Below, piece after piece: positions 1 through 64,000 of a stretch of 64,000 bases of DNA; the stretch's first letter is position 1, and each line of letters begins with the position of its first letter. The DNA lies in the IMG/VR virus record IMGVR_UViG_3300020421_003230, positions 58,233 to 122,232 of that record; one strand, written 5' to 3'. The DNA is from a virus. Made by a program: the position numbers and the translations under genes. Under the pieces are notes generated by a model. It saw only the letters and a program-made list of their open reading frames with translations. It was not told where the DNA came from and made no database searches.

Positions 1-6
1 GGTAGT

Positions 7-174
7 TCATCTGTTAGGTTTAGTAGGGATTGATGACATCTTAGGTTTACCGACCTTTATCTTATTCAACATCTGATTTATATAAGCTGAACAAGAAGTT
101 CGGTTGTCTTTACAATGTACTTTGAACCACATCATTAAATCTTCGTCTAATGTGAAGTTATATCTTTTTTTCAT
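7..174 (-). CDS. 55-aa ribbon-helix-helix (CopG/Arc-like) DNA-binding protein
   Basis: Manual translation MKKRYNFTLDEDLMMWFKVHCKDNRTSCSAYINQMLNK...: alternating beta strand then two helices. A minus-strand TATTTATA lies at 205-212. Below the ORF-track length cutoff. Confidence 0.7.
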   Translation of the reverse strand: MKKRYNFTLDEDLMMWFKVHCKDNRTSCSAYINQMLNKIKVGKPKMSSIPTKPNR

Positions 175-204
175 ATTATACTCACTTTATACACACTCTA
201 TACA

Positions 205-243
205 TATAAATAAGTATTAAAATATAAAATTTTAATATTTATA
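205..243. promoter_or_regulatory. Divergent pair of TATTTATA motifs (candidate late promoters)
   Basis: TATAAATA at 205-212 (TATTTATA on the minus strand, facing the RHH gene) and TATTTATA at 236-243 facing the 4342-aa gene. Confidence 0.55.
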
Positions 244-272
244 GTAGACACCAAATATCGGAAACATCTTAA

Positions 273-3200
273 ATGGCAATATTAAAACGAATCAACAAAT
301 ATCAAGGATTGAAGGACATTGATGTTTTAGTAGATGAGAAAGGATTAAGTTCTCAGTACTTTAATATCACACAAGTTCCTACATCTTTCCCACAAGGAAG
401 GTCTACCTTTATAATCGGTGGTTCGCCTTTCTTAAAAAATAATGTAGAACTTAAAATAGAGATATTAGATTCTAAGGGTAAGACTGTTTATACAGAACCT
501 ATTACAAATTATCTTGAAGGTGATGGTAGAAGAGTAAGTGTAGAAATATATAACGATACATCACCTGGTGATTGTTTCTTATATGTTGTAGGTGAATTAA
601 AAGATAATTACAAAAGTGTTTCTGCTCTTAATGAAAGTGTAGAAGATATTACCGACCAAATGCCTGAGATGGAATTTGATGCATTTGATGGAAGTACTCA
701 AGATGTACCATCAGAGTTTCAAGGTGTTTATAATGTACGATATTCAAGACCTATTAGTATCAGTACAACAATTCCAAATAGTGAACCGATATTATTTTAT
801 AACCAACCAAGAGTTACAGTATCTGAAATATTAAAAGGATATGTAGTAGAGGTTCCTGTATCATCATCAGTACAGATAACAGGAAGTGCAGAATTTAAAC
901 CACAACCAAATTTACAACCTTTACCACCTGTACCTGAACCAGACCCAAATGGGTTTCCAATTATTGATACAAGTACAAGAGAAGATGTTGGTAAATCATT
1001 AGAAATATTTAAGAATCGCAGAAGTTCTAAAATAGAACCATTAAGATTCAGTAACTTTAAATCTCGTGGAAGAATCATGAGAAGAAGTTCACCTGAGATA
1101 GATAGAAATGAAATTATAATAGATTCATTAGAAACAGGTGAGGGAGTTGATGCAGATAAAGCTTCAAGTCAATTTGTTGGTGGTAATATTACAATTAATA
1201 ATCCAAAAGTTGATTTTAGTAAACTACCTGGTGATGAGAGTAGATATACGATACCTGATAAATACGAATCACAAATATCTAAAGTAAAGAATGAAAAAAC
1301 AATTGTTCCTTTAGATGATTTTTTAATTACAGATAATGAAACAGGTGAAAGAATACCAATTGATATCAAACCTAATACAGAGGTTACGATGTCTTATGTT
1401 CCTACACCAGACCCTTCAATAAGTACAACACACTTCAGAGCATTCGCAGATATAACTCTTGGTAACTTAACCACATTTAGTGGTGATGTTTATAAGGCTA
1501 AGATTTCTGCTAGAAGTAGAGGAACACTTGGTGATTTTGAAACATTATATGATTCAACAATTGAAGCACCAACTGTTTTAATAGATACATTCAGTCCAAC
1601 AGGATTTAAAAATGTAGGTTACTTTTATACGGGTTCAATCATATCTGATTATTGGGATGTTTCAAATGGAACGGCAACTATAGATAATAGTAAGATGATT
1701 GATTCGGTATTGATTAGTGGTTCGAATCAAGGATTTACACCAGGTGTTGGTGATAGTACAAGTGGGCCAGTAACGAGTGATAGAAATGCAGTTATATTTG
1801 CTACATCACAAAGTTACGATTTAGAAAAGAATGTACCATATACGGTTTCATTCGATGCCTATTATTACACAGGCCCAAAACAAATGTCCCAAGATGGTGG
1901 AGTACAACAACATGCTGAGTTAGAAGTTATTGTAAGTGGTTCTGCAAGATTAGGAAATACAAATGAAGATTATTCATTAGGTAAGGTAGAAGTTCCAACC
2001 AATACCACAGAGGGTGAAATAAAAGGAATACACAATACCTTTGTATCATCCACAACAGGAGACCCTAAACTACGATTAAAATTTAAAGCAACTGCTGGTC
2101 AATGGATTATACATGATGTAGAAATAAAACCTTATAGTGAAACAAACTTTAATCCTGATTACTTCAGAACGATTCTACCGATGCCACATCCAATGCCTAA
2201 GAAACCTGATAGTTATGATTTCTTAGTAGAGTTCTTTGATGTAAATAATAATATTGCTGAAACCATTGTAGTTAAAGAAGAAGTACCTTTTGCTGGTGCT
2301 CCTATAAACATTGATGGTGATGGTAACTTACTTAGTGGTTCTATGTATCTTGGTAATACTGAGGGTAGTGGTATTGAGATGCATGGTGGTTCTGCTTATC
2401 TAAGAAGTATTGGATATGATGGGTTTGATAACACTATAGCAAGTGGTAGTGGTGGATTTTTAATATTTAGTGGTTCTGTTGGGGATAGATTAAATTCTTC
2501 TGAAGATTATCAAGGTGTTGGTTTAGAAATAGTTGATGCTCATGGGGCAACAAATAGATTTATGAAATTTAGAACAGACCCGAGTACATTCCAAGTACAA
2601 ACGGATGAGTTCTTTTTAGGTAGTACATCACAATTTGTTAGTGGTAGTAATGGTAACATAGAAATTAGTTCAAGTAATTTCCACTTATCACCTGATGGTG
2701 ATGTTACTATGGCAGGTACGATTAGTGCAACTGCTGGTAACATTGGAGATTTCCAAATTGTAAATGGACAGATTAGTGGTAGTAACATTACTATGAATGC
2801 TACTCGTTCACAAATATTTAAAACAGACCAGGGTCCTGGTTCAGATACTTCAGCAGTTTTTGAAAACTTAAGAGATGAGTATTATATAGATTTTACACCA
2901 AGTGAAAGTATAGATAAAGTAAATAATTATCGACCTGGTTATTACATCAAGATGGGGCCAAACTTCATGGTGGATAAAGATGGTATCTTGATTGCAAGTG
3001 GTGCAACATTCGAGGGTAGTATTACAGCATCTGCTGGTTTAATTGGTGGGTTCACAACGGATTCACATTCGTTTAGTAGTAATAATATTTTTATTAGTGG
3101 TTCACCTGAAGTTGGTGGTATTGATGATTCTAAATATATGTTTATCAGTACATCAAAGTTTAATGTTAAACAAGATGGTAGTGTAACAGGTAGTGAATTT

Positions 3201-6200
3201 TTATTAGAGGGTGGTACAATTACTGATAATGTTACGATACTTGGTTCAGTATCTGCTAACTCTATTTTAACACCTGCTATAATTAATGGTAATCCATCAA
3301 CAGAAGCAAATGCTTCATCATCTATATCATCAGAGGGATTTGCTAAGTTTGTTTCTGCTTCTATTGCTGGGTTTACTGTAAACACCGAAGAAATAAAATC
3401 ATCGGATGAAAGCTTACGATTAAAATCAACAGGACAAATCACAGGTTCGAATGTATTATTTACTGGTGGTAAAATTGCAGCTTGGAGTATAAGTGGTAAT
3501 AATATATCAAGTGATGGTGGTGGAATCAGATTAAATGGTAATGGAAATAGTGCAGAGATATCTGTAAACTCTCATACTTTTGGAAATGAAGGAATACAAT
3601 TTGGTTTCAATAGTGGAGCTCCAAGATTTTATGCTGGTGATGGTTCAAATAATTTTTTAAGATACGATACGAGTAATGGTGTAAATATTAAAACAATTAA
3701 ATTTGAATTAGATACACCTACACTTGAGATATCATCTGCAGAAGCTTCTATGTCTTTGGGTTCAGGTCAAGAAGTTGTTATAAGAGGAAATAGTAATAGT
3801 CCATTTATAGCTATTCAACCAAGTGTAGCTCTTGTAGATAAAGCTTATGGTGAAATAGGAATAATGCTTGCAGTTGCGGCAGGTACAACACCATTGTTTT
3901 CAGTTGTAGGTACTGGTGGACATATAAAATTTAATGGAACTGGAATAGATTTAGCTTCCGATACTTTTGATTTAGATGCTGGAACTATCATTATGGCGAG
4001 TGCAACAAACAATGGTAAGATTGCACTTGGAGCAACACCACCTACGGCATACAATAGTGGTGATGGTGTTTACATGGATGGTACTGGTAAACTATTAATT
4101 GGTAGTGGGAGTGGAGACCATATTCAATTTGATGGTACTAATTTTGATGTTCAAGTTGGTTCATTAGAATTAGATGCAAATAATATTGAAATCAGTTCTG
4201 CAAATGCTAGTATGTCATTGGGTGAGGGTAATATCTTACTTGATGGTTCTAATAATAAAATTAAAGTTGGTGCACACTCAAGTAATAATGTTGAGATAGT
4301 TGGTTCATCAACACAAGGATATATTGCTACAGGTAAAACATCTGCCACATCAACCACTGCTGGTTTTTGGTTGGCTAATAATAATTCAGACCCTGAGTTT
4401 CATGTTGGTGATGCTTCTAACTTTGTAAAATTTGATGGAGGTAATTTTAACCTTGCATCTGAGAACTTAGAAATATCATCATCTACAATTCAAATCTCTA
4501 CTGCAGAATCAAGTATGAGTTTTGGTCATGATAATACTGCTAGTGATGGTAAGATTATAATAGAGGGTAAAGGTACACCATCATTTAGAGTTGGGCCTGA
4601 TGCTGGAAACTTATCACTAACAGCAGGTAGTGGAGTATTCATAGATGGGGATGGTAACTTTAAGTTTGGTGATAGTGATGGTAATGTAACATTTGATGGT
4701 GGTTCATTTAGTATTACAGGTTCAGATGTTGCAATTAATGTTACAGATATTAATATTAGTTCAAGTGGATTTGAAGTATCATCTACTGAAGCTTCTATGT
4801 CATTGGGTACTAATAAACAATGGTTGGCAAGTGGTAACGGAGTTAATCCATTTTTAAGTATAGGACAAACCACAGCCGCCTATGATAATACAGGAATATT
4901 TCTTGGATATGTAAACTCAGTATCAAGACCTAAGTTCTCACTTGTGGGAAGTTCAGGACACTTAAAGTTTGATGATGGTATTGATATTGCCACAACAACA
5001 TTCGAACTTGATACACCTGGTTTAGAAATATCTAACACACAACAAAGTATGAGTATTGGGCCTTCCAATACAAATCCAATCACACTACAAAGTAATGGTG
5101 CTGATAGGTCTATAAGGTTTGGAAGTAAAACAGATTTTGACCAAACCACTACTGCTGGTTTCATTATGGGTATCGATAATGGAAATGCTAAGTTTGATTT
5201 TACAATAGGTTCAGGTAACAACAATTATATAAGAATGAGTTCAGGTGGAGTTGATATTAAAACACCTAACTTCCTTTTAGATACCACTAACTTAGATATA
5301 AACTCAGCAACAAGTAGAATCTCAGTATCCGATGGAAGTAACGAAAGAGTACGAATTGGTGAGATAAGTGATTCGGCTTCTGATTTGTTTGGAATGAAAA
5401 TTTATGATGGTAGTGGAACTGCCGATAGTAATACACTTGTAAAACTTGGAGAAGAAGGAAACGAAATAGCTGGTTGGACAATCACCAATGATAGATTGAG
5501 TGGTGGTAAGATGATTATCCGACAAGATGGTACAATTGAATCAGATGGGTTTGCAAGTAATGTTGCTGGTAGTGGATTTAGATTAACCGCTGACCAAGGT
5601 GGTTTCTTAGAAGTAGAAAATGCAAGAATTCGTGGTACGATGTCTACTACCGTATTTGAGAAAGAAAGTGTAAATGCAGTTGGTGGACAATTGTATGTTG
5701 CTAACTCAACAACATTAGCAACAGGTAGTATTGTAACGGCAGCTCAAACTACTATGTCGGTAGAGAATGTTTCAGGATTTCTTGCCAACGAAATATTATC
5801 TGCAAAGAAAGTTGATTCAGGTGGATTCTCAACAGAGTATCTTTTAGTAGATAGTGCTTCACGAGATAATCCATCAAGTCAAACAGATTTTAAAGGTAAG
5901 TTATTTGTAACAAGAGCTTATGGAAGTGGTGTAGCTGGTGATAGTGGTTCACTTGGAGATACACCAGGTAGTGCTACATTCTATAGTGGTTCTCAAGTTC
6001 TTGTAAGTACAGGAAAAGTTGGAACAGGATATATAAGATTAAATGCAAATCCAAGCGACCCAACCACACCATATATTGATATTGTTGAGAGAACAGGTTC
6101 TGCAGTTTATGATGTAAGTTTAAAGGCAAGACTTGGAGATTTGAGTGGATTGAGTAGTGGATTACTTTATGGTAACACTAATCCAGGTTTTGGTTTATTT

Positions 6201-9200
6201 ACCGAGAATGTATTCCTACAAGGAGCCATAACTGCAACAACAGGTTCATTTACAGGTATTGTACATATTGGAACATCTGCCGCAGAAGAAATGAGATTGG
6301 GTACTGATGTAAATAGTTCTAATGATGGTTTACATATTAACAATAACAATTATTGGTATACGACTGGTGCTTTCAAAGTTGGTAGTTCAAACTTCTTCCT
6401 TTCAAATGATTCAAGTGGTAACATATCAATTCAACCAAAAGAATTAACATTACAAGTTAGTGATGGAAGTGGTGGACACAAATTCGAACTTGCTGGTACA
6501 GCAACTGAACAATCAATGTCATTCAATAATGAAGATGTTGTAATTGGTTCAGATGGTTCAAGAGGATTTGCAAGAATAGGTAGAAATACAGCTAAGGCTA
6601 TATTTGTTACAGGTTCACAAGCACTTGGTGCTATACGAATTGCTAAAGATAGTTTTACAGATGATACGGCTGGTTTTTGGTTGGCCAATGATGATGGTAC
6701 ACCACAATTTTATATTGGTAACTCATCATCACACTTAAAGTTTGATGGTAGTAATATATCATTATCAGGAGATGCTTTTAATGTAACGGCATCAAATGTA
6801 GATATCACTACAGGTACTATGTTAGTAGATGCTGATGATTTCCAAATCAATTCAACAATACCATCAATGAGTTTGGGTTATGATAGTAATTCAAATGTTG
6901 GTATGGAGTTTGTGGGTGGAAGTACAACAACAATAAAATTTGGGCCTAAGGCTTCACCTAAATTACTTTTACAATCTGATTCACAAGATGCCTTTATGAG
7001 AATTGGTTCACAAACATTTGGTGGAACTGATGGTGGAATTATTATAGGTAGTGATAATGGAACTGCAAAATTAGATTTATTTACAGATTCAGATAACTTC
7101 TTTAGATTCAATGATAGTGAAGTTAGTATTAGAACTAACACATTTGATTTTCAAGGTACAAATCTTGCATTGAATAATACAAGAATGTTTCTTGGTACAA
7201 TCACAAGTAATTCAGATACAAGTGGTGCTGGTGTTTATATGGATAATGCTGGTGTGTTTAGATTACAAGGTGATACTACAAACTTTATTCGTGTAGGTGG
7301 TGGTTCATTAAGTATTGGTTCCGATGATTTAAATATTGATACCGCAAAAGGTGATATTGTATTTAATAGTGGAACACAAAGAATTTCATTAGGAGCTTCA
7401 CCACCAACAGATTTTTCATCGAATGGAATTATCTTAAGTGGTAGTGGAGAATTTAACTTCCAACGAGATGGAAGTAATTATATAAGGAACACATCAAGTG
7501 GTTTTGATATTAAGGCAGCTAATTTTGATTTAGATGCTGGAACCATAATAATGGATAATGGTACGAATAGTGGTGTTATTAAATTAGGTGGAAGTGCTAG
7601 TACAATTACAGCTACTGCTAATGCTGGTATCTACATGGATGGTACGGGTGTGTTCAGAGTTGGAAGTGCAACAAGTGGTGATGCCTACATTTATTATGAT
7701 GGTAGTACTTTGGATATTAATACTTCAGATTTAAGTATTATAACTACAGGTACCAATAAAATTAAAATAGATTCCACAGCATCTACACCAGTACTTTCAA
7801 TGGGTGCTACATTACCTACTGCTTACAATAGTGGTAATGGATTCTTTGTAGATGGTACAGGAAAGTTTTTAGTAGGTAACACTTCAGGTAACCATTTATC
7901 GTGGGATGGTACTAACATTACACTTGTTGGTTCAATCAGACAAACTACAGGTGGACAAACTATTGTAGATTTTGTTGATAGAGGAACATGGTCAGGTTCA
8001 AGTACTTCATATGCTGTAAATGATTTAGTACAATATAGTGGTTCTACTTACAAATGTATAAACGCACATACATCAACAAACGATACAAATACCACAACAG
8101 GTAGACCAGATACTGCTACAAATAGTTGGGCAGTTTATGCGGCTGGTGGTTCTGATGGAGCCGATGGAGCCGATGGAGCGGATGGTGCCGATGGTAGTCC
8201 TGGAGCTACTGCTAAGACCGTATCACTTTCCGCAAGTGCTTTTGTTATTGAATACAATGCTGCTGGTGGTGGTGGTAGTGGAACAATTACCTTAACGGCT
8301 ACATCTCAAAACTTTACAAATGCCTTTTTTAAATTTACTGGTGGAGGAGGAGCATTTACAGATGAAACTTCATACACCGATGGAAGTGGTGCAAATTCAG
8401 ATACTGCTACATTTACTATTCCAGCATCTTATTCATCAACACCATACACCTTTACTGTATCTGTACAAGAGGGAGCAAGTGGTGGAGAGGTTGCTAGTGA
8501 TACAGTAACGATTGCTTCAATCAAACCTGGTGCCGCTGGTAGTGATGGTTCAGATGGTGCAGACGGTGCTGATGGTTCAGATGGTGCTGCTGGTGCAGAT
8601 GCTTACACCGTAATTTTAACTAATGAATCACACACATTACCAACAACAAATACAGGAACAGTTACCTACACAGGTAGTGGAACTAATGTTGTTGTTTACA
8701 AAGGTGCAACAGAATTAAATAGTGTTACAGGAACACCAGGTAGTGGAGAATTTAAAGTAACAGCTACGGCAACTAATATTACAGCTGGTTCACAGACCGT
8801 AAGTGGTAATCCAGCAGTTTTTGCTGACCATTCAAATTGTTCTCAAAATACTGCTCAAGTTAGTTATGCAGTTCTGATTGAAAACACTACTACGATAACA
8901 AAGATACAATCTATATCAAAAGCAACTCAAGGTACAGATGGTTCAGATGGTGCTGATGGTGCTGATGGTGCTGATGGTGCGGCTGGTTCAAATGCTAAAA
9001 ACATTTCAGTATCTGCTAACTCATTAGTTTTCGTAAAAGCACAAGATGGTACACTTTCACCAAGTTCAGTAACCATAACTGCAAACGGACAAAATTTAAC
9101 ACAGGCAGGTTCGTTTAGTACAACAGCTGGAACACTAACATCAAAAACAGAAAACTCAAGTGGTGGTTCTGCAACCGTAACAAGTGGTAACTTTGTAGAT

Positions 9201-12200
9201 GGAATGGTGGTAACTTATACCACACATGGTAATGATGGAAGTTTAACCGATAGTGTAACATTAAAAGAATTAGATGAGGGTAGTGGAACTGTATCTGCTA
9301 TTCTTTCAAATGAGGCTCATGTATTCCCAGCAACTACTGCTGGAGCAGTTTCAAGTTATAGTAATAGTGGAACAACAATTAAAGTATTCGAGGGTGCAAC
9401 TGCACTAACATTCACAACAGGTACACCTGCCGCTGGAGAATTTGCAGTAAGTGTTGGAAACACAGCAAATATTACAGAGGGTGCAGTTAGTGGTAATGGA
9501 ACAAATACTTGTACTATTGCTGACCATAGTGCGGCAGCTGATGGAACTGATGAATATGTAATCGTATATACAATAACTGGTAAAACAGCAAACGGAACTT
9601 CGTTTACAAGTTTTACTAAATCACAATCATTAAGTAAATCTAAGACTGGTGCTACTGGTAATGCTGGAGCAAATGCTGCTACCTTAAATATTAGTTCCAA
9701 TACACAAGTTTTTGCATTTGATAATTCAAGTGATACAACACCAACACCAACAACAGCAACCATAACTGTAAATCAACAAAATCAAGCCAGTGATTTAGTA
9801 ACTGGTGATATTAGTGTAACGAATGGTAGTAAGAGTTCATTTAGTTATTCAGGTGGAAGTGGAACAGGAGCAGCTACCGTAACGATAACACCAAGTGGAA
9901 CTTATCCTGTAACCGTATCTGTTTCAAATGATGGAATATCAGATAGTTTACAAATACCAAAAGTACAAGGTGGTAATGCTGGTGCTGATGGAAGTGATGG
10001 TTCTGATGGTTCTGATGGAAGTGCTGGTGCAGATGCTATTACAATTATTAATACAAACTCAACACATACATTACCAGCAAATTCAAGTGGTGTGGTATCA
10101 AGTTATGCAAATAGTGGTACTACGATACAAGTTTATGAAGGAACCACACAATTAGATTACGATGGTACTGGAACTGCAAATGGACATTTTACTATTGCCA
10201 CTTCACAATCACCGACTTCAACAATTACAATTGGTTCTATAAGTGATTCAGGTAATGATGCAGTTGTTGCTGTTCATAGTGGTATGAGTAATACTACAGA
10301 TAATGTATTGATAAATTATACAATTACTGGTAAAAGATTAGATGGAACTTCATTAGGTAGTATTGTTACTACTCAAACTATTGGTAAAAACAAAACAGGT
10401 GCCGCTGGTAGTGATGGTTCAGATGGTGCTGATGGAAGTGATGGTTCAGATGGTACTGATGGTTCAGATGGTGCAGGAGTAGTATTTAGAGGTGTATATG
10501 ATGCAAGTACAAAATATTTCCATACATCAATAAGAAAAGATGTAGTTGAGGGTTCTGATGGTAATTATTATATTGTAAATAATGAAAGTGATAATAATAC
10601 AACAAATTGGAACAATCCAGTTGGTGGTGGTTCTGATTGGACAGCGTTCGGTGCACAATTTAGTTCAGTTGCAACCGATATATTATTAGCACAAGATGCC
10701 ACAATAACAAATGGATTAGTTATTGGAGATGGTGCAGCAGATGGATTTATCAGGTCAGCAGATGCCACAAGTGAAACTGCAGGAGCAGGATTCTTTATGA
10801 TAGATGACCATTCCACATCATCTGCAAAATTTAGAGTTGGAACTGCAACAAGTGGTGATAATTATTTATACTTCAATGGTTCTGGATTAGATATTAAAGC
10901 AGGAACATTTAATTTAGCAACTTCTACTGATTTAGTTATCAGTAGTGCTAATAAATCTATATCATTAGCAAATGGTAACATAACACTTGATGGTGATTCA
11001 AATTCAAATGTAGGACATATAGAAGTAGGTGGATTAACGGGTACTTCAGCAAACCAAACTCAAAAAGGTGCGTATTTCAAAGGTGATGGTGATTTTATTA
11101 TAAAATCAAATACTACTGCTAATGAAAATTACATTCAAGGTTTAGGTGGAGATTTAATAATAAAGGCAGATGATATTGATATCACTTCTACCACATTTAA
11201 TTTATCAACATCCACCTTACAAATAACTGATGGTTCCGCGGCAGCCGCAGCAGGTAAAATAGTAATAAGTGGAACAGACCAACATATAAAGATTGGTACA
11301 GGAATAAGTATTGATGGTGATGGTGATAGTAATGCTGGTTCTATTACTATTGGTAGTAATGTAACATTAAACGGAAGTAGTGATTCCACTATATCAGGTT
11401 GGACTGTAGGTAGTACATTATCTGCTAGTAGTGGTGCAACATTTATTGCACTTGACCCTGGTAATAAAAAAATTAGAATAGGTGAAAAAACAAGTATAGA
11501 TAATAGTAATGATGGTGTTCACATTGGTAGTGACGGAATTTCTTTAGGTACAAACACACCTTTTAAAGTTACAGCTGCTGGTGTTTTAACTTCAAGTAGT
11601 GGAACGATTGGTGGTTGGACTATTGGTAATACATTATCAGCAACAAATATTATTTTAAATCCAGCAGGTCCAAATATTCAATTAGCTGGAAAAACCACAT
11701 TTGCGGATAATAATGTTGATGGTGTTTACATCGGAACAGAGGGTATTGCAATTGGTGATGATAATGAATTCTCAGTTACTAATGCTGGAGCGGTTGTAGC
11801 AACGAATATAACTGCTAAGGGTGGATTTATTGGTAATGGTGCAAGTGGATTTACTATTAATAATTCACAATTCTATAATGGTAGAAGTTCATTCGCTTCA
11901 ACCACTACAGGAGTTTATGTTGGTACTGATGGTATTAGTGTTGGTGAAAGTAGTGTGGGTAATGTAAAAATAAATGATTCTGGTGATATAACCGCATTTG
12001 GTACTAATGCAAGTAATAATATTAGAATTGTAACCAATCAATTTGATAATAATCCAGCTATTATATTCCAACAACCTGCTTTGGGTATTGGTGTTGGTAT
12101 ACCTATAACATTAAAAATGTCATCAACAGGTTCTTACTTTAATCCAAGAACTGATTATACAGAGAATGTAGATTTAAAATCAAATACACAATCTATAGGT

Positions 12201-13301
12201 ACTGCTACAAGTACTTTTGGTTCTCAAGGTGGTGGAGCTTCACCAACAGTTGGAGATGATGTATACTTAGATGCTTTAGGATTTAATGGAACGGGTGCTA
12301 ATGCGGGTAAAATATTCTCACTAAGTAATACACAAGTAGGTGCTGCATTTGTTGAGTTTGAAAATATAAATTTAAAAATTGATTCATTAACTAATAGTGG
12401 TACGGTAAGAGTAGGTATAGATTTTGAAATTTATCATTGTGATGGTTCTGATGCTACTTCAATTAGTAATGCTGAGTTGGTAACAAGAACAAAACCTTTA
12501 GGTACATTTACTTCATTTTCAGCAGCTACTTCACCTGTCACATATACATTAAATGATGTAAGAGCTATTGTTACTAAACAATTCTATTTTGCTAAAATTG
12601 TATTAACACATTATGAATTAACATCATTACCTGCTGGTTCTGATGAAGAAGTTATATGGGGTGGAAATACTGGTGGAACACAAGCTATTAATGAAGAAAA
12701 ATATTTAACTAAAGTTACTGTTACTGGTAAAGGATTCCAATCATATGCTTCTGAATATTCACATGCTAAGTTCGGAGCTCAAAACCAAATCATTGGAGAT
12801 TTAGCAGTTCAGGTAAACAGAGTTAACTTTGGTGGTAGGATGGCAGTTGGTGGACATTTAAATGTTGGTAGTGGTGATATCAATTCACAAACCGTATATG
12901 CATTACACACTACTGGTGATATTGCAGCTACTGGTAATATAGTAGCTTATATTAGTTCTGATGAAAGGTTAAAAGAAAATATAATACCAATCAGAAAAGG
13001 AGTAGATTTAATTCAAAAAATGAATCCTGTTGAGTTTGATTGGAATGAAAAGGGTGTACAATTTGGTTGGGGATTAAGAAAAGTTCAAGAAGGTGGTACA
13101 CGAGATTTAGGATTTATTGCACAAGAACTTGAAGAAGTATTACCTGAAGTTGTTGGTACAGTGGAAAATAAAGAAAAAGAAGAATATCTTGGTGTACAAT
13201 ATGAAAAAATTGTACCTGTATTGGTTAAGGCAGTTCAAGAACAACAAGAAGAAATCGATGAATTAAAAGAACTGGTAAAAAAATTAACAAAGGATAAGTA
13301 A
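273..13301 (+). CDS. Giant tail fibre/adhesin-like virion protein with C-terminal peptidase S74 intramolecular chaperone
   Basis: 4342 aa and G/S/T/N-rich. Has repeated (F/L)ELD..LEISS..ASMSLG units, GxD collagen-like blocks and a CBM5/12-like DRGTW...Y.VNDLVQY.G.TYKC segment. C-terminus has SSDERLKENI...GFIAQELEEVLPEVV...YEKIVPVLVKAVQE plus a coiled coil. Confidence 0.85.
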   Translation: MAILKRINKYQGLKDIDVLVDEKGLSSQYFNITQVPTSFPQGRSTFIIGGSPFLKNNVELKIEILDSKGKTVYTEPITNYLEGDGRRVSVEIYNDTSPGDCFLYVVGELKDNYKSVSALNESVEDITDQMPEMEFDAFDGSTQDVPSEFQGVYNVRYSRPISISTTIPNSEPILFYNQPRVTVSEILKGYVVEVPVSSSVQITGSAEFKPQPNLQPLPPVPEPDPNGFPIIDTSTREDVGKSLEIFKNRRSSKIEPLRFSNFKSRGRIMRRSSPEIDRNEIIIDSLETGEGVDADKASSQFVGGNITINNPKVDFSKLPGDESRYTIPDKYESQISKVKNEKTIVPLDDFLITDNETGERIPIDIKPNTEVTMSYVPTPDPSISTTHFRAFADITLGNLTTFSGDVYKAKISARSRGTLGDFETLYDSTIEAPTVLIDTFSPTGFKNVGYFYTGSIISDYWDVSNGTATIDNSKMIDSVLISGSNQGFTPGVGDSTSGPVTSDRNAVIFATSQSYDLEKNVPYTVSFDAYYYTGPKQMSQDGGVQQHAELEVIVSGSARLGNTNEDYSLGKVEVPTNTTEGEIKGIHNTFVSSTTGDPKLRLKFKATAGQWIIHDVEIKPYSETNFNPDYFRTILPMPHPMPKKPDSYDFLVEFFDVNNNIAETIVVKEEVPFAGAPINIDGDGNLLSGSMYLGNTEGSGIEMHGGSAYLRSIGYDGFDNTIASGSGGFLIFSGSVGDRLNSSEDYQGVGLEIVDAHGATNRFMKFRTDPSTFQVQTDEFFLGSTSQFVSGSNGNIEISSSNFHLSPDGDVTMAGTISATAGNIGDFQIVNGQISGSNITMNATRSQIFKTDQGPGSDTSAVFENLRDEYYIDFTPSESIDKVNNYRPGYYIKMGPNFMVDKDGILIASGATFEGSITASAGLIGGFTTDSHSFSSNNIFISGSPEVGGIDDSKYMFISTSKFNVKQDGSVTGSEFLLEGGTITDNVTILGSVSANSILTPAIINGNPSTEANASSSISSEGFAKFVSASIAGFTVNTEEIKSSDESLRLKSTGQITGSNVLFTGGKIAAWSISGNNISSDGGGIRLNGNGNSAEISVNSHTFGNEGIQFGFNSGAPRFYAGDGSNNFLRYDTSNGVNIKTIKFELDTPTLEISSAEASMSLGSGQEVVIRGNSNSPFIAIQPSVALVDKAYGEIGIMLAVAAGTTPLFSVVGTGGHIKFNGTGIDLASDTFDLDAGTIIMASATNNGKIALGATPPTAYNSGDGVYMDGTGKLLIGSGSGDHIQFDGTNFDVQVGSLELDANNIEISSANASMSLGEGNILLDGSNNKIKVGAHSSNNVEIVGSSTQGYIATGKTSATSTTAGFWLANNNSDPEFHVGDASNFVKFDGGNFNLASENLEISSSTIQISTAESSMSFGHDNTASDGKIIIEGKGTPSFRVGPDAGNLSLTAGSGVFIDGDGNFKFGDSDGNVTFDGGSFSITGSDVAINVTDINISSSGFEVSSTEASMSLGTNKQWLASGNGVNPFLSIGQTTAAYDNTGIFLGYVNSVSRPKFSLVGSSGHLKFDDGIDIATTTFELDTPGLEISNTQQSMSIGPSNTNPITLQSNGADRSIRFGSKTDFDQTTTAGFIMGIDNGNAKFDFTIGSGNNNYIRMSSGGVDIKTPNFLLDTTNLDINSATSRISVSDGSNERVRIGEISDSASDLFGMKIYDGSGTADSNTLVKLGEEGNEIAGWTITNDRLSGGKMIIRQDGTIESDGFASNVAGSGFRLTADQGGFLEVENARIRGTMSTTVFEKESVNAVGGQLYVANSTTLATGSIVTAAQTTMSVENVSGFLANEILSAKKVDSGGFSTEYLLVDSASRDNPSSQTDFKGKLFVTRAYGSGVAGDSGSLGDTPGSATFYSGSQVLVSTGKVGTGYIRLNANPSDPTTPYIDIVERTGSAVYDVSLKARLGDLSGLSSGLLYGNTNPGFGLFTENVFLQGAITATTGSFTGIVHIGTSAAEEMRLGTDVNSSNDGLHINNNNYWYTTGAFKVGSSNFFLSNDSSGNISIQPKELTLQVSDGSGGHKFELAGTATEQSMSFNNEDVVIGSDGSRGFARIGRNTAKAIFVTGSQALGAIRIAKDSFTDDTAGFWLANDDGTPQFYIGNSSSHLKFDGSNISLSGDAFNVTASNVDITTGTMLVDADDFQINSTIPSMSLGYDSNSNVGMEFVGGSTTTIKFGPKASPKLLLQSDSQDAFMRIGSQTFGGTDGGIIIGSDNGTAKLDLFTDSDNFFRFNDSEVSIRTNTFDFQGTNLALNNTRMFLGTITSNSDTSGAGVYMDNAGVFRLQGDTTNFIRVGGGSLSIGSDDLNIDTAKGDIVFNSGTQRISLGASPPTDFSSNGIILSGSGEFNFQRDGSNYIRNTSSGFDIKAANFDLDAGTIIMDNGTNSGVIKLGGSASTITATANAGIYMDGTGVFRVGSATSGDAYIYYDGSTLDINTSDLSIITTGTNKIKIDSTASTPVLSMGATLPTAYNSGNGFFVDGTGKFLVGNTSGNHLSWDGTNITLVGSIRQTTGGQTIVDFVDRGTWSGSSTSYAVNDLVQYSGSTYKCINAHTSTNDTNTTTGRPDTATNSWAVYAAGGSDGADGADGADGADGSPGATAKTVSLSASAFVIEYNAAGGGGSGTITLTATSQNFTNAFFKFTGGGGAFTDETSYTDGSGANSDTATFTIPASYSSTPYTFTVSVQEGASGGEVASDTVTIASIKPGAAGSDGSDGADGADGSDGAAGADAYTVILTNESHTLPTTNTGTVTYTGSGTNVVVYKGATELNSVTGTPGSGEFKVTATATNITAGSQTVSGNPAVFADHSNCSQNTAQVSYAVLIENTTTITKIQSISKATQGTDGSDGADGADGADGAAGSNAKNISVSANSLVFVKAQDGTLSPSSVTITANGQNLTQAGSFSTTAGTLTSKTENSSGGSATVTSGNFVDGMVVTYTTHGNDGSLTDSVTLKELDEGSGTVSAILSNEAHVFPATTAGAVSSYSNSGTTIKVFEGATALTFTTGTPAAGEFAVSVGNTANITEGAVSGNGTNTCTIADHSAAADGTDEYVIVYTITGKTANGTSFTSFTKSQSLSKSKTGATGNAGANAATLNISSNTQVFAFDNSSDTTPTPTTATITVNQQNQASDLVTGDISVTNGSKSSFSYSGGSGTGAATVTITPSGTYPVTVSVSNDGISDSLQIPKVQGGNAGADGSDGSDGSDGSAGADAITIINTNSTHTLPANSSGVVSSYANSGTTIQVYEGTTQLDYDGTGTANGHFTIATSQSPTSTITIGSISDSGNDAVVAVHSGMSNTTDNVLINYTITGKRLDGTSLGSIVTTQTIGKNKTGAAGSDGSDGADGSDGSDGTDGSDGAGVVFRGVYDASTKYFHTSIRKDVVEGSDGNYYIVNNESDNNTTNWNNPVGGGSDWTAFGAQFSSVATDILLAQDATITNGLVIGDGAADGFIRSADATSETAGAGFFMIDDHSTSSAKFRVGTATSGDNYLYFNGSGLDIKAGTFNLATSTDLVISSANKSISLANGNITLDGDSNSNVGHIEVGGLTGTSANQTQKGAYFKGDGDFIIKSNTTANENYIQGLGGDLIIKADDIDITSTTFNLSTSTLQITDGSAAAAAGKIVISGTDQHIKIGTGISIDGDGDSNAGSITIGSNVTLNGSSDSTISGWTVGSTLSASSGATFIALDPGNKKIRIGEKTSIDNSNDGVHIGSDGISLGTNTPFKVTAAGVLTSSSGTIGGWTIGNTLSATNIILNPAGPNIQLAGKTTFADNNVDGVYIGTEGIAIGDDNEFSVTNAGAVVATNITAKGGFIGNGASGFTINNSQFYNGRSSFASTTTGVYVGTDGISVGESSVGNVKINDSGDITAFGTNASNNIRIVTNQFDNNPAIIFQQPALGIGVGIPITLKMSSTGSYFNPRTDYTENVDLKSNTQSIGTATSTFGSQGGGASPTVGDDVYLDALGFNGTGANAGKIFSLSNTQVGAAFVEFENINLKIDSLTNSGTVRVGIDFEIYHCDGSDATSISNAELVTRTKPLGTFTSFSAATSPVTYTLNDVRAIVTKQFYFAKIVLTHYELTSLPAGSDEEVIWGGNTGGTQAINEEKYLTKVTVTGKGFQSYASEYSHAKFGAQNQIIGDLAVQVNRVNFGGRMAVGGHLNVGSGDINSQTVYALHTTGDIAATGNIVAYISSDERLKENIIPIRKGVDLIQKMNPVEFDWNEKGVQFGWGLRKVQEGGTRDLGFIAQELEEVLPEVVGTVENKEKEEYLGVQYEKIVPVLVKAVQEQQEEIDELKELVKKLTKDK
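8148..10478 (+). repeat. Five blocks of 9-nt tandem repeats encoding G-(S/A/T)-D collagen-like linkers
   Basis: Blocks at about 8148-8210, 8528-8600, 8931-8990, 9972-10034 and 10398-10478 (e.g. gatggagcc gatggagcc), separating beta-rich modules such as (V/A/I)I(L/N)(T/S)N..H(T/V)(L/F)P. Confidence 0.85.
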
Positions 13302-14383
13302 TGGCATACGCACCTACTGGTTCATTTCTAACAATTAATGCTTTAGCATATGCACTTGATGGTAGTACCTCATCTTCAGCTGAAGAAGTAAAAACTAATT
13401 CTGGTTCACATGGTGTGGATATGAGGCAAATTGCAAAACGATATCAAGGAACATTGGGTGTAAATGATGACGACCCTACAGAATTTTCTTTAGGTGATTT
13501 TGGTGTAGATAAATTTCAATCATGTGTAGTAGACCCAACAGGAAGAGTCACAGAATCACCATCAGGTGGAACAACTGTAAACGAGGGAGTTACAAGTATC
13601 TTTTTTGCAAGAGTTCAAAATTGTGGTACACAATGGACAAGTAGTTTAGGTGGTGATGAAAATAATTGGTCATGGACTTTGAATGTTAATGCACCATATA
13701 CAGCAGAAGTTGGTGATATATCTTTTACCAATGCACATGCTAATTGTTCAGCTTCATTTAGTACTATACAAGATGCAGATGGAGATAATGATACCGTATT
13801 AGTATCTTATACATATACGGATGATTACAATGTATCTGCTTCAAATTATAATACTCAAGTTTCCAATACAATAACAATTGTTGATACTTATACACCAGGT
13901 GGTGGTGGTGGTTGTTTTGCTTTAAACACTATGGTGAGTAAAAGTGATGGTACATCTGTACAAATGGATGATTTAGAAATTGGAGATGAAGTTGTTTCTT
14001 TTGGTTACCAGGATATGATAGATGAATCTGATTCTGATGATTATAGGGGATATACAACACATAGTTTATCTACAGGATTTTATACAAGTTCTTTCGTAAA
14101 AGATATGACTTATACTTATTTAGATTCTTATTACCACATAAACAATAGTATTAAGGTTAGTGATTTACATTCATTTTGGGTAAGTGGTTCAGATAATATG
14201 TGGTCATGGAAAACTGCTGATAAGATGTCAGTTGGTGATTGGTTTTTAAGTGATAATAAAAAAGTAGTTCAAGTTAGTTCTTCAATACTTATTAATGATG
14301 AGTTAGAAGCAATGTTTGTAAATGTTGAAGATGTTGATACATTATTTGTAGAGGGGGTTTTAGTACACAATGCAAAAGATTAA
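13301..14383 (+). CDS. Putative virion protein with C-terminal Hint (intein-like) domain
   Basis: GGGGG|CFALNTMVSKSDG...DLEIGDEV (Cys codon 13913), SDLH block-B-like motif, terminal VLVHN followed by AKD-stop. Confidence 0.8.
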   Translation: MAYAPTGSFLTINALAYALDGSTSSSAEEVKTNSGSHGVDMRQIAKRYQGTLGVNDDDPTEFSLGDFGVDKFQSCVVDPTGRVTESPSGGTTVNEGVTSIFFARVQNCGTQWTSSLGGDENNWSWTLNVNAPYTAEVGDISFTNAHANCSASFSTIQDADGDNDTVLVSYTYTDDYNVSASNYNTQVSNTITIVDTYTPGGGGGCFALNTMVSKSDGTSVQMDDLEIGDEVVSFGYQDMIDESDSDDYRGYTTHSLSTGFYTSSFVKDMTYTYLDSYYHINNSIKVSDLHSFWVSGSDNMWSWKTADKMSVGDWFLSDNKKVVQVSSSILINDELEAMFVNVEDVDTLFVEGVLVHNAKD

Positions 14384-15542
14384 AGAATATGATGTTTATT
14401 ATACCACAGGTGGTGGTACTTTAGTTGGTGGAGGTGCCGATGTTTGGGTTAACAATTGGATAAAAGAAATAGCACCGAAATTAAATGTAACACCAAAGTT
14501 GATGATTCATAGAAATCGTCCTAAAGTTGAATGGAGTTTAGAACAACATAAAAAGTTTGAAGATAAAGTAAAGAAAAATCAAAATGTAGGTGAAGGTCGT
14601 AGTGTTCATCAACAAATAAAGAAAAATTTCAAAGAGGCTACTAACCAAGATGTCAATCATACTTGGACAACACCTAAATCATATACACCAGCACCAGAAC
14701 TTGAATACTTTTGGCAAGGTGATGATATGGATGAATTTGAAAAAGTAATGAAAGGTGCTAGAAGAATTCATATTCTACATGGATATTATTCACCACATCG
14801 TTATATTACTGAAAACTTAGATAAAATTCATACCAATGCTGTACATTGTGATGTACATAAAGCAATGATGGCTCCATTTATTTTGGGTTTAGAAAAATCG
14901 TTTCATTTTCATATGGAGAAAAAATGGGAAAATGAAATTGTAGAATCAGCTAAACATCCATTTTGGATTGGTGTATCTAAACCTAATTTAAATAAGAATC
15001 CCAATCATTTACTACACATACCAAACTATTATGAATTTAAACATAATAAAGATGTTACTGATAATAATAGAATTGGTTTTGCTGCAAGAATGGAATCAAG
15101 AAAGTGTCCACATTTTTTAGATGGGTTAAAGGCTGATGTTTATACGGATACAAAAGATATTCAATGGTGGGAAAGAAATGTAAACCTTAATACAAAACTA
15201 TGGAGAAAGTTTGTTTTCAGATGGGAACATCTTGATAGATTTTATCAAAGGGATTGGGGAATATCACACTCGGCACATATTTACGAACCATTTGGATATT
15301 CAATATTTCAAGCGGTTGATTGGGGTAAGGTTCCTATATTGGCACACGATTGGTTACCAAAATATGATTATCCATTTAGAGCTTCTAATTCTGTAGAGTT
15401 TCATGAACAATATAAAAAGTTGTGTGAAGTATCATTAGATGGAAGAAGAAATATATTAAATCCACTTAGAGAATATTTAACTGAAAAGTTTGATAATAAA
15501 GAAGAGTGGGTAGAAAAAATGTTAAAATTATATAATGAGTGA
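14370..15542 (+). CDS. GT-B glycosyltransferase (GT4-like)
   Basis: N-terminal GGADVWV, a GFAARME..K motif and a C-terminal EPFGYSIFQAVDWGKVPI motif. Confidence 0.65.
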   Translation: MQKIKEYDVYYTTGGGTLVGGGADVWVNNWIKEIAPKLNVTPKLMIHRNRPKVEWSLEQHKKFEDKVKKNQNVGEGRSVHQQIKKNFKEATNQDVNHTWTTPKSYTPAPELEYFWQGDDMDEFEKVMKGARRIHILHGYYSPHRYITENLDKIHTNAVHCDVHKAMMAPFILGLEKSFHFHMEKKWENEIVESAKHPFWIGVSKPNLNKNPNHLLHIPNYYEFKHNKDVTDNNRIGFAARMESRKCPHFLDGLKADVYTDTKDIQWWERNVNLNTKLWRKFVFRWEHLDRFYQRDWGISHSAHIYEPFGYSIFQAVDWGKVPILAHDWLPKYDYPFRASNSVEFHEQYKKLCEVSLDGRRNILNPLREYLTEKFDNKEEWVEKMLKLYNE

Positions 15543-15553
15543 TATTTATTAAC

Positions 15554-16600
15554 ATGAGTACAACAGCAAATCAAGACTTATCATTAGGAAAATTAAAGAG
15601 GGCCGTAGATGGAACCGATTCATATACTACCGCCGACACTTCTTTGGGTACTCAAAATGATGGTTCAAGTGAAACAAAGATGTCGGACTTTTCTATTGAT
15701 AGTGTAGATAGTACATCAGGATTTGCATATCTTTGGGAAAGTACTTCTGAAACCTATCAATTAAATTTTACAAATAATGGTGCACTATTTTTATCTAAGA
15801 TAGGAAATAGAACAGAAAACTTTGATTGGTTGAGTAGTGATGCTATAGTTTCAATTAGTGGTGATTATACCGCTACTGCTACAGCTGGTGCTATTTCAAA
15901 TGCCAATACAGGTACTGGTGATGCTACTGATTTCTTACCAGCTGGTACAAATAATGTAGATTTAACAATTCGAGGTAGATATAATGATGATGGACAGACT
16001 GATGGATATAATGACCATGCAACTAATTATAATACATACAGAAATAAAGCAGTTCAGGTTATTGATGCATATGGTGGTTCACCAAGTTGTTTATTAATCG
16101 GTACACCAATCGAGATGGCAGATGGTTCATTTAAAGATGTAGAAGATTTAGAAATAGGTGATTGGGTATTAGCTATGAATATGCCTGGTCAATTGGATGA
16201 GGATGAAAAAGATTGGAGAAGTTCAAGGTTTGAGGATTCTTCTAAATTCACACAACATTCAGCAAGTGTTCAAGATATTAACTTTGATTTTGCACATAAT
16301 TATTGGAATATTAATAATGGTTCTGAATTAATTACAGGTGAACATGAAATGTTATATAAACCAAAAACTGCTGATAGTGAATTTGCTACAAAGTGGATGT
16401 GGCAATTAGTTCCTAATATGAAAGTTGGTGATTTATTGATGGATAAAGATGGGAATGAAGTTAAAATTACTTCATTGGAAAATGTTATAGATAATGATAC
16501 AGGATTTGAAGTTGTACAGATTGATGTTGAACCATTAGATGTTTATTTTGGTAAAACCTTTTTAGTACACAATAAGGGAAGTGATTCGAATCCATTTTAA
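15554..16600 (+). CDS. Second putative virion protein with C-terminal Hint domain
   Basis: GGSPS|CLLIGTPIEMADG..K.VEDLEIGD (Cys codon 16088), ITGEH block B, FLVHN followed by KGSDSNPF. ATG 15554 preferred, just after TATTTATT at 15543-15550. Confidence 0.8.
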   Translation: MSTTANQDLSLGKLKRAVDGTDSYTTADTSLGTQNDGSSETKMSDFSIDSVDSTSGFAYLWESTSETYQLNFTNNGALFLSKIGNRTENFDWLSSDAIVSISGDYTATATAGAISNANTGTGDATDFLPAGTNNVDLTIRGRYNDDGQTDGYNDHATNYNTYRNKAVQVIDAYGGSPSCLLIGTPIEMADGSFKDVEDLEIGDWVLAMNMPGQLDEDEKDWRSSRFEDSSKFTQHSASVQDINFDFAHNYWNINNGSELITGEHEMLYKPKTADSEFATKWMWQLVPNMKVGDLLMDKDGNEVKITSLENVIDNDTGFEVVQIDVEPLDVYFGKTFLVHNKGSDSNPF

Positions 16601-16630
16601 AAAAAATTACATTATCATAGTTTAAAGTTA

Positions 16631-16638
16631 TATTTATA
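16631..16638 (+). promoter_or_regulatory. TATTTATA motif at the start of the main glyco operon
   Basis: Intergenic, 13 nt before ATG 16652. Confidence 0.55.
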
Positions 16639-16651
16639 TATAAGGTTATTT

Positions 16652-17380
16652 ATGAATCGAAACATATTAAATTACGATGCAATAAAATATTTCATCACTA
16701 ATAATGGTGAAATTGGAAAAGTACCATATCGTTGGACACATGGTGCCACGGATTTACATATGGGTGATGGGTTATTAATTTACTCTATCGTACAATTTTA
16801 TAAATCAAAAACTTGTGTGTGCTTAGGAAGTGGTGGTGGATTCATTCCAAGAATAATATCACAGGCAAGACAAGATTTACACCGAGATGGTACATTTACA
16901 GGTAGTGATAAATATGATTATGGTGATATTGGTTCAACATACATTGTTGATGCAATGAATGGAATAAATGGTGAAGTAGATTGGGAAGATAAAGATAGTT
17001 TTCTTAATGTTAATTTTTGGCCACAAGTTATAAAAGAAACTACAGAAGATGCATATTATAATTTCTTTGTAAAGAGAGAAATGAAAATAGATTACTTACA
17101 CATTGATGCTGACCATACACTTGATGGAGTGAAAAAAGATTTTGAGTTATATTCAAATATATTGAGTAAAAATGGAATAGTTACAATACATGATACTGAT
17201 AAAAATTATGTTGATAACTTTTCTGAAATAGAAAATCACAAGGGAGATGATTTATCAGGCCCAAGTGAATTTGTAAAAACAATTAATAAGAAAAGGTTCG
17301 AAGTATTTAATTTTTTTAATCATGGAATTATGAAAGATAAACCAAGTTCAACAGGACTAACGATTGTGAGGAAGAAATGA
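16652..17380 (+). CDS. Class I SAM-dependent methyltransferase (Methyltransf_24-like)
   Basis: VCLGSGGG motif I; IDYLHIDADHT..GVKKDF...NGIVTIHD. Confidence 0.75.
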   Translation: MNRNILNYDAIKYFITNNGEIGKVPYRWTHGATDLHMGDGLLIYSIVQFYKSKTCVCLGSGGGFIPRIISQARQDLHRDGTFTGSDKYDYGDIGSTYIVDAMNGINGEVDWEDKDSFLNVNFWPQVIKETTEDAYYNFFVKREMKIDYLHIDADHTLDGVKKDFELYSNILSKNGIVTIHDTDKNYVDNFSEIENHKGDDLSGPSEFVKTINKKRFEVFNFFNHGIMKDKPSSTGLTIVRKK

Positions 17381-18234
17381 ATTTAGTTACAATAAGCGGA
17401 CATCATGTTAATACAATAGAACATATGTTAAATCATTATAAAGATAAAGTAAATGATATTTTTATAGGAGTACATCGTAATAGTTTATCAGATGAAGATT
17501 ATGATAGGTTAGTTCAGATTACAAATGATATTGGTTGTGGGATTTACAAGGAATATGATTTTCCACTTTATCATTGGACTAATGTTACGGATATTTATAA
17601 TGAAATAAAAATGTTAAAACCAAATGATTGGTGGATTATATCTGATGATGATGAGTTTCATCAATACCAAAATCCATTAAATGATATAGTTGATAATTGT
17701 GAAGATAATGGTTGGAAGTTTGTTACTGGTGCTTTTCTTGATAGAATTTCTATAGATGGTTCTTTGAAAAAAGTTGAACAAAATATTGATATATCAAAAC
17801 AATTTCCACTCGGTGGTATGTTTAGGTTTTTAGTTTCAAAGGCATGTCCTAATAAAGTTGTTATGGCTAAGGGTGATGTACAAGTATCAAGTGGTCAACA
17901 TTATGCTATTATAGATGGTAAAGAAGTTAGAACAAGAGATAACTCTGAGGTAGCATCAGGTATTGACCATCCACAAAGATGTGATTATTTATGGGAGTTT
18001 ACACAAGTACATCATTACAAGTGGGATGAATCATTAAAGAAAAGGTTAGAGCAGATAGTGAGTATTGATGAACAATATACTTATGGTTGGGAATATTCTT
18101 TACTTGTTGATTATCTTAATTATCATGGTGGGTTGATAGATATCAATGATAAAAATTTTAAATTACAAAATATGAATGAATTTCCTAATCACGAATCTTG
18201 GGATTATATTAGGGACATTAGTTTGAGGTTTTAG
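17377..18234 (+). CDS. GT-A glycosyltransferase (GT2-like)
   Basis: MLNHY...DWWIISDDDEFH (DxD), later VHHYKW. Confidence 0.6.
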   Translation: MNLVTISGHHVNTIEHMLNHYKDKVNDIFIGVHRNSLSDEDYDRLVQITNDIGCGIYKEYDFPLYHWTNVTDIYNEIKMLKPNDWWIISDDDEFHQYQNPLNDIVDNCEDNGWKFVTGAFLDRISIDGSLKKVEQNIDISKQFPLGGMFRFLVSKACPNKVVMAKGDVQVSSGQHYAIIDGKEVRTRDNSEVASGIDHPQRCDYLWEFTQVHHYKWDESLKKRLEQIVSIDEQYTYGWEYSLLVDYLNYHGGLIDINDKNFKLQNMNEFPNHESWDYIRDISLRF

Positions 18235-19700
18235 TGGAAGATTATACTTTAGCAATAATAGTACCTTATAGAGACAGAAGAAAAGATTTAGATATCTTTG
18301 TACCACACATGGATGAGTTCTTATCTGATAAGAATATAGATTATACTATATTTGTAATTGAACAAGAAGATGATAGGCCATTCAATCGTGGTAAGTTATT
18401 GAACATTGGATTTGATTTAATAAAAGATGATTTTGATTACTTTTGTTTTCACGATGTTGATATGTTACCAATCAATGATGATTGTGATTATAGTTACGAT
18501 GATGTACCAATCCACTTAGCATCTGAACTTGAATCGTATAATTATAAATTACCTTATGAACAATTTTTTGGTGGAGTGGTTTTATTTACAAAAGAAGATT
18601 TTATTGAAGTTAATGGATATTCAAATGAGTATTGGGGTTATGGTGTAGAAGATTTAGATATGATGTATAGAATAGAAAAGGCTGGATTACAACACGAAGT
18701 TCAATATGATATTTCAGGAGTAACAAAACAATTAAGATATAGTTTGAGTGAAGTAAAAGTATCCAATTCATTAACATCAAAAGAAATAAAATATATAACA
18801 TTAGATGGTAGTTCATCATTAGTTATAAAAAATGGTAATCCAAAATTATTAAACTTAACTAACAATTCATATACACTTAGTGTGTGGGTTAGACCACATG
18901 ATAAAGGTGAACGAATGCAGGGTATCATATCAAGACCAGGTCATCATTCAGGTATATTTTATAACACATCTACTAAAATGATGGAGAGTAAATTTCAATC
19001 ACAAGTTTGGGATAAGAATAAATTAAATTATATTGTAGACAGAAGTGTTAAGAGTAATGAGTGGTATTTTGTAACAATGACCTTAGATACTAAAACTAAA
19101 AAAATAAAAATGTATGTTAATGGTGTACAAGTTATTGATAAATTTAATAGACAAGAATTAGAAGAAGAGTTGTTTGATTATGAAACTCGTTCTTGGTTCA
19201 TTGGTAATTCATACGCAAATAAAAATCCTTTTATTGGAGATATTGCTGATGTTAAGATTTATGATAAGGTGTTAACAGATGAAGAAGTAGAACAAGAATA
19301 TTTTGGTGGGATAGATATAAAACCATTAGTGAATATAGATTTTTCTAAAGGATATAGAAACACTTACTTTGATGTAACAAGTAACCATTGTAACTTAATG
19401 ATTTCTACTGATAATATTTTACCATACAAAACAGAAACTATAAAACTTGGGAATGAATATCCAATACCAGTTAGAAAAAATGGTAGATACAAATGTTTAA
19501 AACATAAAGGTGATAATCAGATTTTAGAAAAATATGATTCGTTTGACCCTGATATTGAAGCAAACTTAGAAATATTTTTTGAAGACATAAGAACTGATGA
19601 GGTAGATTATAAAACTATTGGATTAAATAATTTAAGTTATAAAATACTTGATAGAGAAACTTTTCAAGATAGGCACGAATGGGTAAAGGTAGTAACATGA
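18234..19700 (+). CDS. GT7 beta-1,4-galactosyltransferase-like protein with inserted LamG/ConA domain
   Basis: AIIVPYRDR, FNRGKLLNIG, FHDVDMLP, GYSNEYWGYGVED; LamG-like YTLSVWV...WYFVTMT...MYVNG...FIGDIADVKIYDKVLT. Confidence 0.85.
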   Translation: MEDYTLAIIVPYRDRRKDLDIFVPHMDEFLSDKNIDYTIFVIEQEDDRPFNRGKLLNIGFDLIKDDFDYFCFHDVDMLPINDDCDYSYDDVPIHLASELESYNYKLPYEQFFGGVVLFTKEDFIEVNGYSNEYWGYGVEDLDMMYRIEKAGLQHEVQYDISGVTKQLRYSLSEVKVSNSLTSKEIKYITLDGSSSLVIKNGNPKLLNLTNNSYTLSVWVRPHDKGERMQGIISRPGHHSGIFYNTSTKMMESKFQSQVWDKNKLNYIVDRSVKSNEWYFVTMTLDTKTKKIKMYVNGVQVIDKFNRQELEEELFDYETRSWFIGNSYANKNPFIGDIADVKIYDKVLTDEEVEQEYFGGIDIKPLVNIDFSKGYRNTYFDVTSNHCNLMISTDNILPYKTETIKLGNEYPIPVRKNGRYKCLKHKGDNQILEKYDSFDPDIEANLEIFFEDIRTDEVDYKTIGLNNLSYKILDRETFQDRHEWVKVVT

Positions 19701-19999
19701 TATTTGAATTACTAAAAGATAATGTAGAACAATTAGAAGCATTTGATGAAAAATTAAAACAGGCAATAGAATCTTTACCAAAAGAACAATTGTGGCCTGT
19801 ATTTATAATGATACTCGAAGAACTATATTCACAACAAAAAGGTGAATCTCATGTACCGAAGATTGTAGATAGATTAGGTGATATAGATAAAATACTTGAT
19901 GAGATTTGGTGGGAGGGGCCAGAGGGTGTAGTGTATAAAAGTGTATTAGATTTTTATTGGAATAGAATTAAAAAACATAAGGAGTTAGAAAATGAGTGA
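19697..19999 (+). CDS. Hypothetical protein
   Basis: ATGA-coupled ORF within the operon; no recognisable motif. Confidence 0.6.
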   Translation: MIFELLKDNVEQLEAFDEKLKQAIESLPKEQLWPVFIMILEELYSQQKGESHVPKIVDRLGDIDKILDEIWWEGPEGVVYKSVLDFYWNRIKKHKELENE

Positions 20000-20222
20000 A
20001 AAAAACAATTACGAAGAAAGAGCCACTAAGGCACTTGAAAGTATTGCAGATTCATTTCAAACCATAGAGGATTCAGTACTTGATGTTGATTTTCCTATGT
20101 GGAGTGAAAGATTAGAATGGTACTTAAATGAATTCTTCAAAATTGCACAACAAAGAACTATTGGTAGTTCGAATAGACCAACTGTAGATAGAGAACGAAA
20201 TATTGATGAAACAAAAGAATAA
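19992..20222 (+). CDS. Hypothetical protein
   Basis: 76 aa, AAGGAG upstream, overlaps both neighbours. Confidence 0.6.
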   Translation: MSEKNNYEERATKALESIADSFQTIEDSVLDVDFPMWSERLEWYLNEFFKIAQQRTIGSSNRPTVDRERNIDETKE

Positions 20223-21594
20223 ACTTGGGGTTGTAGTTCCATATAGAAATAGGGAATCACACTTAAAAAGATTTATTCCATACATTAAAAATTACTTGAT
20301 TGAGAATGGTATTGATTTTGAAATCATAGTTGTAGAACAAGATGATAAAAAACCATTCAATCGTGGTAAGTTACTCAATATTGGATTTGAGTTATTAGAA
20401 TCTGATTGTAATTATTTTGTATTTCACGATGTTGATATGTTGCCTGTAGATGCAGATTATAGTTATGTGGATAAACCAATTCATATGGCAACACAATTAA
20501 GTAATGAAAATTATGAATTACAATTTCCATCTTACTTTGGTGGTGTAACTTTATTCAATAGAGATGATTTTAAAACTATAAATGGTTATTCCAACGAATA
20601 CTTTGGTTGGGGATTTGAAGATGATGATTTACTATATCGTTGTGTAAAAAAAGAATTACCTATAGATACAAAAATATTTGGAAACAATAGTAGAATGAAT
20701 TATTCTATGAAATTTAATGGTGATTCTGATTACATAGAAATAGATTCGCCACATCTATTTAATTTTTTAAAAAATGATTTTACAATTTATATTAGTGGTA
20801 AACCAAAAAATATAATTCTTGATAAAAATAATAAAAATGATTACGATGAGTATTTTTTTATATCACAACCTGGTTACAATAGTGGATTATCATTTACAAG
20901 TTTTAATAGATATAAATCAGAACTATGGAACAAAGATAAAAAATCAGTATCTATAAATTCTGAGATAACAGGAGAACATTGGGTTCAGTTATGTTTAACA
21001 AAAAAAAATAATTTATTAAGTTTTTATATTGATGGTAAGTTGGTAGATAGTAAATCAATAGATAGTGTTTATGATTATGGTAATGTACCATTTTACATTG
21101 GATGTGCTAATCCTAAATCTATGTTTTTTAAAGGGATGATTTCAGATGTTGCATTGTGGAATAAATCATTATCCGAAACACAAATAGAAGAAATAGTAAA
21201 TGAGAGTTTACCAATAACAAAAACCACACCTGAAGAATTGTTGGTTTATTATGATTTTAAAAATATTATAAACGATAAGGTTATTGATTTAAGTGGAAAA
21301 GATATTCATGGTAAGTTAAATGGTTGCCAACAAATTGAATATGATAGTAAACAAAAAAGTTCTATACCAATACCATATAGAAGAGAGGGTAGGTTTCAAG
21401 TATTATCACATAAAAGAAATTCTTGGAATGGTATGAAGTGGATTGATAAATTAACAAGATTAAATCAGTTAAAATTTTTTAATGAAGTAAGAACAGATTT
21501 GTTTGATATGAATATTGAGGGATTAAATACACTTCGATATAAAATTACTAATGAAGAAACATTTGAAAACTATAGAAAGGTATCAGTACAATGA
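20203..21594 (+). CDS. GT7-like glycosyltransferase with inserted LamG domain (paralog 2)
   Basis: VVVPYRNR, FNRGKLLNIG, FHDVDMLP, GWGFEDDDL; LamG-like FYIDG...FKGMISDVALWNKSLS. Confidence 0.85.
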   Translation: MMKQKNKLGVVVPYRNRESHLKRFIPYIKNYLIENGIDFEIIVVEQDDKKPFNRGKLLNIGFELLESDCNYFVFHDVDMLPVDADYSYVDKPIHMATQLSNENYELQFPSYFGGVTLFNRDDFKTINGYSNEYFGWGFEDDDLLYRCVKKELPIDTKIFGNNSRMNYSMKFNGDSDYIEIDSPHLFNFLKNDFTIYISGKPKNIILDKNNKNDYDEYFFISQPGYNSGLSFTSFNRYKSELWNKDKKSVSINSEITGEHWVQLCLTKKNNLLSFYIDGKLVDSKSIDSVYDYGNVPFYIGCANPKSMFFKGMISDVALWNKSLSETQIEEIVNESLPITKTTPEELLVYYDFKNIINDKVIDLSGKDIHGKLNGCQQIEYDSKQKSSIPIPYRREGRFQVLSHKRNSWNGMKWIDKLTRLNQLKFFNEVRTDLFDMNIEGLNTLRYKITNEETFENYRKVSVQ

Positions 21595-23015
21595 AACATA
21601 AGTTAGGTGTATGTGTTCCATATAGAGATATTGGAGATGGAGTTCGTAAAGGTCATTTGGATAGATTGGTTCCACATTTAGAAAAGTTTCTTGGTGAACA
21701 AAATATAGAGTTTAGAGTTTATATAGGCCATCAAGTAGATGATAAATTATTTAATCGAAGTGGAACAAAGAATGCGGCATTTCTTGCTGCCATCGAAGAT
21801 GGTTGTGATTATGTTGCAATGCATGATGTTGATATGTTACCTGAAGATGATAAGTGTGATTATAGTTATCCAACAGATTATCCAAGACATATTGCTTGTT
21901 ATCTATCACAATGGGATTATAACTTAAGAGATGTAGAATACTTTGGTGGTGTAATACTTTTTACTAAAGAACAATTTCTTGATGTGAATGGATACAATCC
22001 TGATTATTGGGAATGGGGTATGGAAGATGATGACTTATTTTGGAGATGTGTTAAAAAGGGTTATACACCAAAAACTTTTATAGATGGGCCAGGTAAAACA
22101 AAAGCATTATATTTTAACGGAGTAGATGACCATATTATTGTACCACCAAGTAGAACTTTAAGAAATATCAATAGTAGGTCATTTCAGATTGATATAACTC
22201 TAAGAGGTGAGTTACCAGATAGGTTTCAAGAATATTTAATTGGTAATTTAAATAGTAGAAAATATATTGATTTTCCAATTATAAATCGTAAGGGTTGGGA
22301 TTTTAATATTGGATATAATAATAGTAGAGCATTTTCCACTACGATGTGGACATGGAGAAATGAATTAATTTATACATGGGCAAAACGATATCCTAATAAA
22401 TGGACTAAACTAACTTTAAAAGTTGATGATAGAAATAAAGAAGTTAGGTTTTTAATCAATGATAAAGAAACTGATGCAAGACATGGTACAGGTGCTGAAT
22501 CACCTTTTGTATATAAAGATGGATTGAAGAGATATGGTGGAGTACCATTTACTATTGGAAAGGCACATTCAAGTGGACAAGTGGATTCTAAATATAAACA
22601 TTTTCAAGGATACATACAAGAAATAAAAATTATAGATATGAGAGATAACTTAGTACTACATTATGATATGAGTAAATCAATTGATGGTATTCAAGTAAAA
22701 GATTTAAGTGGTAATGAAAATCATGGTGAGTTACATGGTGGTGAATTAAGAGATGTAGAGATTGATAAGTTTTATGATACTGATGTACCACATAGGAGTT
22801 TTGGTAGAATGAATTGTATGTATCATGATGATGTTGGTATAGTAAATGATAAGTTTACTTTAGATACTACACAAAAAAATGAAGAGTTATATAGGTTACA
22901 AATGCAAAAAGATAAAATTAATATAGATGAGGTTGGAGTTAAACAACAAAAATACAAAATAATTAGTAAAGAAGATATTTATGATAGACACCAAATTATA
23001 AATGTGAGGTTTTAA
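21591..23015 (+). CDS. GT7-like glycosyltransferase with inserted LamG domain (paralog 3)
   Basis: VCVPYRD, FNRSGTKN, MHDVDMLP, WGMEDDDL; ALYFNGVDD...FQGYIQEIKI. Confidence 0.85.
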   Translation: MKHKLGVCVPYRDIGDGVRKGHLDRLVPHLEKFLGEQNIEFRVYIGHQVDDKLFNRSGTKNAAFLAAIEDGCDYVAMHDVDMLPEDDKCDYSYPTDYPRHIACYLSQWDYNLRDVEYFGGVILFTKEQFLDVNGYNPDYWEWGMEDDDLFWRCVKKGYTPKTFIDGPGKTKALYFNGVDDHIIVPPSRTLRNINSRSFQIDITLRGELPDRFQEYLIGNLNSRKYIDFPIINRKGWDFNIGYNNSRAFSTTMWTWRNELIYTWAKRYPNKWTKLTLKVDDRNKEVRFLINDKETDARHGTGAESPFVYKDGLKRYGGVPFTIGKAHSSGQVDSKYKHFQGYIQEIKIIDMRDNLVLHYDMSKSIDGIQVKDLSGNENHGELHGGELRDVEIDKFYDTDVPHRSFGRMNCMYHDDVGIVNDKFTLDTTQKNEELYRLQMQKDKINIDEVGVKQQKYKIISKEDIYDRHQIINVRF

Positions 23016-24587
23016 TTGGATTATTTAGAAGAGATAAAAAAGGCCAAAGCAAAGGCCAAAGACTTCAAAGAGAATCAAGGTGGTGATGAATTAATTGGTG
23101 ATACAAAACTTGATGACCCTACACTTTCATTAGTTAAAGATAAAACTAATAGAGTTAAAGAACTATTAGATGATGTAGGGCCAGGATTTTGTTTGGCTAA
23201 GTGGTATAATGTTTCTATGCATTTAACACATGGTTGGACACATAGTTGTTATCATCCAGAAGCACACAAGATTCCATTAGAGGAGTTGAAAAAGAATCCG
23301 TCGGCTCTACATAATACTGAATATAAGAAAAAGGTAAGAGCTGAAATGATAACAGGTGGTAGACCTAAAGAGTGTACTTATTGTTGGAAAGTAGAAGATG
23401 CACCAGGTAATCATTTATCAGATAGACCACATCGTTCATCGGATGTTTTTAATTATACAGATTTTGAAAAGGCAGTTTCAGAAAACCCATTAGTAACAAA
23501 TTTTAATCCAAGATATGTGGAAGTGAATTTTAATCATTCTTGTAACTTAAAGTGTAGTTATTGTTCACCACATTTATCTTCTACATGGATGCAGGAAATA
23601 GAACAACATGGTGCTTACAATTTAGTTAATGGACTTCATAATGATACAAGTTGGATGTTGGAAGATGAGAAGTTACCATTAAGAGGTACTATGAATAATC
23701 CATACTTAGAAGCCTTTTGGAAATGGTGGCCAGAGTTGTATAAAGATATAAAAATATTTCGTATGACTGGTGGAGAACCATTGATTGATAGAAATACATT
23801 TAAAGTTTTTGATTATGTTATTGAGAATCCAAAACCAAATTTAGAGTTGGCAGTAACTACAAATGCAGTACCACCAGATAACTTATGGGAATTGATGGTA
23901 GAGAAAGTAGCAAAGATGACTAAAGAGGCATCACTTGAACACTTTATGTTATTTGTTAGTTTAGATTCAGTAGGTGAAAAGGCAGAGTATATTCGTAATG
24001 GTTTAGATTATAAAAAACTACAAGAGAATATAGAATATTTTTTTGATAATGTCAAGGAAAGACATAGTTTAACTTTTATCAATACTTATAATGCACTAAG
24101 TGTTACAAGTCATAGAGATTTTTTAAAAATGGTTTTGAAGTTAAGAGAAAAATATTCAGATGAAAGACAATTGATTTGGTTTGATATACCTTATATGCAT
24201 GACCCTAAGTGGCAAAGTTTAAAAAACTTACCACCAAGTTATGATGATGTTATGAGAGAAGATATTAAGTTTATGGAAGAGCATAGAGAAACAAAGGCAA
24301 CAAGGTTTAAAGGATTTAAAGATTTTGAAGTGGATAGGTTAGAGAGAAACCTTGAGTGGGGAGAAGTAAAGTTTGATGGATTAGAACTACAAAGACAACG
24401 AGCAAACTTTTACAAATTTTTTAAACAACATGATGAGAGAAGAGGTACGGATTTCTTAAAAGTTTTTCCTGAGTATCAAGATTTTTGGGAGTTGTGTAAA
24501 AAACAAAATGAAGATTGGGAAGAAAAACGAGATAGAAGTATTAGGTTAAATGAACGAAGAGCTAAAAGGAAAAAAAGAAATGGATAA
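23016..24587 (+). CDS. Radical SAM protein with N-terminal twitch/SPASM-like domain
   Basis: FCLAKW..SCYH..ECTYCW, then CNLKCSYC and TGGEP. Confidence 0.88.
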   Translation: MDYLEEIKKAKAKAKDFKENQGGDELIGDTKLDDPTLSLVKDKTNRVKELLDDVGPGFCLAKWYNVSMHLTHGWTHSCYHPEAHKIPLEELKKNPSALHNTEYKKKVRAEMITGGRPKECTYCWKVEDAPGNHLSDRPHRSSDVFNYTDFEKAVSENPLVTNFNPRYVEVNFNHSCNLKCSYCSPHLSSTWMQEIEQHGAYNLVNGLHNDTSWMLEDEKLPLRGTMNNPYLEAFWKWWPELYKDIKIFRMTGGEPLIDRNTFKVFDYVIENPKPNLELAVTTNAVPPDNLWELMVEKVAKMTKEASLEHFMLFVSLDSVGEKAEYIRNGLDYKKLQENIEYFFDNVKERHSLTFINTYNALSVTSHRDFLKMVLKLREKYSDERQLIWFDIPYMHDPKWQSLKNLPPSYDDVMREDIKFMEEHRETKATRFKGFKDFEVDRLERNLEWGEVKFDGLELQRQRANFYKFFKQHDERRGTDFLKVFPEYQDFWELCKKQNEDWEEKRDRSIRLNERRAKRKKRNG

Positions 24588-25395
24588 GTTATATTCATTT
24601 GGATGTAGTCATACTGCAGGTACACCACAAGTTGGTGCTTCTGATGAACTTTCTCAAGTTGATTATTGGAAATCAGTAACATATCCAAGTCATGTTGCTA
24701 AAGAATTTGGTTTGGAAAATATTAATTTGGCTGTAAGTGGTACTTCATCTAAAGATGTTTATAGAAGATTTTTTAGTACACTTCCAAAAATTACTACTGA
24801 TGATTTTGTTTTATTTCAACCAACATATCCACAAAGAAGAGAACTACACTTGATGTATGATACCGCACCATTTCCAGTTTTAAGAACTGAGTTAGAAGCA
24901 CATAAAACTGAATGGATATTAGAGTTAATAGATAAGGTTGATATACCAAAAAAATATTATACAAATATGAAAGATGCTATTTATTATATGTTGATGAGTG
25001 ATTGGGTATTTTTAGATAGTTTAGTAAGTTTATACAATGTTATGGAGATTTTAGAAGTAAAAAATATAAAATATATTGTTTGTGGATATTATCAACGCGA
25101 TACAATGGTACATATAATTAAAGAAAGAAATAAACTTAAAGATATTTATGCTGGATTGAAAAAGTTACAGGATGGTTATAATAAAGAACCATTTAACTAT
25201 AAAAATCCTATTGATATATTAAATTTAGTAGATGAATTAAATTTAAAAAAAATTCATATTGATAAATGGCCATTGGATTGGCCTGAAACAAAAATAGAGA
25301 AGTATCACATACCAAATGATGGACATTGGAATGAAAGAGGACATAAACATTGGGGTTTAAAATTAATTGAATTGATAAAGGAAATATATTACTAA
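24580..25395 (+). CDS. SGNH/GDSL hydrolase-like protein
   Basis: FGCSHTAG, NLAVSGTS, C-terminal DGHWNERGH; ATG 24580 preferred. Confidence 0.65.
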   Translation: MDKLYSFGCSHTAGTPQVGASDELSQVDYWKSVTYPSHVAKEFGLENINLAVSGTSSKDVYRRFFSTLPKITTDDFVLFQPTYPQRRELHLMYDTAPFPVLRTELEAHKTEWILELIDKVDIPKKYYTNMKDAIYYMLMSDWVFLDSLVSLYNVMEILEVKNIKYIVCGYYQRDTMVHIIKERNKLKDIYAGLKKLQDGYNKEPFNYKNPIDILNLVDELNLKKIHIDKWPLDWPETKIEKYHIPNDGHWNERGHKHWGLKLIELIKEIYY

Positions 25396-26906
25396 TGCCG
25401 TACGGAAGAAAAAATAACGAAACACATAAAGAATATAAGAAAAGAGTTATTGATAGTAAATCTGATTCATTTTGTGGTGCTAAGTGGTACAATGCAACAA
25501 TATGGTTAGGTCATGGTCAAACTGCTAGTTGTCATCATCCACCTGCACATAATATTAATGTAAAAGAACTAAAACTAAATCCATCTGCTATTCACAATAC
25601 ACCACACAAGAAGTTGATGAGAAAATATATGCAAGAGGGTAAACGACCAAAAGAATGTGAGTATTGTTGGAAAGTAGAAGATATAAAAAAAGATAACATA
25701 AGTGATAGAGTTTATAAAACCGAAATATATTCGGATGAGGATTTACAAAAAGCATATGATATGCCATGGGATGCTAATGTTAATTTAAGAACATTAGAAA
25801 TATCTTTTGATAGAACTTGTCAATTTGCTTGTAGTTATTGTAATCCCGCATTCTCAACAACATGGGTTAAAGATATAGAAAAAGATGGCCCATATAAAAA
25901 CATACAATCAGATGGTAGAGGACACTTTATAGATACTGCACCCTGGAGTAAACCATTGGAAGAGGGAAAGAACCCATATATAGATGCCTTCTTTAAGTGG
26001 TGGGAAACCGATTTACATAGAACACTCGAAGAATTACGAATTACTGGTGGAGAACCATTGATGAGTCCTGGTACTTGGAAGTTGTTTGATTGGTTTGAAG
26101 AAAATGCTGATAAATCAAATGTTAGATTTGCAATTAATTCTAATCTTGGTGGTAAACAAATTCTAATTGATAGGTTGATAGAAAAATCACATAACATTCC
26201 TAACTTTCAAGTATTTACATCATGTGAGGCTTTTGGTAAAGATGCAGAGTTTATTAGAGATGGTTTAGATTTTGAATATTGGAGAAAAAATATACGAAGA
26301 TTAATAACTGAGGGAAATCTTCAACAATTAAATATGATGATGACTATAAATGCATTGTGTTTACTTTCTATGGATACTTTTTTAGATTACCTGTTAGAAC
26401 TTAAAAAAGAATTTGGCCCACAATATCCTATGTTTACAGTAAACTTATTAAGGTTTCCAAGTTTTCAATCACCATTAACTTTACCAAAAGAAATAAAAGA
26501 AGAAAGAGCAAATTGTTTTCAAGAGTGGATAGAGAAGAATAAAGATTTGGCTAATAAAGATGGTTGGAAATATTTACAAGATTTTGAAATAGACCAATTA
26601 CAAAGATTGATAGATTATTTACGAGGAGTAGATACACCACATATGTTTACTGCAGAAAGACCTAAATTATTAAATGATTTTAAAGAATTTTATTTACAAT
26701 ATAGTAAACGAAGAGGATTCGATTTTCATAAAATATTTGGATATAGAAAAGATTTTATTGAGTGGTTTGATAATATTGAATTATTAACTAATACTGGTAT
26801 GGGTAAACGAAGTTCAGGTGAAAGTGTTGCAGATTATGATGACCCTAATGTAAAGGAACCAAGAGGTTGGAACACAACCGTAGATAAGTTGGGTAAAAAT
26901 CAATGA
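25395..26906 (+). CDS. Twitch-domain radical SAM protein (paralog 2)
   Basis: FCGAKW..SCHH..ECEYCW; CQFACSYC; TGGEP. Confidence 0.88.
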   Translation: MPYGRKNNETHKEYKKRVIDSKSDSFCGAKWYNATIWLGHGQTASCHHPPAHNINVKELKLNPSAIHNTPHKKLMRKYMQEGKRPKECEYCWKVEDIKKDNISDRVYKTEIYSDEDLQKAYDMPWDANVNLRTLEISFDRTCQFACSYCNPAFSTTWVKDIEKDGPYKNIQSDGRGHFIDTAPWSKPLEEGKNPYIDAFFKWWETDLHRTLEELRITGGEPLMSPGTWKLFDWFEENADKSNVRFAINSNLGGKQILIDRLIEKSHNIPNFQVFTSCEAFGKDAEFIRDGLDFEYWRKNIRRLITEGNLQQLNMMMTINALCLLSMDTFLDYLLELKKEFGPQYPMFTVNLLRFPSFQSPLTLPKEIKEERANCFQEWIEKNKDLANKDGWKYLQDFEIDQLQRLIDYLRGVDTPHMFTAERPKLLNDFKEFYLQYSKRRGFDFHKIFGYRKDFIEWFDNIELLTNTGMGKRSSGESVADYDDPNVKEPRGWNTTVDKLGKNQ

Positions 26907-28270
26907 GTAAGAGAATAAAACCAATATGGAAAAATGGACAACTTGACCCAAAATCACCTAACAAAACTTTTTGTACGGCACCCTGGACACATACTTATAT
27001 CTCACCACAAAGTGAAAGAAGAATTTGTTGTGCTAGTAGAGAAGACCACGATTTTCAAGTTCAGTATATAGATGCTTCTTGGGATGATGGTGGTGGTAAT
27101 GAATATAATCCTATACCTTTAAAAGAACATTGGAATAGTGATTATATGAAAGGACTTCGTAAAGATTTACTTGAGGGTAAAACACGACCAGAGTGTCAAG
27201 TTTGTAACGATGAAGTTTTATCATTATCAACATACAGAGCTTGGTTTACAGGATTTTTATTTAAAGATAAAATTGATGAGATATATGAAACTACTCATGA
27301 TGATGGGTTTACACCACTACCAACAATATCATTTGATTATAGATTTAATAATTCATGTGGATTTAAATGTAGAATGTGTGGTGATTTGTTATCATCAAGT
27401 TGGGAAGCGGAAAAAAGAAAACATGGACATTGGAGTGAAGAAACTGATAGGTGGATGACACCGAAGTATCGTGATAAAATAAAAACTTTCAATGAAGATG
27501 TAGTAGAACCAGAGTTTATGGAAGCGGTAGATAAGGGAATCGTAGAAGAAATTTATTGGGTAGGTGGTGAACCTTTGAATTGGCAATTACATTGGGATAC
27601 TTTAAAAAAGATGGTAGATGAGGGAACATCTAAAAAGTGTTATCTTAGATATAATTCTAATTTGTATAGAGTTGAACATAGAGGTGTAAATTTATATGAA
27701 CAATTACCACACTTTAAAGATTGGATTATGTGTGCTTCAATTGATAGTATCGGTAAGATAGGAGAGTTCATTCGTACAGGATTAAATTGGGAACAATGGG
27801 ATAAAAATTTTAGAGAGGGTTGTGAATTAGATAATAGTAAAATGAAAATGGATTTAACTATTACAGGACCTGGTATGTTTGGTTTAAAGGATTTGTTCGA
27901 TTACTCACTTGAATTGGATGTTGATATATTAACAAAGATTATGTTTGCATTTCATCCTGATATAGTTTTTTCACCATTCTCTTGGCCTAAAGATATTTTA
28001 CATGAAGTAATAGATGATAATTTAGCATACATTGAACCAAGAGCTACAGAGAAACAAATGAGTTTAGTTCGTACATTAAAAGAAATGAAAGAAAGACCTA
28101 CATTTGAAGAACAATTTCCTGATACATATGAAGAGGGATTTAAAAATGGTAGAGCATGGCAACGAGAGTTAGCTAGAATGAGGTTTGACCATTTAAAGGA
28201 TAGGTTATCTATAGAAGATATTTTTAAACAACATGATAGATTATATGAATGGTGGATGAGAGATGTCTAA
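26903..28270 (+). CDS. Twitch-domain radical SAM protein (paralog 3)
   Basis: FCTAPW..ICC..ECQVC; CGFKCRMC; VGGEP. Confidence 0.88.
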   Translation: MSKRIKPIWKNGQLDPKSPNKTFCTAPWTHTYISPQSERRICCASREDHDFQVQYIDASWDDGGGNEYNPIPLKEHWNSDYMKGLRKDLLEGKTRPECQVCNDEVLSLSTYRAWFTGFLFKDKIDEIYETTHDDGFTPLPTISFDYRFNNSCGFKCRMCGDLLSSSWEAEKRKHGHWSEETDRWMTPKYRDKIKTFNEDVVEPEFMEAVDKGIVEEIYWVGGEPLNWQLHWDTLKKMVDEGTSKKCYLRYNSNLYRVEHRGVNLYEQLPHFKDWIMCASIDSIGKIGEFIRTGLNWEQWDKNFREGCELDNSKMKMDLTITGPGMFGLKDLFDYSLELDVDILTKIMFAFHPDIVFSPFSWPKDILHEVIDDNLAYIEPRATEKQMSLVRTLKEMKERPTFEEQFPDTYEEGFKNGRAWQRELARMRFDHLKDRLSIEDIFKQHDRLYEWWMRDV

Positions 28271-29483
28271 AACTTTTTGTTCATTGCCATGGATACATTT
28301 AGCAACACATCCACATGGTGGAGTTACTTTGTGTTGTATTGCAGACCATACTAATAGTGAAAGTAGAGCAAAAAACTTTGATAAAAATGGAAATCCAATT
28401 TGGTTAACATTGGGTAAAGATAGTATTGATGATATCATGAATTCAGATTACTATAAACAAACAAGATTACAAATGTTAAATGATGAAATACCTAAGGCGT
28501 GTGAAAGATGTTTTATTGAAGAAAAAAATGGTATTCGTTCTAAACGATTAGAAGAAAATGAAAATTATAAAGACTTCACAATAGAGAATGCGAAATCGAT
28601 AACAGATGGTAGTGGTAAGATAAATGTTCCGATGAAGTTTGTAGAGTTACGATTAGGTAACTTGTGTAATGTAAAGTGTCGTTCTTGTAATCCCGCCTCA
28701 AGTACAAAATGGGTAAAGGAATATAAAGAGTTAGAAAAGAATTTTGATTTCGTTACGAGTTATCGCTGGGTTGATGATTTTTCTTGGATTGAAAATGATA
28801 AGTTTTGGGATGATTTATTTGATAATTCTGATGAACTTGAAATGATTTATATTAATGGTGGTGAACCTACATTAGTTAAAAAACATTGGGAGTATTTAGA
28901 TAAGTTGGTTGAAAAAGATATGGCTAAAAATATTAGTTTGTGGTATTCTATTAATATGACAAACTTACCACCAAAAACTTTTGATGTTTGGAAAAAATTT
29001 AAAAATGTTAGAGTTAGTTGTTCAATAGATGATATAGATAAAAGAAATTTATATTTACGATATCCAACACAATGGAAATCAGTTTTAAAAAATTTAGATT
29101 TATTATTAGATGAAAAGTATTTAGATGTTTCAGTTTGTCAAACTATTTCATTCCTAAATGTATTTTATATGGATAAATTTTATGATTACTTTCATAACCA
29201 TAAAAAACTTCATGTACATCAAAACATGGTGTACGACCCACAATTTTTATCACCGTGGATTTTACCAATTGAAATTAAACAAGATATCATAGATAGGTGT
29301 GAGAAAGTTATGAATAAATCAGATTTTGATATTTTTAAATCATATATGATGAATAATAAATCAGATGAAAAATTATTACAACAAGGTATTGAATATAATG
29401 AATATCTTGATGGGACAAGAAATGAAAATATGAAAGAAACCTTTAAAGAGTTATTTGATGCATTGGCCAACGATAAAAATTAA
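28263..29483 (+). CDS. Twitch-domain radical SAM protein (paralog 4)
   Basis: FCSLPW..LCC..ACERC; CNVKCRSC; NGGEP. Confidence 0.88.
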   Translation: MSKTFCSLPWIHLATHPHGGVTLCCIADHTNSESRAKNFDKNGNPIWLTLGKDSIDDIMNSDYYKQTRLQMLNDEIPKACERCFIEEKNGIRSKRLEENENYKDFTIENAKSITDGSGKINVPMKFVELRLGNLCNVKCRSCNPASSTKWVKEYKELEKNFDFVTSYRWVDDFSWIENDKFWDDLFDNSDELEMIYINGGEPTLVKKHWEYLDKLVEKDMAKNISLWYSINMTNLPPKTFDVWKKFKNVRVSCSIDDIDKRNLYLRYPTQWKSVLKNLDLLLDEKYLDVSVCQTISFLNVFYMDKFYDYFHNHKKLHVHQNMVYDPQFLSPWILPIEIKQDIIDRCEKVMNKSDFDIFKSYMMNNKSDEKLLQQGIEYNEYLDGTRNENMKETFKELFDALANDKN

Positions 29484-30411
29484 GTTAGATACCACTAACA
29501 CTAAAAGGTCGAGATTTTGGTATGGTTGGTTTGATAGAAATTATTTTCAAGTAACAGAGAACGATTTTGATTTTGAGGTTGTTGTGCCTGATTATGATTA
29601 TCCAGAGAAGTGGAGTTATGATAGAAAAAATATTATAATTGATTTAACATGGGAAGGCCAGGATAAAAAACAATATCCTGCAACCAACGGACATCTTAAT
29701 TTGTACGATTATGTAAATGATGATACTCTTATATTGAATGGTAACGAACAAGAAGATATTTGGGCTAATACTACATATAGTTTTGTTAATATGTTTAAAT
29801 CAAATACACCATCACCTAAAAAAGAAAAGTTTGGTATTTGTTTAAATAGAAGAGATAAAACTCATAGAACAAAAGTTATAGAGTTTTTAAAAGAAAAAAA
29901 TTATATAGATGATTTTATTTGGAGTTATAAAGCTAATGAAGATGAATATAGTGAGGATAGTGTTTTGGTAGATGGAGTTATAGATGGATTAAAACAACAC
30001 CAACCAACGGATTTGTTTGGTAAAACATATTTCAATATAGTTACTGAATCTTTATTTGAGGAACCTGGTTTACCAATATTTTTAACAGAGAAAACATTTA
30101 AGGCTTTGTATAATAAGAACTTGTTTGTTATTTGTGGTGGTTATGGTTGTGTTGATTCATTAAGATTAAAAGGATTTGATGTGTTTGATGATATTATAAA
30201 CCATGATTATGATTTGATAGAAGATTATAATGAGAGATTACAAAAATGTTTAGAATCAATAGAGAAAGTTATGAACCATAAAAGTGAAATAGAAAGTTTG
30301 TATTTATATGGTAATATAGAAGAAAGATTAGAATATAATAAAAAATTAGTTTTGAAAACACCATCAAGACATGTAAAAGAGGTTTACGAAAAGTTATGCC
30401 AGTTAAAATAA
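29455..30411 (+). CDS. Putative GT-B glycosyltransferase, GT10-like motif family (1)
   Basis: ICLNRR..HR; YFNIVTES...FLTEKTFK...GFDVFDDIINHDYD. Confidence 0.5.
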   Translation: MMHWPTIKIKLDTTNTKRSRFWYGWFDRNYFQVTENDFDFEVVVPDYDYPEKWSYDRKNIIIDLTWEGQDKKQYPATNGHLNLYDYVNDDTLILNGNEQEDIWANTTYSFVNMFKSNTPSPKKEKFGICLNRRDKTHRTKVIEFLKEKNYIDDFIWSYKANEDEYSEDSVLVDGVIDGLKQHQPTDLFGKTYFNIVTESLFEEPGLPIFLTEKTFKALYNKNLFVICGGYGCVDSLRLKGFDVFDDIINHDYDLIEDYNERLQKCLESIEKVMNHKSEIESLYLYGNIEERLEYNKKLVLKTPSRHVKEVYEKLCQLK

Positions 30412-31601
30412 TATCTAAGAGTAAAGGACATTTTCAAACTCTAACCAATAAGATACAACCTGAGGCTTATAGTGGGACGGCATTTATTAATGCATTAAAG
30501 TTTAGTGATGTACAAGTAGAATATGTAACTGAAGATGAATTACATCACGATAGAAGTTATATTTTTTTGATAGAACCACAATGGACTGAAGAAGAACAGA
30601 GGACTGGTTACGAAAATATATTTAAAGGTGCAATCAGAGAAATCCCACAATCAATTAAACAAAAGATTAAAGAGTATAATATAAAAGTTATTATCAGTAC
30701 AATCAACGAGCCTTGGGGATTAGAACCAGCAAATGTTGTTTCACCAAATTTAAAGGATTGTATTAGAGAGGGTGTATCACAGAGTAAATGTTTAATTTTA
30801 GTTGGTAATCATAAAGTTAATGATATAGAATCAAAGGGTATAAAGAAGATAGTAAAAGTAATTAATTATTGGCCATTTCATTACTATAGTCCTGATTGGT
30901 TAAATGAGTTAAATACAAAAAAAATTAATTTAAAAAAACATTTTGTTTGTTTAAATAGAACTATAAAAACACACAGAACTGCATTACTTTTTCATTTATA
31001 TAATCATCAATTATTAGATAATGGATATGTAAGTTTTTATTCTGAAGTAAATGGTTTAGATTATTTTAAACACAAGAATAATTTTGAACCAACATACAAT
31101 TATCCTACAAAAAACCTTAAACAAATTGATAAACTTTTACCATTACGAATTGAAGAAGAAGTTATAAATCCAAATGAGGATAATCCAACATACTTTGGTG
31201 CTGTAAAAAGAATAGAAAAAGTTTTTAGAAGTAGTTTTATGAATGTAGTTACAGAAACATGGACAAGTAATGATTTGTTATTTCTTTCAGAAAAAATATA
31301 TAAACCAATATTTTTAAAACAACCATTTCTTGTAGTTGGTAATCCATATACAATAAAATATTTAAGAGATAATGGGTTTGATGTATTTGATGACATCTTT
31401 GACCATTCATATGATGAAGAACTTAATGAGAACAAAAGATTGGAAATGGTAGTGGGTGAAATAAAAAAGATTTGTGATAAACCACTTGAACATTTAGATG
31501 AATTATTAATTAGTATTGGTGGTAGATTGGAAAAAAATAGAAAACACTTTTTTAGTGTGTATATGAATAAACAAAAAAACCTATTAAGGAGTTTGATATG
31601 A
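30396..31601 (+). CDS. Putative GT10-like glycosyltransferase (2)
   Basis: FVCLNR..HR; MNVVTET..FLSEKIYKP..PFLVVG..GFDVFDD.FDHSYD. Confidence 0.5.
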   Translation: MPVKIISKSKGHFQTLTNKIQPEAYSGTAFINALKFSDVQVEYVTEDELHHDRSYIFLIEPQWTEEEQRTGYENIFKGAIREIPQSIKQKIKEYNIKVIISTINEPWGLEPANVVSPNLKDCIREGVSQSKCLILVGNHKVNDIESKGIKKIVKVINYWPFHYYSPDWLNELNTKKINLKKHFVCLNRTIKTHRTALLFHLYNHQLLDNGYVSFYSEVNGLDYFKHKNNFEPTYNYPTKNLKQIDKLLPLRIEEEVINPNEDNPTYFGAVKRIEKVFRSSFMNVVTETWTSNDLLFLSEKIYKPIFLKQPFLVVGNPYTIKYLRDNGFDVFDDIFDHSYDEELNENKRLEMVVGEIKKICDKPLEHLDELLISIGGRLEKNRKHFFSVYMNKQKNLLRSLI

Positions 31602-33010
31602 TGTTATATGATATAGGGCAACAAGAACTGATGTATCAATGTATTTTTCCTAATAGTGATTTTAAGTTTGATTCGAGATATAAATACAAAATCGTAGATG
31701 TTGATTCTCGTAACTATCTTCAGTTTCCAAAAATTAGCCCACAAGAAAGGTCTGCCTCTATAATCGGTGGTTTACCTGATGATAAATACTTTTGGGAAGA
31801 TTTTTCTGAATCAGTAGTAGATGATTTAAAAAATAATAAAGTGAAAATTATGCTCGCAGACTTTCATGAGTTTGAATTTATGTACATAGAAAAAATATAT
31901 GAGGTATGGGAACATATTCCTGTATGGCTTCGAGATAATATGATATGGGTAACTGCTAATTCTGATGGTAATAATATAATTACCAAGTTAAGTACAAAGT
32001 ATGGTTTACCAAAAATTAATACACTATGGTCTTATGATATGTTATTATGTTTTGCAGCTTTGAAATCAAAAGCTGTAAAACGATGTTATTATAATCTTTA
32101 TTGGAAGCATCCAAAAGAATTAAATAGTAGAGAATTGTTTAGACGATTAAAGGAAACATCATTGGTTGCAGATAGAAATAAAAAATTTACTTTTTTAACT
32201 CGTAGACCAAGAGAACCACGAATAATGTTTTTATCATTATTGAATAATTCTGATTATATAAAAGATGGTTATGTTTCTTGTCCATTAAAGTTCGATGACC
32301 CACACATAATAGATAGAAGTGTATGGGATGATAATTTGCACCTATTACAATTTTGTAATCCAGGTGATAAAACATATCAGTATCATTTCTTTGGTGAAGA
32401 GGTGGTACAAGGAATACATGATGGTGTTCATGATTTATATGATAATAATAAACTTCCCTTAGTTAGAGATACAGAAAAATTTGAGGATTGGGGAGAAACT
32501 AATAACTTAAAAATGATGTGGGAAAACTTTACTGATTCATATGTAAATTTTGTATTTGAAACAGGTTATTTATATGGTGAAAATAATGAAGATAGTTTAC
32601 CAATTACAGAAAAAACATTTAAGGCTATTATTGGTGGTCAGATATTTTTACCTTATGGTTTTTATGGTTCAAATGTTTGGGATAAATTAGAAGAACTTGG
32701 GTTTAAAAGGTTTAGGGGATTAAATTATGATTATGATAAAGTATATCGAGTTGGAGATGACCATCCATATATTAATGATAAGAATCATATTTATTGGTTA
32801 GCTCATAAATATCCTAAAGACCCTAATACCGATTATCATTTACAATTTAATTTATATTGGCAAGAAGCTAATAGATTATTAAGTATGAGTAAAGATGAAT
32901 TAAAACAATTGTGGTTAGATAACAAAGATATAATAGAACATAATTTATATAATATGACACACTTAGAGTATCCAAAAGATTGGGTGTGTAACTATGTGAG
33001 TGCAAAATGA
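31598..33010 (+). CDS. Putative GT10-like glycosyltransferase (3)
   Basis: FTFLTRRPR; YVNFVFET..ITEKTFKAI..LGFKRF. Confidence 0.5.
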   Translation: MMLYDIGQQELMYQCIFPNSDFKFDSRYKYKIVDVDSRNYLQFPKISPQERSASIIGGLPDDKYFWEDFSESVVDDLKNNKVKIMLADFHEFEFMYIEKIYEVWEHIPVWLRDNMIWVTANSDGNNIITKLSTKYGLPKINTLWSYDMLLCFAALKSKAVKRCYYNLYWKHPKELNSRELFRRLKETSLVADRNKKFTFLTRRPREPRIMFLSLLNNSDYIKDGYVSCPLKFDDPHIIDRSVWDDNLHLLQFCNPGDKTYQYHFFGEEVVQGIHDGVHDLYDNNKLPLVRDTEKFEDWGETNNLKMMWENFTDSYVNFVFETGYLYGENNEDSLPITEKTFKAIIGGQIFLPYGFYGSNVWDKLEELGFKRFRGLNYDYDKVYRVGDDHPYINDKNHIYWLAHKYPKDPNTDYHLQFNLYWQEANRLLSMSKDELKQLWLDNKDIIEHNLYNMTHLEYPKDWVCNYVSAK

Positions 33011-33594
33011 CGATACTTTTTGATAACATTAAAGATAATATTTTTACACCTATTGTAAATCATCCTGAATGTAATAAAACAATGAAAATACATAGTGGTG
33101 ATTTAGATTGGTTGCGTGATTTTGGATATATGGAATTTTCTACACTTGATAATGCTATAGAAAAATATGATAAGAATATTAGTTATCTTATCTATTGTGA
33201 TGTAAAGAACAGTGATTATGTATTTGGTAAAATAAGTACAATCTTTGATTATCTTACAACAAAACAAAAAAGATTTTTACATAAAAGAAATGTTGGCATT
33301 TTATTTTCTGAAATACGAGAAGGTTGGAAAGAAGAATATTTAAAAATGATTTATGATTTTTGTGAAAAAACACATTTACCTACCGAGAAAATAAATTATG
33401 CTACAAGTTGTGAAAATATGAAAACATATCTTAGTGATATGGGGTATACAGATTCAGACGATAAACACATTAATATATTGTATCATGAGTATTGGTTTGA
33501 TGATACAAGAAAGTGGTTTAAAAAATATATTGAAGAATCTAATGATTTAGAATCAATGATGATATCAGAGAGGCTTGATAGACATGATGTCTAA
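33007..33594 (+). CDS. Probable N-terminal half of a split GT10-like protein (4a)
   Basis: ILFSEIREG resembles the N-terminal E-G/E-P segment of neighbouring paralogs; lacks the TEK domain. Confidence 0.45.
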   Translation: MTILFDNIKDNIFTPIVNHPECNKTMKIHSGDLDWLRDFGYMEFSTLDNAIEKYDKNISYLIYCDVKNSDYVFGKISTIFDYLTTKQKRFLHKRNVGILFSEIREGWKEEYLKMIYDFCEKTHLPTEKINYATSCENMKTYLSDMGYTDSDDKHINILYHEYWFDDTRKWFKKYIEESNDLESMMISERLDRHDV

Positions 33595-34294
33595 ATTTAC
33601 ATATTTAACATGGAGATTAGTACCTGAGAAAATTCATTTTTTATTTTTGTTAGCACACTATGGTATAAATCCATTTAATCATTTTATTGGTATGCCAATA
33701 GAATCAAATAATGAAAATTTATTTGATGAATATAAAAAAACTTTGAATAGGTTTAATTATAGTAAAGATTTTATTAAAAAACTTGAAGATGGTAAAGAGA
33801 GATTGATATCACAAGGTTGTTTACCTTTACATCCACTTAAGAAATGGGATAATGAAAATGCTAAACGATTAAATATTGATATAGAAAATTCTTCTGAACT
33901 TGCTAGTTATAATTATTCACAACCTGAATACGGATATATGAAGGCTTGTATCAATTCTGATTTTATAATAGTATGGGACTCTACTCATCGTGATGAGAGT
34001 ATTATGTTTACAGAAAAAACTTGGATTCCTATTTTTTGTGGTAAACCTATTTTGTTTATGTACAAATCAAATGCTTTAAAATTATTTAAAAGAAAAGGAT
34101 ATAAATCATGGCCAATGTTATTTGATGAATCATATGATAGTATAATAAATCAAGAAGAGAGAATGGATATGATTGCTAAACAAGTTGTAGAGTTACAATC
34201 TAAAGATAAAAATTATTTTCAACAAGCGGGTGTAAATTGTGAATTAAATAAATTACACTCATGGAGAAGAGGAGTTAAGTGTGAGGTCTTCTAA
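33584..34294 (+). CDS. Probable C-terminal half of a split GT10-like protein (4b)
   Basis: Starts KFTYLTWR; has MFTEKTWIPI..G.P..GYKSWPMLFDESYD; GAGAGG upstream of ATG 33584. Confidence 0.5.
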   Translation: MMSKFTYLTWRLVPEKIHFLFLLAHYGINPFNHFIGMPIESNNENLFDEYKKTLNRFNYSKDFIKKLEDGKERLISQGCLPLHPLKKWDNENAKRLNIDIENSSELASYNYSQPEYGYMKACINSDFIIVWDSTHRDESIMFTEKTWIPIFCGKPILFMYKSNALKLFKRKGYKSWPMLFDESYDSIINQEERMDMIAKQVVELQSKDKNYFQQAGVNCELNKLHSWRRGVKCEVF

Positions 34295-35204
34295 ACCAGA
34301 GCCACCATATATCATAGCAAATAATTTATTATCTAAACATAGAAATATGGAAGAGCCAATATTTTTTGAGGGTGAGTGTGAAGAGGTAAAACAAAAACTA
34401 AAAGAAAATAAAATGTTAAATAAGGCTGGTTCTATTATTTGTATTGATGGTAACAAGAACATACATGAAATAGTTAGTAAGTATGGTTGGTTTGGGTACT
34501 ATTATCCATATTGGTTACTAAGAGCACAAAGAGAAAGGAAGTATCATTTAAAAACAAAACTATCACTTGAAAAACATTTTACTTGTTTAAATGGAAATCC
34601 ATGGCCAGGTAGATTGAGATTGTTATCAAGGTTGTATGAAGAGAATTTATTAGATGATTGTTTTTGGACATTAAATAATTTTCCACAAGTAGATATGTTA
34701 GGGCAAGTAGAAATTAATGATGAATTTTTAAAGTTACTACCTAAGAGTTGGGATGGTAGAGAATTTAAAAATAAAAGTATAAAAGGTTTTGGTGATGGTG
34801 GTTATTTTTCCATACCAGATTTTAATGGAAGAGATATATCTTTGTTTAGAAAATCAGTTGTTAATATAATTGTAGAAACTGATTTTTATTCACCAGAAGA
34901 AGATGATATATTTTTGACGGGTAAACTTTCAAAAACGATAGCAATGAAGATGCCTTTTTTACTATTATGTAGTAATAGTGGTAATACATATTCTATTTTA
35001 AACTCATTAGGATTTGAATCGTTTGGTAATGTATGGCCAGAAGATTACATGAGGTGTACAACACCTGAAACTCAAATTGAATCTATGATAGAAACGATGA
35101 GATGTATTTTACTTATGGGTAAACAAGAATTGATTGAAAAAACTACAGAGGTGTGTAATCACAATTATGAAGTTTTAATGAATATGAAAAAGGATTTGAT
35201 ATAA
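34281..35204 (+). CDS. Putative GT10-like glycosyltransferase (5)
   Basis: FTCLNG..GR; VNIIVET..FLTGKLSK (E-to-G change)..LGFESF. Confidence 0.45.
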   Translation: MRSSKPEPPYIIANNLLSKHRNMEEPIFFEGECEEVKQKLKENKMLNKAGSIICIDGNKNIHEIVSKYGWFGYYYPYWLLRAQRERKYHLKTKLSLEKHFTCLNGNPWPGRLRLLSRLYEENLLDDCFWTLNNFPQVDMLGQVEINDEFLKLLPKSWDGREFKNKSIKGFGDGGYFSIPDFNGRDISLFRKSVVNIIVETDFYSPEEDDIFLTGKLSKTIAMKMPFLLLCSNSGNTYSILNSLGFESFGNVWPEDYMRCTTPETQIESMIETMRCILLMGKQELIEKTTEVCNHNYEVLMNMKKDLI

Positions 35205-36373
35205 TGAATAAGTATTTAGTTATATTTACAGAAGAACATTTTGAACATACAGAGTTTGAAAAAGATTATAAAGTTACACCTTACTATACTATTGATGCGG
35301 TTGGTAATAAATCAAAGAAAAATTTAGATGAGTATGTGGGTTATAAATCGATTGTATTTTATAATAGGTTTGAGGGATTATCATATGTTGTAAGGAAGTT
35401 GGGTTCTTTAGTACCATTACAAAAATATGAATACGGTTACATTGTATTTGCTACATTGAGTGTAATGTTTGATGATTGTGGATATGAAAAGTTTGTGAAA
35501 AAACCATTTAACTTTTTACACTTAACCATTTCACATTTTTGGGAATATAAATTAAATATTACAGCGTATGATTCATATCGACCTCAGTTTCCAACCGTAT
35601 ATCATAAAATGAAAAAATATAATTATTCAATGATGTTGGGTAATCCAAGTCCACCACGAGCCGCCTTATATTTTAATATGAAACAGCAAGGATTATTAAA
35701 AGATGGATTAGTAAGTTTTAACAATACACGAGGTGGATGGATGAATGAAGATGATATTGTATTTTTTAATGAGAAAGATAGAGAACATTTTTTACCAACA
35801 GAAAATATACCTATGAAATATGGTAAATGGAGATTTGATGAAGTAACAGGTAATTCACCAGAAGACCCAAACTTTACACCAGCGATAGTTGGATATGATA
35901 TAGAAACTTTTGTTAAATCATTTTTTGGTGTAGTGTGTGAATCGTTTGATATCGATTACACCTATGGAACTTTAGTGTGTGAGAAAACATTTGCTTACAT
36001 TGCTAACGGATTACCATTTATAGTATTTGGTGATAAGGGTGTGATTGAATTGGTAAGAAATTATGGATACGATGTGTTTGATGATATCATTGACCATAGT
36101 TACGATAAGATTGAAGATTATGTTGATAGAGGTAAAGCTGTTGTAGAATCTGTTAAGAAGGCCAATGATTTGGATTGGGAAAAAACTTTACCAAAGATTA
36201 AAGATAGATTATTAAATAATATTAATTTATATAAAGTAAAGAGAGATACATTTAATTTTGAATTAGAACAGGTGTATAAGTTAGATGGTAGAAAACGAGA
36301 AGACCATTATCTTTTAACTCAATTTAATAAATTGGATAATCATCATCGTACAGGAAATATAACTGATGTTTAA
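35204..36373 (+). CDS. Putative GT10-like glycosyltransferase (6)
   Basis: FGVVCES..VCEKTF..PFIVFG..GYDVFDDIIDHSYD. Confidence 0.5.
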   Translation: MNKYLVIFTEEHFEHTEFEKDYKVTPYYTIDAVGNKSKKNLDEYVGYKSIVFYNRFEGLSYVVRKLGSLVPLQKYEYGYIVFATLSVMFDDCGYEKFVKKPFNFLHLTISHFWEYKLNITAYDSYRPQFPTVYHKMKKYNYSMMLGNPSPPRAALYFNMKQQGLLKDGLVSFNNTRGGWMNEDDIVFFNEKDREHFLPTENIPMKYGKWRFDEVTGNSPEDPNFTPAIVGYDIETFVKSFFGVVCESFDIDYTYGTLVCEKTFAYIANGLPFIVFGDKGVIELVRNYGYDVFDDIIDHSYDKIEDYVDRGKAVVESVKKANDLDWEKTLPKIKDRLLNNINLYKVKRDTFNFELEQVYKLDGRKREDHYLLTQFNKLDNHHRTGNITDV

Positions 36374-37343
36374 TCGCTTATATAAACACATAACTGGTTT
36401 TGGTTGGGATAGGTATTTTAAAAATATTAATTGTTATTATGTACCATTATACATGGAACCTGAAGATTTAAAAAAAGAAATAACTATTGATATTGTTAAT
36501 GATATAAAAAATAATAAATCAATATTTGTTTTTGATTATACAGGTGAGGGATGTGATGGCATTGAGTATGTAGAGTTATTGTTAAAAACACTTAGTGAGT
36601 TAGGATTAAATAAAAATGATTTAAGTAACTCTACTTTACTTACAAGCAACATGGGTTCTACTTTTAGTAGAAATTGGCCTGGCCTTCACATTGGAGTTGA
36701 TATGTATATGTGGGGAAGTGGATGGAGAAGTTCCGAGTACACACCAATAGTAGATAAAAAACCATACAGATTTATTTGTTTAAATAATAGTGATAAGAAA
36801 CATAAAAATTTTATTATAAATCACTTAGATGAAAATTACAATGAACAAGGAATAATTACTTATTTATCAAAGGGTAGAACTTCTTTTGTTGATGATGGTA
36901 ACTTAGATGATATGGATAAACTACAATCTAAGTTTTATGATAATGTATATTTTTCTGTTAGAAATACTGCTCTATTTTATGAAGATGATTCTATATTTAT
37001 TTGTGAGAAGTTATTACAAGATATAAATGGACAAGTACCTTTTATAGCAGTTTCAACACCTTACACTTTACAACATTTAAGAAATAATGGATATGAAACT
37101 TTTCCTGAATTATTTGATGAAAGTTATGATACCATTTTAAATCATGATGAAAGAATGGAATTCATATTAAAAGAAATTGACAGGGTTATGAAGATGAGTG
37201 ATGAAGAGTTATATAGTAAAATAGTTTCTATGAAAGATAAGTTAAAAAGAAATTACGAAAAATTAATGAGTGATATCTCTTCAATAAATTACAATAAAAT
37301 ATTTAGTGAAATAACAAAAAGGATAATTGAACATGCAAATTAA
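36366..37343 (+). CDS. Putative GT10-like glycosyltransferase (7)
   Basis: FICLNN..KHK; FICEK..PFIAV..GYETFPELFDESYD. Confidence 0.5.
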   Translation: MFNRLYKHITGFGWDRYFKNINCYYVPLYMEPEDLKKEITIDIVNDIKNNKSIFVFDYTGEGCDGIEYVELLLKTLSELGLNKNDLSNSTLLTSNMGSTFSRNWPGLHIGVDMYMWGSGWRSSEYTPIVDKKPYRFICLNNSDKKHKNFIINHLDENYNEQGIITYLSKGRTSFVDDGNLDDMDKLQSKFYDNVYFSVRNTALFYEDDSIFICEKLLQDINGQVPFIAVSTPYTLQHLRNNGYETFPELFDESYDTILNHDERMEFILKEIDRVMKMSDEELYSKIVSMKDKLKRNYEKLMSDISSINYNKIFSEITKRIIEHAN

Positions 37344-38406
37344 TTCACACAATCATTGGGATACTTTAAAGACTGTAATACTTGGAAGTGTTGAATATGC
37401 CAAGATACCTAAGTTTGATAAATCTACATGGGCTGTAAACTATGTTGATGGTAGAACATATGAAGAGTTTTTATCAGATACTAAGTTACCATATGATACA
37501 AGATATCCTGATTGGGTTTATGAAACTGATAAAGAAGATTTAGATAACTTTGAAAAGATTTTAAAAGATATGGGAGTAGAAGTTTTACGACCAGAACCTT
37601 TTGATACATCAACAACAATATCAAATGGATTATGGGAACAAAGTGGTTACGAGTATAGATGTCCAAGAGATTCTGTTCTTGTAGTTGGTAATAAAGTTAT
37701 AGAATGTGCCATGTCATTGAGAGCAAGATACTTTGAAACATATGGTTACAGAAAAATATTTATGAACTATTTTGATAAGGGTGTTAACTTTGATTGGATA
37801 ACACCACCTAAACCATTATTATCTGATAATGCTTACGATGAGAATTGTGGTAAGAAACCAAGTTTACTCGATACTGAAATATTATTTGATGCTGCTAATG
37901 TATTAAGATGTGGTACAGATTTATTTTTTCAAATATCTAATTCAGGTAATATGAAAGGATTAAAGTGGTTACAACAAATATTGGGTAGTGATTACAATGT
38001 ACATCCTGTAGTGGATACATATAACTATACACATTTGGATTCTACAATACTTGGATTAAAACCAGGTTGTTTGTTAGTGAATCGTGCCAGATTAAAATCA
38101 CGAGAAAACTTACCAAAGTTATTACAATCATGGGATTTGATTTGGATTGAAGATGAAGATATTATTGATATACCAACACTTGACAATTATGCTCCAGCTT
38201 CAATTTATAATGCACTGAATGTAATGAGTTATGACCAATCTACGGTATTTGTTGAATCTACTCAAACTAAGATTATTAAAAAACTTGAAAGGGGTGGGTT
38301 TGATTGTATACCAGTTCCACTTAGACATACAAGAACATTGGCGGGTGGGCCACATTGTGTTACAGCAGATTTACACCGAGAAAGTAAACTTGAGAGTTAT
38401 TTCTAA
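37333..38406 (+). CDS. Amidinotransferase (AGAT/StrB1-like pentein)
   Basis: NSHNHWDTLKTVILG, CPRDSVLVVG, FDAANV, HLDST, GGPHCVT (Asp-His-Cys catalytic set). Confidence 0.88.
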   Translation: MQINSHNHWDTLKTVILGSVEYAKIPKFDKSTWAVNYVDGRTYEEFLSDTKLPYDTRYPDWVYETDKEDLDNFEKILKDMGVEVLRPEPFDTSTTISNGLWEQSGYEYRCPRDSVLVVGNKVIECAMSLRARYFETYGYRKIFMNYFDKGVNFDWITPPKPLLSDNAYDENCGKKPSLLDTEILFDAANVLRCGTDLFFQISNSGNMKGLKWLQQILGSDYNVHPVVDTYNYTHLDSTILGLKPGCLLVNRARLKSRENLPKLLQSWDLIWIEDEDIIDIPTLDNYAPASIYNALNVMSYDQSTVFVESTQTKIIKKLERGGFDCIPVPLRHTRTLAGGPHCVTADLHRESKLESYF

Positions 38407-39470
38407 TGAAAGTTTATTTAGATAAATTGGAAGAGGATTATCAAAACAAAGAATTAAATATCCATATATTTCCAAGTGTAGCTTCACATTTACTTTTCAA
38501 TAAATTTAATAAACTTCATGTAGAACATTTAACAACAGGTCCTGGTTGGTTATGGCATAAGTATGATGGATATGATATATCGAGAGAAGAACCAGATTTG
38601 GTTTGTTTTAATATTACAGAAATATATAGAACAGACCCAAGTGAGTGGGGAGAGTTAACTGAACAGATAGTGAAGTTTATTGAAAGTGGTGTTAAGAAAA
38701 TTATATTTATGAACTCAGAGCATACTACTAATAATACTTGGGATTATGCACCTAATGATTCTTTATTACGCTTAGATGAATTAGTATATGAAAAAGTAGG
38801 TGATACTGATAGAGTATTATTTATAATTAATAATATTGATGATATACCTTTAAAGTGTAACTATATTAAATTTTCACCTTATTTATTTAATTGGAATATT
38901 AAACAAAAGTATGTTCCCAATAATTTAATTGGTTCTATATATGAACATCTACATGCAAATAAAAGAAAACATTTTTTATCGTATAATAATCATGGAAGTG
39001 ATAGGCAGGATGAGTTGTTATCATTTGTAAATAATCATCATATAAAGAATGATGTTTATATATCATATTTAAAAAAAGGAATATATTTAGATTTTACCAA
39101 TGAGGAATTTGAGTTAGCAACACCATGGCAGTTTAACTTTCAAAATAAACATCATTACTTAGATTCTTATTTTTCTGTAGTAAGAGAAACTGATAACCAT
39201 GCGATAACAGAAAAAACTTTTAAACCTATGATAAACTTTCATCCATTTATTTATAATTTAGAAGAGGAAAGAAATAAAATGTATATAGATACTTTAGAAA
39301 AAATGGGGTTTAAAACTTTCGATAAATATTTTCAAGGTAATAATCGTTTTGAAAGAATTGAATATTTTTTATCTATTCAAGATAAAAATAAATGGTTTGA
39401 AGAGTTAACAAATACATTGGTTTATAATCACCACAGAATTTTAAATTTTAAAATGGGGGATATATTATAA
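38406..39470 (+). CDS. Putative GT10-like glycosyltransferase (8)
   Basis: HFLSYN; YFSVVRET..ITEKTFKPM..PFI..GFKTFD. Confidence 0.5.
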   Translation: MKVYLDKLEEDYQNKELNIHIFPSVASHLLFNKFNKLHVEHLTTGPGWLWHKYDGYDISREEPDLVCFNITEIYRTDPSEWGELTEQIVKFIESGVKKIIFMNSEHTTNNTWDYAPNDSLLRLDELVYEKVGDTDRVLFIINNIDDIPLKCNYIKFSPYLFNWNIKQKYVPNNLIGSIYEHLHANKRKHFLSYNNHGSDRQDELLSFVNNHHIKNDVYISYLKKGIYLDFTNEEFELATPWQFNFQNKHHYLDSYFSVVRETDNHAITEKTFKPMINFHPFIYNLEEERNKMYIDTLEKMGFKTFDKYFQGNNRFERIEYFLSIQDKNKWFEELTNTLVYNHHRILNFKMGDIL

Positions 39471-39496
39471 AAAATATTTTGTATAAAAGCATAAAA

Positions 39497-39510
39497 TATT
39501 TATATTTATA
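39497..39510 (+). promoter_or_regulatory. Two overlapping TATTTATA motifs
   Basis: 39497-39504 and 39503-39510, in the only sizeable gap inside the island. Confidence 0.55.
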
Positions 39511-39524
39511 GTAAATGAACATTA

Positions 39525-39566
39525 TGTGAGCACATTAGTGTGGTAGGACACCCTATCCCACTCACA
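39525..39566 (+). other. GC-rich putative structured RNA leader element
   Basis: TGTGAG/CTCACA closing stem enclosing CACA-TTAG-TGTG and GTAGG-ACAC-CCTAT hairpins; no U-tract follows. Confidence 0.4.
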
Positions 39567-39585
39567 GGAAGAATATCGAGATAGT

Positions 39586-40266
39586 ATGGAATTTTTAAAC
39601 AAACATTCGTTTGATACGAGTGAGTATAAATTTAAGGAGCTCTTAGAGTCTTACTTTGGTTGTAGGTTAGAGAAACTACACGAACACATAGATTTGCCTA
39701 AGATACTACCACCAGACCATACAATATGGGATGATGCTTATAAATTTATTGTAAATGATAAAGAGTTTCTTGATACTTGGTATTCTTTCATTGAAAATGT
39801 AATAAAACCAATATTGGGTGAAGATACAATTGTTTTACAAAAACTACCAAGTATAAAATTTCATCCACCAAAAACCACTTATCAATATTTACTCAAAAAA
39901 TCAAATTGGCACCGAGATGGTGAATCACCTTACTTACATCCTAAATTTGAAACTAATTTGTGGATGCCTTTAATGGATATAGATGAACACAATGCTATGT
40001 ATTGTTTACATGAGAGAGAAAAGAAACCACAATTGTTAAAGTATGGGGAGATATTACATTTTAGTGGTAACACAATGTATCATGGTTCTAAAGAATATTC
40101 AAATTCAAAAAATACACGAGTTAGTTTAGATTTTAGAGGTTGTAAGTTCTCTGATTATAATGTTGATTTAATGAAACCAATTCCAATATATAGTCATTTT
40201 ACAAAAGATAAACCAAAGTTACAAAATGAGTGGTTTACGATAGGGAACTATTATGAAAAATTTTGA
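39586..40266 (+). CDS. 2OG-Fe(II)/PhyH-like oxygenase (StrG-like)
   Basis: WHRD...NLWMPL...HG...TRVSLDFR (HxD...H...R). Confidence 0.7.
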   Translation: MEFLNKHSFDTSEYKFKELLESYFGCRLEKLHEHIDLPKILPPDHTIWDDAYKFIVNDKEFLDTWYSFIENVIKPILGEDTIVLQKLPSIKFHPPKTTYQYLLKKSNWHRDGESPYLHPKFETNLWMPLMDIDEHNAMYCLHEREKKPQLLKYGEILHFSGNTMYHGSKEYSNSKNTRVSLDFRGCKFSDYNVDLMKPIPIYSHFTKDKPKLQNEWFTIGNYYEKF

Positions 40267-41332
40267 TATATTTTTTAATTCAAAAGCTGGTAAAGTGGAA
40301 AGGTTACGATATCAATTAAATGAAACTGAACAAGTAAATAAGTTTTTAAAAGTATGGAAACTTGCAGATGATTCTTTTTCTGAACAACGATTGAATTGGT
40401 TTGGAAAAACTGAATCACTTGGTAGTGCAAAACGAAAGTTAGATAGTTTGAACGATACCATAAAAAAATTAAATGATACAGGTAATGTTAAGATATCAGA
40501 AAAGTTATTAGTAAATCACATAGAATTAGATTCATCACAATTATGGAAGTTAAATGAACTACATGAAATTTTTGAGTTGTGGACTTTAGAAACATCTACA
40601 TCCACTTCTAATATTGACCATAGAGATATCATTGGTGAACAGATAGATGGATTTGAACACAATGGTGAATCAGATGAATATATGATATCTTTATTTGAAC
40701 ATATAAATTGGTATGTGCATGAGTTGGAGTGGTACTTAAGTGGTTCATTGGATGACCCAAACTATAAAGATTATTTTTATGTTGTAAGAAATAGTTGGAG
40801 TAGATTAGTAGGTGAAGAGTGGGTTCCTAATTCAGATGAACTTACTGATGATGATTATAATCAGATGGAACGAGTTAATATGTTTGGGAAGATATATTTA
40901 GATTTTGCTACCGTAGGAAAGGATATGTCTCATGCATTTCGTACTCAAGATAAAACACTTATAGAACGAAAGAATATTACACAACAAAAGTTTTTTAGGC
41001 CATCAGTAAATATAAAGTTTGTAAATTCAGATTATGTAGAACCACCAAGTGATTTTGATGGTATAAATTTTATTGCACCAAATGATTTTACCGAAAGAGA
41101 TTATAAGGTTTATTATGATTGGTGTGAAAAAAATGGTGCTTCTAAGTGTGGATATGATTACAAATCACCATCATATAATTTAGGTAGAATTTCACTTGGA
41201 GAAACAACAGATTTAACTTTAGATAATTTTGGTGATTTTTTTGATGAGTTTGATAGTGTACATCATGTAGAGGTTCCAAACTTTTCTTCACCAAAAAAAT
41301 ATATTTCAATATCAGATAAAGGTTCACATTAA
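40253..41332 (+). CDS. Hypothetical protein
   Basis: 359-aa coupled ORF; no function recognised. Confidence 0.6.
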   Translation: MKNFDIFFNSKAGKVERLRYQLNETEQVNKFLKVWKLADDSFSEQRLNWFGKTESLGSAKRKLDSLNDTIKKLNDTGNVKISEKLLVNHIELDSSQLWKLNELHEIFELWTLETSTSTSNIDHRDIIGEQIDGFEHNGESDEYMISLFEHINWYVHELEWYLSGSLDDPNYKDYFYVVRNSWSRLVGEEWVPNSDELTDDDYNQMERVNMFGKIYLDFATVGKDMSHAFRTQDKTLIERKNITQQKFFRPSVNIKFVNSDYVEPPSDFDGINFIAPNDFTERDYKVYYDWCEKNGASKCGYDYKSPSYNLGRISLGETTDLTLDNFGDFFDEFDSVHHVEVPNFSSPKKYISISDKGSH

Positions 41333-43290
41333 TGAATAAACAAAGATTATACTTAGTAGAAGCATCTTATGTATTTAAACCATCCAATATGGAAAATGGT
41401 CAAGTTAGATTACCATACTCTACAGGATTACTTTGGTCACATTGTGAGTTAAATAAAAAGATATCTGATAACTATGAACTATCTGATATTCTTTTTGTAA
41501 GAACTTCACCACAAGAATTTTTAGATGAAATTCATGAACCTGATATTATTGGTTTTTCTTGTTTTGTTTGGAATTGGGATTTTAATAAAAAATTAGCTAA
41601 AAAGGTAAAACAAAAATATCCTAATTGTACTATTATATTTGGTGGCCAAATGCAACCAACAGCAGAATCTATTGATTGGAATAAAGATTTTTTTAAAGAA
41701 CATCCTTATGTTGATATATTAGTTCATGGAGAGGGTGAATTGATTTTTGAAAATATACTCTTAGAAAATTTAAAAAATAAAAATTGGGATAATGTAAATG
41801 GTATAACATATAAAATTGGTAATGGTTATAAAACTACAGATAAGATGATTAGGGTTAATGATATTGATTCTATGCCAAGTCCATATTTAAATGGATTGAT
41901 GGATAGGTTTGTAAAACAATATAGAGATGATTACAAATTCACAACAACAATTGAATCTGTACGAGGTTGTCCTTATAGATGTACTTATTGTGAAATAGGA
42001 GATTTATACTTTCAAAAAATACATGCTCAGAGTTTAGAAAAATTAACAAAAGAAATACAATGGATGTCAGATAATGAAGTTGTTTATATTGATAATGCAG
42101 ATTCTAACTTTGGATTATATTTTGATAGAGATTTAGAGATTGCTCATATTCTTGTTGATTTAAAAAAGAGAACAGGATATCCTGAAACATTTAGAAACGA
42201 TTGGGCAAAGGATAAGGGTGAAAAGTTAATTCCTATTGCACAAGTATTACAGACTGGTGATATGAACAAAGGATTAACAATGGCATTACAATCTATGAAT
42301 GAAGATACATTGGCTGCTATCAAGAGAAGAAATGTTATTTCTAAAAAAGCTGGTATACAAGATTTCTTAGAAAAGTGTAATAATATAAACCTACCTGTGT
42401 ATGCTGAATTTATTCTTGGGTTACCTGAAGAAACTTTAGATTCATTTAAAGATGCTATTTATAAATTAATAAACTACGGACAACATAATTATGTAGGTGT
42501 TTATCCATTGAGTATATTACCTAATACACCATTTGGTAATCCAGAGTATGTTGGTAAGTATGGTTTAGAAACTATTAAAACAAAAGGTTTGTATTATCAT
42601 ATTACAGAAGAAGAAATAGAAGAAAATGAATCAGAACAGATATGTGTTTCTACATCTACTATGCCGTATGATGATATGATGATGGCATACGATTTTAGAT
42701 GGTTTATTATGATTACACACTTTTTTGGATTAGTACAAGTTGTATCAAGATTTTTAACTTCTACTGGCCGTGTTGAGTATAGAGAATTTTATGAAGATAT
42801 GTGGAATCATTTTAAAGATTCCGATACAATATTGGGTACTGAAATAAAAGAGTATCAAGATGCAATAAGAAAAGTTTTTACAGAAGAACGATATTGGGGT
42901 TGGTTTTTTGAGGAATCAAATTATACTTGGGAGTTTGATGAGGGTTCATTTATAAAATTAGTTGATAATATGGATGTGTTATATGATGAAATAAAAGAGT
43001 ATTTACAAAAATACTTTGATGATAAAAAAACATTAGATTCAGTTTTAGATTATCAAAAAGAATATATCGTGAATGTAGATAAACAATATCCAATCAAAAA
43101 AGAATTTGATATAAATATAAAAGATGTTATTGAAAAAAACGAACCTGTAAAAAATGGTGGTTATGTTTATGAGTTTGATACGAACTCTAAATGTAAAAAC
43201 TATAACAATAATAAATTTGATTGGTGTAGAGAATTATTTTGGTGGGGACGAAAAGAGGGTAGATATAAAACGATGATTGAGGAGAAGTAG
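41332..43290 (+). CDS. Cobalamin-binding radical SAM protein
   Basis: N-terminal B12-domain motifs PDIIGFSCFVWN, IFGG, VHGEGE; RGCPYRCTYC; ADSNFG; ILGLPEET. Confidence 0.88.
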   Translation: MNKQRLYLVEASYVFKPSNMENGQVRLPYSTGLLWSHCELNKKISDNYELSDILFVRTSPQEFLDEIHEPDIIGFSCFVWNWDFNKKLAKKVKQKYPNCTIIFGGQMQPTAESIDWNKDFFKEHPYVDILVHGEGELIFENILLENLKNKNWDNVNGITYKIGNGYKTTDKMIRVNDIDSMPSPYLNGLMDRFVKQYRDDYKFTTTIESVRGCPYRCTYCEIGDLYFQKIHAQSLEKLTKEIQWMSDNEVVYIDNADSNFGLYFDRDLEIAHILVDLKKRTGYPETFRNDWAKDKGEKLIPIAQVLQTGDMNKGLTMALQSMNEDTLAAIKRRNVISKKAGIQDFLEKCNNINLPVYAEFILGLPEETLDSFKDAIYKLINYGQHNYVGVYPLSILPNTPFGNPEYVGKYGLETIKTKGLYYHITEEEIEENESEQICVSTSTMPYDDMMMAYDFRWFIMITHFFGLVQVVSRFLTSTGRVEYREFYEDMWNHFKDSDTILGTEIKEYQDAIRKVFTEERYWGWFFEESNYTWEFDEGSFIKLVDNMDVLYDEIKEYLQKYFDDKKTLDSVLDYQKEYIVNVDKQYPIKKEFDINIKDVIEKNEPVKNGGYVYEFDTNSKCKNYNNNKFDWCRELFWWGRKEGRYKTMIEEK

Positions 43291-43292
43291 AG

Positions 43293-44012
43293 ATGTTGTG
43301 GAAGAGGAAACAATGGAATGATAGTTTAGAACAAGGGATACCACATATAGTTGTGGATAATTTCTTTGATGACGAAACTGCACATAAATTATATGATGAG
43401 TGTGTAAATACTGCACCAAGAGGTGGATGGACAAATTTTACAAGAGCAGGTTCTAATATGGAAGAATATAATGATATGATTTATTGTAAGAAAGGACATA
43501 CTATAACTTATGATTTAATGCATAGTGGTGAAATGTTATTTGAGTTAGAACAATTAACTGATATGGTAGGGTTGATGCCAGACCCACATTTGGTCGGTGC
43601 AGGGTACTCACGATTCAAACCAGGTAGTGATTTAAAACCACACTATGATTTTAATTGGAATGATAGGTTAAGATTGCATAGAAGATTAAGTGCTTTTGTT
43701 TATTTAACACCAGATTGGAAAGATGAGTATGGTGGACACATTCAGTTTTGGGATGGTAATCCTAATGAAACAAAGAAGGCAAAAATAGTAAAAGAAATTG
43801 CACCACAATTTAACAGATTAGTATTGTTCGGTAATTTAGTAAAGGGGCCAGTTCATTCGGTACGACCAGTCAAGGCACCTAATGGATTACAAAGAACTTC
43901 AATTAGGTGGTTTTATTATCAAAGTACTTCTGAGTATAATCCTAATGACCCACCACATAAAAGTGTTTACAAAACAAATGAGTATACACATACAAAACTT
44001 TATAATGATTGA
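43293..44012 (+). CDS. 2OG-Fe(II) oxygenase (P4H/Oxy_3-like)
   Basis: PHIVVDNF, HYDFN, YLTPDW..YGG, PQFNRLVLF, HSV, R. Confidence 0.85.
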   Translation: MLWKRKQWNDSLEQGIPHIVVDNFFDDETAHKLYDECVNTAPRGGWTNFTRAGSNMEEYNDMIYCKKGHTITYDLMHSGEMLFELEQLTDMVGLMPDPHLVGAGYSRFKPGSDLKPHYDFNWNDRLRLHRRLSAFVYLTPDWKDEYGGHIQFWDGNPNETKKAKIVKEIAPQFNRLVLFGNLVKGPVHSVRPVKAPNGLQRTSIRWFYYQSTSEYNPNDPPHKSVYKTNEYTHTKLYND

Positions 44013-44715
44013 TATTACTGAAAATATAAAAAGACTTTACGATTTGTATTCTCAAAAAATGCATGTCATTGAGGATTTAAAGTTAGTCGTTAGTGTACAA
44101 TTAGGATTTGGTCAAGTTACTTTTGAAAAGTGGATACAAGATACAGATTACAAAGTAACAAGGTTATCTGAACTTGGTACATGGGATGATGTAGAAAAAT
44201 GGATAAAAGATTATAAATGGCTATTTATAATTAAGGATACAATGAATGCATATTATTCTTCGTTGAATCATATAATTCATGAATCACCTATATTACCTGA
44301 TGGAACTAATGCTACATTTTTAAGAAGTTCTATTTTAAAGTTAAAAAATGAATCATCAAATGAATTAGAGTTTTATCATAATATGCTTAATGTATTCTTA
44401 TATGATTACTGGTCAGGTGAATGTCATTCTCGTTTACTTTCATATAGGATTCCTTTTTGGTTAAAAGAATTATCTGGTGAAGAGGTTGATATACACACTA
44501 TAGATATTGATAATTTTTATAAATCATTTGGTAAGTTAGTTGATTATAAATTTGTTAAACAGAACAAGTTGGATAAAGATGAAAAGAAAGTTTTAGATAA
44601 AATTTTAAAAACATATAACTTTAATCAATTACAAACAAGGTTCTTATTAGATACCATTACATTTGAGAAAAACTTAAGGCAATATGAAATAAAAGATATA
44701 AAGGAAATATTATGA
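44005..44715 (+). CDS. Hypothetical protein
   Basis: In-frame ATG 44005 overlaps the upstream gene end; only a weak sulfotransferase-like FIIKD..NAYYS segment. Confidence 0.5.
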   Translation: MIDITENIKRLYDLYSQKMHVIEDLKLVVSVQLGFGQVTFEKWIQDTDYKVTRLSELGTWDDVEKWIKDYKWLFIIKDTMNAYYSSLNHIIHESPILPDGTNATFLRSSILKLKNESSNELEFYHNMLNVFLYDYWSGECHSRLLSYRIPFWLKELSGEEVDIHTIDIDNFYKSFGKLVDYKFVKQNKLDKDEKKVLDKILKTYNFNQLQTRFLLDTITFEKNLRQYEIKDIKEIL

Positions 44716-44813
44716 AAAGTATAATTGGTTGGTTTAAAAAAATATATTGGAAGTATAAATTAAAAAAGAAAATAAAACGATATCAAAAACAAGACCCATT
44801 TATTTACAAGTAG
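44712..44813 (+). CDS. 33-aa basic small protein ending DPFIYK
   Basis: MKSIIGWFKKIYWKYKLKKKIKRYQKQDPFIYK; ATGA-coupled and fills the gap before 44823. Confidence 0.65.
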   Translation: MKSIIGWFKKIYWKYKLKKKIKRYQKQDPFIYK

Positions 44814-44822
44814 GAGAAAAAA

Positions 44823-46061
44823 ATGAATATAGGTTTTATAGGATTAGGAAAATTAGGATTACCATGTGCTCTTGCGGTAGAATCAAGAGGACATAGTGTA
44901 ATTGGTTATGACCCATCAGAACAAGTTAAAGATATTATTGATACAAAGAAACTTCAGTATCAAGAGATATGGGCACAAGATTATTTAGATAAAACAAAAA
45001 TAAAAATTAAATCAATAGAAGATGTGGTAAAACATTCTGAAATAATTTTTGTACCTATACAAACACCACATGGTGAAAAGTTTGAGGGTTCAACACGAAT
45101 ACCTAATGAAAGAAAAGATTTTGATTACACTTTTTTAAAAAAGGGTATTGAGGATTTATCAAACGAAATAGAAAAACAAGGTGAGGATAAAATAGTTATT
45201 GTGATATCTACAGTCTTACCTGGTACAATTCGTAGAGAGATAAAACCATTATTAGGTGAACACACAAAGTTATGTTACAATCCATTCTTTATTGCTATGG
45301 GTACAACCATGAGAGATTTTCTTAAACCAGAGATTGTATTGTTTGGTGTAGAAGATAAGAGAGCTGCAGAAAAAGCGAAACAATTTTATAGAACATTACA
45401 TCACCAACCATTTTACGAAACCACAATTGAAAATGCAGAATTAATCAAAGTTGTATATAATACTTTTATTGGAACTAAACTTGCATTTGTAAACACAATT
45501 ATGGAAGTGTGTCATAAGTTACCAAATACAAATGTAGATGATGTAACTAATGCACTAAAGATGTGTGATGAGAGAATTATATCAGATAGATACTTGAGTG
45601 GTGGTATGGGAGATGGTGGTGGTTGTCATCCACGAGATAACATTGCATTAAGTTGGTTAAGTGATGAACTAAAGGTTAGGTTTAATTGGTTTGATAATAT
45701 AATGATGCAACGAGAAGTTCAAACTGAATGGTTAGCGGATGTAATCGAGGGTAATCGTAGAAACAAAGATACTCTTTATATATTAGGTAAATCATTTAAA
45801 CCTGAAACTAACATACAGACAGGTAGTCCATCAATACTATTGAAAACTATATACGAAGAAAGACATGATAGAGAAGTTATTATGTATGACCCTTATGTTG
45901 ATGATATAGATGATTTTGATTTTAAACTCGGTGTTTATTTTATAGGAACAAAACATCCTGATTTTGTTGATTTCAAGTTTCCACATGATTCTACCATTAT
46001 AGACCCATGGCGATACATACCAGATAAAGATGGTTGTCGAGTAATTAGATTAGGAGAGTAA
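44823..46061 (+). CDS. UDP-glucose/GDP-mannose dehydrogenase family protein
   Basis: GLGKLG Rossmann motif, STVLPGT, AELIKVVYN, GGGCHPRD, LGKSFKP. Confidence 0.9.
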   Translation: MNIGFIGLGKLGLPCALAVESRGHSVIGYDPSEQVKDIIDTKKLQYQEIWAQDYLDKTKIKIKSIEDVVKHSEIIFVPIQTPHGEKFEGSTRIPNERKDFDYTFLKKGIEDLSNEIEKQGEDKIVIVISTVLPGTIRREIKPLLGEHTKLCYNPFFIAMGTTMRDFLKPEIVLFGVEDKRAAEKAKQFYRTLHHQPFYETTIENAELIKVVYNTFIGTKLAFVNTIMEVCHKLPNTNVDDVTNALKMCDERIISDRYLSGGMGDGGGCHPRDNIALSWLSDELKVRFNWFDNIMMQREVQTEWLADVIEGNRRNKDTLYILGKSFKPETNIQTGSPSILLKTIYEERHDREVIMYDPYVDDIDDFDFKLGVYFIGTKHPDFVDFKFPHDSTIIDPWRYIPDKDGCRVIRLGE

Positions 46062-46062
46062 C

Positions 46063-46956
46063 ATGAAATTATTTACATTCGGAGATAGTTGGACAGAAGG
46101 CTCTGGTATGTTTGGTGCCGAAACTACAGAGGAAATAAATCAAGAAGCAACAAAATATGCTTGGCCAGTACACTTATCAAAAAAACTTAATTTTGATTTA
46201 AAAAATTATGCAAAATCTGGTGATGGTAATGAACAGATAATGAATAAAGTTATTGATAAGTTTTCGGAAATATCAAAAGATGATATTACTATTGTTATGT
46301 GGTCGGATATGGGTAGGGTTTTGAATCCAGCTAATCCATCTCAAGCTTCACTAAATTGTTTTTCTGTTCCAACAAAAAATCTTGTTTATCAAAAACATAT
46401 AGGTGGTTATCATCAAGATTATATTAAGTTTTTAGAACATTACTCACTTTTAACTTTACCTACCTTGAATGATATGAAATCGAAATACTTAAATATGATT
46501 TTATTGGTACAAGAGTTATTTAAATCACATGGAAAAAAATTATATCAAGTAGAAGCATTCTCTAATTATTGGGATACCGATTGTAGAAAATGGTATAGTA
46601 CACTTGTGCCTGCATTCGATTTCTCGTATCACTTAAATGATGTTCCTGATGGTTTACAAAATTGGTTACGAAGAACAATTGGTGATTCAAATCCTTTGGA
46701 TGATTTTACAGAGTTAGTATCTATATTAAAAAACTCAGAAAAGTATCGAGATGATGGTGTATTTCGTAAAACTCAGAATTTTGATTCTAAATTAAATTTA
46801 GTTGATGATACATTTTGGTGGTTTAGAGAAAAATGTGTTGCACAAGTTTTACCACATCAAAAGAATTGGGCAGCTGATAATAATTACCACCATCCAGGTA
46901 AAGTAGGACATAAAAATATAGGAGATTTATTTTATGATAAACTTAAATCAGTTTAA
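46063..46956 (+). CDS. SGNH hydrolase-like protein
   Basis: FGDSWTEG, NYAKSGDGN, HHPGKVGH. Confidence 0.65.
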   Translation: MKLFTFGDSWTEGSGMFGAETTEEINQEATKYAWPVHLSKKLNFDLKNYAKSGDGNEQIMNKVIDKFSEISKDDITIVMWSDMGRVLNPANPSQASLNCFSVPTKNLVYQKHIGGYHQDYIKFLEHYSLLTLPTLNDMKSKYLNMILLVQELFKSHGKKLYQVEAFSNYWDTDCRKWYSTLVPAFDFSYHLNDVPDGLQNWLRRTIGDSNPLDDFTELVSILKNSEKYRDDGVFRKTQNFDSKLNLVDDTFWWFREKCVAQVLPHQKNWAADNNYHHPGKVGHKNIGDLFYDKLKSV

Positions 46957-47548
46957 AGATGCTTGGGATGCAGTAGAATTATTTGAAGAAAGAGTTTCTG
47001 AATATGCTGGTTCAAAGTATGCAGTTTCAACAGATAATTGTACAGATGCATTATTCTTGTGTTTGAAATATTTTAATCAACCAAGAACTATTACGATTCC
47101 TAAAAAAACTTATTTATCAGTTCCACAAACAATTATACATGCTGGTTATGGTGTAATGTTTGATGATATAGAGTGGAGTGGAGTTTATCAATTAAAACCA
47201 TTTCCAATATGGGATGGTGCAACAAGATTCAAAAAAAATATGTATAAAGGTGGGTATCATTGTTTATCATTTCATATCAAAAAACACATACCAATTGGTA
47301 AAGGTGGAATGATACTAACAGATGATATTGAATTTAGAGATTGGGCTCGTAAGGCTAGATATGAGGGTAGGAATTATAAAGTTAAGTATGAAGATGATAG
47401 ACCAGATATGATAGGTTGGAATATGTATATGTATCCTGAGCAGGCAGTTTTAGGATTAGAGTTATTTGATATACATACAGAAAAACCAGATTGTGGGGGT
47501 AGTGATACTTATTATGATTTAAGTACTCTATCGATATGGGATGACTGA
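46934..47548 (+). CDS. Short DegT/DnrJ/EryC1/StrS PLP aminotransferase
   Basis: FEERVSEYAG..YAVSTDNCTDALFL, SFHIKKHIPIGKGGMILTDD, GWNMYM; only 204 aa. Confidence 0.8.
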   Translation: MINLNQFKDAWDAVELFEERVSEYAGSKYAVSTDNCTDALFLCLKYFNQPRTITIPKKTYLSVPQTIIHAGYGVMFDDIEWSGVYQLKPFPIWDGATRFKKNMYKGGYHCLSFHIKKHIPIGKGGMILTDDIEFRDWARKARYEGRNYKVKYEDDRPDMIGWNMYMYPEQAVLGLELFDIHTEKPDCGGSDTYYDLSTLSIWDD

Positions 47549-47939
47549 ATTAGAGTTCTTTAAAGAACTATTTCCACCTACTGATGAATATCTTGATGTA
47601 AATTCTTTTATCTCACATGAGGGTGATATATTAGAATATCCTATATTAAACAATGAATTAAGAAACAAAGAAGAGGGGCCTGTTTGTGAGTGTGTTGGTG
47701 AGAATACCAATAAGGCCTTGTTTAAATACTTTCAATCTATAATCAAACAAGGAGTTCAATTACCAATATATATAAACAATAAAAATCAAGTTATGGATGG
47801 TTGGCATAGGTTGCATGCTTATTATTATATGGGAAAAACCAAAATACCAGTTTATCGTAATAAGTTATGGAGAAATCATGGATTTTGTTGGAAAAAAGGT
47901 TTAGAAGGTAGGAGAAGATTAAGATTAAAAACTTGGTAG
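47541..47939 (+). CDS. ParB/sulfiredoxin-like domain protein
   Basis: SIIKQGVQLPIYI....VMDGWHRLHA. Confidence 0.65.
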   Translation: MTELEFFKELFPPTDEYLDVNSFISHEGDILEYPILNNELRNKEEGPVCECVGENTNKALFKYFQSIIKQGVQLPIYINNKNQVMDGWHRLHAYYYMGKTKIPVYRNKLWRNHGFCWKKGLEGRRRLRLKTW

Positions 47940-47944
47940 TTTTA

Positions 47945-47952
47945 TATTTATA
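47945..47952 (+). promoter_or_regulatory. TATTTATA motif starting the head-associated block
   Basis: Intergenic, upstream of ATG 47979. Confidence 0.55.
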
Positions 47953-47978
47953 AGTGTACGAATATATGGGAAATTCAC

Positions 47979-48848
47979 ATGATTAAACTAAAAGATTTAT
48001 TAGAAGTTAGTAAAACTGGTACTTCCAAAGGTTCAGAAGAACTTGGTGGGTATAAAGGCTTCGTCAAACCTGAAGATTTTGAAGAATATAAAAAGTACAT
48101 GGGAAGAAAAGCACCTGAAGGTAGTATATTAGTTGAGGGTATAAACGATAAGGGTATATTTAAAGCTATATTTTTAGCAGGTGGGCCAGGTAGTGGTAAA
48201 ACTTATGTGGCTAAACAATTGTTTGGGATTCCTGATAGAATAAATGTATCTATGGCAGGTGTAAAAATGGTTAACTCAGATAAAGAGTTGAAATTTTTAT
48301 TAAACAAATATGGATTTGGTACTAACTTAGATAAAATGCCAGATGAAGTATTTAAAAACCTAACAGGAGATGGGCCTGAATCAAGTGGATTGAGAAAGTT
48401 TGCTAAATCACTTACAAAAGAAAGAATGAGATTATATCAACAAGGTAAGTTGGGTATGATTATAGATGGTACAGGTCATGATTTTGCAAAGATACAAAGA
48501 ATGAAATCTGAGTTAGAATCAGATGGATATGATACTTATATGTGTATGGTAAATACATCATTAGAGGTGGCACAAGAAAGAAATCAATTAAGAGATAGAA
48601 TCTTACCACCAGCATTATTAGAAAAGAGTTGGAAAGATGTACAGAAGAATATTGGTTCTTTCCAATCATTATTTAAAAACAATTTCGTGGTAGTTGATAA
48701 CTCAAATCACCTAACACAAAAACAAGCGGAGGCAAAATTTGTTCCATTGGTTTCAAAAGTTATTAGAAAGTTTGTTAATAAACCTATTAAAAACAAACTT
48801 GGACTCAAGTGGGTTGAAAAACAAAAATTACTTAAGGGGAGAAAATAA
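47979..48848 (+). CDS. P-loop kinase (zeta/AAA_33/Pnk-like) with MIKLKDLLE leader
   Basis: IFLAGGPGSGKT, VNSD, IIDGTG, A.ERN..RDR lid. Confidence 0.75.
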   Translation: MIKLKDLLEVSKTGTSKGSEELGGYKGFVKPEDFEEYKKYMGRKAPEGSILVEGINDKGIFKAIFLAGGPGSGKTYVAKQLFGIPDRINVSMAGVKMVNSDKELKFLLNKYGFGTNLDKMPDEVFKNLTGDGPESSGLRKFAKSLTKERMRLYQQGKLGMIIDGTGHDFAKIQRMKSELESDGYDTYMCMVNTSLEVAQERNQLRDRILPPALLEKSWKDVQKNIGSFQSLFKNNFVVVDNSNHLTQKQAEAKFVPLVSKVIRKFVNKPIKNKLGLKWVEKQKLLKGRK

Positions 48849-48849
48849 A

Positions 48850-49332
48850 ATGTTAACTACTTTTGATGAAATCATAGAAGTAACACTACACCACGAAGGC
48901 GGGTATGTACATGACCCAAACGATTTAGGTGGTGAAACAAATTATGGGATAGCAAAAAGATTCTATCCAGATGTAGATATTAAGAACCTTACTGAAGATG
49001 GTGCAAAAGAAATCTACAAAAAAGATTATTGGGATAAAAATAAAGTGGATGATTTAGCTGATGAACTAAAACATATCTTTTTTGATATGTGTGTGAATCA
49101 AGGTAGAGGAACCGCTGTAAGAATTTTACAACGAGCATGTAATGCAAAAGGTGCAGACTTGGCAATAGATGGTGGATTTGGGCCAGGTACAAAAAGTGCT
49201 ATTGAAACATACAAACCATCATTGGAAAGAGTTCGTTGTTATAGATTGAAACATTATTATGATTTAGTAAATAAAAAACCTGAACAAGAAAGATTTTTGT
49301 TCGGTTGGTTTAAACGAGCATTATCAGTATAG
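48850..49332 (+). CDS. GH108 lysozyme (probable endolysin) with peptidoglycan-binding C-terminus
   Basis: HEGGYVHDPNDLGGETNYGI, FDMCVNQG, DGGFGPGT, FLFGWFKR; ATG 48850 preferred. Confidence 0.88.
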   Translation: MLTTFDEIIEVTLHHEGGYVHDPNDLGGETNYGIAKRFYPDVDIKNLTEDGAKEIYKKDYWDKNKVDDLADELKHIFFDMCVNQGRGTAVRILQRACNAKGADLAIDGGFGPGTKSAIETYKPSLERVRCYRLKHYYDLVNKKPEQERFLFGWFKRALSV

Positions 49333-49341
49333 GAGATAAAA

Positions 49342-49623
49342 ATGGCAAGTAACCCAGTTCAAGGTTCTTTCGTAAGTAGAACCAAAACAATAGATACACC
49401 GAACTCATTCACATCAGCTTATGAAGTAGGTGCAAGTACAACATATGAACCAACAGGTTCTAATATGAATACTGCATTTATAGTTGAGGCAGGAACAGGA
49501 TATACACTATCATTAAAAGATGGTGGTGATTTAACTGCAGGATTAGTAACAGGTCAAGTGTATAATATAGCTTTGAAAAAAGTTGTTACTACAGGTGGTA
49601 CCGTAATTAAACTATTAAGTTAA
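49342..49623 (+). CDS. Hypothetical small beta-rich protein
   Basis: AGGAG Shine-Dalgarno; 93 aa. Confidence 0.6.
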   Translation: MASNPVQGSFVSRTKTIDTPNSFTSAYEVGASTTYEPTGSNMNTAFIVEAGTGYTLSLKDGGDLTAGLVTGQVYNIALKKVVTTGGTVIKLLS

Positions 49624-49940
49624 TGGCGGGAGATTGTTACCAAGCAAATGGTAATTTTATTATTACCAAAATGGATGACAAAGATTTCAAGTTGTGTCAT
49701 GGAGTGGCTATTCTATCTACAGATGGAAAACCATTCGGACATTGTTGGATAGAAAAAGGTGGAGCAGTAATGGATTTCTCAAATGGGAAAAAGATTGCAA
49801 CCACGAAAAAGAAATATTATGATTTGGGTGGAATACCTGTTAAAGGATATAAAACCTATAAGTATACTGCAAGAGAGGCAGCTATGAAAATGGTACAAAA
49901 AGGACATTGGGGGCCGTGGGATTCAACACCACCGAGATAA
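49623..49940 (+). CDS. Minimal transglutaminase/papain-like Cys-His-Asp protein
   Basis: GDCY...GHCWIE...VMDFS spacing. Confidence 0.5.
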   Translation: MAGDCYQANGNFIITKMDDKDFKLCHGVAILSTDGKPFGHCWIEKGGAVMDFSNGKKIATTKKKYYDLGGIPVKGYKTYKYTAREAAMKMVQKGHWGPWDSTPPR

Positions 49941-49943
49941 ATT

Positions 49944-50399
49944 ATGAAGATACAAGAATTTTCAAAACACTTAGATGAACCAAGAGAGATTGGTAAGAAA
50001 AAAGATAGATTATCATCAAAGGAAAAAACGATGGTTAAAAAACAATTAGGTGAACACTTAGGTATCACTTCAGAACAAGCAAAACAAATACTCGATAATA
50101 TGTGTGTAGAGTGTGGAAACCTTGTTGATGAAAATTTAAAAAAATGGTTTAGTGATAAATGGGTGAACATCGGTAAAAAGAAAAAAGGTGGTGGACACCC
50201 ACCTTGTGGTACGAGTGGTGATAAGAGAGCATATGCTAAATGTGTTCCTAAGAGTAAAGCCGCAAACATGAGTAAAAAACAAAAAGCCAGTGCAACTCGA
50301 AGAAAAAGAGCAGCACAAAATCAAGCTAATAGAGGTGGTAAGAAATCTGCAGGACAAGGTAAAGCTCCAATCAGAGTATCCACGAAACCTAAGAAGTAG
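49944..50399 (+). CDS. Basic modular phage protein
   Basis: MKIQEF leader; LKKWF..KWVNIG...PCG...KCVP module. Confidence 0.65.
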   Translation: MKIQEFSKHLDEPREIGKKKDRLSSKEKTMVKKQLGEHLGITSEQAKQILDNMCVECGNLVDENLKKWFSDKWVNIGKKKKGGGHPPCGTSGDKRAYAKCVPKSKAANMSKKQKASATRRKRAAQNQANRGGKKSAGQGKAPIRVSTKPKK

Positions 50400-50408
50400 G
50401 AGAGAAAA

Positions 50409-50927
50409 ATGAAGTTAGAAGAATTAGTAGGTAAACCAATCACAGAAGCTCAATTTGATGAAGCTGCTGGTGAAAAAGATGCGTGTTATCATAAAGTAAA
50501 AGCTCGTTATGATGTATGGCCTTCTGCTTATGCAAGTGGTGCTTTGGTAAAATGTAGAAAAGTTGGTGCCAAGAATTGGGGTAATAAATCTAAAAAAGAA
50601 TCAATTGAAGAATCATATGATATATGGAACGAAGATGGTTCATTTGGATATACGATGACAGGTTTGATAGAAGCTGAGTATGGTGGAAGAAAAGTAAAAC
50701 TTGGTAAACCAATGCAAGGTGATGTAAAGAAATTTAAAGTTTATGTAAAGAATCCAAAAGGTAATGTTGTTAAAGTAAACTTTGGACAAGGTGGAGATGC
50801 TAAAGGTGGAACAATGAGAATTAGAAAATCAAATCCACAGGCTAGAAAGAACTTTAGAGCTAGACACAATTGTGATTCACCAGGGCCAAGACATAAAGCA
50901 AGATATTGGTCTTGTCGTAAGTGGTAG
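50409..50927 (+). CDS. Basic modular phage protein (DUF6321-like C-terminal module, from recall)
   Basis: DACYHKVK..WPSAYASG module plus AEYGGRKV...VNFG...ARHNC...YWSCRKW module. Confidence 0.65.
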   Translation: MKLEELVGKPITEAQFDEAAGEKDACYHKVKARYDVWPSAYASGALVKCRKVGAKNWGNKSKKESIEESYDIWNEDGSFGYTMTGLIEAEYGGRKVKLGKPMQGDVKKFKVYVKNPKGNVVKVNFGQGGDAKGGTMRIRKSNPQARKNFRARHNCDSPGPRHKARYWSCRKW

Positions 50928-50934
50928 GAGAACC

Positions 50935-53900
50935 ATGAAAACAAAACTAACAGAATGGTTAGTTAAACCTTTAACTGAAGATGTAAATGTACCAATTAAT
51001 ATTGGTGATACAGTTCTGATGGGTAAATTTAAAAACAAGAAAGTTGTTGTTAAATCTATTGATTGGAATGAAAAGGGTGATATGCTTATTAATGGCAGAC
51101 CTGCTTTTAAATTCAGAATGATAAAAAAACCTAATATCTTTAATAAAGAAGATATTCAAGAGGGTAAAGTTTCGTTACGAGTTCCAAGTGATATCAAAAA
51201 AATCCATAAACTATTCAAGAAAAACAAAAAACAATTATACATTGTAGGTGGGGCAGTTCGTGATGCCATACTTGGTAAGAAACCAAAAGACTTTGATTTA
51301 GCAACAGATGCAAAACCAGATGAGGTATTGGATATTGCAAAACAAGGTGGAATGAAAACTTATGAAGTTGGTAAGGCGTTTGGTGTTGTTGTTGTGGGTG
51401 GACATGAGATTGCTACATTCAGAAAAGATATTGGTAAAGGTAGAAGACCTAAGGCAGTTGATTTCTCTGATATACAAGGTGATGTAAAGAGAAGAGATTT
51501 AACCATCAATGCATTGTTCTATGATATAGAGAAGAATGAAGTAGTAGATTTGACGGGTGGATTAACAGATTTGAAAAATAAAATTGTAAGGACTGTTGGT
51601 ACACCAAAAGATAGATTTGATGAAGACCCATTGAGAAAATTAAGAGCACTTAGATTCCAAGCAGTTATTGGTGGTAAGATGGATAAAGATACAGAAGTTG
51701 CTTTATTAAAGAATCCAAGTTTGAAAGGTGTTAGTGCAGAACGAATTAGAGAAGAGTTTATTAAGGGTATAGAAAAAGGAAAAGATTCTAAATTATTTAT
51801 GGAGGCACTTGATAAGTTTAAATTTACAGAGCAAATGTTCCCACAATTAAATATAACAAAACCTTATCCAAAAGTCAAGTCTTTTATTTTATTCTTGGCA
51901 ACTATTCTTAAAAAGAATGATGTAAGAAAATTACCAAAGATTTTAAATAAATTAAAGTATAGTGGAGAAGAGGTAAACAATATTACTTTCTTAGTATACT
52001 TAAATGATTTCAAACCACAGAACATTTATATGGCAAAGAAGGCACAAGAAAAAACTACTTTATCACCAAATGATATTATTAACTATGGTAAATTAGTTGG
52101 TAAAGATTTTAAAAAACTTGCTACATTTAAATTAAGTGTTAAGGCAAGTGGTGATGAATTTGTAGGATTAAAGGGTAAAGAGATTGGTGATAAAATAAGG
52201 GATATGGAAACAAAGTTATTTGGTGAAGATAAAAACTTTACATTTGGGCCAGGTTGGATACCAACATCACTTAGTCAAAGAAAGAAGATGAAAAGATTAC
52301 ACAAAAAAACCAATCGTAGTATCAGAGGTGAAAATATTCCATCACCAAGTAGAGCAGGTATAAATAAAAATAAAACTGATAAGATGAGTGGATATAAAAA
52401 GATAAAAGAATTGAAAAAAAACCTTGACTTATATATGGAAAATGTCGTATATTCAAGTATGGAAATTGGGGATAGTACAACCATTTCAGAATCTTTACCT
52501 AACAAAATCACAGATAAATTCAAAAGAATGAAACAAGTATCGAGTGATAAAGATATTGATAAAGATTTTGTAGCTCATCATAACTATTCAATGTCAGCAG
52601 ATAAAATGGGTAGGTGGTCAGAACCAGATACTTATGATTGGGATGATGATGATAAAGAAGTTGGTAGTAATCAAAATGAACCACCAAATAAAAAGAAAAA
52701 AGGATATGAACCCGTAGTTGAAGAAACAACAAAAATTAAAAAAGTGATTGGTATTTATGGTGGAAGATTTCAACCATTTGGGCCTCATCACCTAAAAACA
52801 TTTAAGTGGTTACAATCTAAGGTAGATGATGCATATATCACTACATCTGATATAAAGAAACCACCAAGACACCCAATGAACTTTCAAGAGAAAGCAAGAC
52901 ATATGGCAAAGATGGGTGTACCAAAAAATAAAATTAGAAAAGAAAAAGTACCTTTAGTTTCAAAAGAATTACTTAAAAAGTTTGACCCAAAAACTACCGC
53001 AGTTGTTTATATCTTTGGAGCAAAAGATGCTGGTAGATTAAGTGGTGGTAAAAAGAAAGATGGTTCACCTGGATACTTTCAAGATTACAAAAAGAATAAG
53101 GGTAAGATAAAAGGACATGAAGAACATGGATACTTTTTAGTTGCTCCTCATGTTAGTATGAGAATTGGTGGTAATGAGATTTCAGGTACCACGATGAGAA
53201 ACATATTAGGTTCACCTAAAATAAATGATAAAGATAGACCAAAGATATTTAAAAAATTATTTGGTTATTATGATAAAGGTGTTTATACTATGATGACGAA
53301 TAAGTTTAAAAAACTATTTGAATTTTATAATCAATCATCAGTAAAAAATATAATAAAAGAAGTTAGTGCTCTTGGGGCTACCGTAACAGCTGGTGATTTA
53401 GATGATGAGGGATTATATGATTTCTTTAATTCATTTGCTGATTACAAAAGAGTATCACCTGAAAAGGCAGATATATTGGGATGGGAAGTAGTTGGTGATA
53501 TTGTTGGTAAAGGTGCAATAGACCCAAGTTATGAATTTACTTATGAGGCAGGTAGAGTTGATACCGTAACATTTGGTAAAACAATAAATCAAAAAACATC
53601 AAACGAAGATAGTGTTGATAATCCATTTCCTAAATATCGTGAACATATGAAAAATCTTGTTGGTAAAATGGGATGGGAGATAGTGAAGTTCTTTGGTAAA
53701 CCAACATCCAAGATTGGTGATTCATTAACACACGATATGAAAACATCTACAAGTGGTGTAGAGAAAGTCAAAAAGATACAAGAATCTTTTGAAAACCAAA
53801 CAAAGGAGTTATTACTTATGGGCGGAGCCTATGGACATATGAGTCATCCATTTGATGACAATAATCTTACATTTTCAGATTTGAAAACGATAGTTATTAA

Positions 53901-55047
53901 TGGTATAGGAGGAAAGTTAGATAGAGAGGATGGTGTTACTGAGAAACTTGATGGACAGAATCTAATGGTTAGTTGGATTGATGGGAAGTTAAAGGCAGCT
54001 CGTAACAAAGGACACCTAAAGAATTTTGGTAAAACGGCACCAGATACAAAAGGTGTAAAGAGTATTTTCAAAGGTAGAGGAAATATAGAAAAGGCTTTCG
54101 TAGGTGCGATGAAAGATTTAGAAAAATCAATTGGTTCGTTATCAGATAAACAAAAAGAAAAAATATTTGGTAACGGAAAGAGATGGATGAATTTAGAGGT
54201 TATGTATCCAGCAACAGCAAATGTAATAGATTATGATGTGGCAGAAATAATATTTCATGGTACATTAGAGTATGATGAGAGTGGAAGACCTGTAGGTCAA
54301 CCAAAAGATTCAGCTCGTATGTTAGCAGGTATGATTAAACAGGCAAATCAAAATATACAAAAGATATTTAAAATTGGTAAACCTAATTTCTTACAAGTAC
54401 CTAAACATCAGAACTTTGATAAATTACAAAAAACTTATTTAAGTAGATTGAATAAATTACAAAGACAATATGCTTTAAAAGATAAAGATACTTTAGGTAT
54501 GTATCATGAATCATATTGGAGTGAATATGTTTTCAATGCATCAAAACAATTCGGTGTTAAGTTGAAACCAATACAATTTGCTAAGTTAGTTCGTAGGTGG
54601 GCATACTTTGATAAAGGATATAAGATTGCAGAAATTAAAAGTGATTTCAAAAATAATCCTAAATTTTTAGAATGGATATTAAATACCGATAAGTTTGACC
54701 ATAAGAAAATTTTTAAAGATAACATCAAACCATTCGAAGTATTATTCTTTGATGTAGGTGCACAGATACTTAAAAACATTAGTGGGTATATGGCAGTTAA
54801 TCCTGATAAGGCAGTACAGAAGATGAGAAAAGAAATGAATAGTGCGATGAGAGATTTACAAAAACCAGATAAAATAGAAAAATTAAAAAAACTAAAAACA
54901 CAAATTGAAAAACTAAATGCGATTGGTGGGTTAAAAGCAATCGTTCCAAGTGAGGGTATTGTGTTCAAATACAAAGGTAATGTATATAAATTTACTGGAG
55001 CATTTGCACCAATCAATCAGATACTTGGTAGTATAAAATTTGGATAG
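50935..55047 (+). CDS. Polyprotein: CCA-adding/poly(A)-polymerase-family nucleotidyltransferase + HIGH-type nucleotidyltransferase + ATP-dependent ligase-like domain
   Basis: VGGAVRD..KDFDLAT, RRDLTINA, EDPLR.LRA, SAERI (~51160-52230); GGRFQPFGPHH..ISGTTMR (~52730-53320); TEKLDG..EGIVFK..YKF (~53815-55047). AGGAG before ATG 50935. Confidence 0.8.
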   Translation: MKTKLTEWLVKPLTEDVNVPINIGDTVLMGKFKNKKVVVKSIDWNEKGDMLINGRPAFKFRMIKKPNIFNKEDIQEGKVSLRVPSDIKKIHKLFKKNKKQLYIVGGAVRDAILGKKPKDFDLATDAKPDEVLDIAKQGGMKTYEVGKAFGVVVVGGHEIATFRKDIGKGRRPKAVDFSDIQGDVKRRDLTINALFYDIEKNEVVDLTGGLTDLKNKIVRTVGTPKDRFDEDPLRKLRALRFQAVIGGKMDKDTEVALLKNPSLKGVSAERIREEFIKGIEKGKDSKLFMEALDKFKFTEQMFPQLNITKPYPKVKSFILFLATILKKNDVRKLPKILNKLKYSGEEVNNITFLVYLNDFKPQNIYMAKKAQEKTTLSPNDIINYGKLVGKDFKKLATFKLSVKASGDEFVGLKGKEIGDKIRDMETKLFGEDKNFTFGPGWIPTSLSQRKKMKRLHKKTNRSIRGENIPSPSRAGINKNKTDKMSGYKKIKELKKNLDLYMENVVYSSMEIGDSTTISESLPNKITDKFKRMKQVSSDKDIDKDFVAHHNYSMSADKMGRWSEPDTYDWDDDDKEVGSNQNEPPNKKKKGYEPVVEETTKIKKVIGIYGGRFQPFGPHHLKTFKWLQSKVDDAYITTSDIKKPPRHPMNFQEKARHMAKMGVPKNKIRKEKVPLVSKELLKKFDPKTTAVVYIFGAKDAGRLSGGKKKDGSPGYFQDYKKNKGKIKGHEEHGYFLVAPHVSMRIGGNEISGTTMRNILGSPKINDKDRPKIFKKLFGYYDKGVYTMMTNKFKKLFEFYNQSSVKNIIKEVSALGATVTAGDLDDEGLYDFFNSFADYKRVSPEKADILGWEVVGDIVGKGAIDPSYEFTYEAGRVDTVTFGKTINQKTSNEDSVDNPFPKYREHMKNLVGKMGWEIVKFFGKPTSKIGDSLTHDMKTSTSGVEKVKKIQESFENQTKELLLMGGAYGHMSHPFDDNNLTFSDLKTIVINGIGGKLDREDGVTEKLDGQNLMVSWIDGKLKAARNKGHLKNFGKTAPDTKGVKSIFKGRGNIEKAFVGAMKDLEKSIGSLSDKQKEKIFGNGKRWMNLEVMYPATANVIDYDVAEIIFHGTLEYDESGRPVGQPKDSARMLAGMIKQANQNIQKIFKIGKPNFLQVPKHQNFDKLQKTYLSRLNKLQRQYALKDKDTLGMYHESYWSEYVFNASKQFGVKLKPIQFAKLVRRWAYFDKGYKIAEIKSDFKNNPKFLEWILNTDKFDHKKIFKDNIKPFEVLFFDVGAQILKNISGYMAVNPDKAVQKMRKEMNSAMRDLQKPDKIEKLKKLKTQIEKLNAIGGLKAIVPSEGIVFKYKGNVYKFTGAFAPINQILGSIKFG
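52424..52453 (+). promoter_or_regulatory. Internal sigma70-like promoter inside the polyprotein gene
   Basis: A-tract, then TTGACT (52424-29), 18-nt spacer, TATATT (52448-53); in-frame ATG at 52459. Confidence 0.5.
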
Positions 55048-55055
55048 GAGTTACA

Positions 55056-55619
55056 ATGGCAAATTATAGTAAAGATATGGAAAGACAAAATAAGGCCTTA
55101 AAGGACTTAATGTCTGGAAAAGAACATGAAAAGGATTATGTACAAGTTGGGTACGAGGGTAAAAAAGATGACAGAGGTGGTGAGACCAGAGAATCCGAAT
55201 TAAGTAAAGCATTACAATCGGTTAGGATGCCTTTGTTCTGTAAAAAGTGTTCCAAGGCAATGAAGAAAAAACTTGATAATAAGTTTTGGTATAGATATGG
55301 ACATTGTTTTGATTGTCAAATTGAATTAGAACACAAACTTAGAGTTAGTGGTGAATTTGATAATTGGGCAAGAAAGAAAATGTTGGATAATAAAAAAAGT
55401 TACATAAAAGATTTAAAAGCGAGTATCGATGAGTTTGAAGAGACAGGTGGTAAAAAGGAGTTCTTTAATAGTGTTGGTGTTAACACACCTGAACTTGAAA
55501 AAGAAAAGTGGGAAATGGGAGAAGAACAATTCGAATCTTTAGTGAAAGAAGCTAGAGAACATCTTGATAACCTACAGAAAGATATCGATGAAGAAGAGAA
55601 ATTACTTAATACTGCCTGA
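55056..55619 (+). CDS. Hypothetical protein with CxxC...CxxC zinc-binding motif
   Basis: FCKKC...HCFDC followed by coiled coil; AGGAG SD. Confidence 0.65.
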   Translation: MANYSKDMERQNKALKDLMSGKEHEKDYVQVGYEGKKDDRGGETRESELSKALQSVRMPLFCKKCSKAMKKKLDNKFWYRYGHCFDCQIELEHKLRVSGEFDNWARKKMLDNKKSYIKDLKASIDEFEETGGKKEFFNSVGVNTPELEKEKWEMGEEQFESLVKEAREHLDNLQKDIDEEEKLLNTA

Positions 55620-55851
55620 AGATATTATTTTAGATTTAATGTTGATGGTATCAAGGTTGGGTGAAACTGCAGTGGATTATCATAACAAAGTAGGTTCAAG
55701 AAAATCTGAAAGTGTAGTAAATGTTTATACAAAAATTATACGAAAGTTAATGGAATTAGAAGAACATGATATTGAATATAAACCAAGAGGACTCACATTT
55801 GAACAAATGTTGAAATCGTGTGGAATCAAACCTAACAAGGAGGATGAATAA
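55588..55851 (+). CDS. Hypothetical protein
   Basis: Coupled ORF; ATG 55588 preferred over TTG 55564. Confidence 0.55.
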   Translation: MKKRNYLILPEDIILDLMLMVSRLGETAVDYHNKVGSRKSESVVNVYTKIIRKLMELEEHDIEYKPRGLTFEQMLKSCGIKPNKEDE

Positions 55852-56138
55852 TGATTGGAAAGATAATCGGATTCATAACTAATCTATTTTTTGGCGGAAA
55901 GAAAAAAGAAGAAGTCAAAAAATTAGATAAGGCAATTAAAGTAAAAAATGAAGAAGTAACTAAACTTGAAGAACAAGTAGTGAAACTTGAAAAGAAGAAG
56001 AAAGTCAACAAAAAAGAAGTTGGTAATCTTAAACGAAAAGTAACAAACACTAAAAAACAAATACTTGCGGCTGAAAAAGCAGTAAAAACAGATAATGTTG
56101 ATGAAGCAGTAAAATATTTGAAGAAATTTAGTAAGTAG
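55851..56138 (+). CDS. N-terminally hydrophobic, Lys-rich coiled-coil protein (possibly spanin-like)
   Basis: MIGKIIGFITNLFFGG then K/E heptads; AGGAGG SD. Confidence 0.5.
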   Translation: MIGKIIGFITNLFFGGKKKEEVKKLDKAIKVKNEEVTKLEEQVVKLEKKKKVNKKEVGNLKRKVTNTKKQILAAEKAVKTDNVDEAVKYLKKFSK

Positions 56139-56142
56139 TATA

Positions 56143-56150
56143 TATTTATA
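56143..56150 (+). promoter_or_regulatory. TATTTATA motif upstream of the terminase/portal block
   Basis: 3 nt before ATG 56154. Confidence 0.5.
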
Positions 56151-56153
56151 TAC

Positions 56154-56531
56154 ATGAGATATTTTATATACATATTATTTCTTGGTTTGTTGTTTGGGCA
56201 AGATAACACTAAAACTTTTACCTTTTCAGAAGATGAAGTTCTTGGGTTCACAAATACGATTAAAGAGTTGGAATTAAAAGATAGTTTGAATGTATCTTTA
56301 GTAATGGATTTGGAAAAACAAATCTTTTTATTAGAAGATAATGCAAAATCTGATTCTTTGATTATTGATTTTAGAACACAACAGCTTCAGTTACAAACAG
56401 AGACTATTAATCTCTACAAAGAAAAGATTAAAGTAGTAAAACCAAAGTGGCACGAAAACAAATGGTTATGGTTTGTTTATGGAGTTGCAGCTACTTCGGT
56501 ATCGGTTAAACTTGCAGGCGAACTAAACTAA
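56154..56531 (+). CDS. Exported coiled-coil protein with C-terminal membrane segment
   Basis: Signal peptide MRYFIYILFLGLLFG|Q, coiled coil, then KWLWFVYGVAATSVSV. Confidence 0.6.
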   Translation: MRYFIYILFLGLLFGQDNTKTFTFSEDEVLGFTNTIKELELKDSLNVSLVMDLEKQIFLLEDNAKSDSLIIDFRTQQLQLQTETINLYKEKIKVVKPKWHENKWLWFVYGVAATSVSVKLAGELN

Positions 56532-58099
56532 TGGCAGAACAAATAAAAGAAGTAATCAAACAAGAATACATTAAGTGTGCACAAGACCCGGCATACTTTA
56601 TGAAAAAGTATTGTGTGATACAACATCCAATGAGAGGTAAAATACCTTTTTCATTGTATCCTTTTCAAGATAAGTGTGTTGAACAATTTAAAGACAACAG
56701 ATTTAATATTATCTTAAAGGCAAGACAACTTGGTATATCTACAGTAACTGCTGCTTATTCTCTGTGGATGATGACATTTCATTCGGATAAGAATGTATTG
56801 GTGATTGCTACTAAACAGGAAGTGGCAAAGAATTTGGTAACAAAGGTAAGGGTGATGCATGCAAACTTACCATCTTGGTTAAAACAAAAGTGTGTTGAAG
56901 ATAACAAATTGAATCTACGATACCTTAATGGTTCACAGATTAAGGCTGTATCATCAGGACCTGAAGCTGCTCGTTCAGAAGCTCTATCATTATTGATATT
57001 AGATGAGGCGGCATTCATTGATAAGATTGATGATATATGGACTGCTTCACAACAAACACTAACAACAGGTGGTAGTTGTATTGCACTTTCAACACCTAAT
57101 GGTGTGGGTAATTGGTTTCATAGAAATTGGGTAGATGCTGAAGAGGGTAGAGGACAATTCAATGATATCAAACTTCATTGGACTGTACATCCAGATAGAA
57201 ATCAAGAGTGGAGAGATGAACAAGATACCTTGTTAGGTATTCAAAGTGCGGCACAAGAATGTGATTGTGATTTTATCACTTCTGGTACTTCTGTAATTGA
57301 TGCAAGAATATTAGAAGAGTGTAAAAAATCTATGGTGAAAGACCCAATAGAAAAAAGAGGTGCTGATAGTAACTTGTGGATTTGGGAACCACCAGATTAC
57401 ACAAGAACATATGTAGTTACTGCTGATGTTGGTCGTGGTGATAGTGCGGACTATTCTGCTTTTCATGTAATAGATGTAGAAAAAGTAGAACAAGTTGCAG
57501 AATATAAAGGTAGAGTTCCTACCAAAGATTTTGGTAATATGTTGGTCAATATTTCAACGGAATATAATGATGCTTTACTAATTATAGAAAACAATAACAT
57601 TGGTTGGGCAACGATACAACAAGTAATAGATAGGGAATATCCTAATCTATTTTATACAAGTAAAGATTTACAATATGTCGATATAGCTCATCAGATGACA
57701 AATCGATATAGAAGTGGTGATAAAAGTATGGTGGCTGGATTCAGTACTACCATGAAAACTCGACCTTTGATTATTGCAAAGTTAGAGGAATATTTTAGAG
57801 ATGAGAGTGTGATAGTTCGTAGTAACCGATTGGTTGATGAATTGTTTACTTTCATTTATTTAAACAATAGAGCAGAGGCAATGAGAGGATATAACGATGA
57901 TTTAGTTATGTCGTTTGCAATTGGCCTTTGGGTTCGTGATACTGCATTACGATTACGAACTGAGGGAATTGAATTAACAAAAAAGACCTTAAACAGAATG
58001 CAAGATGTTGATGGTCTTTACACACCCGAAGAGAACAGAAATGATTCTTGGGATTGGGAAGTAGATAAAAAGAAAGAGTCATTAGAATGGCTCTTGTAA
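56531..58099 (+). CDS. gp17: Terminase large subunit (T4 gp17-like)
   Basis: LYPFQ adenine-binding motif, KARQLGIST, LILDEAAF, STPNG, nuclease ADVGRG..DYS and DDLVMS. Confidence 0.95.
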   Translation: MAEQIKEVIKQEYIKCAQDPAYFMKKYCVIQHPMRGKIPFSLYPFQDKCVEQFKDNRFNIILKARQLGISTVTAAYSLWMMTFHSDKNVLVIATKQEVAKNLVTKVRVMHANLPSWLKQKCVEDNKLNLRYLNGSQIKAVSSGPEAARSEALSLLILDEAAFIDKIDDIWTASQQTLTTGGSCIALSTPNGVGNWFHRNWVDAEEGRGQFNDIKLHWTVHPDRNQEWRDEQDTLLGIQSAAQECDCDFITSGTSVIDARILEECKKSMVKDPIEKRGADSNLWIWEPPDYTRTYVVTADVGRGDSADYSAFHVIDVEKVEQVAEYKGRVPTKDFGNMLVNISTEYNDALLIIENNNIGWATIQQVIDREYPNLFYTSKDLQYVDIAHQMTNRYRSGDKSMVAGFSTTMKTRPLIIAKLEEYFRDESVIVRSNRLVDELFTFIYLNNRAEAMRGYNDDLVMSFAIGLWVRDTALRLRTEGIELTKKTLNRMQDVDGLYTPEENRNDSWDWEVDKKKESLEWLL

Positions 58100-58111
58100 G
58101 TGAGGTAAAAA

Positions 58112-59941
58112 ATGGCTGATAAAACATTATTCGGTAGACTACAACGATTATTTAGTACAAATGTAATTGTACGAAATGTCGGTGGAAAGAAATTAAAAGT
58201 AGCAGATACTGAACAAATACAATCAAGGACGAAATCACACTTAGTTGACAGATACTCTAAACTACATAGTGGTTTAGATTTAGTTAATAGTGGATATTCG
58301 AGTTTCGCACAATTACAGGCGGCAAGATTAGGGTTGTTCAAAGACTACGAGAGTATGGAGGCAGATTCAATTATTGCTTCGGCTCTTGATATATATGCCG
58401 ATGAATGTACAATGAAAAATCCATATGGAGAAGTATTGGAAATACAAAGTGATAATGATAATATAAAATCTATTTTACATAATTTATTTTATGACATTAT
58501 GAACATTGAGTTCAATCTATGGCCTTGGATAAGAAACTTAACTAAGTATGGAGATTTCTTTTTATACTTAGATGTAGAGGATAAATATGGTATCACTAAT
58601 GTAATACCAGTATCTGCATATGAATTGGTTCGTTCAGAGGGAGAAGACCCTGATAATCCATATTATGTAAAGTTCTATATGGAATCTCAAGAAACCGCAC
58701 ATCCTTATTTTACTCGTTCAAGTAAAGGTAAGAAAATAGAATTTGAAAACTTTCAAATTGCACACTTCAGATTAGCAAGTGATAGTAATCTTTTACCTTA
58801 TGGTAAATCAATGTTAGAAAGTGCTCGTAAAGTTTGGAAACAAGTTACATTGATGGAAGATGCTATGTTAATTCATAGAATCATGAGAGCACCAGAGAAG
58901 AGAGTATTTAAAGTAGATATTGGAAACATACCACCAAATGAAGTTGATAATTATATGCAAAGAATTATTAACAAAATGAAGAAGACTCCATTTATGGATG
59001 AGGCTACAGGTGATTATAACTTGAAGTTTAACATACAAAACTTAACAGAAGACTTCTTTATGCCAGTTCGTGGTGGAGATAGTGGAACAAACATTGAATC
59101 ACTACCTGGTATGCAGTATGATTCTACTGAGGATATCGAGTATCTAAAAAACAGAATGTTGGCAGCACTTCATGTACCAAAGGCATTCTTAGGATATGAG
59201 GAATCACTTGGTAGTAAAGCAACATTGGCAGCTGAAGATGTTAGATTTGCTAGAACGATTGAACGAATACAAAGAATCGTAGTTAGTGAATTAACAAAGA
59301 TTGCAGTTGTTCATTTATATTCACAAGGATATACAGATGCTGAGTTGGTAAATTTTGAACTAAATCTTACTAATCCATCTACAATCTATGAACAAGAAAA
59401 GATTGAATTGTGGAGTAATAAAATAAATCTTGCTCGTGATATGAAAGATAACAATATGATGAGTACAGAATGGATATATAAGAATATATTTGGTTTCTCT
59501 GATGACCAAATTAAAGAAGTTGAAAAAGAATTGGTACAAGACCAGAAACAAAAATTCAGATTTGAACAGATATCTATTGAGGGTAATGACCCTGTTAAGA
59601 GTGGAGATGCAGTTGGTACACCAAGTGATATGGCATCTGCTTCACCAGCTCCTGAAGGAGAACAACCACCAGAAAGTTTGGCGGGTTCATTATTTGATGA
59701 TGGAGGTTCACCTGAAGGTGGATTCGAAGGTGCTGGCAGACCTAAGGAAGTAACTAAATATGGTAAAGATGGTAGTGCGAGAGGCAGAGACCCACTTGGA
59801 AGACCTAAAATACCTATGGCTTTAGCTCACTATGATGGTTTAAAAAAATCATTTGGTAAGAAAGCCCGAGAGGTATTAAAAGAAACTATGGATAGTGAAG
59901 AGATAACAAAAGAATATGAAGATTTTAAGGAAGAAAAGTAA
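58112..59941 (+). CDS. gp20: Portal protein (T4 gp20-like)
   Basis: MEDAMLIHRIMRAPEKRVFKVDIGNIP, EDFFMPVRGG, ALHVPK, RFARTIERIQ. Confidence 0.93.
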   Translation: MADKTLFGRLQRLFSTNVIVRNVGGKKLKVADTEQIQSRTKSHLVDRYSKLHSGLDLVNSGYSSFAQLQAARLGLFKDYESMEADSIIASALDIYADECTMKNPYGEVLEIQSDNDNIKSILHNLFYDIMNIEFNLWPWIRNLTKYGDFFLYLDVEDKYGITNVIPVSAYELVRSEGEDPDNPYYVKFYMESQETAHPYFTRSSKGKKIEFENFQIAHFRLASDSNLLPYGKSMLESARKVWKQVTLMEDAMLIHRIMRAPEKRVFKVDIGNIPPNEVDNYMQRIINKMKKTPFMDEATGDYNLKFNIQNLTEDFFMPVRGGDSGTNIESLPGMQYDSTEDIEYLKNRMLAALHVPKAFLGYEESLGSKATLAAEDVRFARTIERIQRIVVSELTKIAVVHLYSQGYTDAELVNFELNLTNPSTIYEQEKIELWSNKINLARDMKDNNMMSTEWIYKNIFGFSDDQIKEVEKELVQDQKQKFRFEQISIEGNDPVKSGDAVGTPSDMASASPAPEGEQPPESLAGSLFDDGGSPEGGFEGAGRPKEVTKYGKDGSARGRDPLGRPKIPMALAHYDGLKKSFGKKAREVLKETMDSEEITKEYEDFKEEK

Positions 59942-59960
59942 CGATTTCTTGAAAGTTTTA

Positions 59961-59968
59961 TATTTATT
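59961..59968 (+). promoter_or_regulatory. TATTTATT motif upstream of the head-assembly genes
   Basis: Intergenic, between the portal gene and 60001. Confidence 0.5.
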
Positions 59969-60000
59969 AACGAGAAAAACTATCAAAATAAACGGAGTGT

Positions 60001-60879
60001 TTGATGAAATATAATAAGAAACACAGTAAACTAAAAAATACTGGTATTCTTTTCGAATTACTAACAAGACAGATAACAGTTGATGTTCTCAACGATGTCA
60101 AAGATGGTAAGGCAGTAAAAATCTTAAAAGAAAATTTTGGCTCAAGAACCGAATTAGGTAAAGAGTATGAATTGTACAAAATTTTGAACGAAAAGAAATA
60201 CAAAAACTCAGAACAAGCTAACATTTTACTCGAAGCGGTAATAAAAAGTCGTAGAAAATTATCAAATCGTAAACTTGCGAATGAAAAATACAATTTAATT
60301 AAAACGATTAAAGAAAGCTATGATATAAAAGAGTTCTTTAACACAAGAATTCCTGAATATAAACTACTTGCATCTATATCTAATGTATTTGAAGGTGAAT
60401 CTTCAAAACAAGTAGTTGGGCCTGTTGAAGAAACAGATAGTAAAGTAACAATTATTGAGAATATCACCAAATCAAAACACTCCAGAACTAAAAATAATGG
60501 TGGTATTGTTGAAAATCTTAAGAAAGAAGATAATGACTTAAGGTTACTTACTTATCAGTTGTTAGTAGACAAGTTTAATAAAAAATACAGTAATCTAAAT
60601 GAGAATCAAAGAAATTTATTGAGAGAATACATCAATAATATATCAAACACTAACTCTCTGAGAGAATTCATTGATACTGAAGTTATAAAAATCAAAAAAG
60701 TACTTAAATCACACTTAGTTAAAGTGGATGATAAGATTACTAAGATTAAATTAACCGAAGCCATTAATCATACAAAAGAAGCTACAGGTGGTTCTGTAGT
60801 TAAGGATAAGAATGTTGTATCATTGATGAGGTATTATGAATTAGTTAAGGAGTTAGACGATGTCCACGAAGATAAGTAA
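60001..60879 (+). CDS. Hypothetical helical protein (head module)
   Basis: KHSKLKNTGILFELL start; lies between portal and protease; ATG at 60004. Confidence 0.65.
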   Translation: MMKYNKKHSKLKNTGILFELLTRQITVDVLNDVKDGKAVKILKENFGSRTELGKEYELYKILNEKKYKNSEQANILLEAVIKSRRKLSNRKLANEKYNLIKTIKESYDIKEFFNTRIPEYKLLASISNVFEGESSKQVVGPVEETDSKVTIIENITKSKHSRTKNNGGIVENLKKEDNDLRLLTYQLLVDKFNKKYSNLNENQRNLLREYINNISNTNSLREFIDTEVIKIKKVLKSHLVKVDDKITKIKLTEAINHTKEATGGSVVKDKNVVSLMRYYELVKELDDVHEDK

Positions 60880-61504
60880 GAAAAAATTCACAGAAATGCT
60901 TCGTTCTCTTATACGAAAAGAGATTGAAGAAGCATCAACAACGGCATCTGCTGGTATAGATGGAACTGGTACAGGTCATTATGATACACCAAAGGCTTTC
61001 TCTACTGGTTCAGGTCATCCTGAAGATGGTGAAGTTGCTGGATTGAAAAAAGTAAAAGAACAAGTTAATGAAGTAATGTTTGCAGTTAAGATTAAAAAAG
61101 ATGATACTACTATACAAACTATTGTTGGTGCATCATCTAAAGGACAAGCTAAAACAAAAGTTGGTAAAATGATAAAAGGTGGAATGAAAAATATCGTTGA
61201 TGTACAAAGAGTTCAACCATCACTTGGTAACCAAATTGATAAAAAACTTGAAAGTGTAAATGAAGGCAAATACCATGATTGGAGAAATGATGAAACATTA
61301 TCACCAAAACAAAAAATTGGTCGTTCAATAAGAGAAGTAAAGAACTCACTATCAGGATTAAGTAAGATGATTGATATGAGTGTTCGTTTAAAGAATGAAC
61401 TAAGTGTTGATTCATCTTCGTATTGGAAAAATACTCATAAGGCTCTTAACAACATATCAGAAAGATTAGTTAAGTTGGCAAACAAAGTAGGGAAATTACA
61501 ATGA
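60860..61504 (+). CDS. Modular hypothetical head-associated protein
   Basis: Modules delimited by IEE, VNE, VNE; YDTPKAF motif. Confidence 0.6.
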   Translation: MSTKISKKKFTEMLRSLIRKEIEEASTTASAGIDGTGTGHYDTPKAFSTGSGHPEDGEVAGLKKVKEQVNEVMFAVKIKKDDTTIQTIVGASSKGQAKTKVGKMIKGGMKNIVDVQRVQPSLGNQIDKKLESVNEGKYHDWRNDETLSPKQKIGRSIREVKNSLSGLSKMIDMSVRLKNELSVDSSSYWKNTHKALNNISERLVKLANKVGKLQ

Positions 61505-61974
61505 AACAAAATGAAAAATACTTAACAGAAACTCTTGATATATTAAACAGAAAATTTGGTGAACCATTACCTACTCTTGAGGATACTATGAAGGCACATG
61601 CTTTGAAGAAAGAGGGTGGCCCAGGAAGTGGAAGACCGGCTAAACCAGGTGGTGCAAAAGATATCGATAATAAAATGAGTAAAGCGGTTGATGATGCAAA
61701 TGCTAGATTAGATGCGGCTGAGAAAGAATTAAAAAAGAAAAAGAAAATGAAAAAAGAGGGTGCTGATGATGTAGTTAAAGCAAAGAGAGTAATTGCTAAA
61801 CTAATGAAAACAGAATCTAAGTTTAGAAAAGAGATGTTTCAATTAGAACAATCATTTCTTTTAGACCCAAGACCTGAAAATAGAAAATTAGCAACTCAGA
61901 TTAAAAAAGTTTATAAAGATGGTGTAACAAAATTTATGAGAGAAGCAGTACAGATGATTAAGAGGATGAAATAA
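61501..61974 (+). CDS. Basic hypothetical head-associated protein
   Basis: FGEPLPTLED; KKE|GGPGSGR. Confidence 0.6.
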   Translation: MKQNEKYLTETLDILNRKFGEPLPTLEDTMKAHALKKEGGPGSGRPAKPGGAKDIDNKMSKAVDDANARLDAAEKELKKKKKMKKEGADDVVKAKRVIAKLMKTESKFRKEMFQLEQSFLLDPRPENRKLATQIKKVYKDGVTKFMREAVQMIKRMK

Positions 61975-62597
61975 TGAGAGATTTAATTGTAGATTACATA
62001 CCGTTCGAAGTAACAGCTGAACAAATTAACGAATCCATGAAAGAAAACAATGGTAAGTTAGTTGTTAAAGGTGTATTACAAAGAGCGGATGCTAAAAACC
62101 AAAATGGTAGAGTATATCCAAAAGATATCTTAACCAGAGAAGCAAAGAATTATAATGATGGATTCATAAAACAAAAAAGAGCATTGGGTGAATTAGACCA
62201 TCCAGATAGTTCAGTAGTGAATCTACAGAATGTATCACATAATATTACAGAGATGCACTTTGAGGGTGATAACCTATTAGGTACAGTTGAAATCTTAACT
62301 ACACCAAGTGGTAACATATTGAGAGAATTATTTAAGAATGGAATTAAGTTGGGTATTTCTTCTCGTGGTATGGGTTCAGTAGAAGCTATACAAGAAGATG
62401 ATAGTAAGGCACCAACATTAAAAGTTGGAAAAGATTTTGAGTTGATTGCATTTGACTTTGTATCTAATCCATCTACACATGGTGCATTCTTACATCCAAT
62501 AAGTGAGGGTGTTGATAACAATCAAACACAAGGTAGAACTTGTGGTACTTATTGTAAAGCAGAAGATGTAATTAACAAAATTATAAGAGGAGAGTAA
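61974..62597 (+). CDS. gp21: Prohead core protease (T4 gp21-like)
   Basis: NQNGRVYP, ALGELDHP, TPSG.IL, GISSRGMGS, DFVSNPS. Confidence 0.93.
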   Translation: MRDLIVDYIPFEVTAEQINESMKENNGKLVVKGVLQRADAKNQNGRVYPKDILTREAKNYNDGFIKQKRALGELDHPDSSVVNLQNVSHNITEMHFEGDNLLGTVEILTTPSGNILRELFKNGIKLGISSRGMGSVEAIQEDDSKAPTLKVGKDFELIAFDFVSNPSTHGAFLHPISEGVDNNQTQGRTCGTYCKAEDVINKIIRGE

Positions 62598-62598
62598 T

Positions 62599-62850
62599 AT
62601 GCCAGGTTTAGAAGATAAACAAGTACCTATTATACCTAAAGTAAACGATAGTTTAGGTGGAGATACAGGATTAGATGGAATACCTATCCCAGCAAGTGGA
62701 CAGATACAACAACCAACATTTACAGAATTAGCTGATGGTGCGGATGCTGTTAATCCACAACCAGGTAAACAAGGGTTGGATACATTTGCTATACCATCCA
62801 ATGGTACACCAGATAAAACTAAATTTAGTGGTGATGGATTGGCAAGTTAA
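62599..62850 (+). CDS. Hypothetical Pro/Gly/Asp-rich protein
   Basis: AGGAG SD; GLD.(I/F).IP repeated. Confidence 0.55.
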   Translation: MPGLEDKQVPIIPKVNDSLGGDTGLDGIPIPASGQIQQPTFTELADGADAVNPQPGKQGLDTFAIPSNGTPDKTKFSGDGLAS

Positions 62851-64000
62851 TGCCTTCCAAATCTAAAGCTCAACAAAGATTTATGGGACTTGTACATGCC
62901 TATAATAAAGGTGATGTAAAGGGTTCTGAAGTATCTAAGGCAGTAAAAGATGTTGCTAAGGATATGAAAAAGAAAGATGTAAAAGATTTTGCATCTACAA
63001 CACATAAAGGGAAACCAGAAAAAGTGAAACAAGAATTTTTAAATAAACTAAAAGAAATGATTCGTATAGAACTTGAGGGGTGTGGTTACACTACTTCTGC
63101 AGTTGACCCTAATTATAAATTAAAATCACCAGGTGGTACAGGTGAAGAAGATGAAAAACTAAAAGAGAGTTTAGGAAGAAAACTTCGTGAGGGTGAACAA
63201 GAAAAGATTTATGATTTATTAGTAAAGTATGGTAATACTGAAAAAGATGCAAAACAAATGATTGCCAAAACTTACAAATATATAAAAAGTGCATATAGGA
63301 ATTCAACACCAGCAAAGAAAGCGGAAATCATGTCATCATTGATGAAGATGGAAACTAAACAATGGGTAGAATTATCTGAGAAATGTTGGAAAGGATATGA
63401 GAAAAAAGGAACAAAGAAGATGTTCGGTAAAACATATCCTAATTGTGTAAAGAAAGAAAATATAAATCCAATATTACATTTAACTGAAATGGATTACAGA
63501 GGGTTCGTTAAATATATGAATGATTTCTATGGGCCAAAAGGAGTTTATCCTGATAAAAAGAAAAGAACTTTGAAGATGAAAGATATTGGAACTGCATACT
63601 CAGTATTATTAAAGAAGAAACCAGATTTTGAAATCGGATATGATTCTACTGATAGAGAGATGTTAAGAGATATTTTAATCAAGATGAGAAAACTTGACCC
63701 AGATTATTCACAAAAAGAATACATGAACACTCAGTTGAAGAAAAAGAAAAAACGAGGATTAGAAGTAGAAAGTAAAACTTCTGATATGATGAGAAAGATT
63801 CGTAAAGGTGGAACTGCAGGGCCTTGGACTATTATTGTGAGTAAAAACAATAGTATAAAGAGAAGTACTATGGTGAAAAATTTAAAAGAGATTCCAGCAT
63901 ATATGGATGGTATAAAGAAAAAATTTCCAAATCATAAGATTGGTATAGAATCTAAAGGTGGTAAGATAGTTTACAGAGAAGCAATGGATAGAAGACAAGC
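62850..64000 (+). CDS. Partial modular basic protein (runs off the window)
   Basis: Manual translation is open to the end: MPSKSKAQQRFMGLVHA...DFAST.HKG.PEKV and CWKGYEKKGTKKMFGKTYPNCVK modules, separated by LKE/LRE/LSE/LTE/YRE. Absent from the ORF track. Confidence 0.8.
   Translation, partial: MPSKSKAQQRFMGLVHAYNKGDVKGSEVSKAVKDVAKDMKKKDVKDFASTTHKGKPEKVKQEFLNKLKEMIRIELEGCGYTTSAVDPNYKLKSPGGTGEEDEKLKESLGRKLREGEQEKIYDLLVKYGNTEKDAKQMIAKTYKYIKSAYRNSTPAKKAEIMSSLMKMETKQWVELSEKCWKGYEKKGTKKMFGKTYPNCVKKENINPILHLTEMDYRGFVKYMNDFYGPKGVYPDKKKRTLKMKDIGTAYSVLLKKKPDFEIGYDSTDREMLRDILIKMRKLDPDYSQKEYMNTQLKKKKKRGLEVESKTSDMMRKIRKGGTAGPWTIIVSKNNSIKRSTMVKNLKEIPAYMDGIKKKFPNHKIGIESKGGKIVYREAMDRRQ

Follow-up and report, generated by a model that had tools for sequence, protein, structure and literature searches.

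A 33-kb island of soluble glycan-enzyme genes beside the fibre genes of an uncultured marine phage: a possible route to glycosylated virion proteins

Why should a phage carry a 33-kb block of genes for glycan chemistry, and to what would the product be attached? The question is raised by a 122-kb contig fragment from an uncultured marine phage, distantly T4-like and giant-tailed, whose portal is 51-53% identical to those of Microcystis phage Mel-JY01 and Flavobacterium phage immuto and about 25% identical to T4-type portals. Within the window, by which we mean the whole 64,000-nucleotide stretch of DNA that was analysed, we found 33 ORFs between 14370 and 47939, all on the + strand and mostly overlapping, with only three gaps of more than 15 nt (16601-16651, 39471-39585 and 44716-44822). 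This confirms the observation of a glycan-enzyme island made in an earlier note on this DNA, which had counted more than 30 tightly coupled genes. The note's placement of the island between tail and head genes holds roughly: the fibre and intein-like fibre-side proteins lie upstream and terminase, portal and protease genes lie downstream, although a kinase-like gene, an endolysin and a CCA-enzyme fusion (1391 aa) intervene. Fibre-side islands of glycosyltransferases and radical SAM proteins are, as such, already annotated in print; the lineage-specific parts of this one are a trio of GT7-LamG genes and the interleaved fibre-side proteins of intein-like type.

About 13 glycosyltransferases of four types had been claimed. 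We could verify ten, namely three GT7 enzymes and seven paralogs of one Pfam-less GT-B family, and two further genes that are leads only bring the count up to 12 at most.

14370..15542, + strand, candidate GT4-like (GT-B) glycosyltransferase, first island gene (atlas neighbours, synteny)
17377..18234, + strand, conserved protein, possibly GT2-like (one NCBI source name)
18234..19700, + strand, GT7 (beta4Gal/GalNAc-T-like) enzyme 1 with an inserted LamG/ConA-like domain (Pfam, PDB match)
20203..21594, + strand, GT7-LamG enzyme 2 (Pfam, paralogy, DVD motif)
21591..23015, + strand, GT7 enzyme 3 (Pfam; paralogy, 28% over ~500 aa)
29455..30411, 30396..31601 and 31598..33010, + strand, three paralogs of the viral GT-B family (paralogy, AF2 model, fold searches)
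33575..34294, 34281..35204, 35204..36373 and 36366..37343, + strand, four paralogs of the same family (paralogy)

All three GT7 proteins matched Glyco_transf_7N/7C (E 1e-16 to 7e-25), and they are homologs of animal-type beta-1,4-Gal(NAc) transferases with a lectin-like (LamG) insertion. In enzyme 1 the alignment with the PDB entries for beta4GalT1/T7 (E 1e-37) picks up again in the catalytic C-terminus at residues 459-476; this protein is also 36-45% identical to the nematode bre-4 enzyme, with residues 415-473 aligning with the C-terminal segment of bre-4. Enzyme 3 is a full-length paralog whose middle domain gets no LamG match in Pfam. The LamG insertion is next to the side of the catalytic domain that faces the acceptor, and we take it to be a built-in module for acceptor recognition. 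The seven-paralog family was found in viruses only and was assigned to GT-B from an AF2 model (pLDDT 85.7) and fold searches; T4 beta- and alpha-glucosyltransferases were among its top matches (Foldseek E 6e-6; Z 11.7 and 11.0), but at 8-12% identity these are fold-level matches that tie with dozens of unrelated GT-B enzymes. As for the two leads, 14370 had no Pfam match, but its nearest named atlas clusters are Glycos_transf_1 and AGT (0.97) and it carries the conserved block EPFGY..F.A.D.GK.PI. A 42%-identical homolog of 17377 is named 'glycosyltransferase family 2' in one NCBI source; neither 17377 nor the 120 of its 827 homologs that were listed had a Pfam match, and an hhalign comparison of 17377 with the GT7 profile was negative.

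The genes that could modify the sugars are as follows.

16652..17380, + strand, class I SAM methyltransferase, Methyltransf_24 (Pfam E 4e-10)
23016..24587, + strand, N-twitch radical SAM 1 (NF033640, 325.7 bits against a cut-off of 170; CxxxCxxC and N-terminal Cys set)
24550..25395, + strand, SGNH-like protein, weak paralog of 46063 (blastp E 2e-5 over 101 aa)
25395..26906, 26903..28270 and 28263..29483, + strand, N-twitch radical SAMs 2-4 (NF033640, 297-359 bits; motifs)
37327..38406, + strand, amidinotransferase of the StrB1/SxtG/AGAT family (PDB 1bwd, E 7e-77, full length)
39586..40266, + strand, probable 2OG-Fe(II) oxygenase of the 'sporadic carbohydrate cluster' type, weak match (TIGR04324 E 9e-12, 45 bits against a cut-off of 150)
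41332..43290, + strand, B12-binding radical SAM (Pfam B12-binding and Radical_SAM)
43293..44012, + strand, 2OG-Fe(II) oxygenase, prolyl-hydroxylase type (2OG-FeII_Oxy_3 E 2e-17)
44823..46061, + strand, UDP-sugar 6-dehydrogenase (Pfam; PHROG E 2e-82; catalytic GGGCHPRD retained)
46063..46956, + strand, SGNH/GDSL hydrolase or acyl-transfer enzyme (Lipase_GDSL, 25.7 bits against a cut-off of 23.6)
46934..47548, + strand, shortened DegT/DnrJ-type protein, 204 aa (Pfam E 5e-21, two stretches)

It can be seen that the methyltransferase, the amidinotransferase, the nucleotide-sugar dehydrogenase and the five radical SAM proteins named in the earlier note are all present. Four of the radical SAMs are N_Twi_rSAM proteins scoring 297-359 bits, and the fifth is B12-binding; CxxxCxxC is intact in all five, as is the catalytic GGPHC of the amidinotransferase. 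The B12-binding protein falls under the cut-off of the KedN5 subfamily (244 against 700 bits) yet matches it with an E value of 3e-72, and is probably a C-methyltransferase. The remaining assignments were borne out in part. One of two claimed 2OG oxygenases is firm (43293) and the other is weak; of the two SGNH proteins, 46063 lies narrowly above the Pfam cut-off and 24550, which has no Pfam match, is placed there by its paralogy to 46063. The claimed aminotransferase does belong to the DegT family but is shortened, a form that is kept in relatives and in cyanophage S-SCSM2R (homologs of 198-259 aa).

Several smaller or family-less genes complete the island.

19992..20222, + strand, small acidic protein, 76 aa (synteny)
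33007..33594, + strand, family-less 195-aa protein (ORF)
38406..39470, + strand, family-less 354-aa protein (ORF)
40253..41332, + strand, family-less 359-aa protein (ORF)
43882..44715, + strand, ORF of no named family (ORF call)
47541..47939, + strand, last island ORF, weakly ParB-like (PHROG E 7e-5)

The gene for the 76-aa protein separates the first and second GT7 genes in all six related loci, its product being 40-61% identical, and an ORF that overlaps it (19679-19999) is less conserved. No family was found for 38406 or 40253, nor for 33007 in Pfam, PHROG and other profile searches, and 47541 had no blastp match in the islands of the relatives G004 and G002. The hydrophobic N-terminus of the 43882 product is doubtful, and may be an artefact of the called start, because that start overlaps the preceding gene by 131 nt.

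If the island makes a glycan, its neighbours include candidate acceptors.

273..13301, + strand, giant tail fibre, 4342 aa (Pfam, composition)
13301..14383, + strand, fibre-side protein 1, intein-like (weak Pfam Hint matches, paralogy to 15539, alignment invariants)
15539..16600, + strand, fibre-side protein 2, intein-like (AF2 model of the C-terminal BIL/Hint domain, invariants)

The fibre, a candidate glycan acceptor, is S/T-rich, has five short runs of collagen-like G-[AS]-D and a CBM_5_12 domain, and bears a Peptidase_S74 chaperone at its C-terminus; its N- and C-termini are kept in the fibres of six related contigs. Fibre-side protein 1 has an S/T-rich N-domain followed by a BIL/Hint autoprocessing domain with GGGGG|C at its start and HN at its end. 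In fibre-side protein 2 the N-domain spans residues 1-183 and the BIL/Hint domain has Cys184, T-x-x-H269 and H344-N345; the model of this domain aligned (VIA-align) with Tetrahymena BIL2 (Z 18.7), a bacterial BIL (Z 18.0) and Hedgehog (Z 16.9), and its sequence matches the C-termini of Erwinia jumbo phage 'virion structural/tail fibre' proteins. The GT4-like gene 14370 sits interleaved between these two genes, and a similar gene lies directly 3' of fibre or Hint genes in six of six related loci. The order fibre, 14370-like glycosyltransferase, GT7-LamG genes, N-twitch radical SAMs recurs in all six IMG/VR loci that have a GT7-LamG homolog (intein-like genes in four of them), a synteny that covers one phage lineage only and may reflect shared ancestry and not function. 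Two relatives, one of them a CheckV-complete 216-kb genome, carry a 46-50-kb island at the corresponding position, and it contains the same core families. A set of 80 viral loci from further afield, all with the GT-B/radical-SAM kit, had a match to the fibre in one and GT7-LamG within 10 kb in one to three, whereas N-twitch radical SAMs co-occurred with the GT-B family in 46 and with UDP-sugar dehydrogenase in 37-41.

In a hydropathy scan, neither this island nor those of two relatives showed any multi-pass membrane protein, and the three islands also lack an initiating transferase, a flippase and a polymerase; Bac_transf, the initiating phosphoglycosyl transferase, was absent from all five records searched, including this contig and the complete relative. 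All island products are thus soluble by hydropathy, in agreement with the earlier claims that such membrane components are missing and that the product is cytoplasmic.

Timing was approached through the promoter-like motif TATTTATA, copies of which lie in and at the edge of the island.

16631..16638, + strand, TATTTATA, 21 nt upstream of the methyltransferase gene 16652
39497..39510, + strand, two overlapping TATTTATA copies inside the 115-nt gap preceding 39586
47945..47952, + strand, TATTTATA preceding the AAA_33 kinase-like gene, at the downstream island edge

The motif is enriched between genes: on this contig 9 of 23 copies are intergenic, where intergenic DNA makes up 4.8%, and five of the seven gaps in the window contain one. 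In G004, the complete 216-kb relative, 20 of 42 copies are intergenic (intergenic DNA, 4.2%), compared with none of 25 copies of the comparison motif TATAAATA. The intergenic copies in G004 stand directly before genes of the sheath and adaptor and of the capsid and terminase operons, as well as before the gene for the Hint protein, the first GT7 gene and a gene inside the island, so that the motif is, as had been claimed, one that structural and island genes have in common; it also precedes non-structural genes, for example Hsp20 and those of a nuclease region. Late co-expression of the island with the structural genes is plausible because TATTTATA precedes both sets in G004, and to that extent, by sequence alone, the claim that the product is made late is supported.

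Taking these results together, our tentative reading is that the island encodes a soluble, cytoplasmic glycan factory whose chain would be attached to virion proteins, in particular those of the fibre. Nucleotide sugars would be oxidised by the UDP-sugar dehydrogenase and then aminated, possibly through the shortened DegT-like protein, and the amine could be converted to a guanidino group by the StrB1-type amidinotransferase. Further editing would fall to the four N-twitch radical SAMs, the presumed B12 radical SAM C-methylase, the 2OG oxygenases, the methyltransferase and the SGNH enzymes. The chain, assembled by 10-12 glycosyltransferases, would be made alongside the structural proteins and transferred, most likely, to the fibre set encoded directly upstream: to the giant S/T-rich fibre, to the N-domains of the intein-like pair, or to both. 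Further genes on the contig, outside the island, lend support to this reading: a SAM synthetase, an MTA/SAH-nucleosidase-like gene and CobS/T-like genes. That virion proteins bear a glycan coat is a best guess from gene position and analogy; chloroviruses and Mimivirus glycosylate their capsid or fibres with their own enzymes, as described in the cited part of PMC4691112. The earlier interpretation as a whole is thus partly supported.

A rather unlikely, though serious, explanation is that the island remodels the host envelope by altering a lipid-linked glycan (O-antigen, capsule or S-layer glycan), with the initiating transferase, flippase and ligase supplied by the host and the cell surface changed during infection, for example against superinfection or grazing. 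Comparable islands have been read in print as host-surface modification, in the cited parts of the reports on pelagimyophage fibre-side glycosyltransferase/radical-SAM islands (PMC7029224) and on cyanophage S-SCSM2R (PMC12801897). The cytoplasmic glycosyltransferases of O-antigen pathways are likewise soluble, and a PAP2 phosphatase, a sulfotransferase and a cytidylyltransferase are encoded elsewhere on the contig. However, the membrane components are missing from all three islands and Bac_transf from the complete relative, the island lies outside the early region and has its promoter-like motif in common with the structural genes, and a 30-gene pathway whose product was exported late in the lytic cycle would leave little time for benefit. 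We regard as unlikely a soluble pseudo-oligosaccharide or aminoglycoside-like product, kept in or released from the infected cell and inhibiting, for instance, host functions or competing phages. The tailoring set (StrB1-type amidinotransferase, DegT-type protein, twitch radical SAM, B12 radical SAM methylase) does resemble aminoglycoside chemistry, for which we take BtrN, GenK and TobZ to be the parallels, but 10-12 glycosyltransferases far exceed what known aminoglycoside pathways use. Carbamoyltransferases in 10 of 80 related viral loci would fit such a product, and 'antibiotic synthesis genes' is the term used for homologs in the cited part of the S-SCSM2R report (PMC12801897); against this, no cyclitol synthase or exporter is found among the island's annotated genes, and the lectin-like insertion in the GT7 enzymes speaks for an acceptor that is macromolecular.

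That acceptor could be a different macromolecule, with a host protein or RNA being glycosylated or edited, or with the radical SAM and 2OG enzymes acting on the fibre polypeptides (cross-links, hydroxylation), which we consider quite improbable. Peptides are frequent substrates of twitch/SPASM radical SAMs and of prolyl-hydroxylase-type 2OG oxygenases, the contig also encodes an Asp/Asn beta-hydroxylase, and the island adjoins the CCA-enzyme fusion and the kinase-like gene. Nevertheless, no precursor-peptide-like gene was recognised, and the co-occurrence of N-twitch radical SAMs with GT-B enzymes and UDP-sugar dehydrogenase in the distant loci, of which one in 80 matched this fibre, points to sugar substrates. 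Hypermodification of DNA, in which the glycosyltransferases would add sugars to modified bases in the phage's DNA as a protection from restriction, had been named as the main alternative. Its attractions are the T4 glucosyltransferase matches, which are however tied with those unrelated enzymes, the AGT-family atlas cluster near 14370, and homologous amidinotransferases that have radical SAM genes around them in Campylobacter phages. The DNA of those phages is known to be hypermodified. Poly-glycosylated DNA provides a precedent, and the cited part of the same paper gives a thymidylate-synthase homolog as the entry enzyme for hmC, hmU and 5hoC (PMC13326640). Searches that detected their positive controls found no thymidylate-synthase homolog, TGT/DpdA or C5 DNA methylase in any of five records, including this contig and the complete relative, and none of 51 scanned cluster representatives from the 80 related loci was a thymidylate-synthase homolog. 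Because these known entry enzymes are absent, DNA hypermodification is weakened as an alternative and we judge it highly improbable.

How does a factory for virion glycans compare with known systems? In the mycobacteriophages of Freeman et al. 2023, glycosyltransferase genes beside structural genes reportedly O-glycosylate capsid and tail proteins, with one to a few glycosyltransferases and, it is said, no tailoring enzymes; here 10-12 are predicted, together with about 15 tailoring enzymes. The aminoglycoside pathways have in common with the island the twitch radical SAM, B12 radical SAM and DegT-type families and a full-length StrB1 homolog (E 7e-77), but the island has many more glycosyltransferases, no cyclitol synthase or exporter that we found, and a viral structural setting. 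The T4 DNA glucosyltransferases are, like the GT-B family, small phage GT-B enzymes, but their acceptor is produced by a hydroxymethylase of which we found no homolog, and the likeness is at the level of the fold. Closer in setting is the host recognition cluster (HRC) of pelagimyophages and cyanomyophages, as presented in the cited part of Zaragoza-Solas et al. 2020 (PMC7029224): a large hypervariable island in the structural region beside tail-fibre genes, with many glycosyltransferases, a UDP-glucose dehydrogenase and radical SAM cassettes that vary between relatives, for which host O-chain modification is put forward as a proposal without test. Our phage belongs to another lineage by portal identity, and where GT8 is the commonest family there, we found GT7-LamG, the Pfam-less GT-B family and intein-like fibre-side proteins. 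Cyanophage S-SCSM2R has a compact one-strand cluster with an amidinotransferase (37% identical), a 195-aa DegT-like protein, a radical SAM, 2OG oxygenases and several glycosyltransferases, labelled 'cell wall' and 'antibiotic synthesis' in the cited part of its report (PMC12801897); however, it spans about 7 kb where the present island covers 33 kb, holds a single small radical SAM against four N-twitch and one B12, differs in glycosyltransferase families and is not beside fibre genes in the record stretch examined. Finally, PBCV-1 Vp54 and the Mimivirus fibres belong to eukaryotic viruses whose glycans were solved by NMR/MS, and N-twitch radical SAMs, amidinotransferase and GT7-LamG are not among the families described in the cited part of that review (PMC4691112); yet there too virus-encoded nucleotide-sugar enzymes and soluble glycosyltransferases build unusual virion glycans with rare amino sugars, independently of the host secretory pathway and with a gene content that differs by strain.

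The window is the final 64 kb of one 122,232-bp viral contig, which is rated 67% complete (CheckV) and carries nearly all of its called genes on the + strand. Scans with PHROG and Pfam placed baseplate wedge genes, a primase and an SbcC-like nuclease upstream of the window, and terminase, a T4-type portal and prohead protease within it. Microcystis phage Mel-JY01 and Flavobacterium phage immuto have portals 51–53% identical to that of the window, and T4-type portals are ~25% identical to it; in these two cultured relatives no comparable island was seen in the stretch before the terminase genes. The island at 14370–47939 has a G+C content of 0.27–0.31, compared with 0.31–0.40 in its flanks, and contains 33 ORFs, all on the + strand, the majority of which overlap a neighbour by a few bases and among which there are only three gaps of more than 15 nt. 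This bears out the earlier description of more than 30 tightly coupled genes, and the absence of a multi-pass membrane protein noted at the same time was also upheld, since in a 19-residue hydropathy scan of three islands every protein had at most one hydrophobic 19-mer. The sole N-terminal hydrophobic stretch, in 43882 (genes are named by their start in the window), falls in a doubtful 131-nt overlap with the preceding gene. The island is not unique, as the literature has noted such islands.

Some genes outside the island were also noted. The 1391-aa product of 50872–55047 begins with 390 residues of a CCA-adding/poly(A) polymerase-type nucleotidyltransferase, its other 1000 aa being without assignment, and is preceded by an AAA_33/zeta-type kinase-like gene at 47979–48848; both are kept in relatives at 55–70% identity and may work together in RNA repair. 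Elsewhere on the source contig (G000), an N6/N4 DNA methylase gene is followed by one for an Asp/Asn beta-hydroxylase-domain protein (G000:C1:22409-25355).

The fibre-side genes are the following.

273–13301: tail fibre, 4342 aa, with CBM_5_12 and a C-terminal S74 intramolecular chaperone
13301–14383 and 15539–16600: intein-like proteins (paralogs), each with an S/T-rich N-domain and a C-terminal BIL/Hint domain

The fibre contains five short collagen-like G-[AS]-D runs (2626–3402 aa), and its orthologs in relatives are 565–2187 aa long. The N-domain of the intein-like proteins comprises 183 aa, of which 24% are S+T, and in an AF2 model built from a 7-sequence alignment residues 1–182 had a pLDDT below 35, reflecting either disorder or thin sampling. 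Pfam Hint matches of both proteins were below the cut-off. When the Hint domain was compared using VIA-align, the best structural match was Tetrahymena BIL2 (Z 18.7, rmsd 2.1, 145 aligned), with a bacterial BIL at Z 18.0 and the Hedgehog autoprocessing domain at Z 16.9. Residues C184, T189, H269, H344 and N345 are invariant in 7/7 Hint sequences; the domain has the Cys, the T-x-x-H and the terminal H-N, and no +1 nucleophile follows the Asn. The same domain is found at the end of Erwinia jumbo phage proteins named 'virion structural' and 'tail fibre'. In BIL/Hint domains the upstream part is cleaved or transferred via a thioester, and the Tetrahymena BIL2 domain comes from a ubiquitin-like conjugation locus. 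The N-domain of 13301 and 15539 could likewise be released or ligated through a thioester, and these proteins are perhaps fibre parts that cleave themselves or, on a bolder view, decorations that ligate themselves.

The products of 18234, 20203 and 21591 are GT7 enzymes, matching Glyco_transf_7N/7C at 58–88 bits compared with Pfam gathering scores of 23–27; 18234 also aligned with beta4GalT1 and beta4GalT7 chains at E 1e-37. A DVD metal/donor motif is present at residues 74–79 of all three. The WGxGxEDxD block can be recognised in 18234, where 'ywgygvedld' aligned to 'yWGWGGEDDD', and a regular expression for this block matched 18234 only among the three proteins. The activity predicted for the trio from their family is transfer of Gal/GalNAc in beta-1,4 linkage. 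The LamG/ConA-like domain of these proteins is an insertion in the catalytic domain and not a C-terminal fusion, because the catalytic domain resumes after it: residues 459–476 of 18234 align to the C-terminal strand of beta4GalT1. Residues 415–473 align to the 'GRYKMIKH...GLN' segment of nematode beta4GalNAcT (bre-4), to which the catalytic core is 36–45% identical over the aligned region. Metagenomes contain at least 1,379 GT7-LamG insertion proteins of about 485–540 aa, and a search of 50,697 deposited phage genomes gave one match only, which was partial and to the LamG part. The numbers of these proteins and their likeness to the nematode enzyme suggest an old gene exchange between phages and animals. 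The small gene 19992–20222, whose position in relatives is always between GT7-LamG genes 1 and 2, encodes an acidic 76-aa protein whose conservation (40–61%) is above that of most enzyme neighbours and which may be a scaffold or carrier.

Seven further genes, at 29455–33010 and 33575–37343, are paralogs of a single family for which no match was found in Pfam, NCBIfam or PHROG. A profile of the seven nevertheless recovered 13,641 cluster representatives at E<=0.001 from a library of 1.84 billion proteins, many of them 700–850-aa proteins holding two copies, and a glycosyltransferase Pfam domain was found in 0/39 library homologs that were scanned. In the protein atlas the clusters nearest to the family are 100% viral, and tblastn with two of the paralogs found no match in the 50,697 deposited phage genomes. 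Since the paralog profile gave nothing against PDB sequences (best E 1.1), the fold assignment came from an AF2 model (67-sequence alignment; pLDDT 85.7, pTM 0.89). Foldseek matched this model to 69 PDB chains at E<=0.001, and all of the chains listed are GT-B, including BshA, T4 BGT, GlgM and TarM. With VIA-align, Z scores were 10–11.8 across 255–306 residues, and a Rickettsia GT, T4 BGT and AGT, an alpha1,3-fucosyltransferase, PimB' and others were tied. We conclude that, as modelled, the family has a GT-B fold, with two Rossmann-like domains, over the whole chain. A GT10 fucosyltransferase identity was considered and rejected: Glyco_transf_10 is absent from the paralogs and from 39/39 homologs, the atlas lead was just 0.80, and alpha1,3-FucT structures scored Z 9.6–10.9, level with other GT-B folds.

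About 13 glycosyltransferase-like units of four types had been proposed. The three GT7 enzymes and the seven GT-B paralogs hold up as such; 14370 and 17377 remain candidates that are without a family match. The named atlas clusters closest to 14370 are the viral Glycos_transf_1 and AGT clusters (0.97), and an EPFGY..F.A.D.GK.PI block is kept in 7/7 homologs. The 17377 family has 827 members, one of which is named 'glycosyltransferase family 2' by NCBI, and the 120 members listed all lack a Pfam domain. No PDB match below E 0.4 came from single-sequence searches with 14370, 17377, 38406 and 40253. For the 17377 family, hhalign against the GT7 catalytic profile returned a probability of 0.1%, which gives no support to a GT-A assignment.

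Five radical SAM proteins had been described in the island, and five were recovered. Four of these (23016, 25395, 26903 and 28263) score 297–359 bits with NF033640 N_Twi_rSAM, for which the curated cut-off is 170, and cover the model from positions 1–3 to 389–397 of 398. Each has one CxxxCxxC at residues 135–176 and, N-terminal of it, 4–5 Cys including a CxxC pair, which constitute an auxiliary-cluster Cys set; the fifth protein is a B12-binding radical SAM. The amidinotransferase 37327 aligned over residues 5–358 with the StrB1 structure 1bwd at E 7e-77 and with SxtG, HsvA and AGAT at E 1e-44 to 1e-55; it is homologous over its full length to the StrB1/AGAT family, with the catalytic GGPHC present near the C-terminus. 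This enzyme, the UDP-sugar dehydrogenase and the methyltransferase (Methyltransf_24) were confirmed, and the catalytic motifs of the tailoring enzymes are intact. Of the other members of the set, one 2OG oxygenase is of prolyl-hydroxylase type and the second is weaker, the two SGNH proteins are one borderline protein and a weak paralog, and the aminotransferase is a shortened DegT of 204 aa (46934–47548) that covers only Pfam model positions 23–94 and about 167–211. Relatives keep this short form, as does cyanophage S-SCSM2R, where the homolog is annotated as AHBA synthase, and it recurs in 18–21 of 80 distant viral loci.

Genes for SAM synthetase, a PNP_UDP_1 protein (MTA/SAH nucleosidase-like), a sulfotransferase and CobT-like and CobS-like (AAA_5) proteins lie in a row at G000:C1:438-7461 of the source contig, and could plausibly provide supply and clean-up for the five radical SAMs and the B12-dependent methylase. 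In Campylobacter myophages, such as phage CPt10 (NC_027996.1, 73874–79429), homologs of the amidinotransferase (25–31% identity) lie amid at least five radical SAM genes. A PAP2-family phosphatase is encoded at G000:C1:52415-53041, and the CPt10 PAP2 gene is also near its amidinotransferase/radical SAM cluster.

A GT7-LamG homolog is encoded by six IMG/VR contigs. Fibre, 14370-like gene, GT7-LamG and N-twitch radical SAMs follow in the same order in 6/6, the fibre genes being homologous to 273–13301 at the N-terminus and the S74 C-terminus; intein-like genes are found in 4/6, and methyltransferase and 17377-like genes in 3/6. Each contig has two or three GT7-LamG genes with a conserved 70–88-aa ORF between the first two. 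One relative, G004 (216,422 bp), is rated 100% complete and has a terminase 73% identical to that of the window. Fibre and terminase are 46–50 kb apart in G004 and in a fragmentary relative, G002, and the core enzymes are conserved (UDP-sugar dehydrogenase 70–72% identical, B12 radical SAM 56–60%, amidinotransferase 39–41%, short DegT 46–47%). GT-B paralogs number five or six in these islands and N-twitch radical SAMs four or five, and many other genes differ.

For a wider survey, two peptide patterns from a 12-sequence GT-B library alignment were used to recover 582 IMG/VR stretches, of which 532 encode a GT-B relative; 80 loci were kept, their 1,396 ORFs were clustered and 51 cluster representatives were scanned. 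The GT-B family was found in 79/80 loci (163 ORFs), N-twitch-like radical SAMs in 46 (94 ORFs), UDP-sugar dehydrogenase in 37–41, short DegT in 18–21, amidinotransferase in 19–20, B12 radical SAMs in 14–20, NAD epimerase in 18, SGNH-like proteins in 17, carbamoyltransferase in 10 and hexapeptide acyltransferase in nine. GT7-LamG (1–3/80) and a fibre of the 273–13301 type (1/80) were rare. These counts indicate that the island is made of two joined parts, a fibre-side module specific to the lineage (14370 to 23015) and a viral kit of GT-B, radical SAM, dehydrogenase and amidinotransferase that is widespread. Because the radical SAMs are steadily paired with sugar enzymes, we think that they edit sugars.

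The motif TATTTATA occurs 15 times in the window compared with 7.0 expected under a first-order model, in which the highest count among 100 simulations was 15. Across the source contig 9/23 copies are intergenic, where intergenic DNA makes up 4.8%, and the motif is present in 5/7 window gaps compared with 3/31 gaps of the first 58 kb of the contig. The gap sites in the window are listed here.

236: before the fibre gene
16631: before the methyltransferase gene
39497 and 39503: before 39586
47945: before the kinase-like gene
56143: before the gene preceding terminase

In G004, 20/42 copies are intergenic (intergenic DNA being 4.2%). The 19 sites listed there precede, among others, tail sheath (then tube), a head-tail adaptor, the genes preceding the major head protein and terminase, and the gene after portal, as well as the intein-like gene, GT7 gene 1 and an RmlC-like gene of the island; sites are also found at Hsp20, two distant GT genes and a nuclease region. 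From this gap enrichment and the genes downstream of the sites, we conclude that TATTTATA is by its placement a real promoter-like signal that is common to structural and island genes. The sharing of a motif that had been reported earlier therefore stands; that the signal is late is something we infer. The motif is the exact reverse complement of the T4 late promoter word, TATAAATA, yet the strand on which it precedes genes is the coding one. The T4 word is not enriched, with four copies in the window against about nine expected and 0/25 intergenic in G004. Sigma-70-like sites were not above shuffled sequence (114 vs 137, 106 vs 119), and terminator-like hairpins are few and mostly intragenic. 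Two metatranscriptome libraries contain short contigs (203–442 nt) matching the window; of 16 pieces listed, five differ from it by 1–5 letters and the rest by 8–27. These short near-identical RNA contigs are a weak hint of island transcription, which could also be DNA carry-over and carries no level or timing.

The stretch 36001–46000 was present in 20/24 listed sequencing runs from 14 studies (2014–2024). Ten runs hold at least half of its sampled words, three runs may be the source, and in two non-source DNA runs contigs match kb-sized pieces with 0–4 differences.

What the glycan is attached to is the point on which readings of the island differ. We put the chance that the virion is the acceptor at somewhat under even. 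It is favoured because a glycosyltransferase gene is interleaved with fibre-side genes and the linkage to the fibre is conserved, within one lineage only, because TATTTATA also precedes structural genes, and because the lectin-like insert is at the acceptor side of the GT7 enzymes, a family that acts on glycoprotein glycans. Giant viruses also give a precedent (PMC4691112). A different reading, and the one in print for comparable islands (PMC7029224, PMC12801897), is that the enzymes build or alter a host surface polymer, for which the phage could borrow initiator and membrane parts from its host. Wzx/Wzy or ABC-type lipid-linked pathways have an initiator, a flippase or transporter, a polymerase or a ligase, and none of these was found by a Bac_transf search and a hydropathy scan: Bac_transf, for an initiating phosphoglycosyl transferase, is absent from 5/5 records, and hydropathy showed no membrane component in three islands.

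DNA hypermodification by the island glycosyltransferases, which the earlier note held to be the main alternative to a virion glycan, is weakened by the lack of acceptor-base entry enzymes. T4-type, 5hmU/5hoC-type, TET-type (C5-methylase plus TET) and deazaguanine systems need such an enzyme, and a 2026 paper shows that the newly found 5-hydroxycytosine glycosylation, too, begins with a thymidylate-synthase homolog. A thymidylate-synthase homolog (PF00303), C5-methylase (PF00145) and DpdA/TGT (PF01702) are absent from 5/5 records, among them this phage and its complete relative, whereas control searches with these models were positive in 10, 9 and 14 of 14 genomes, respectively. The genome search for Tet_JBP gave no match in any control.

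A fuller version of the virion reading, to which we give only a small chance, is that the fibres are coated with a guanidino-bearing C-methylated oligosaccharide, with lectin-steered GT7 growth and BIL-mediated covalent ligation to the virion. Here the animal-type beta4Gal(NAc) transferases would steer chain growth while the inserted lectin domain reads the acceptor, for which the retuning of beta4GalT1 by alpha-lactalbumin is a parallel, and the two BIL proteins would ligate glycosylated S/T-rich N-domains covalently onto the virion by thioester chemistry. If true, a BIL-ligated fibre glycan would be a new kind of virion decoration for bacterial viruses, and such decoration would be widespread in the ocean because the GT-B family alone spans more than 13,000 protein clusters and occurs in 532 IMG/VR contigs. 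The chemistry would also be new if a viral glycan did carry a guanidino sugar. A glycan on the virion would make the ocean phages in this group sugar-coated particles, which would bear on host recognition, particle stickiness, decay and grazing, all of them central to marine virus ecology. The island also brings together large enzyme families, namely N-twitch radical SAMs, a virus-only GT-B family without a Pfam model and lectin-inserted GT7 enzymes.

In virion glycosylation of giant viruses and mycobacteriophages the glycan is on a structural protein, whereas for the phage described here only gene position and the shared motif point to the virion. For the proposed ligation step, the parallel is the Tetrahymena BUBL system, in which BIL proteins bring about enzyme-free conjugation.
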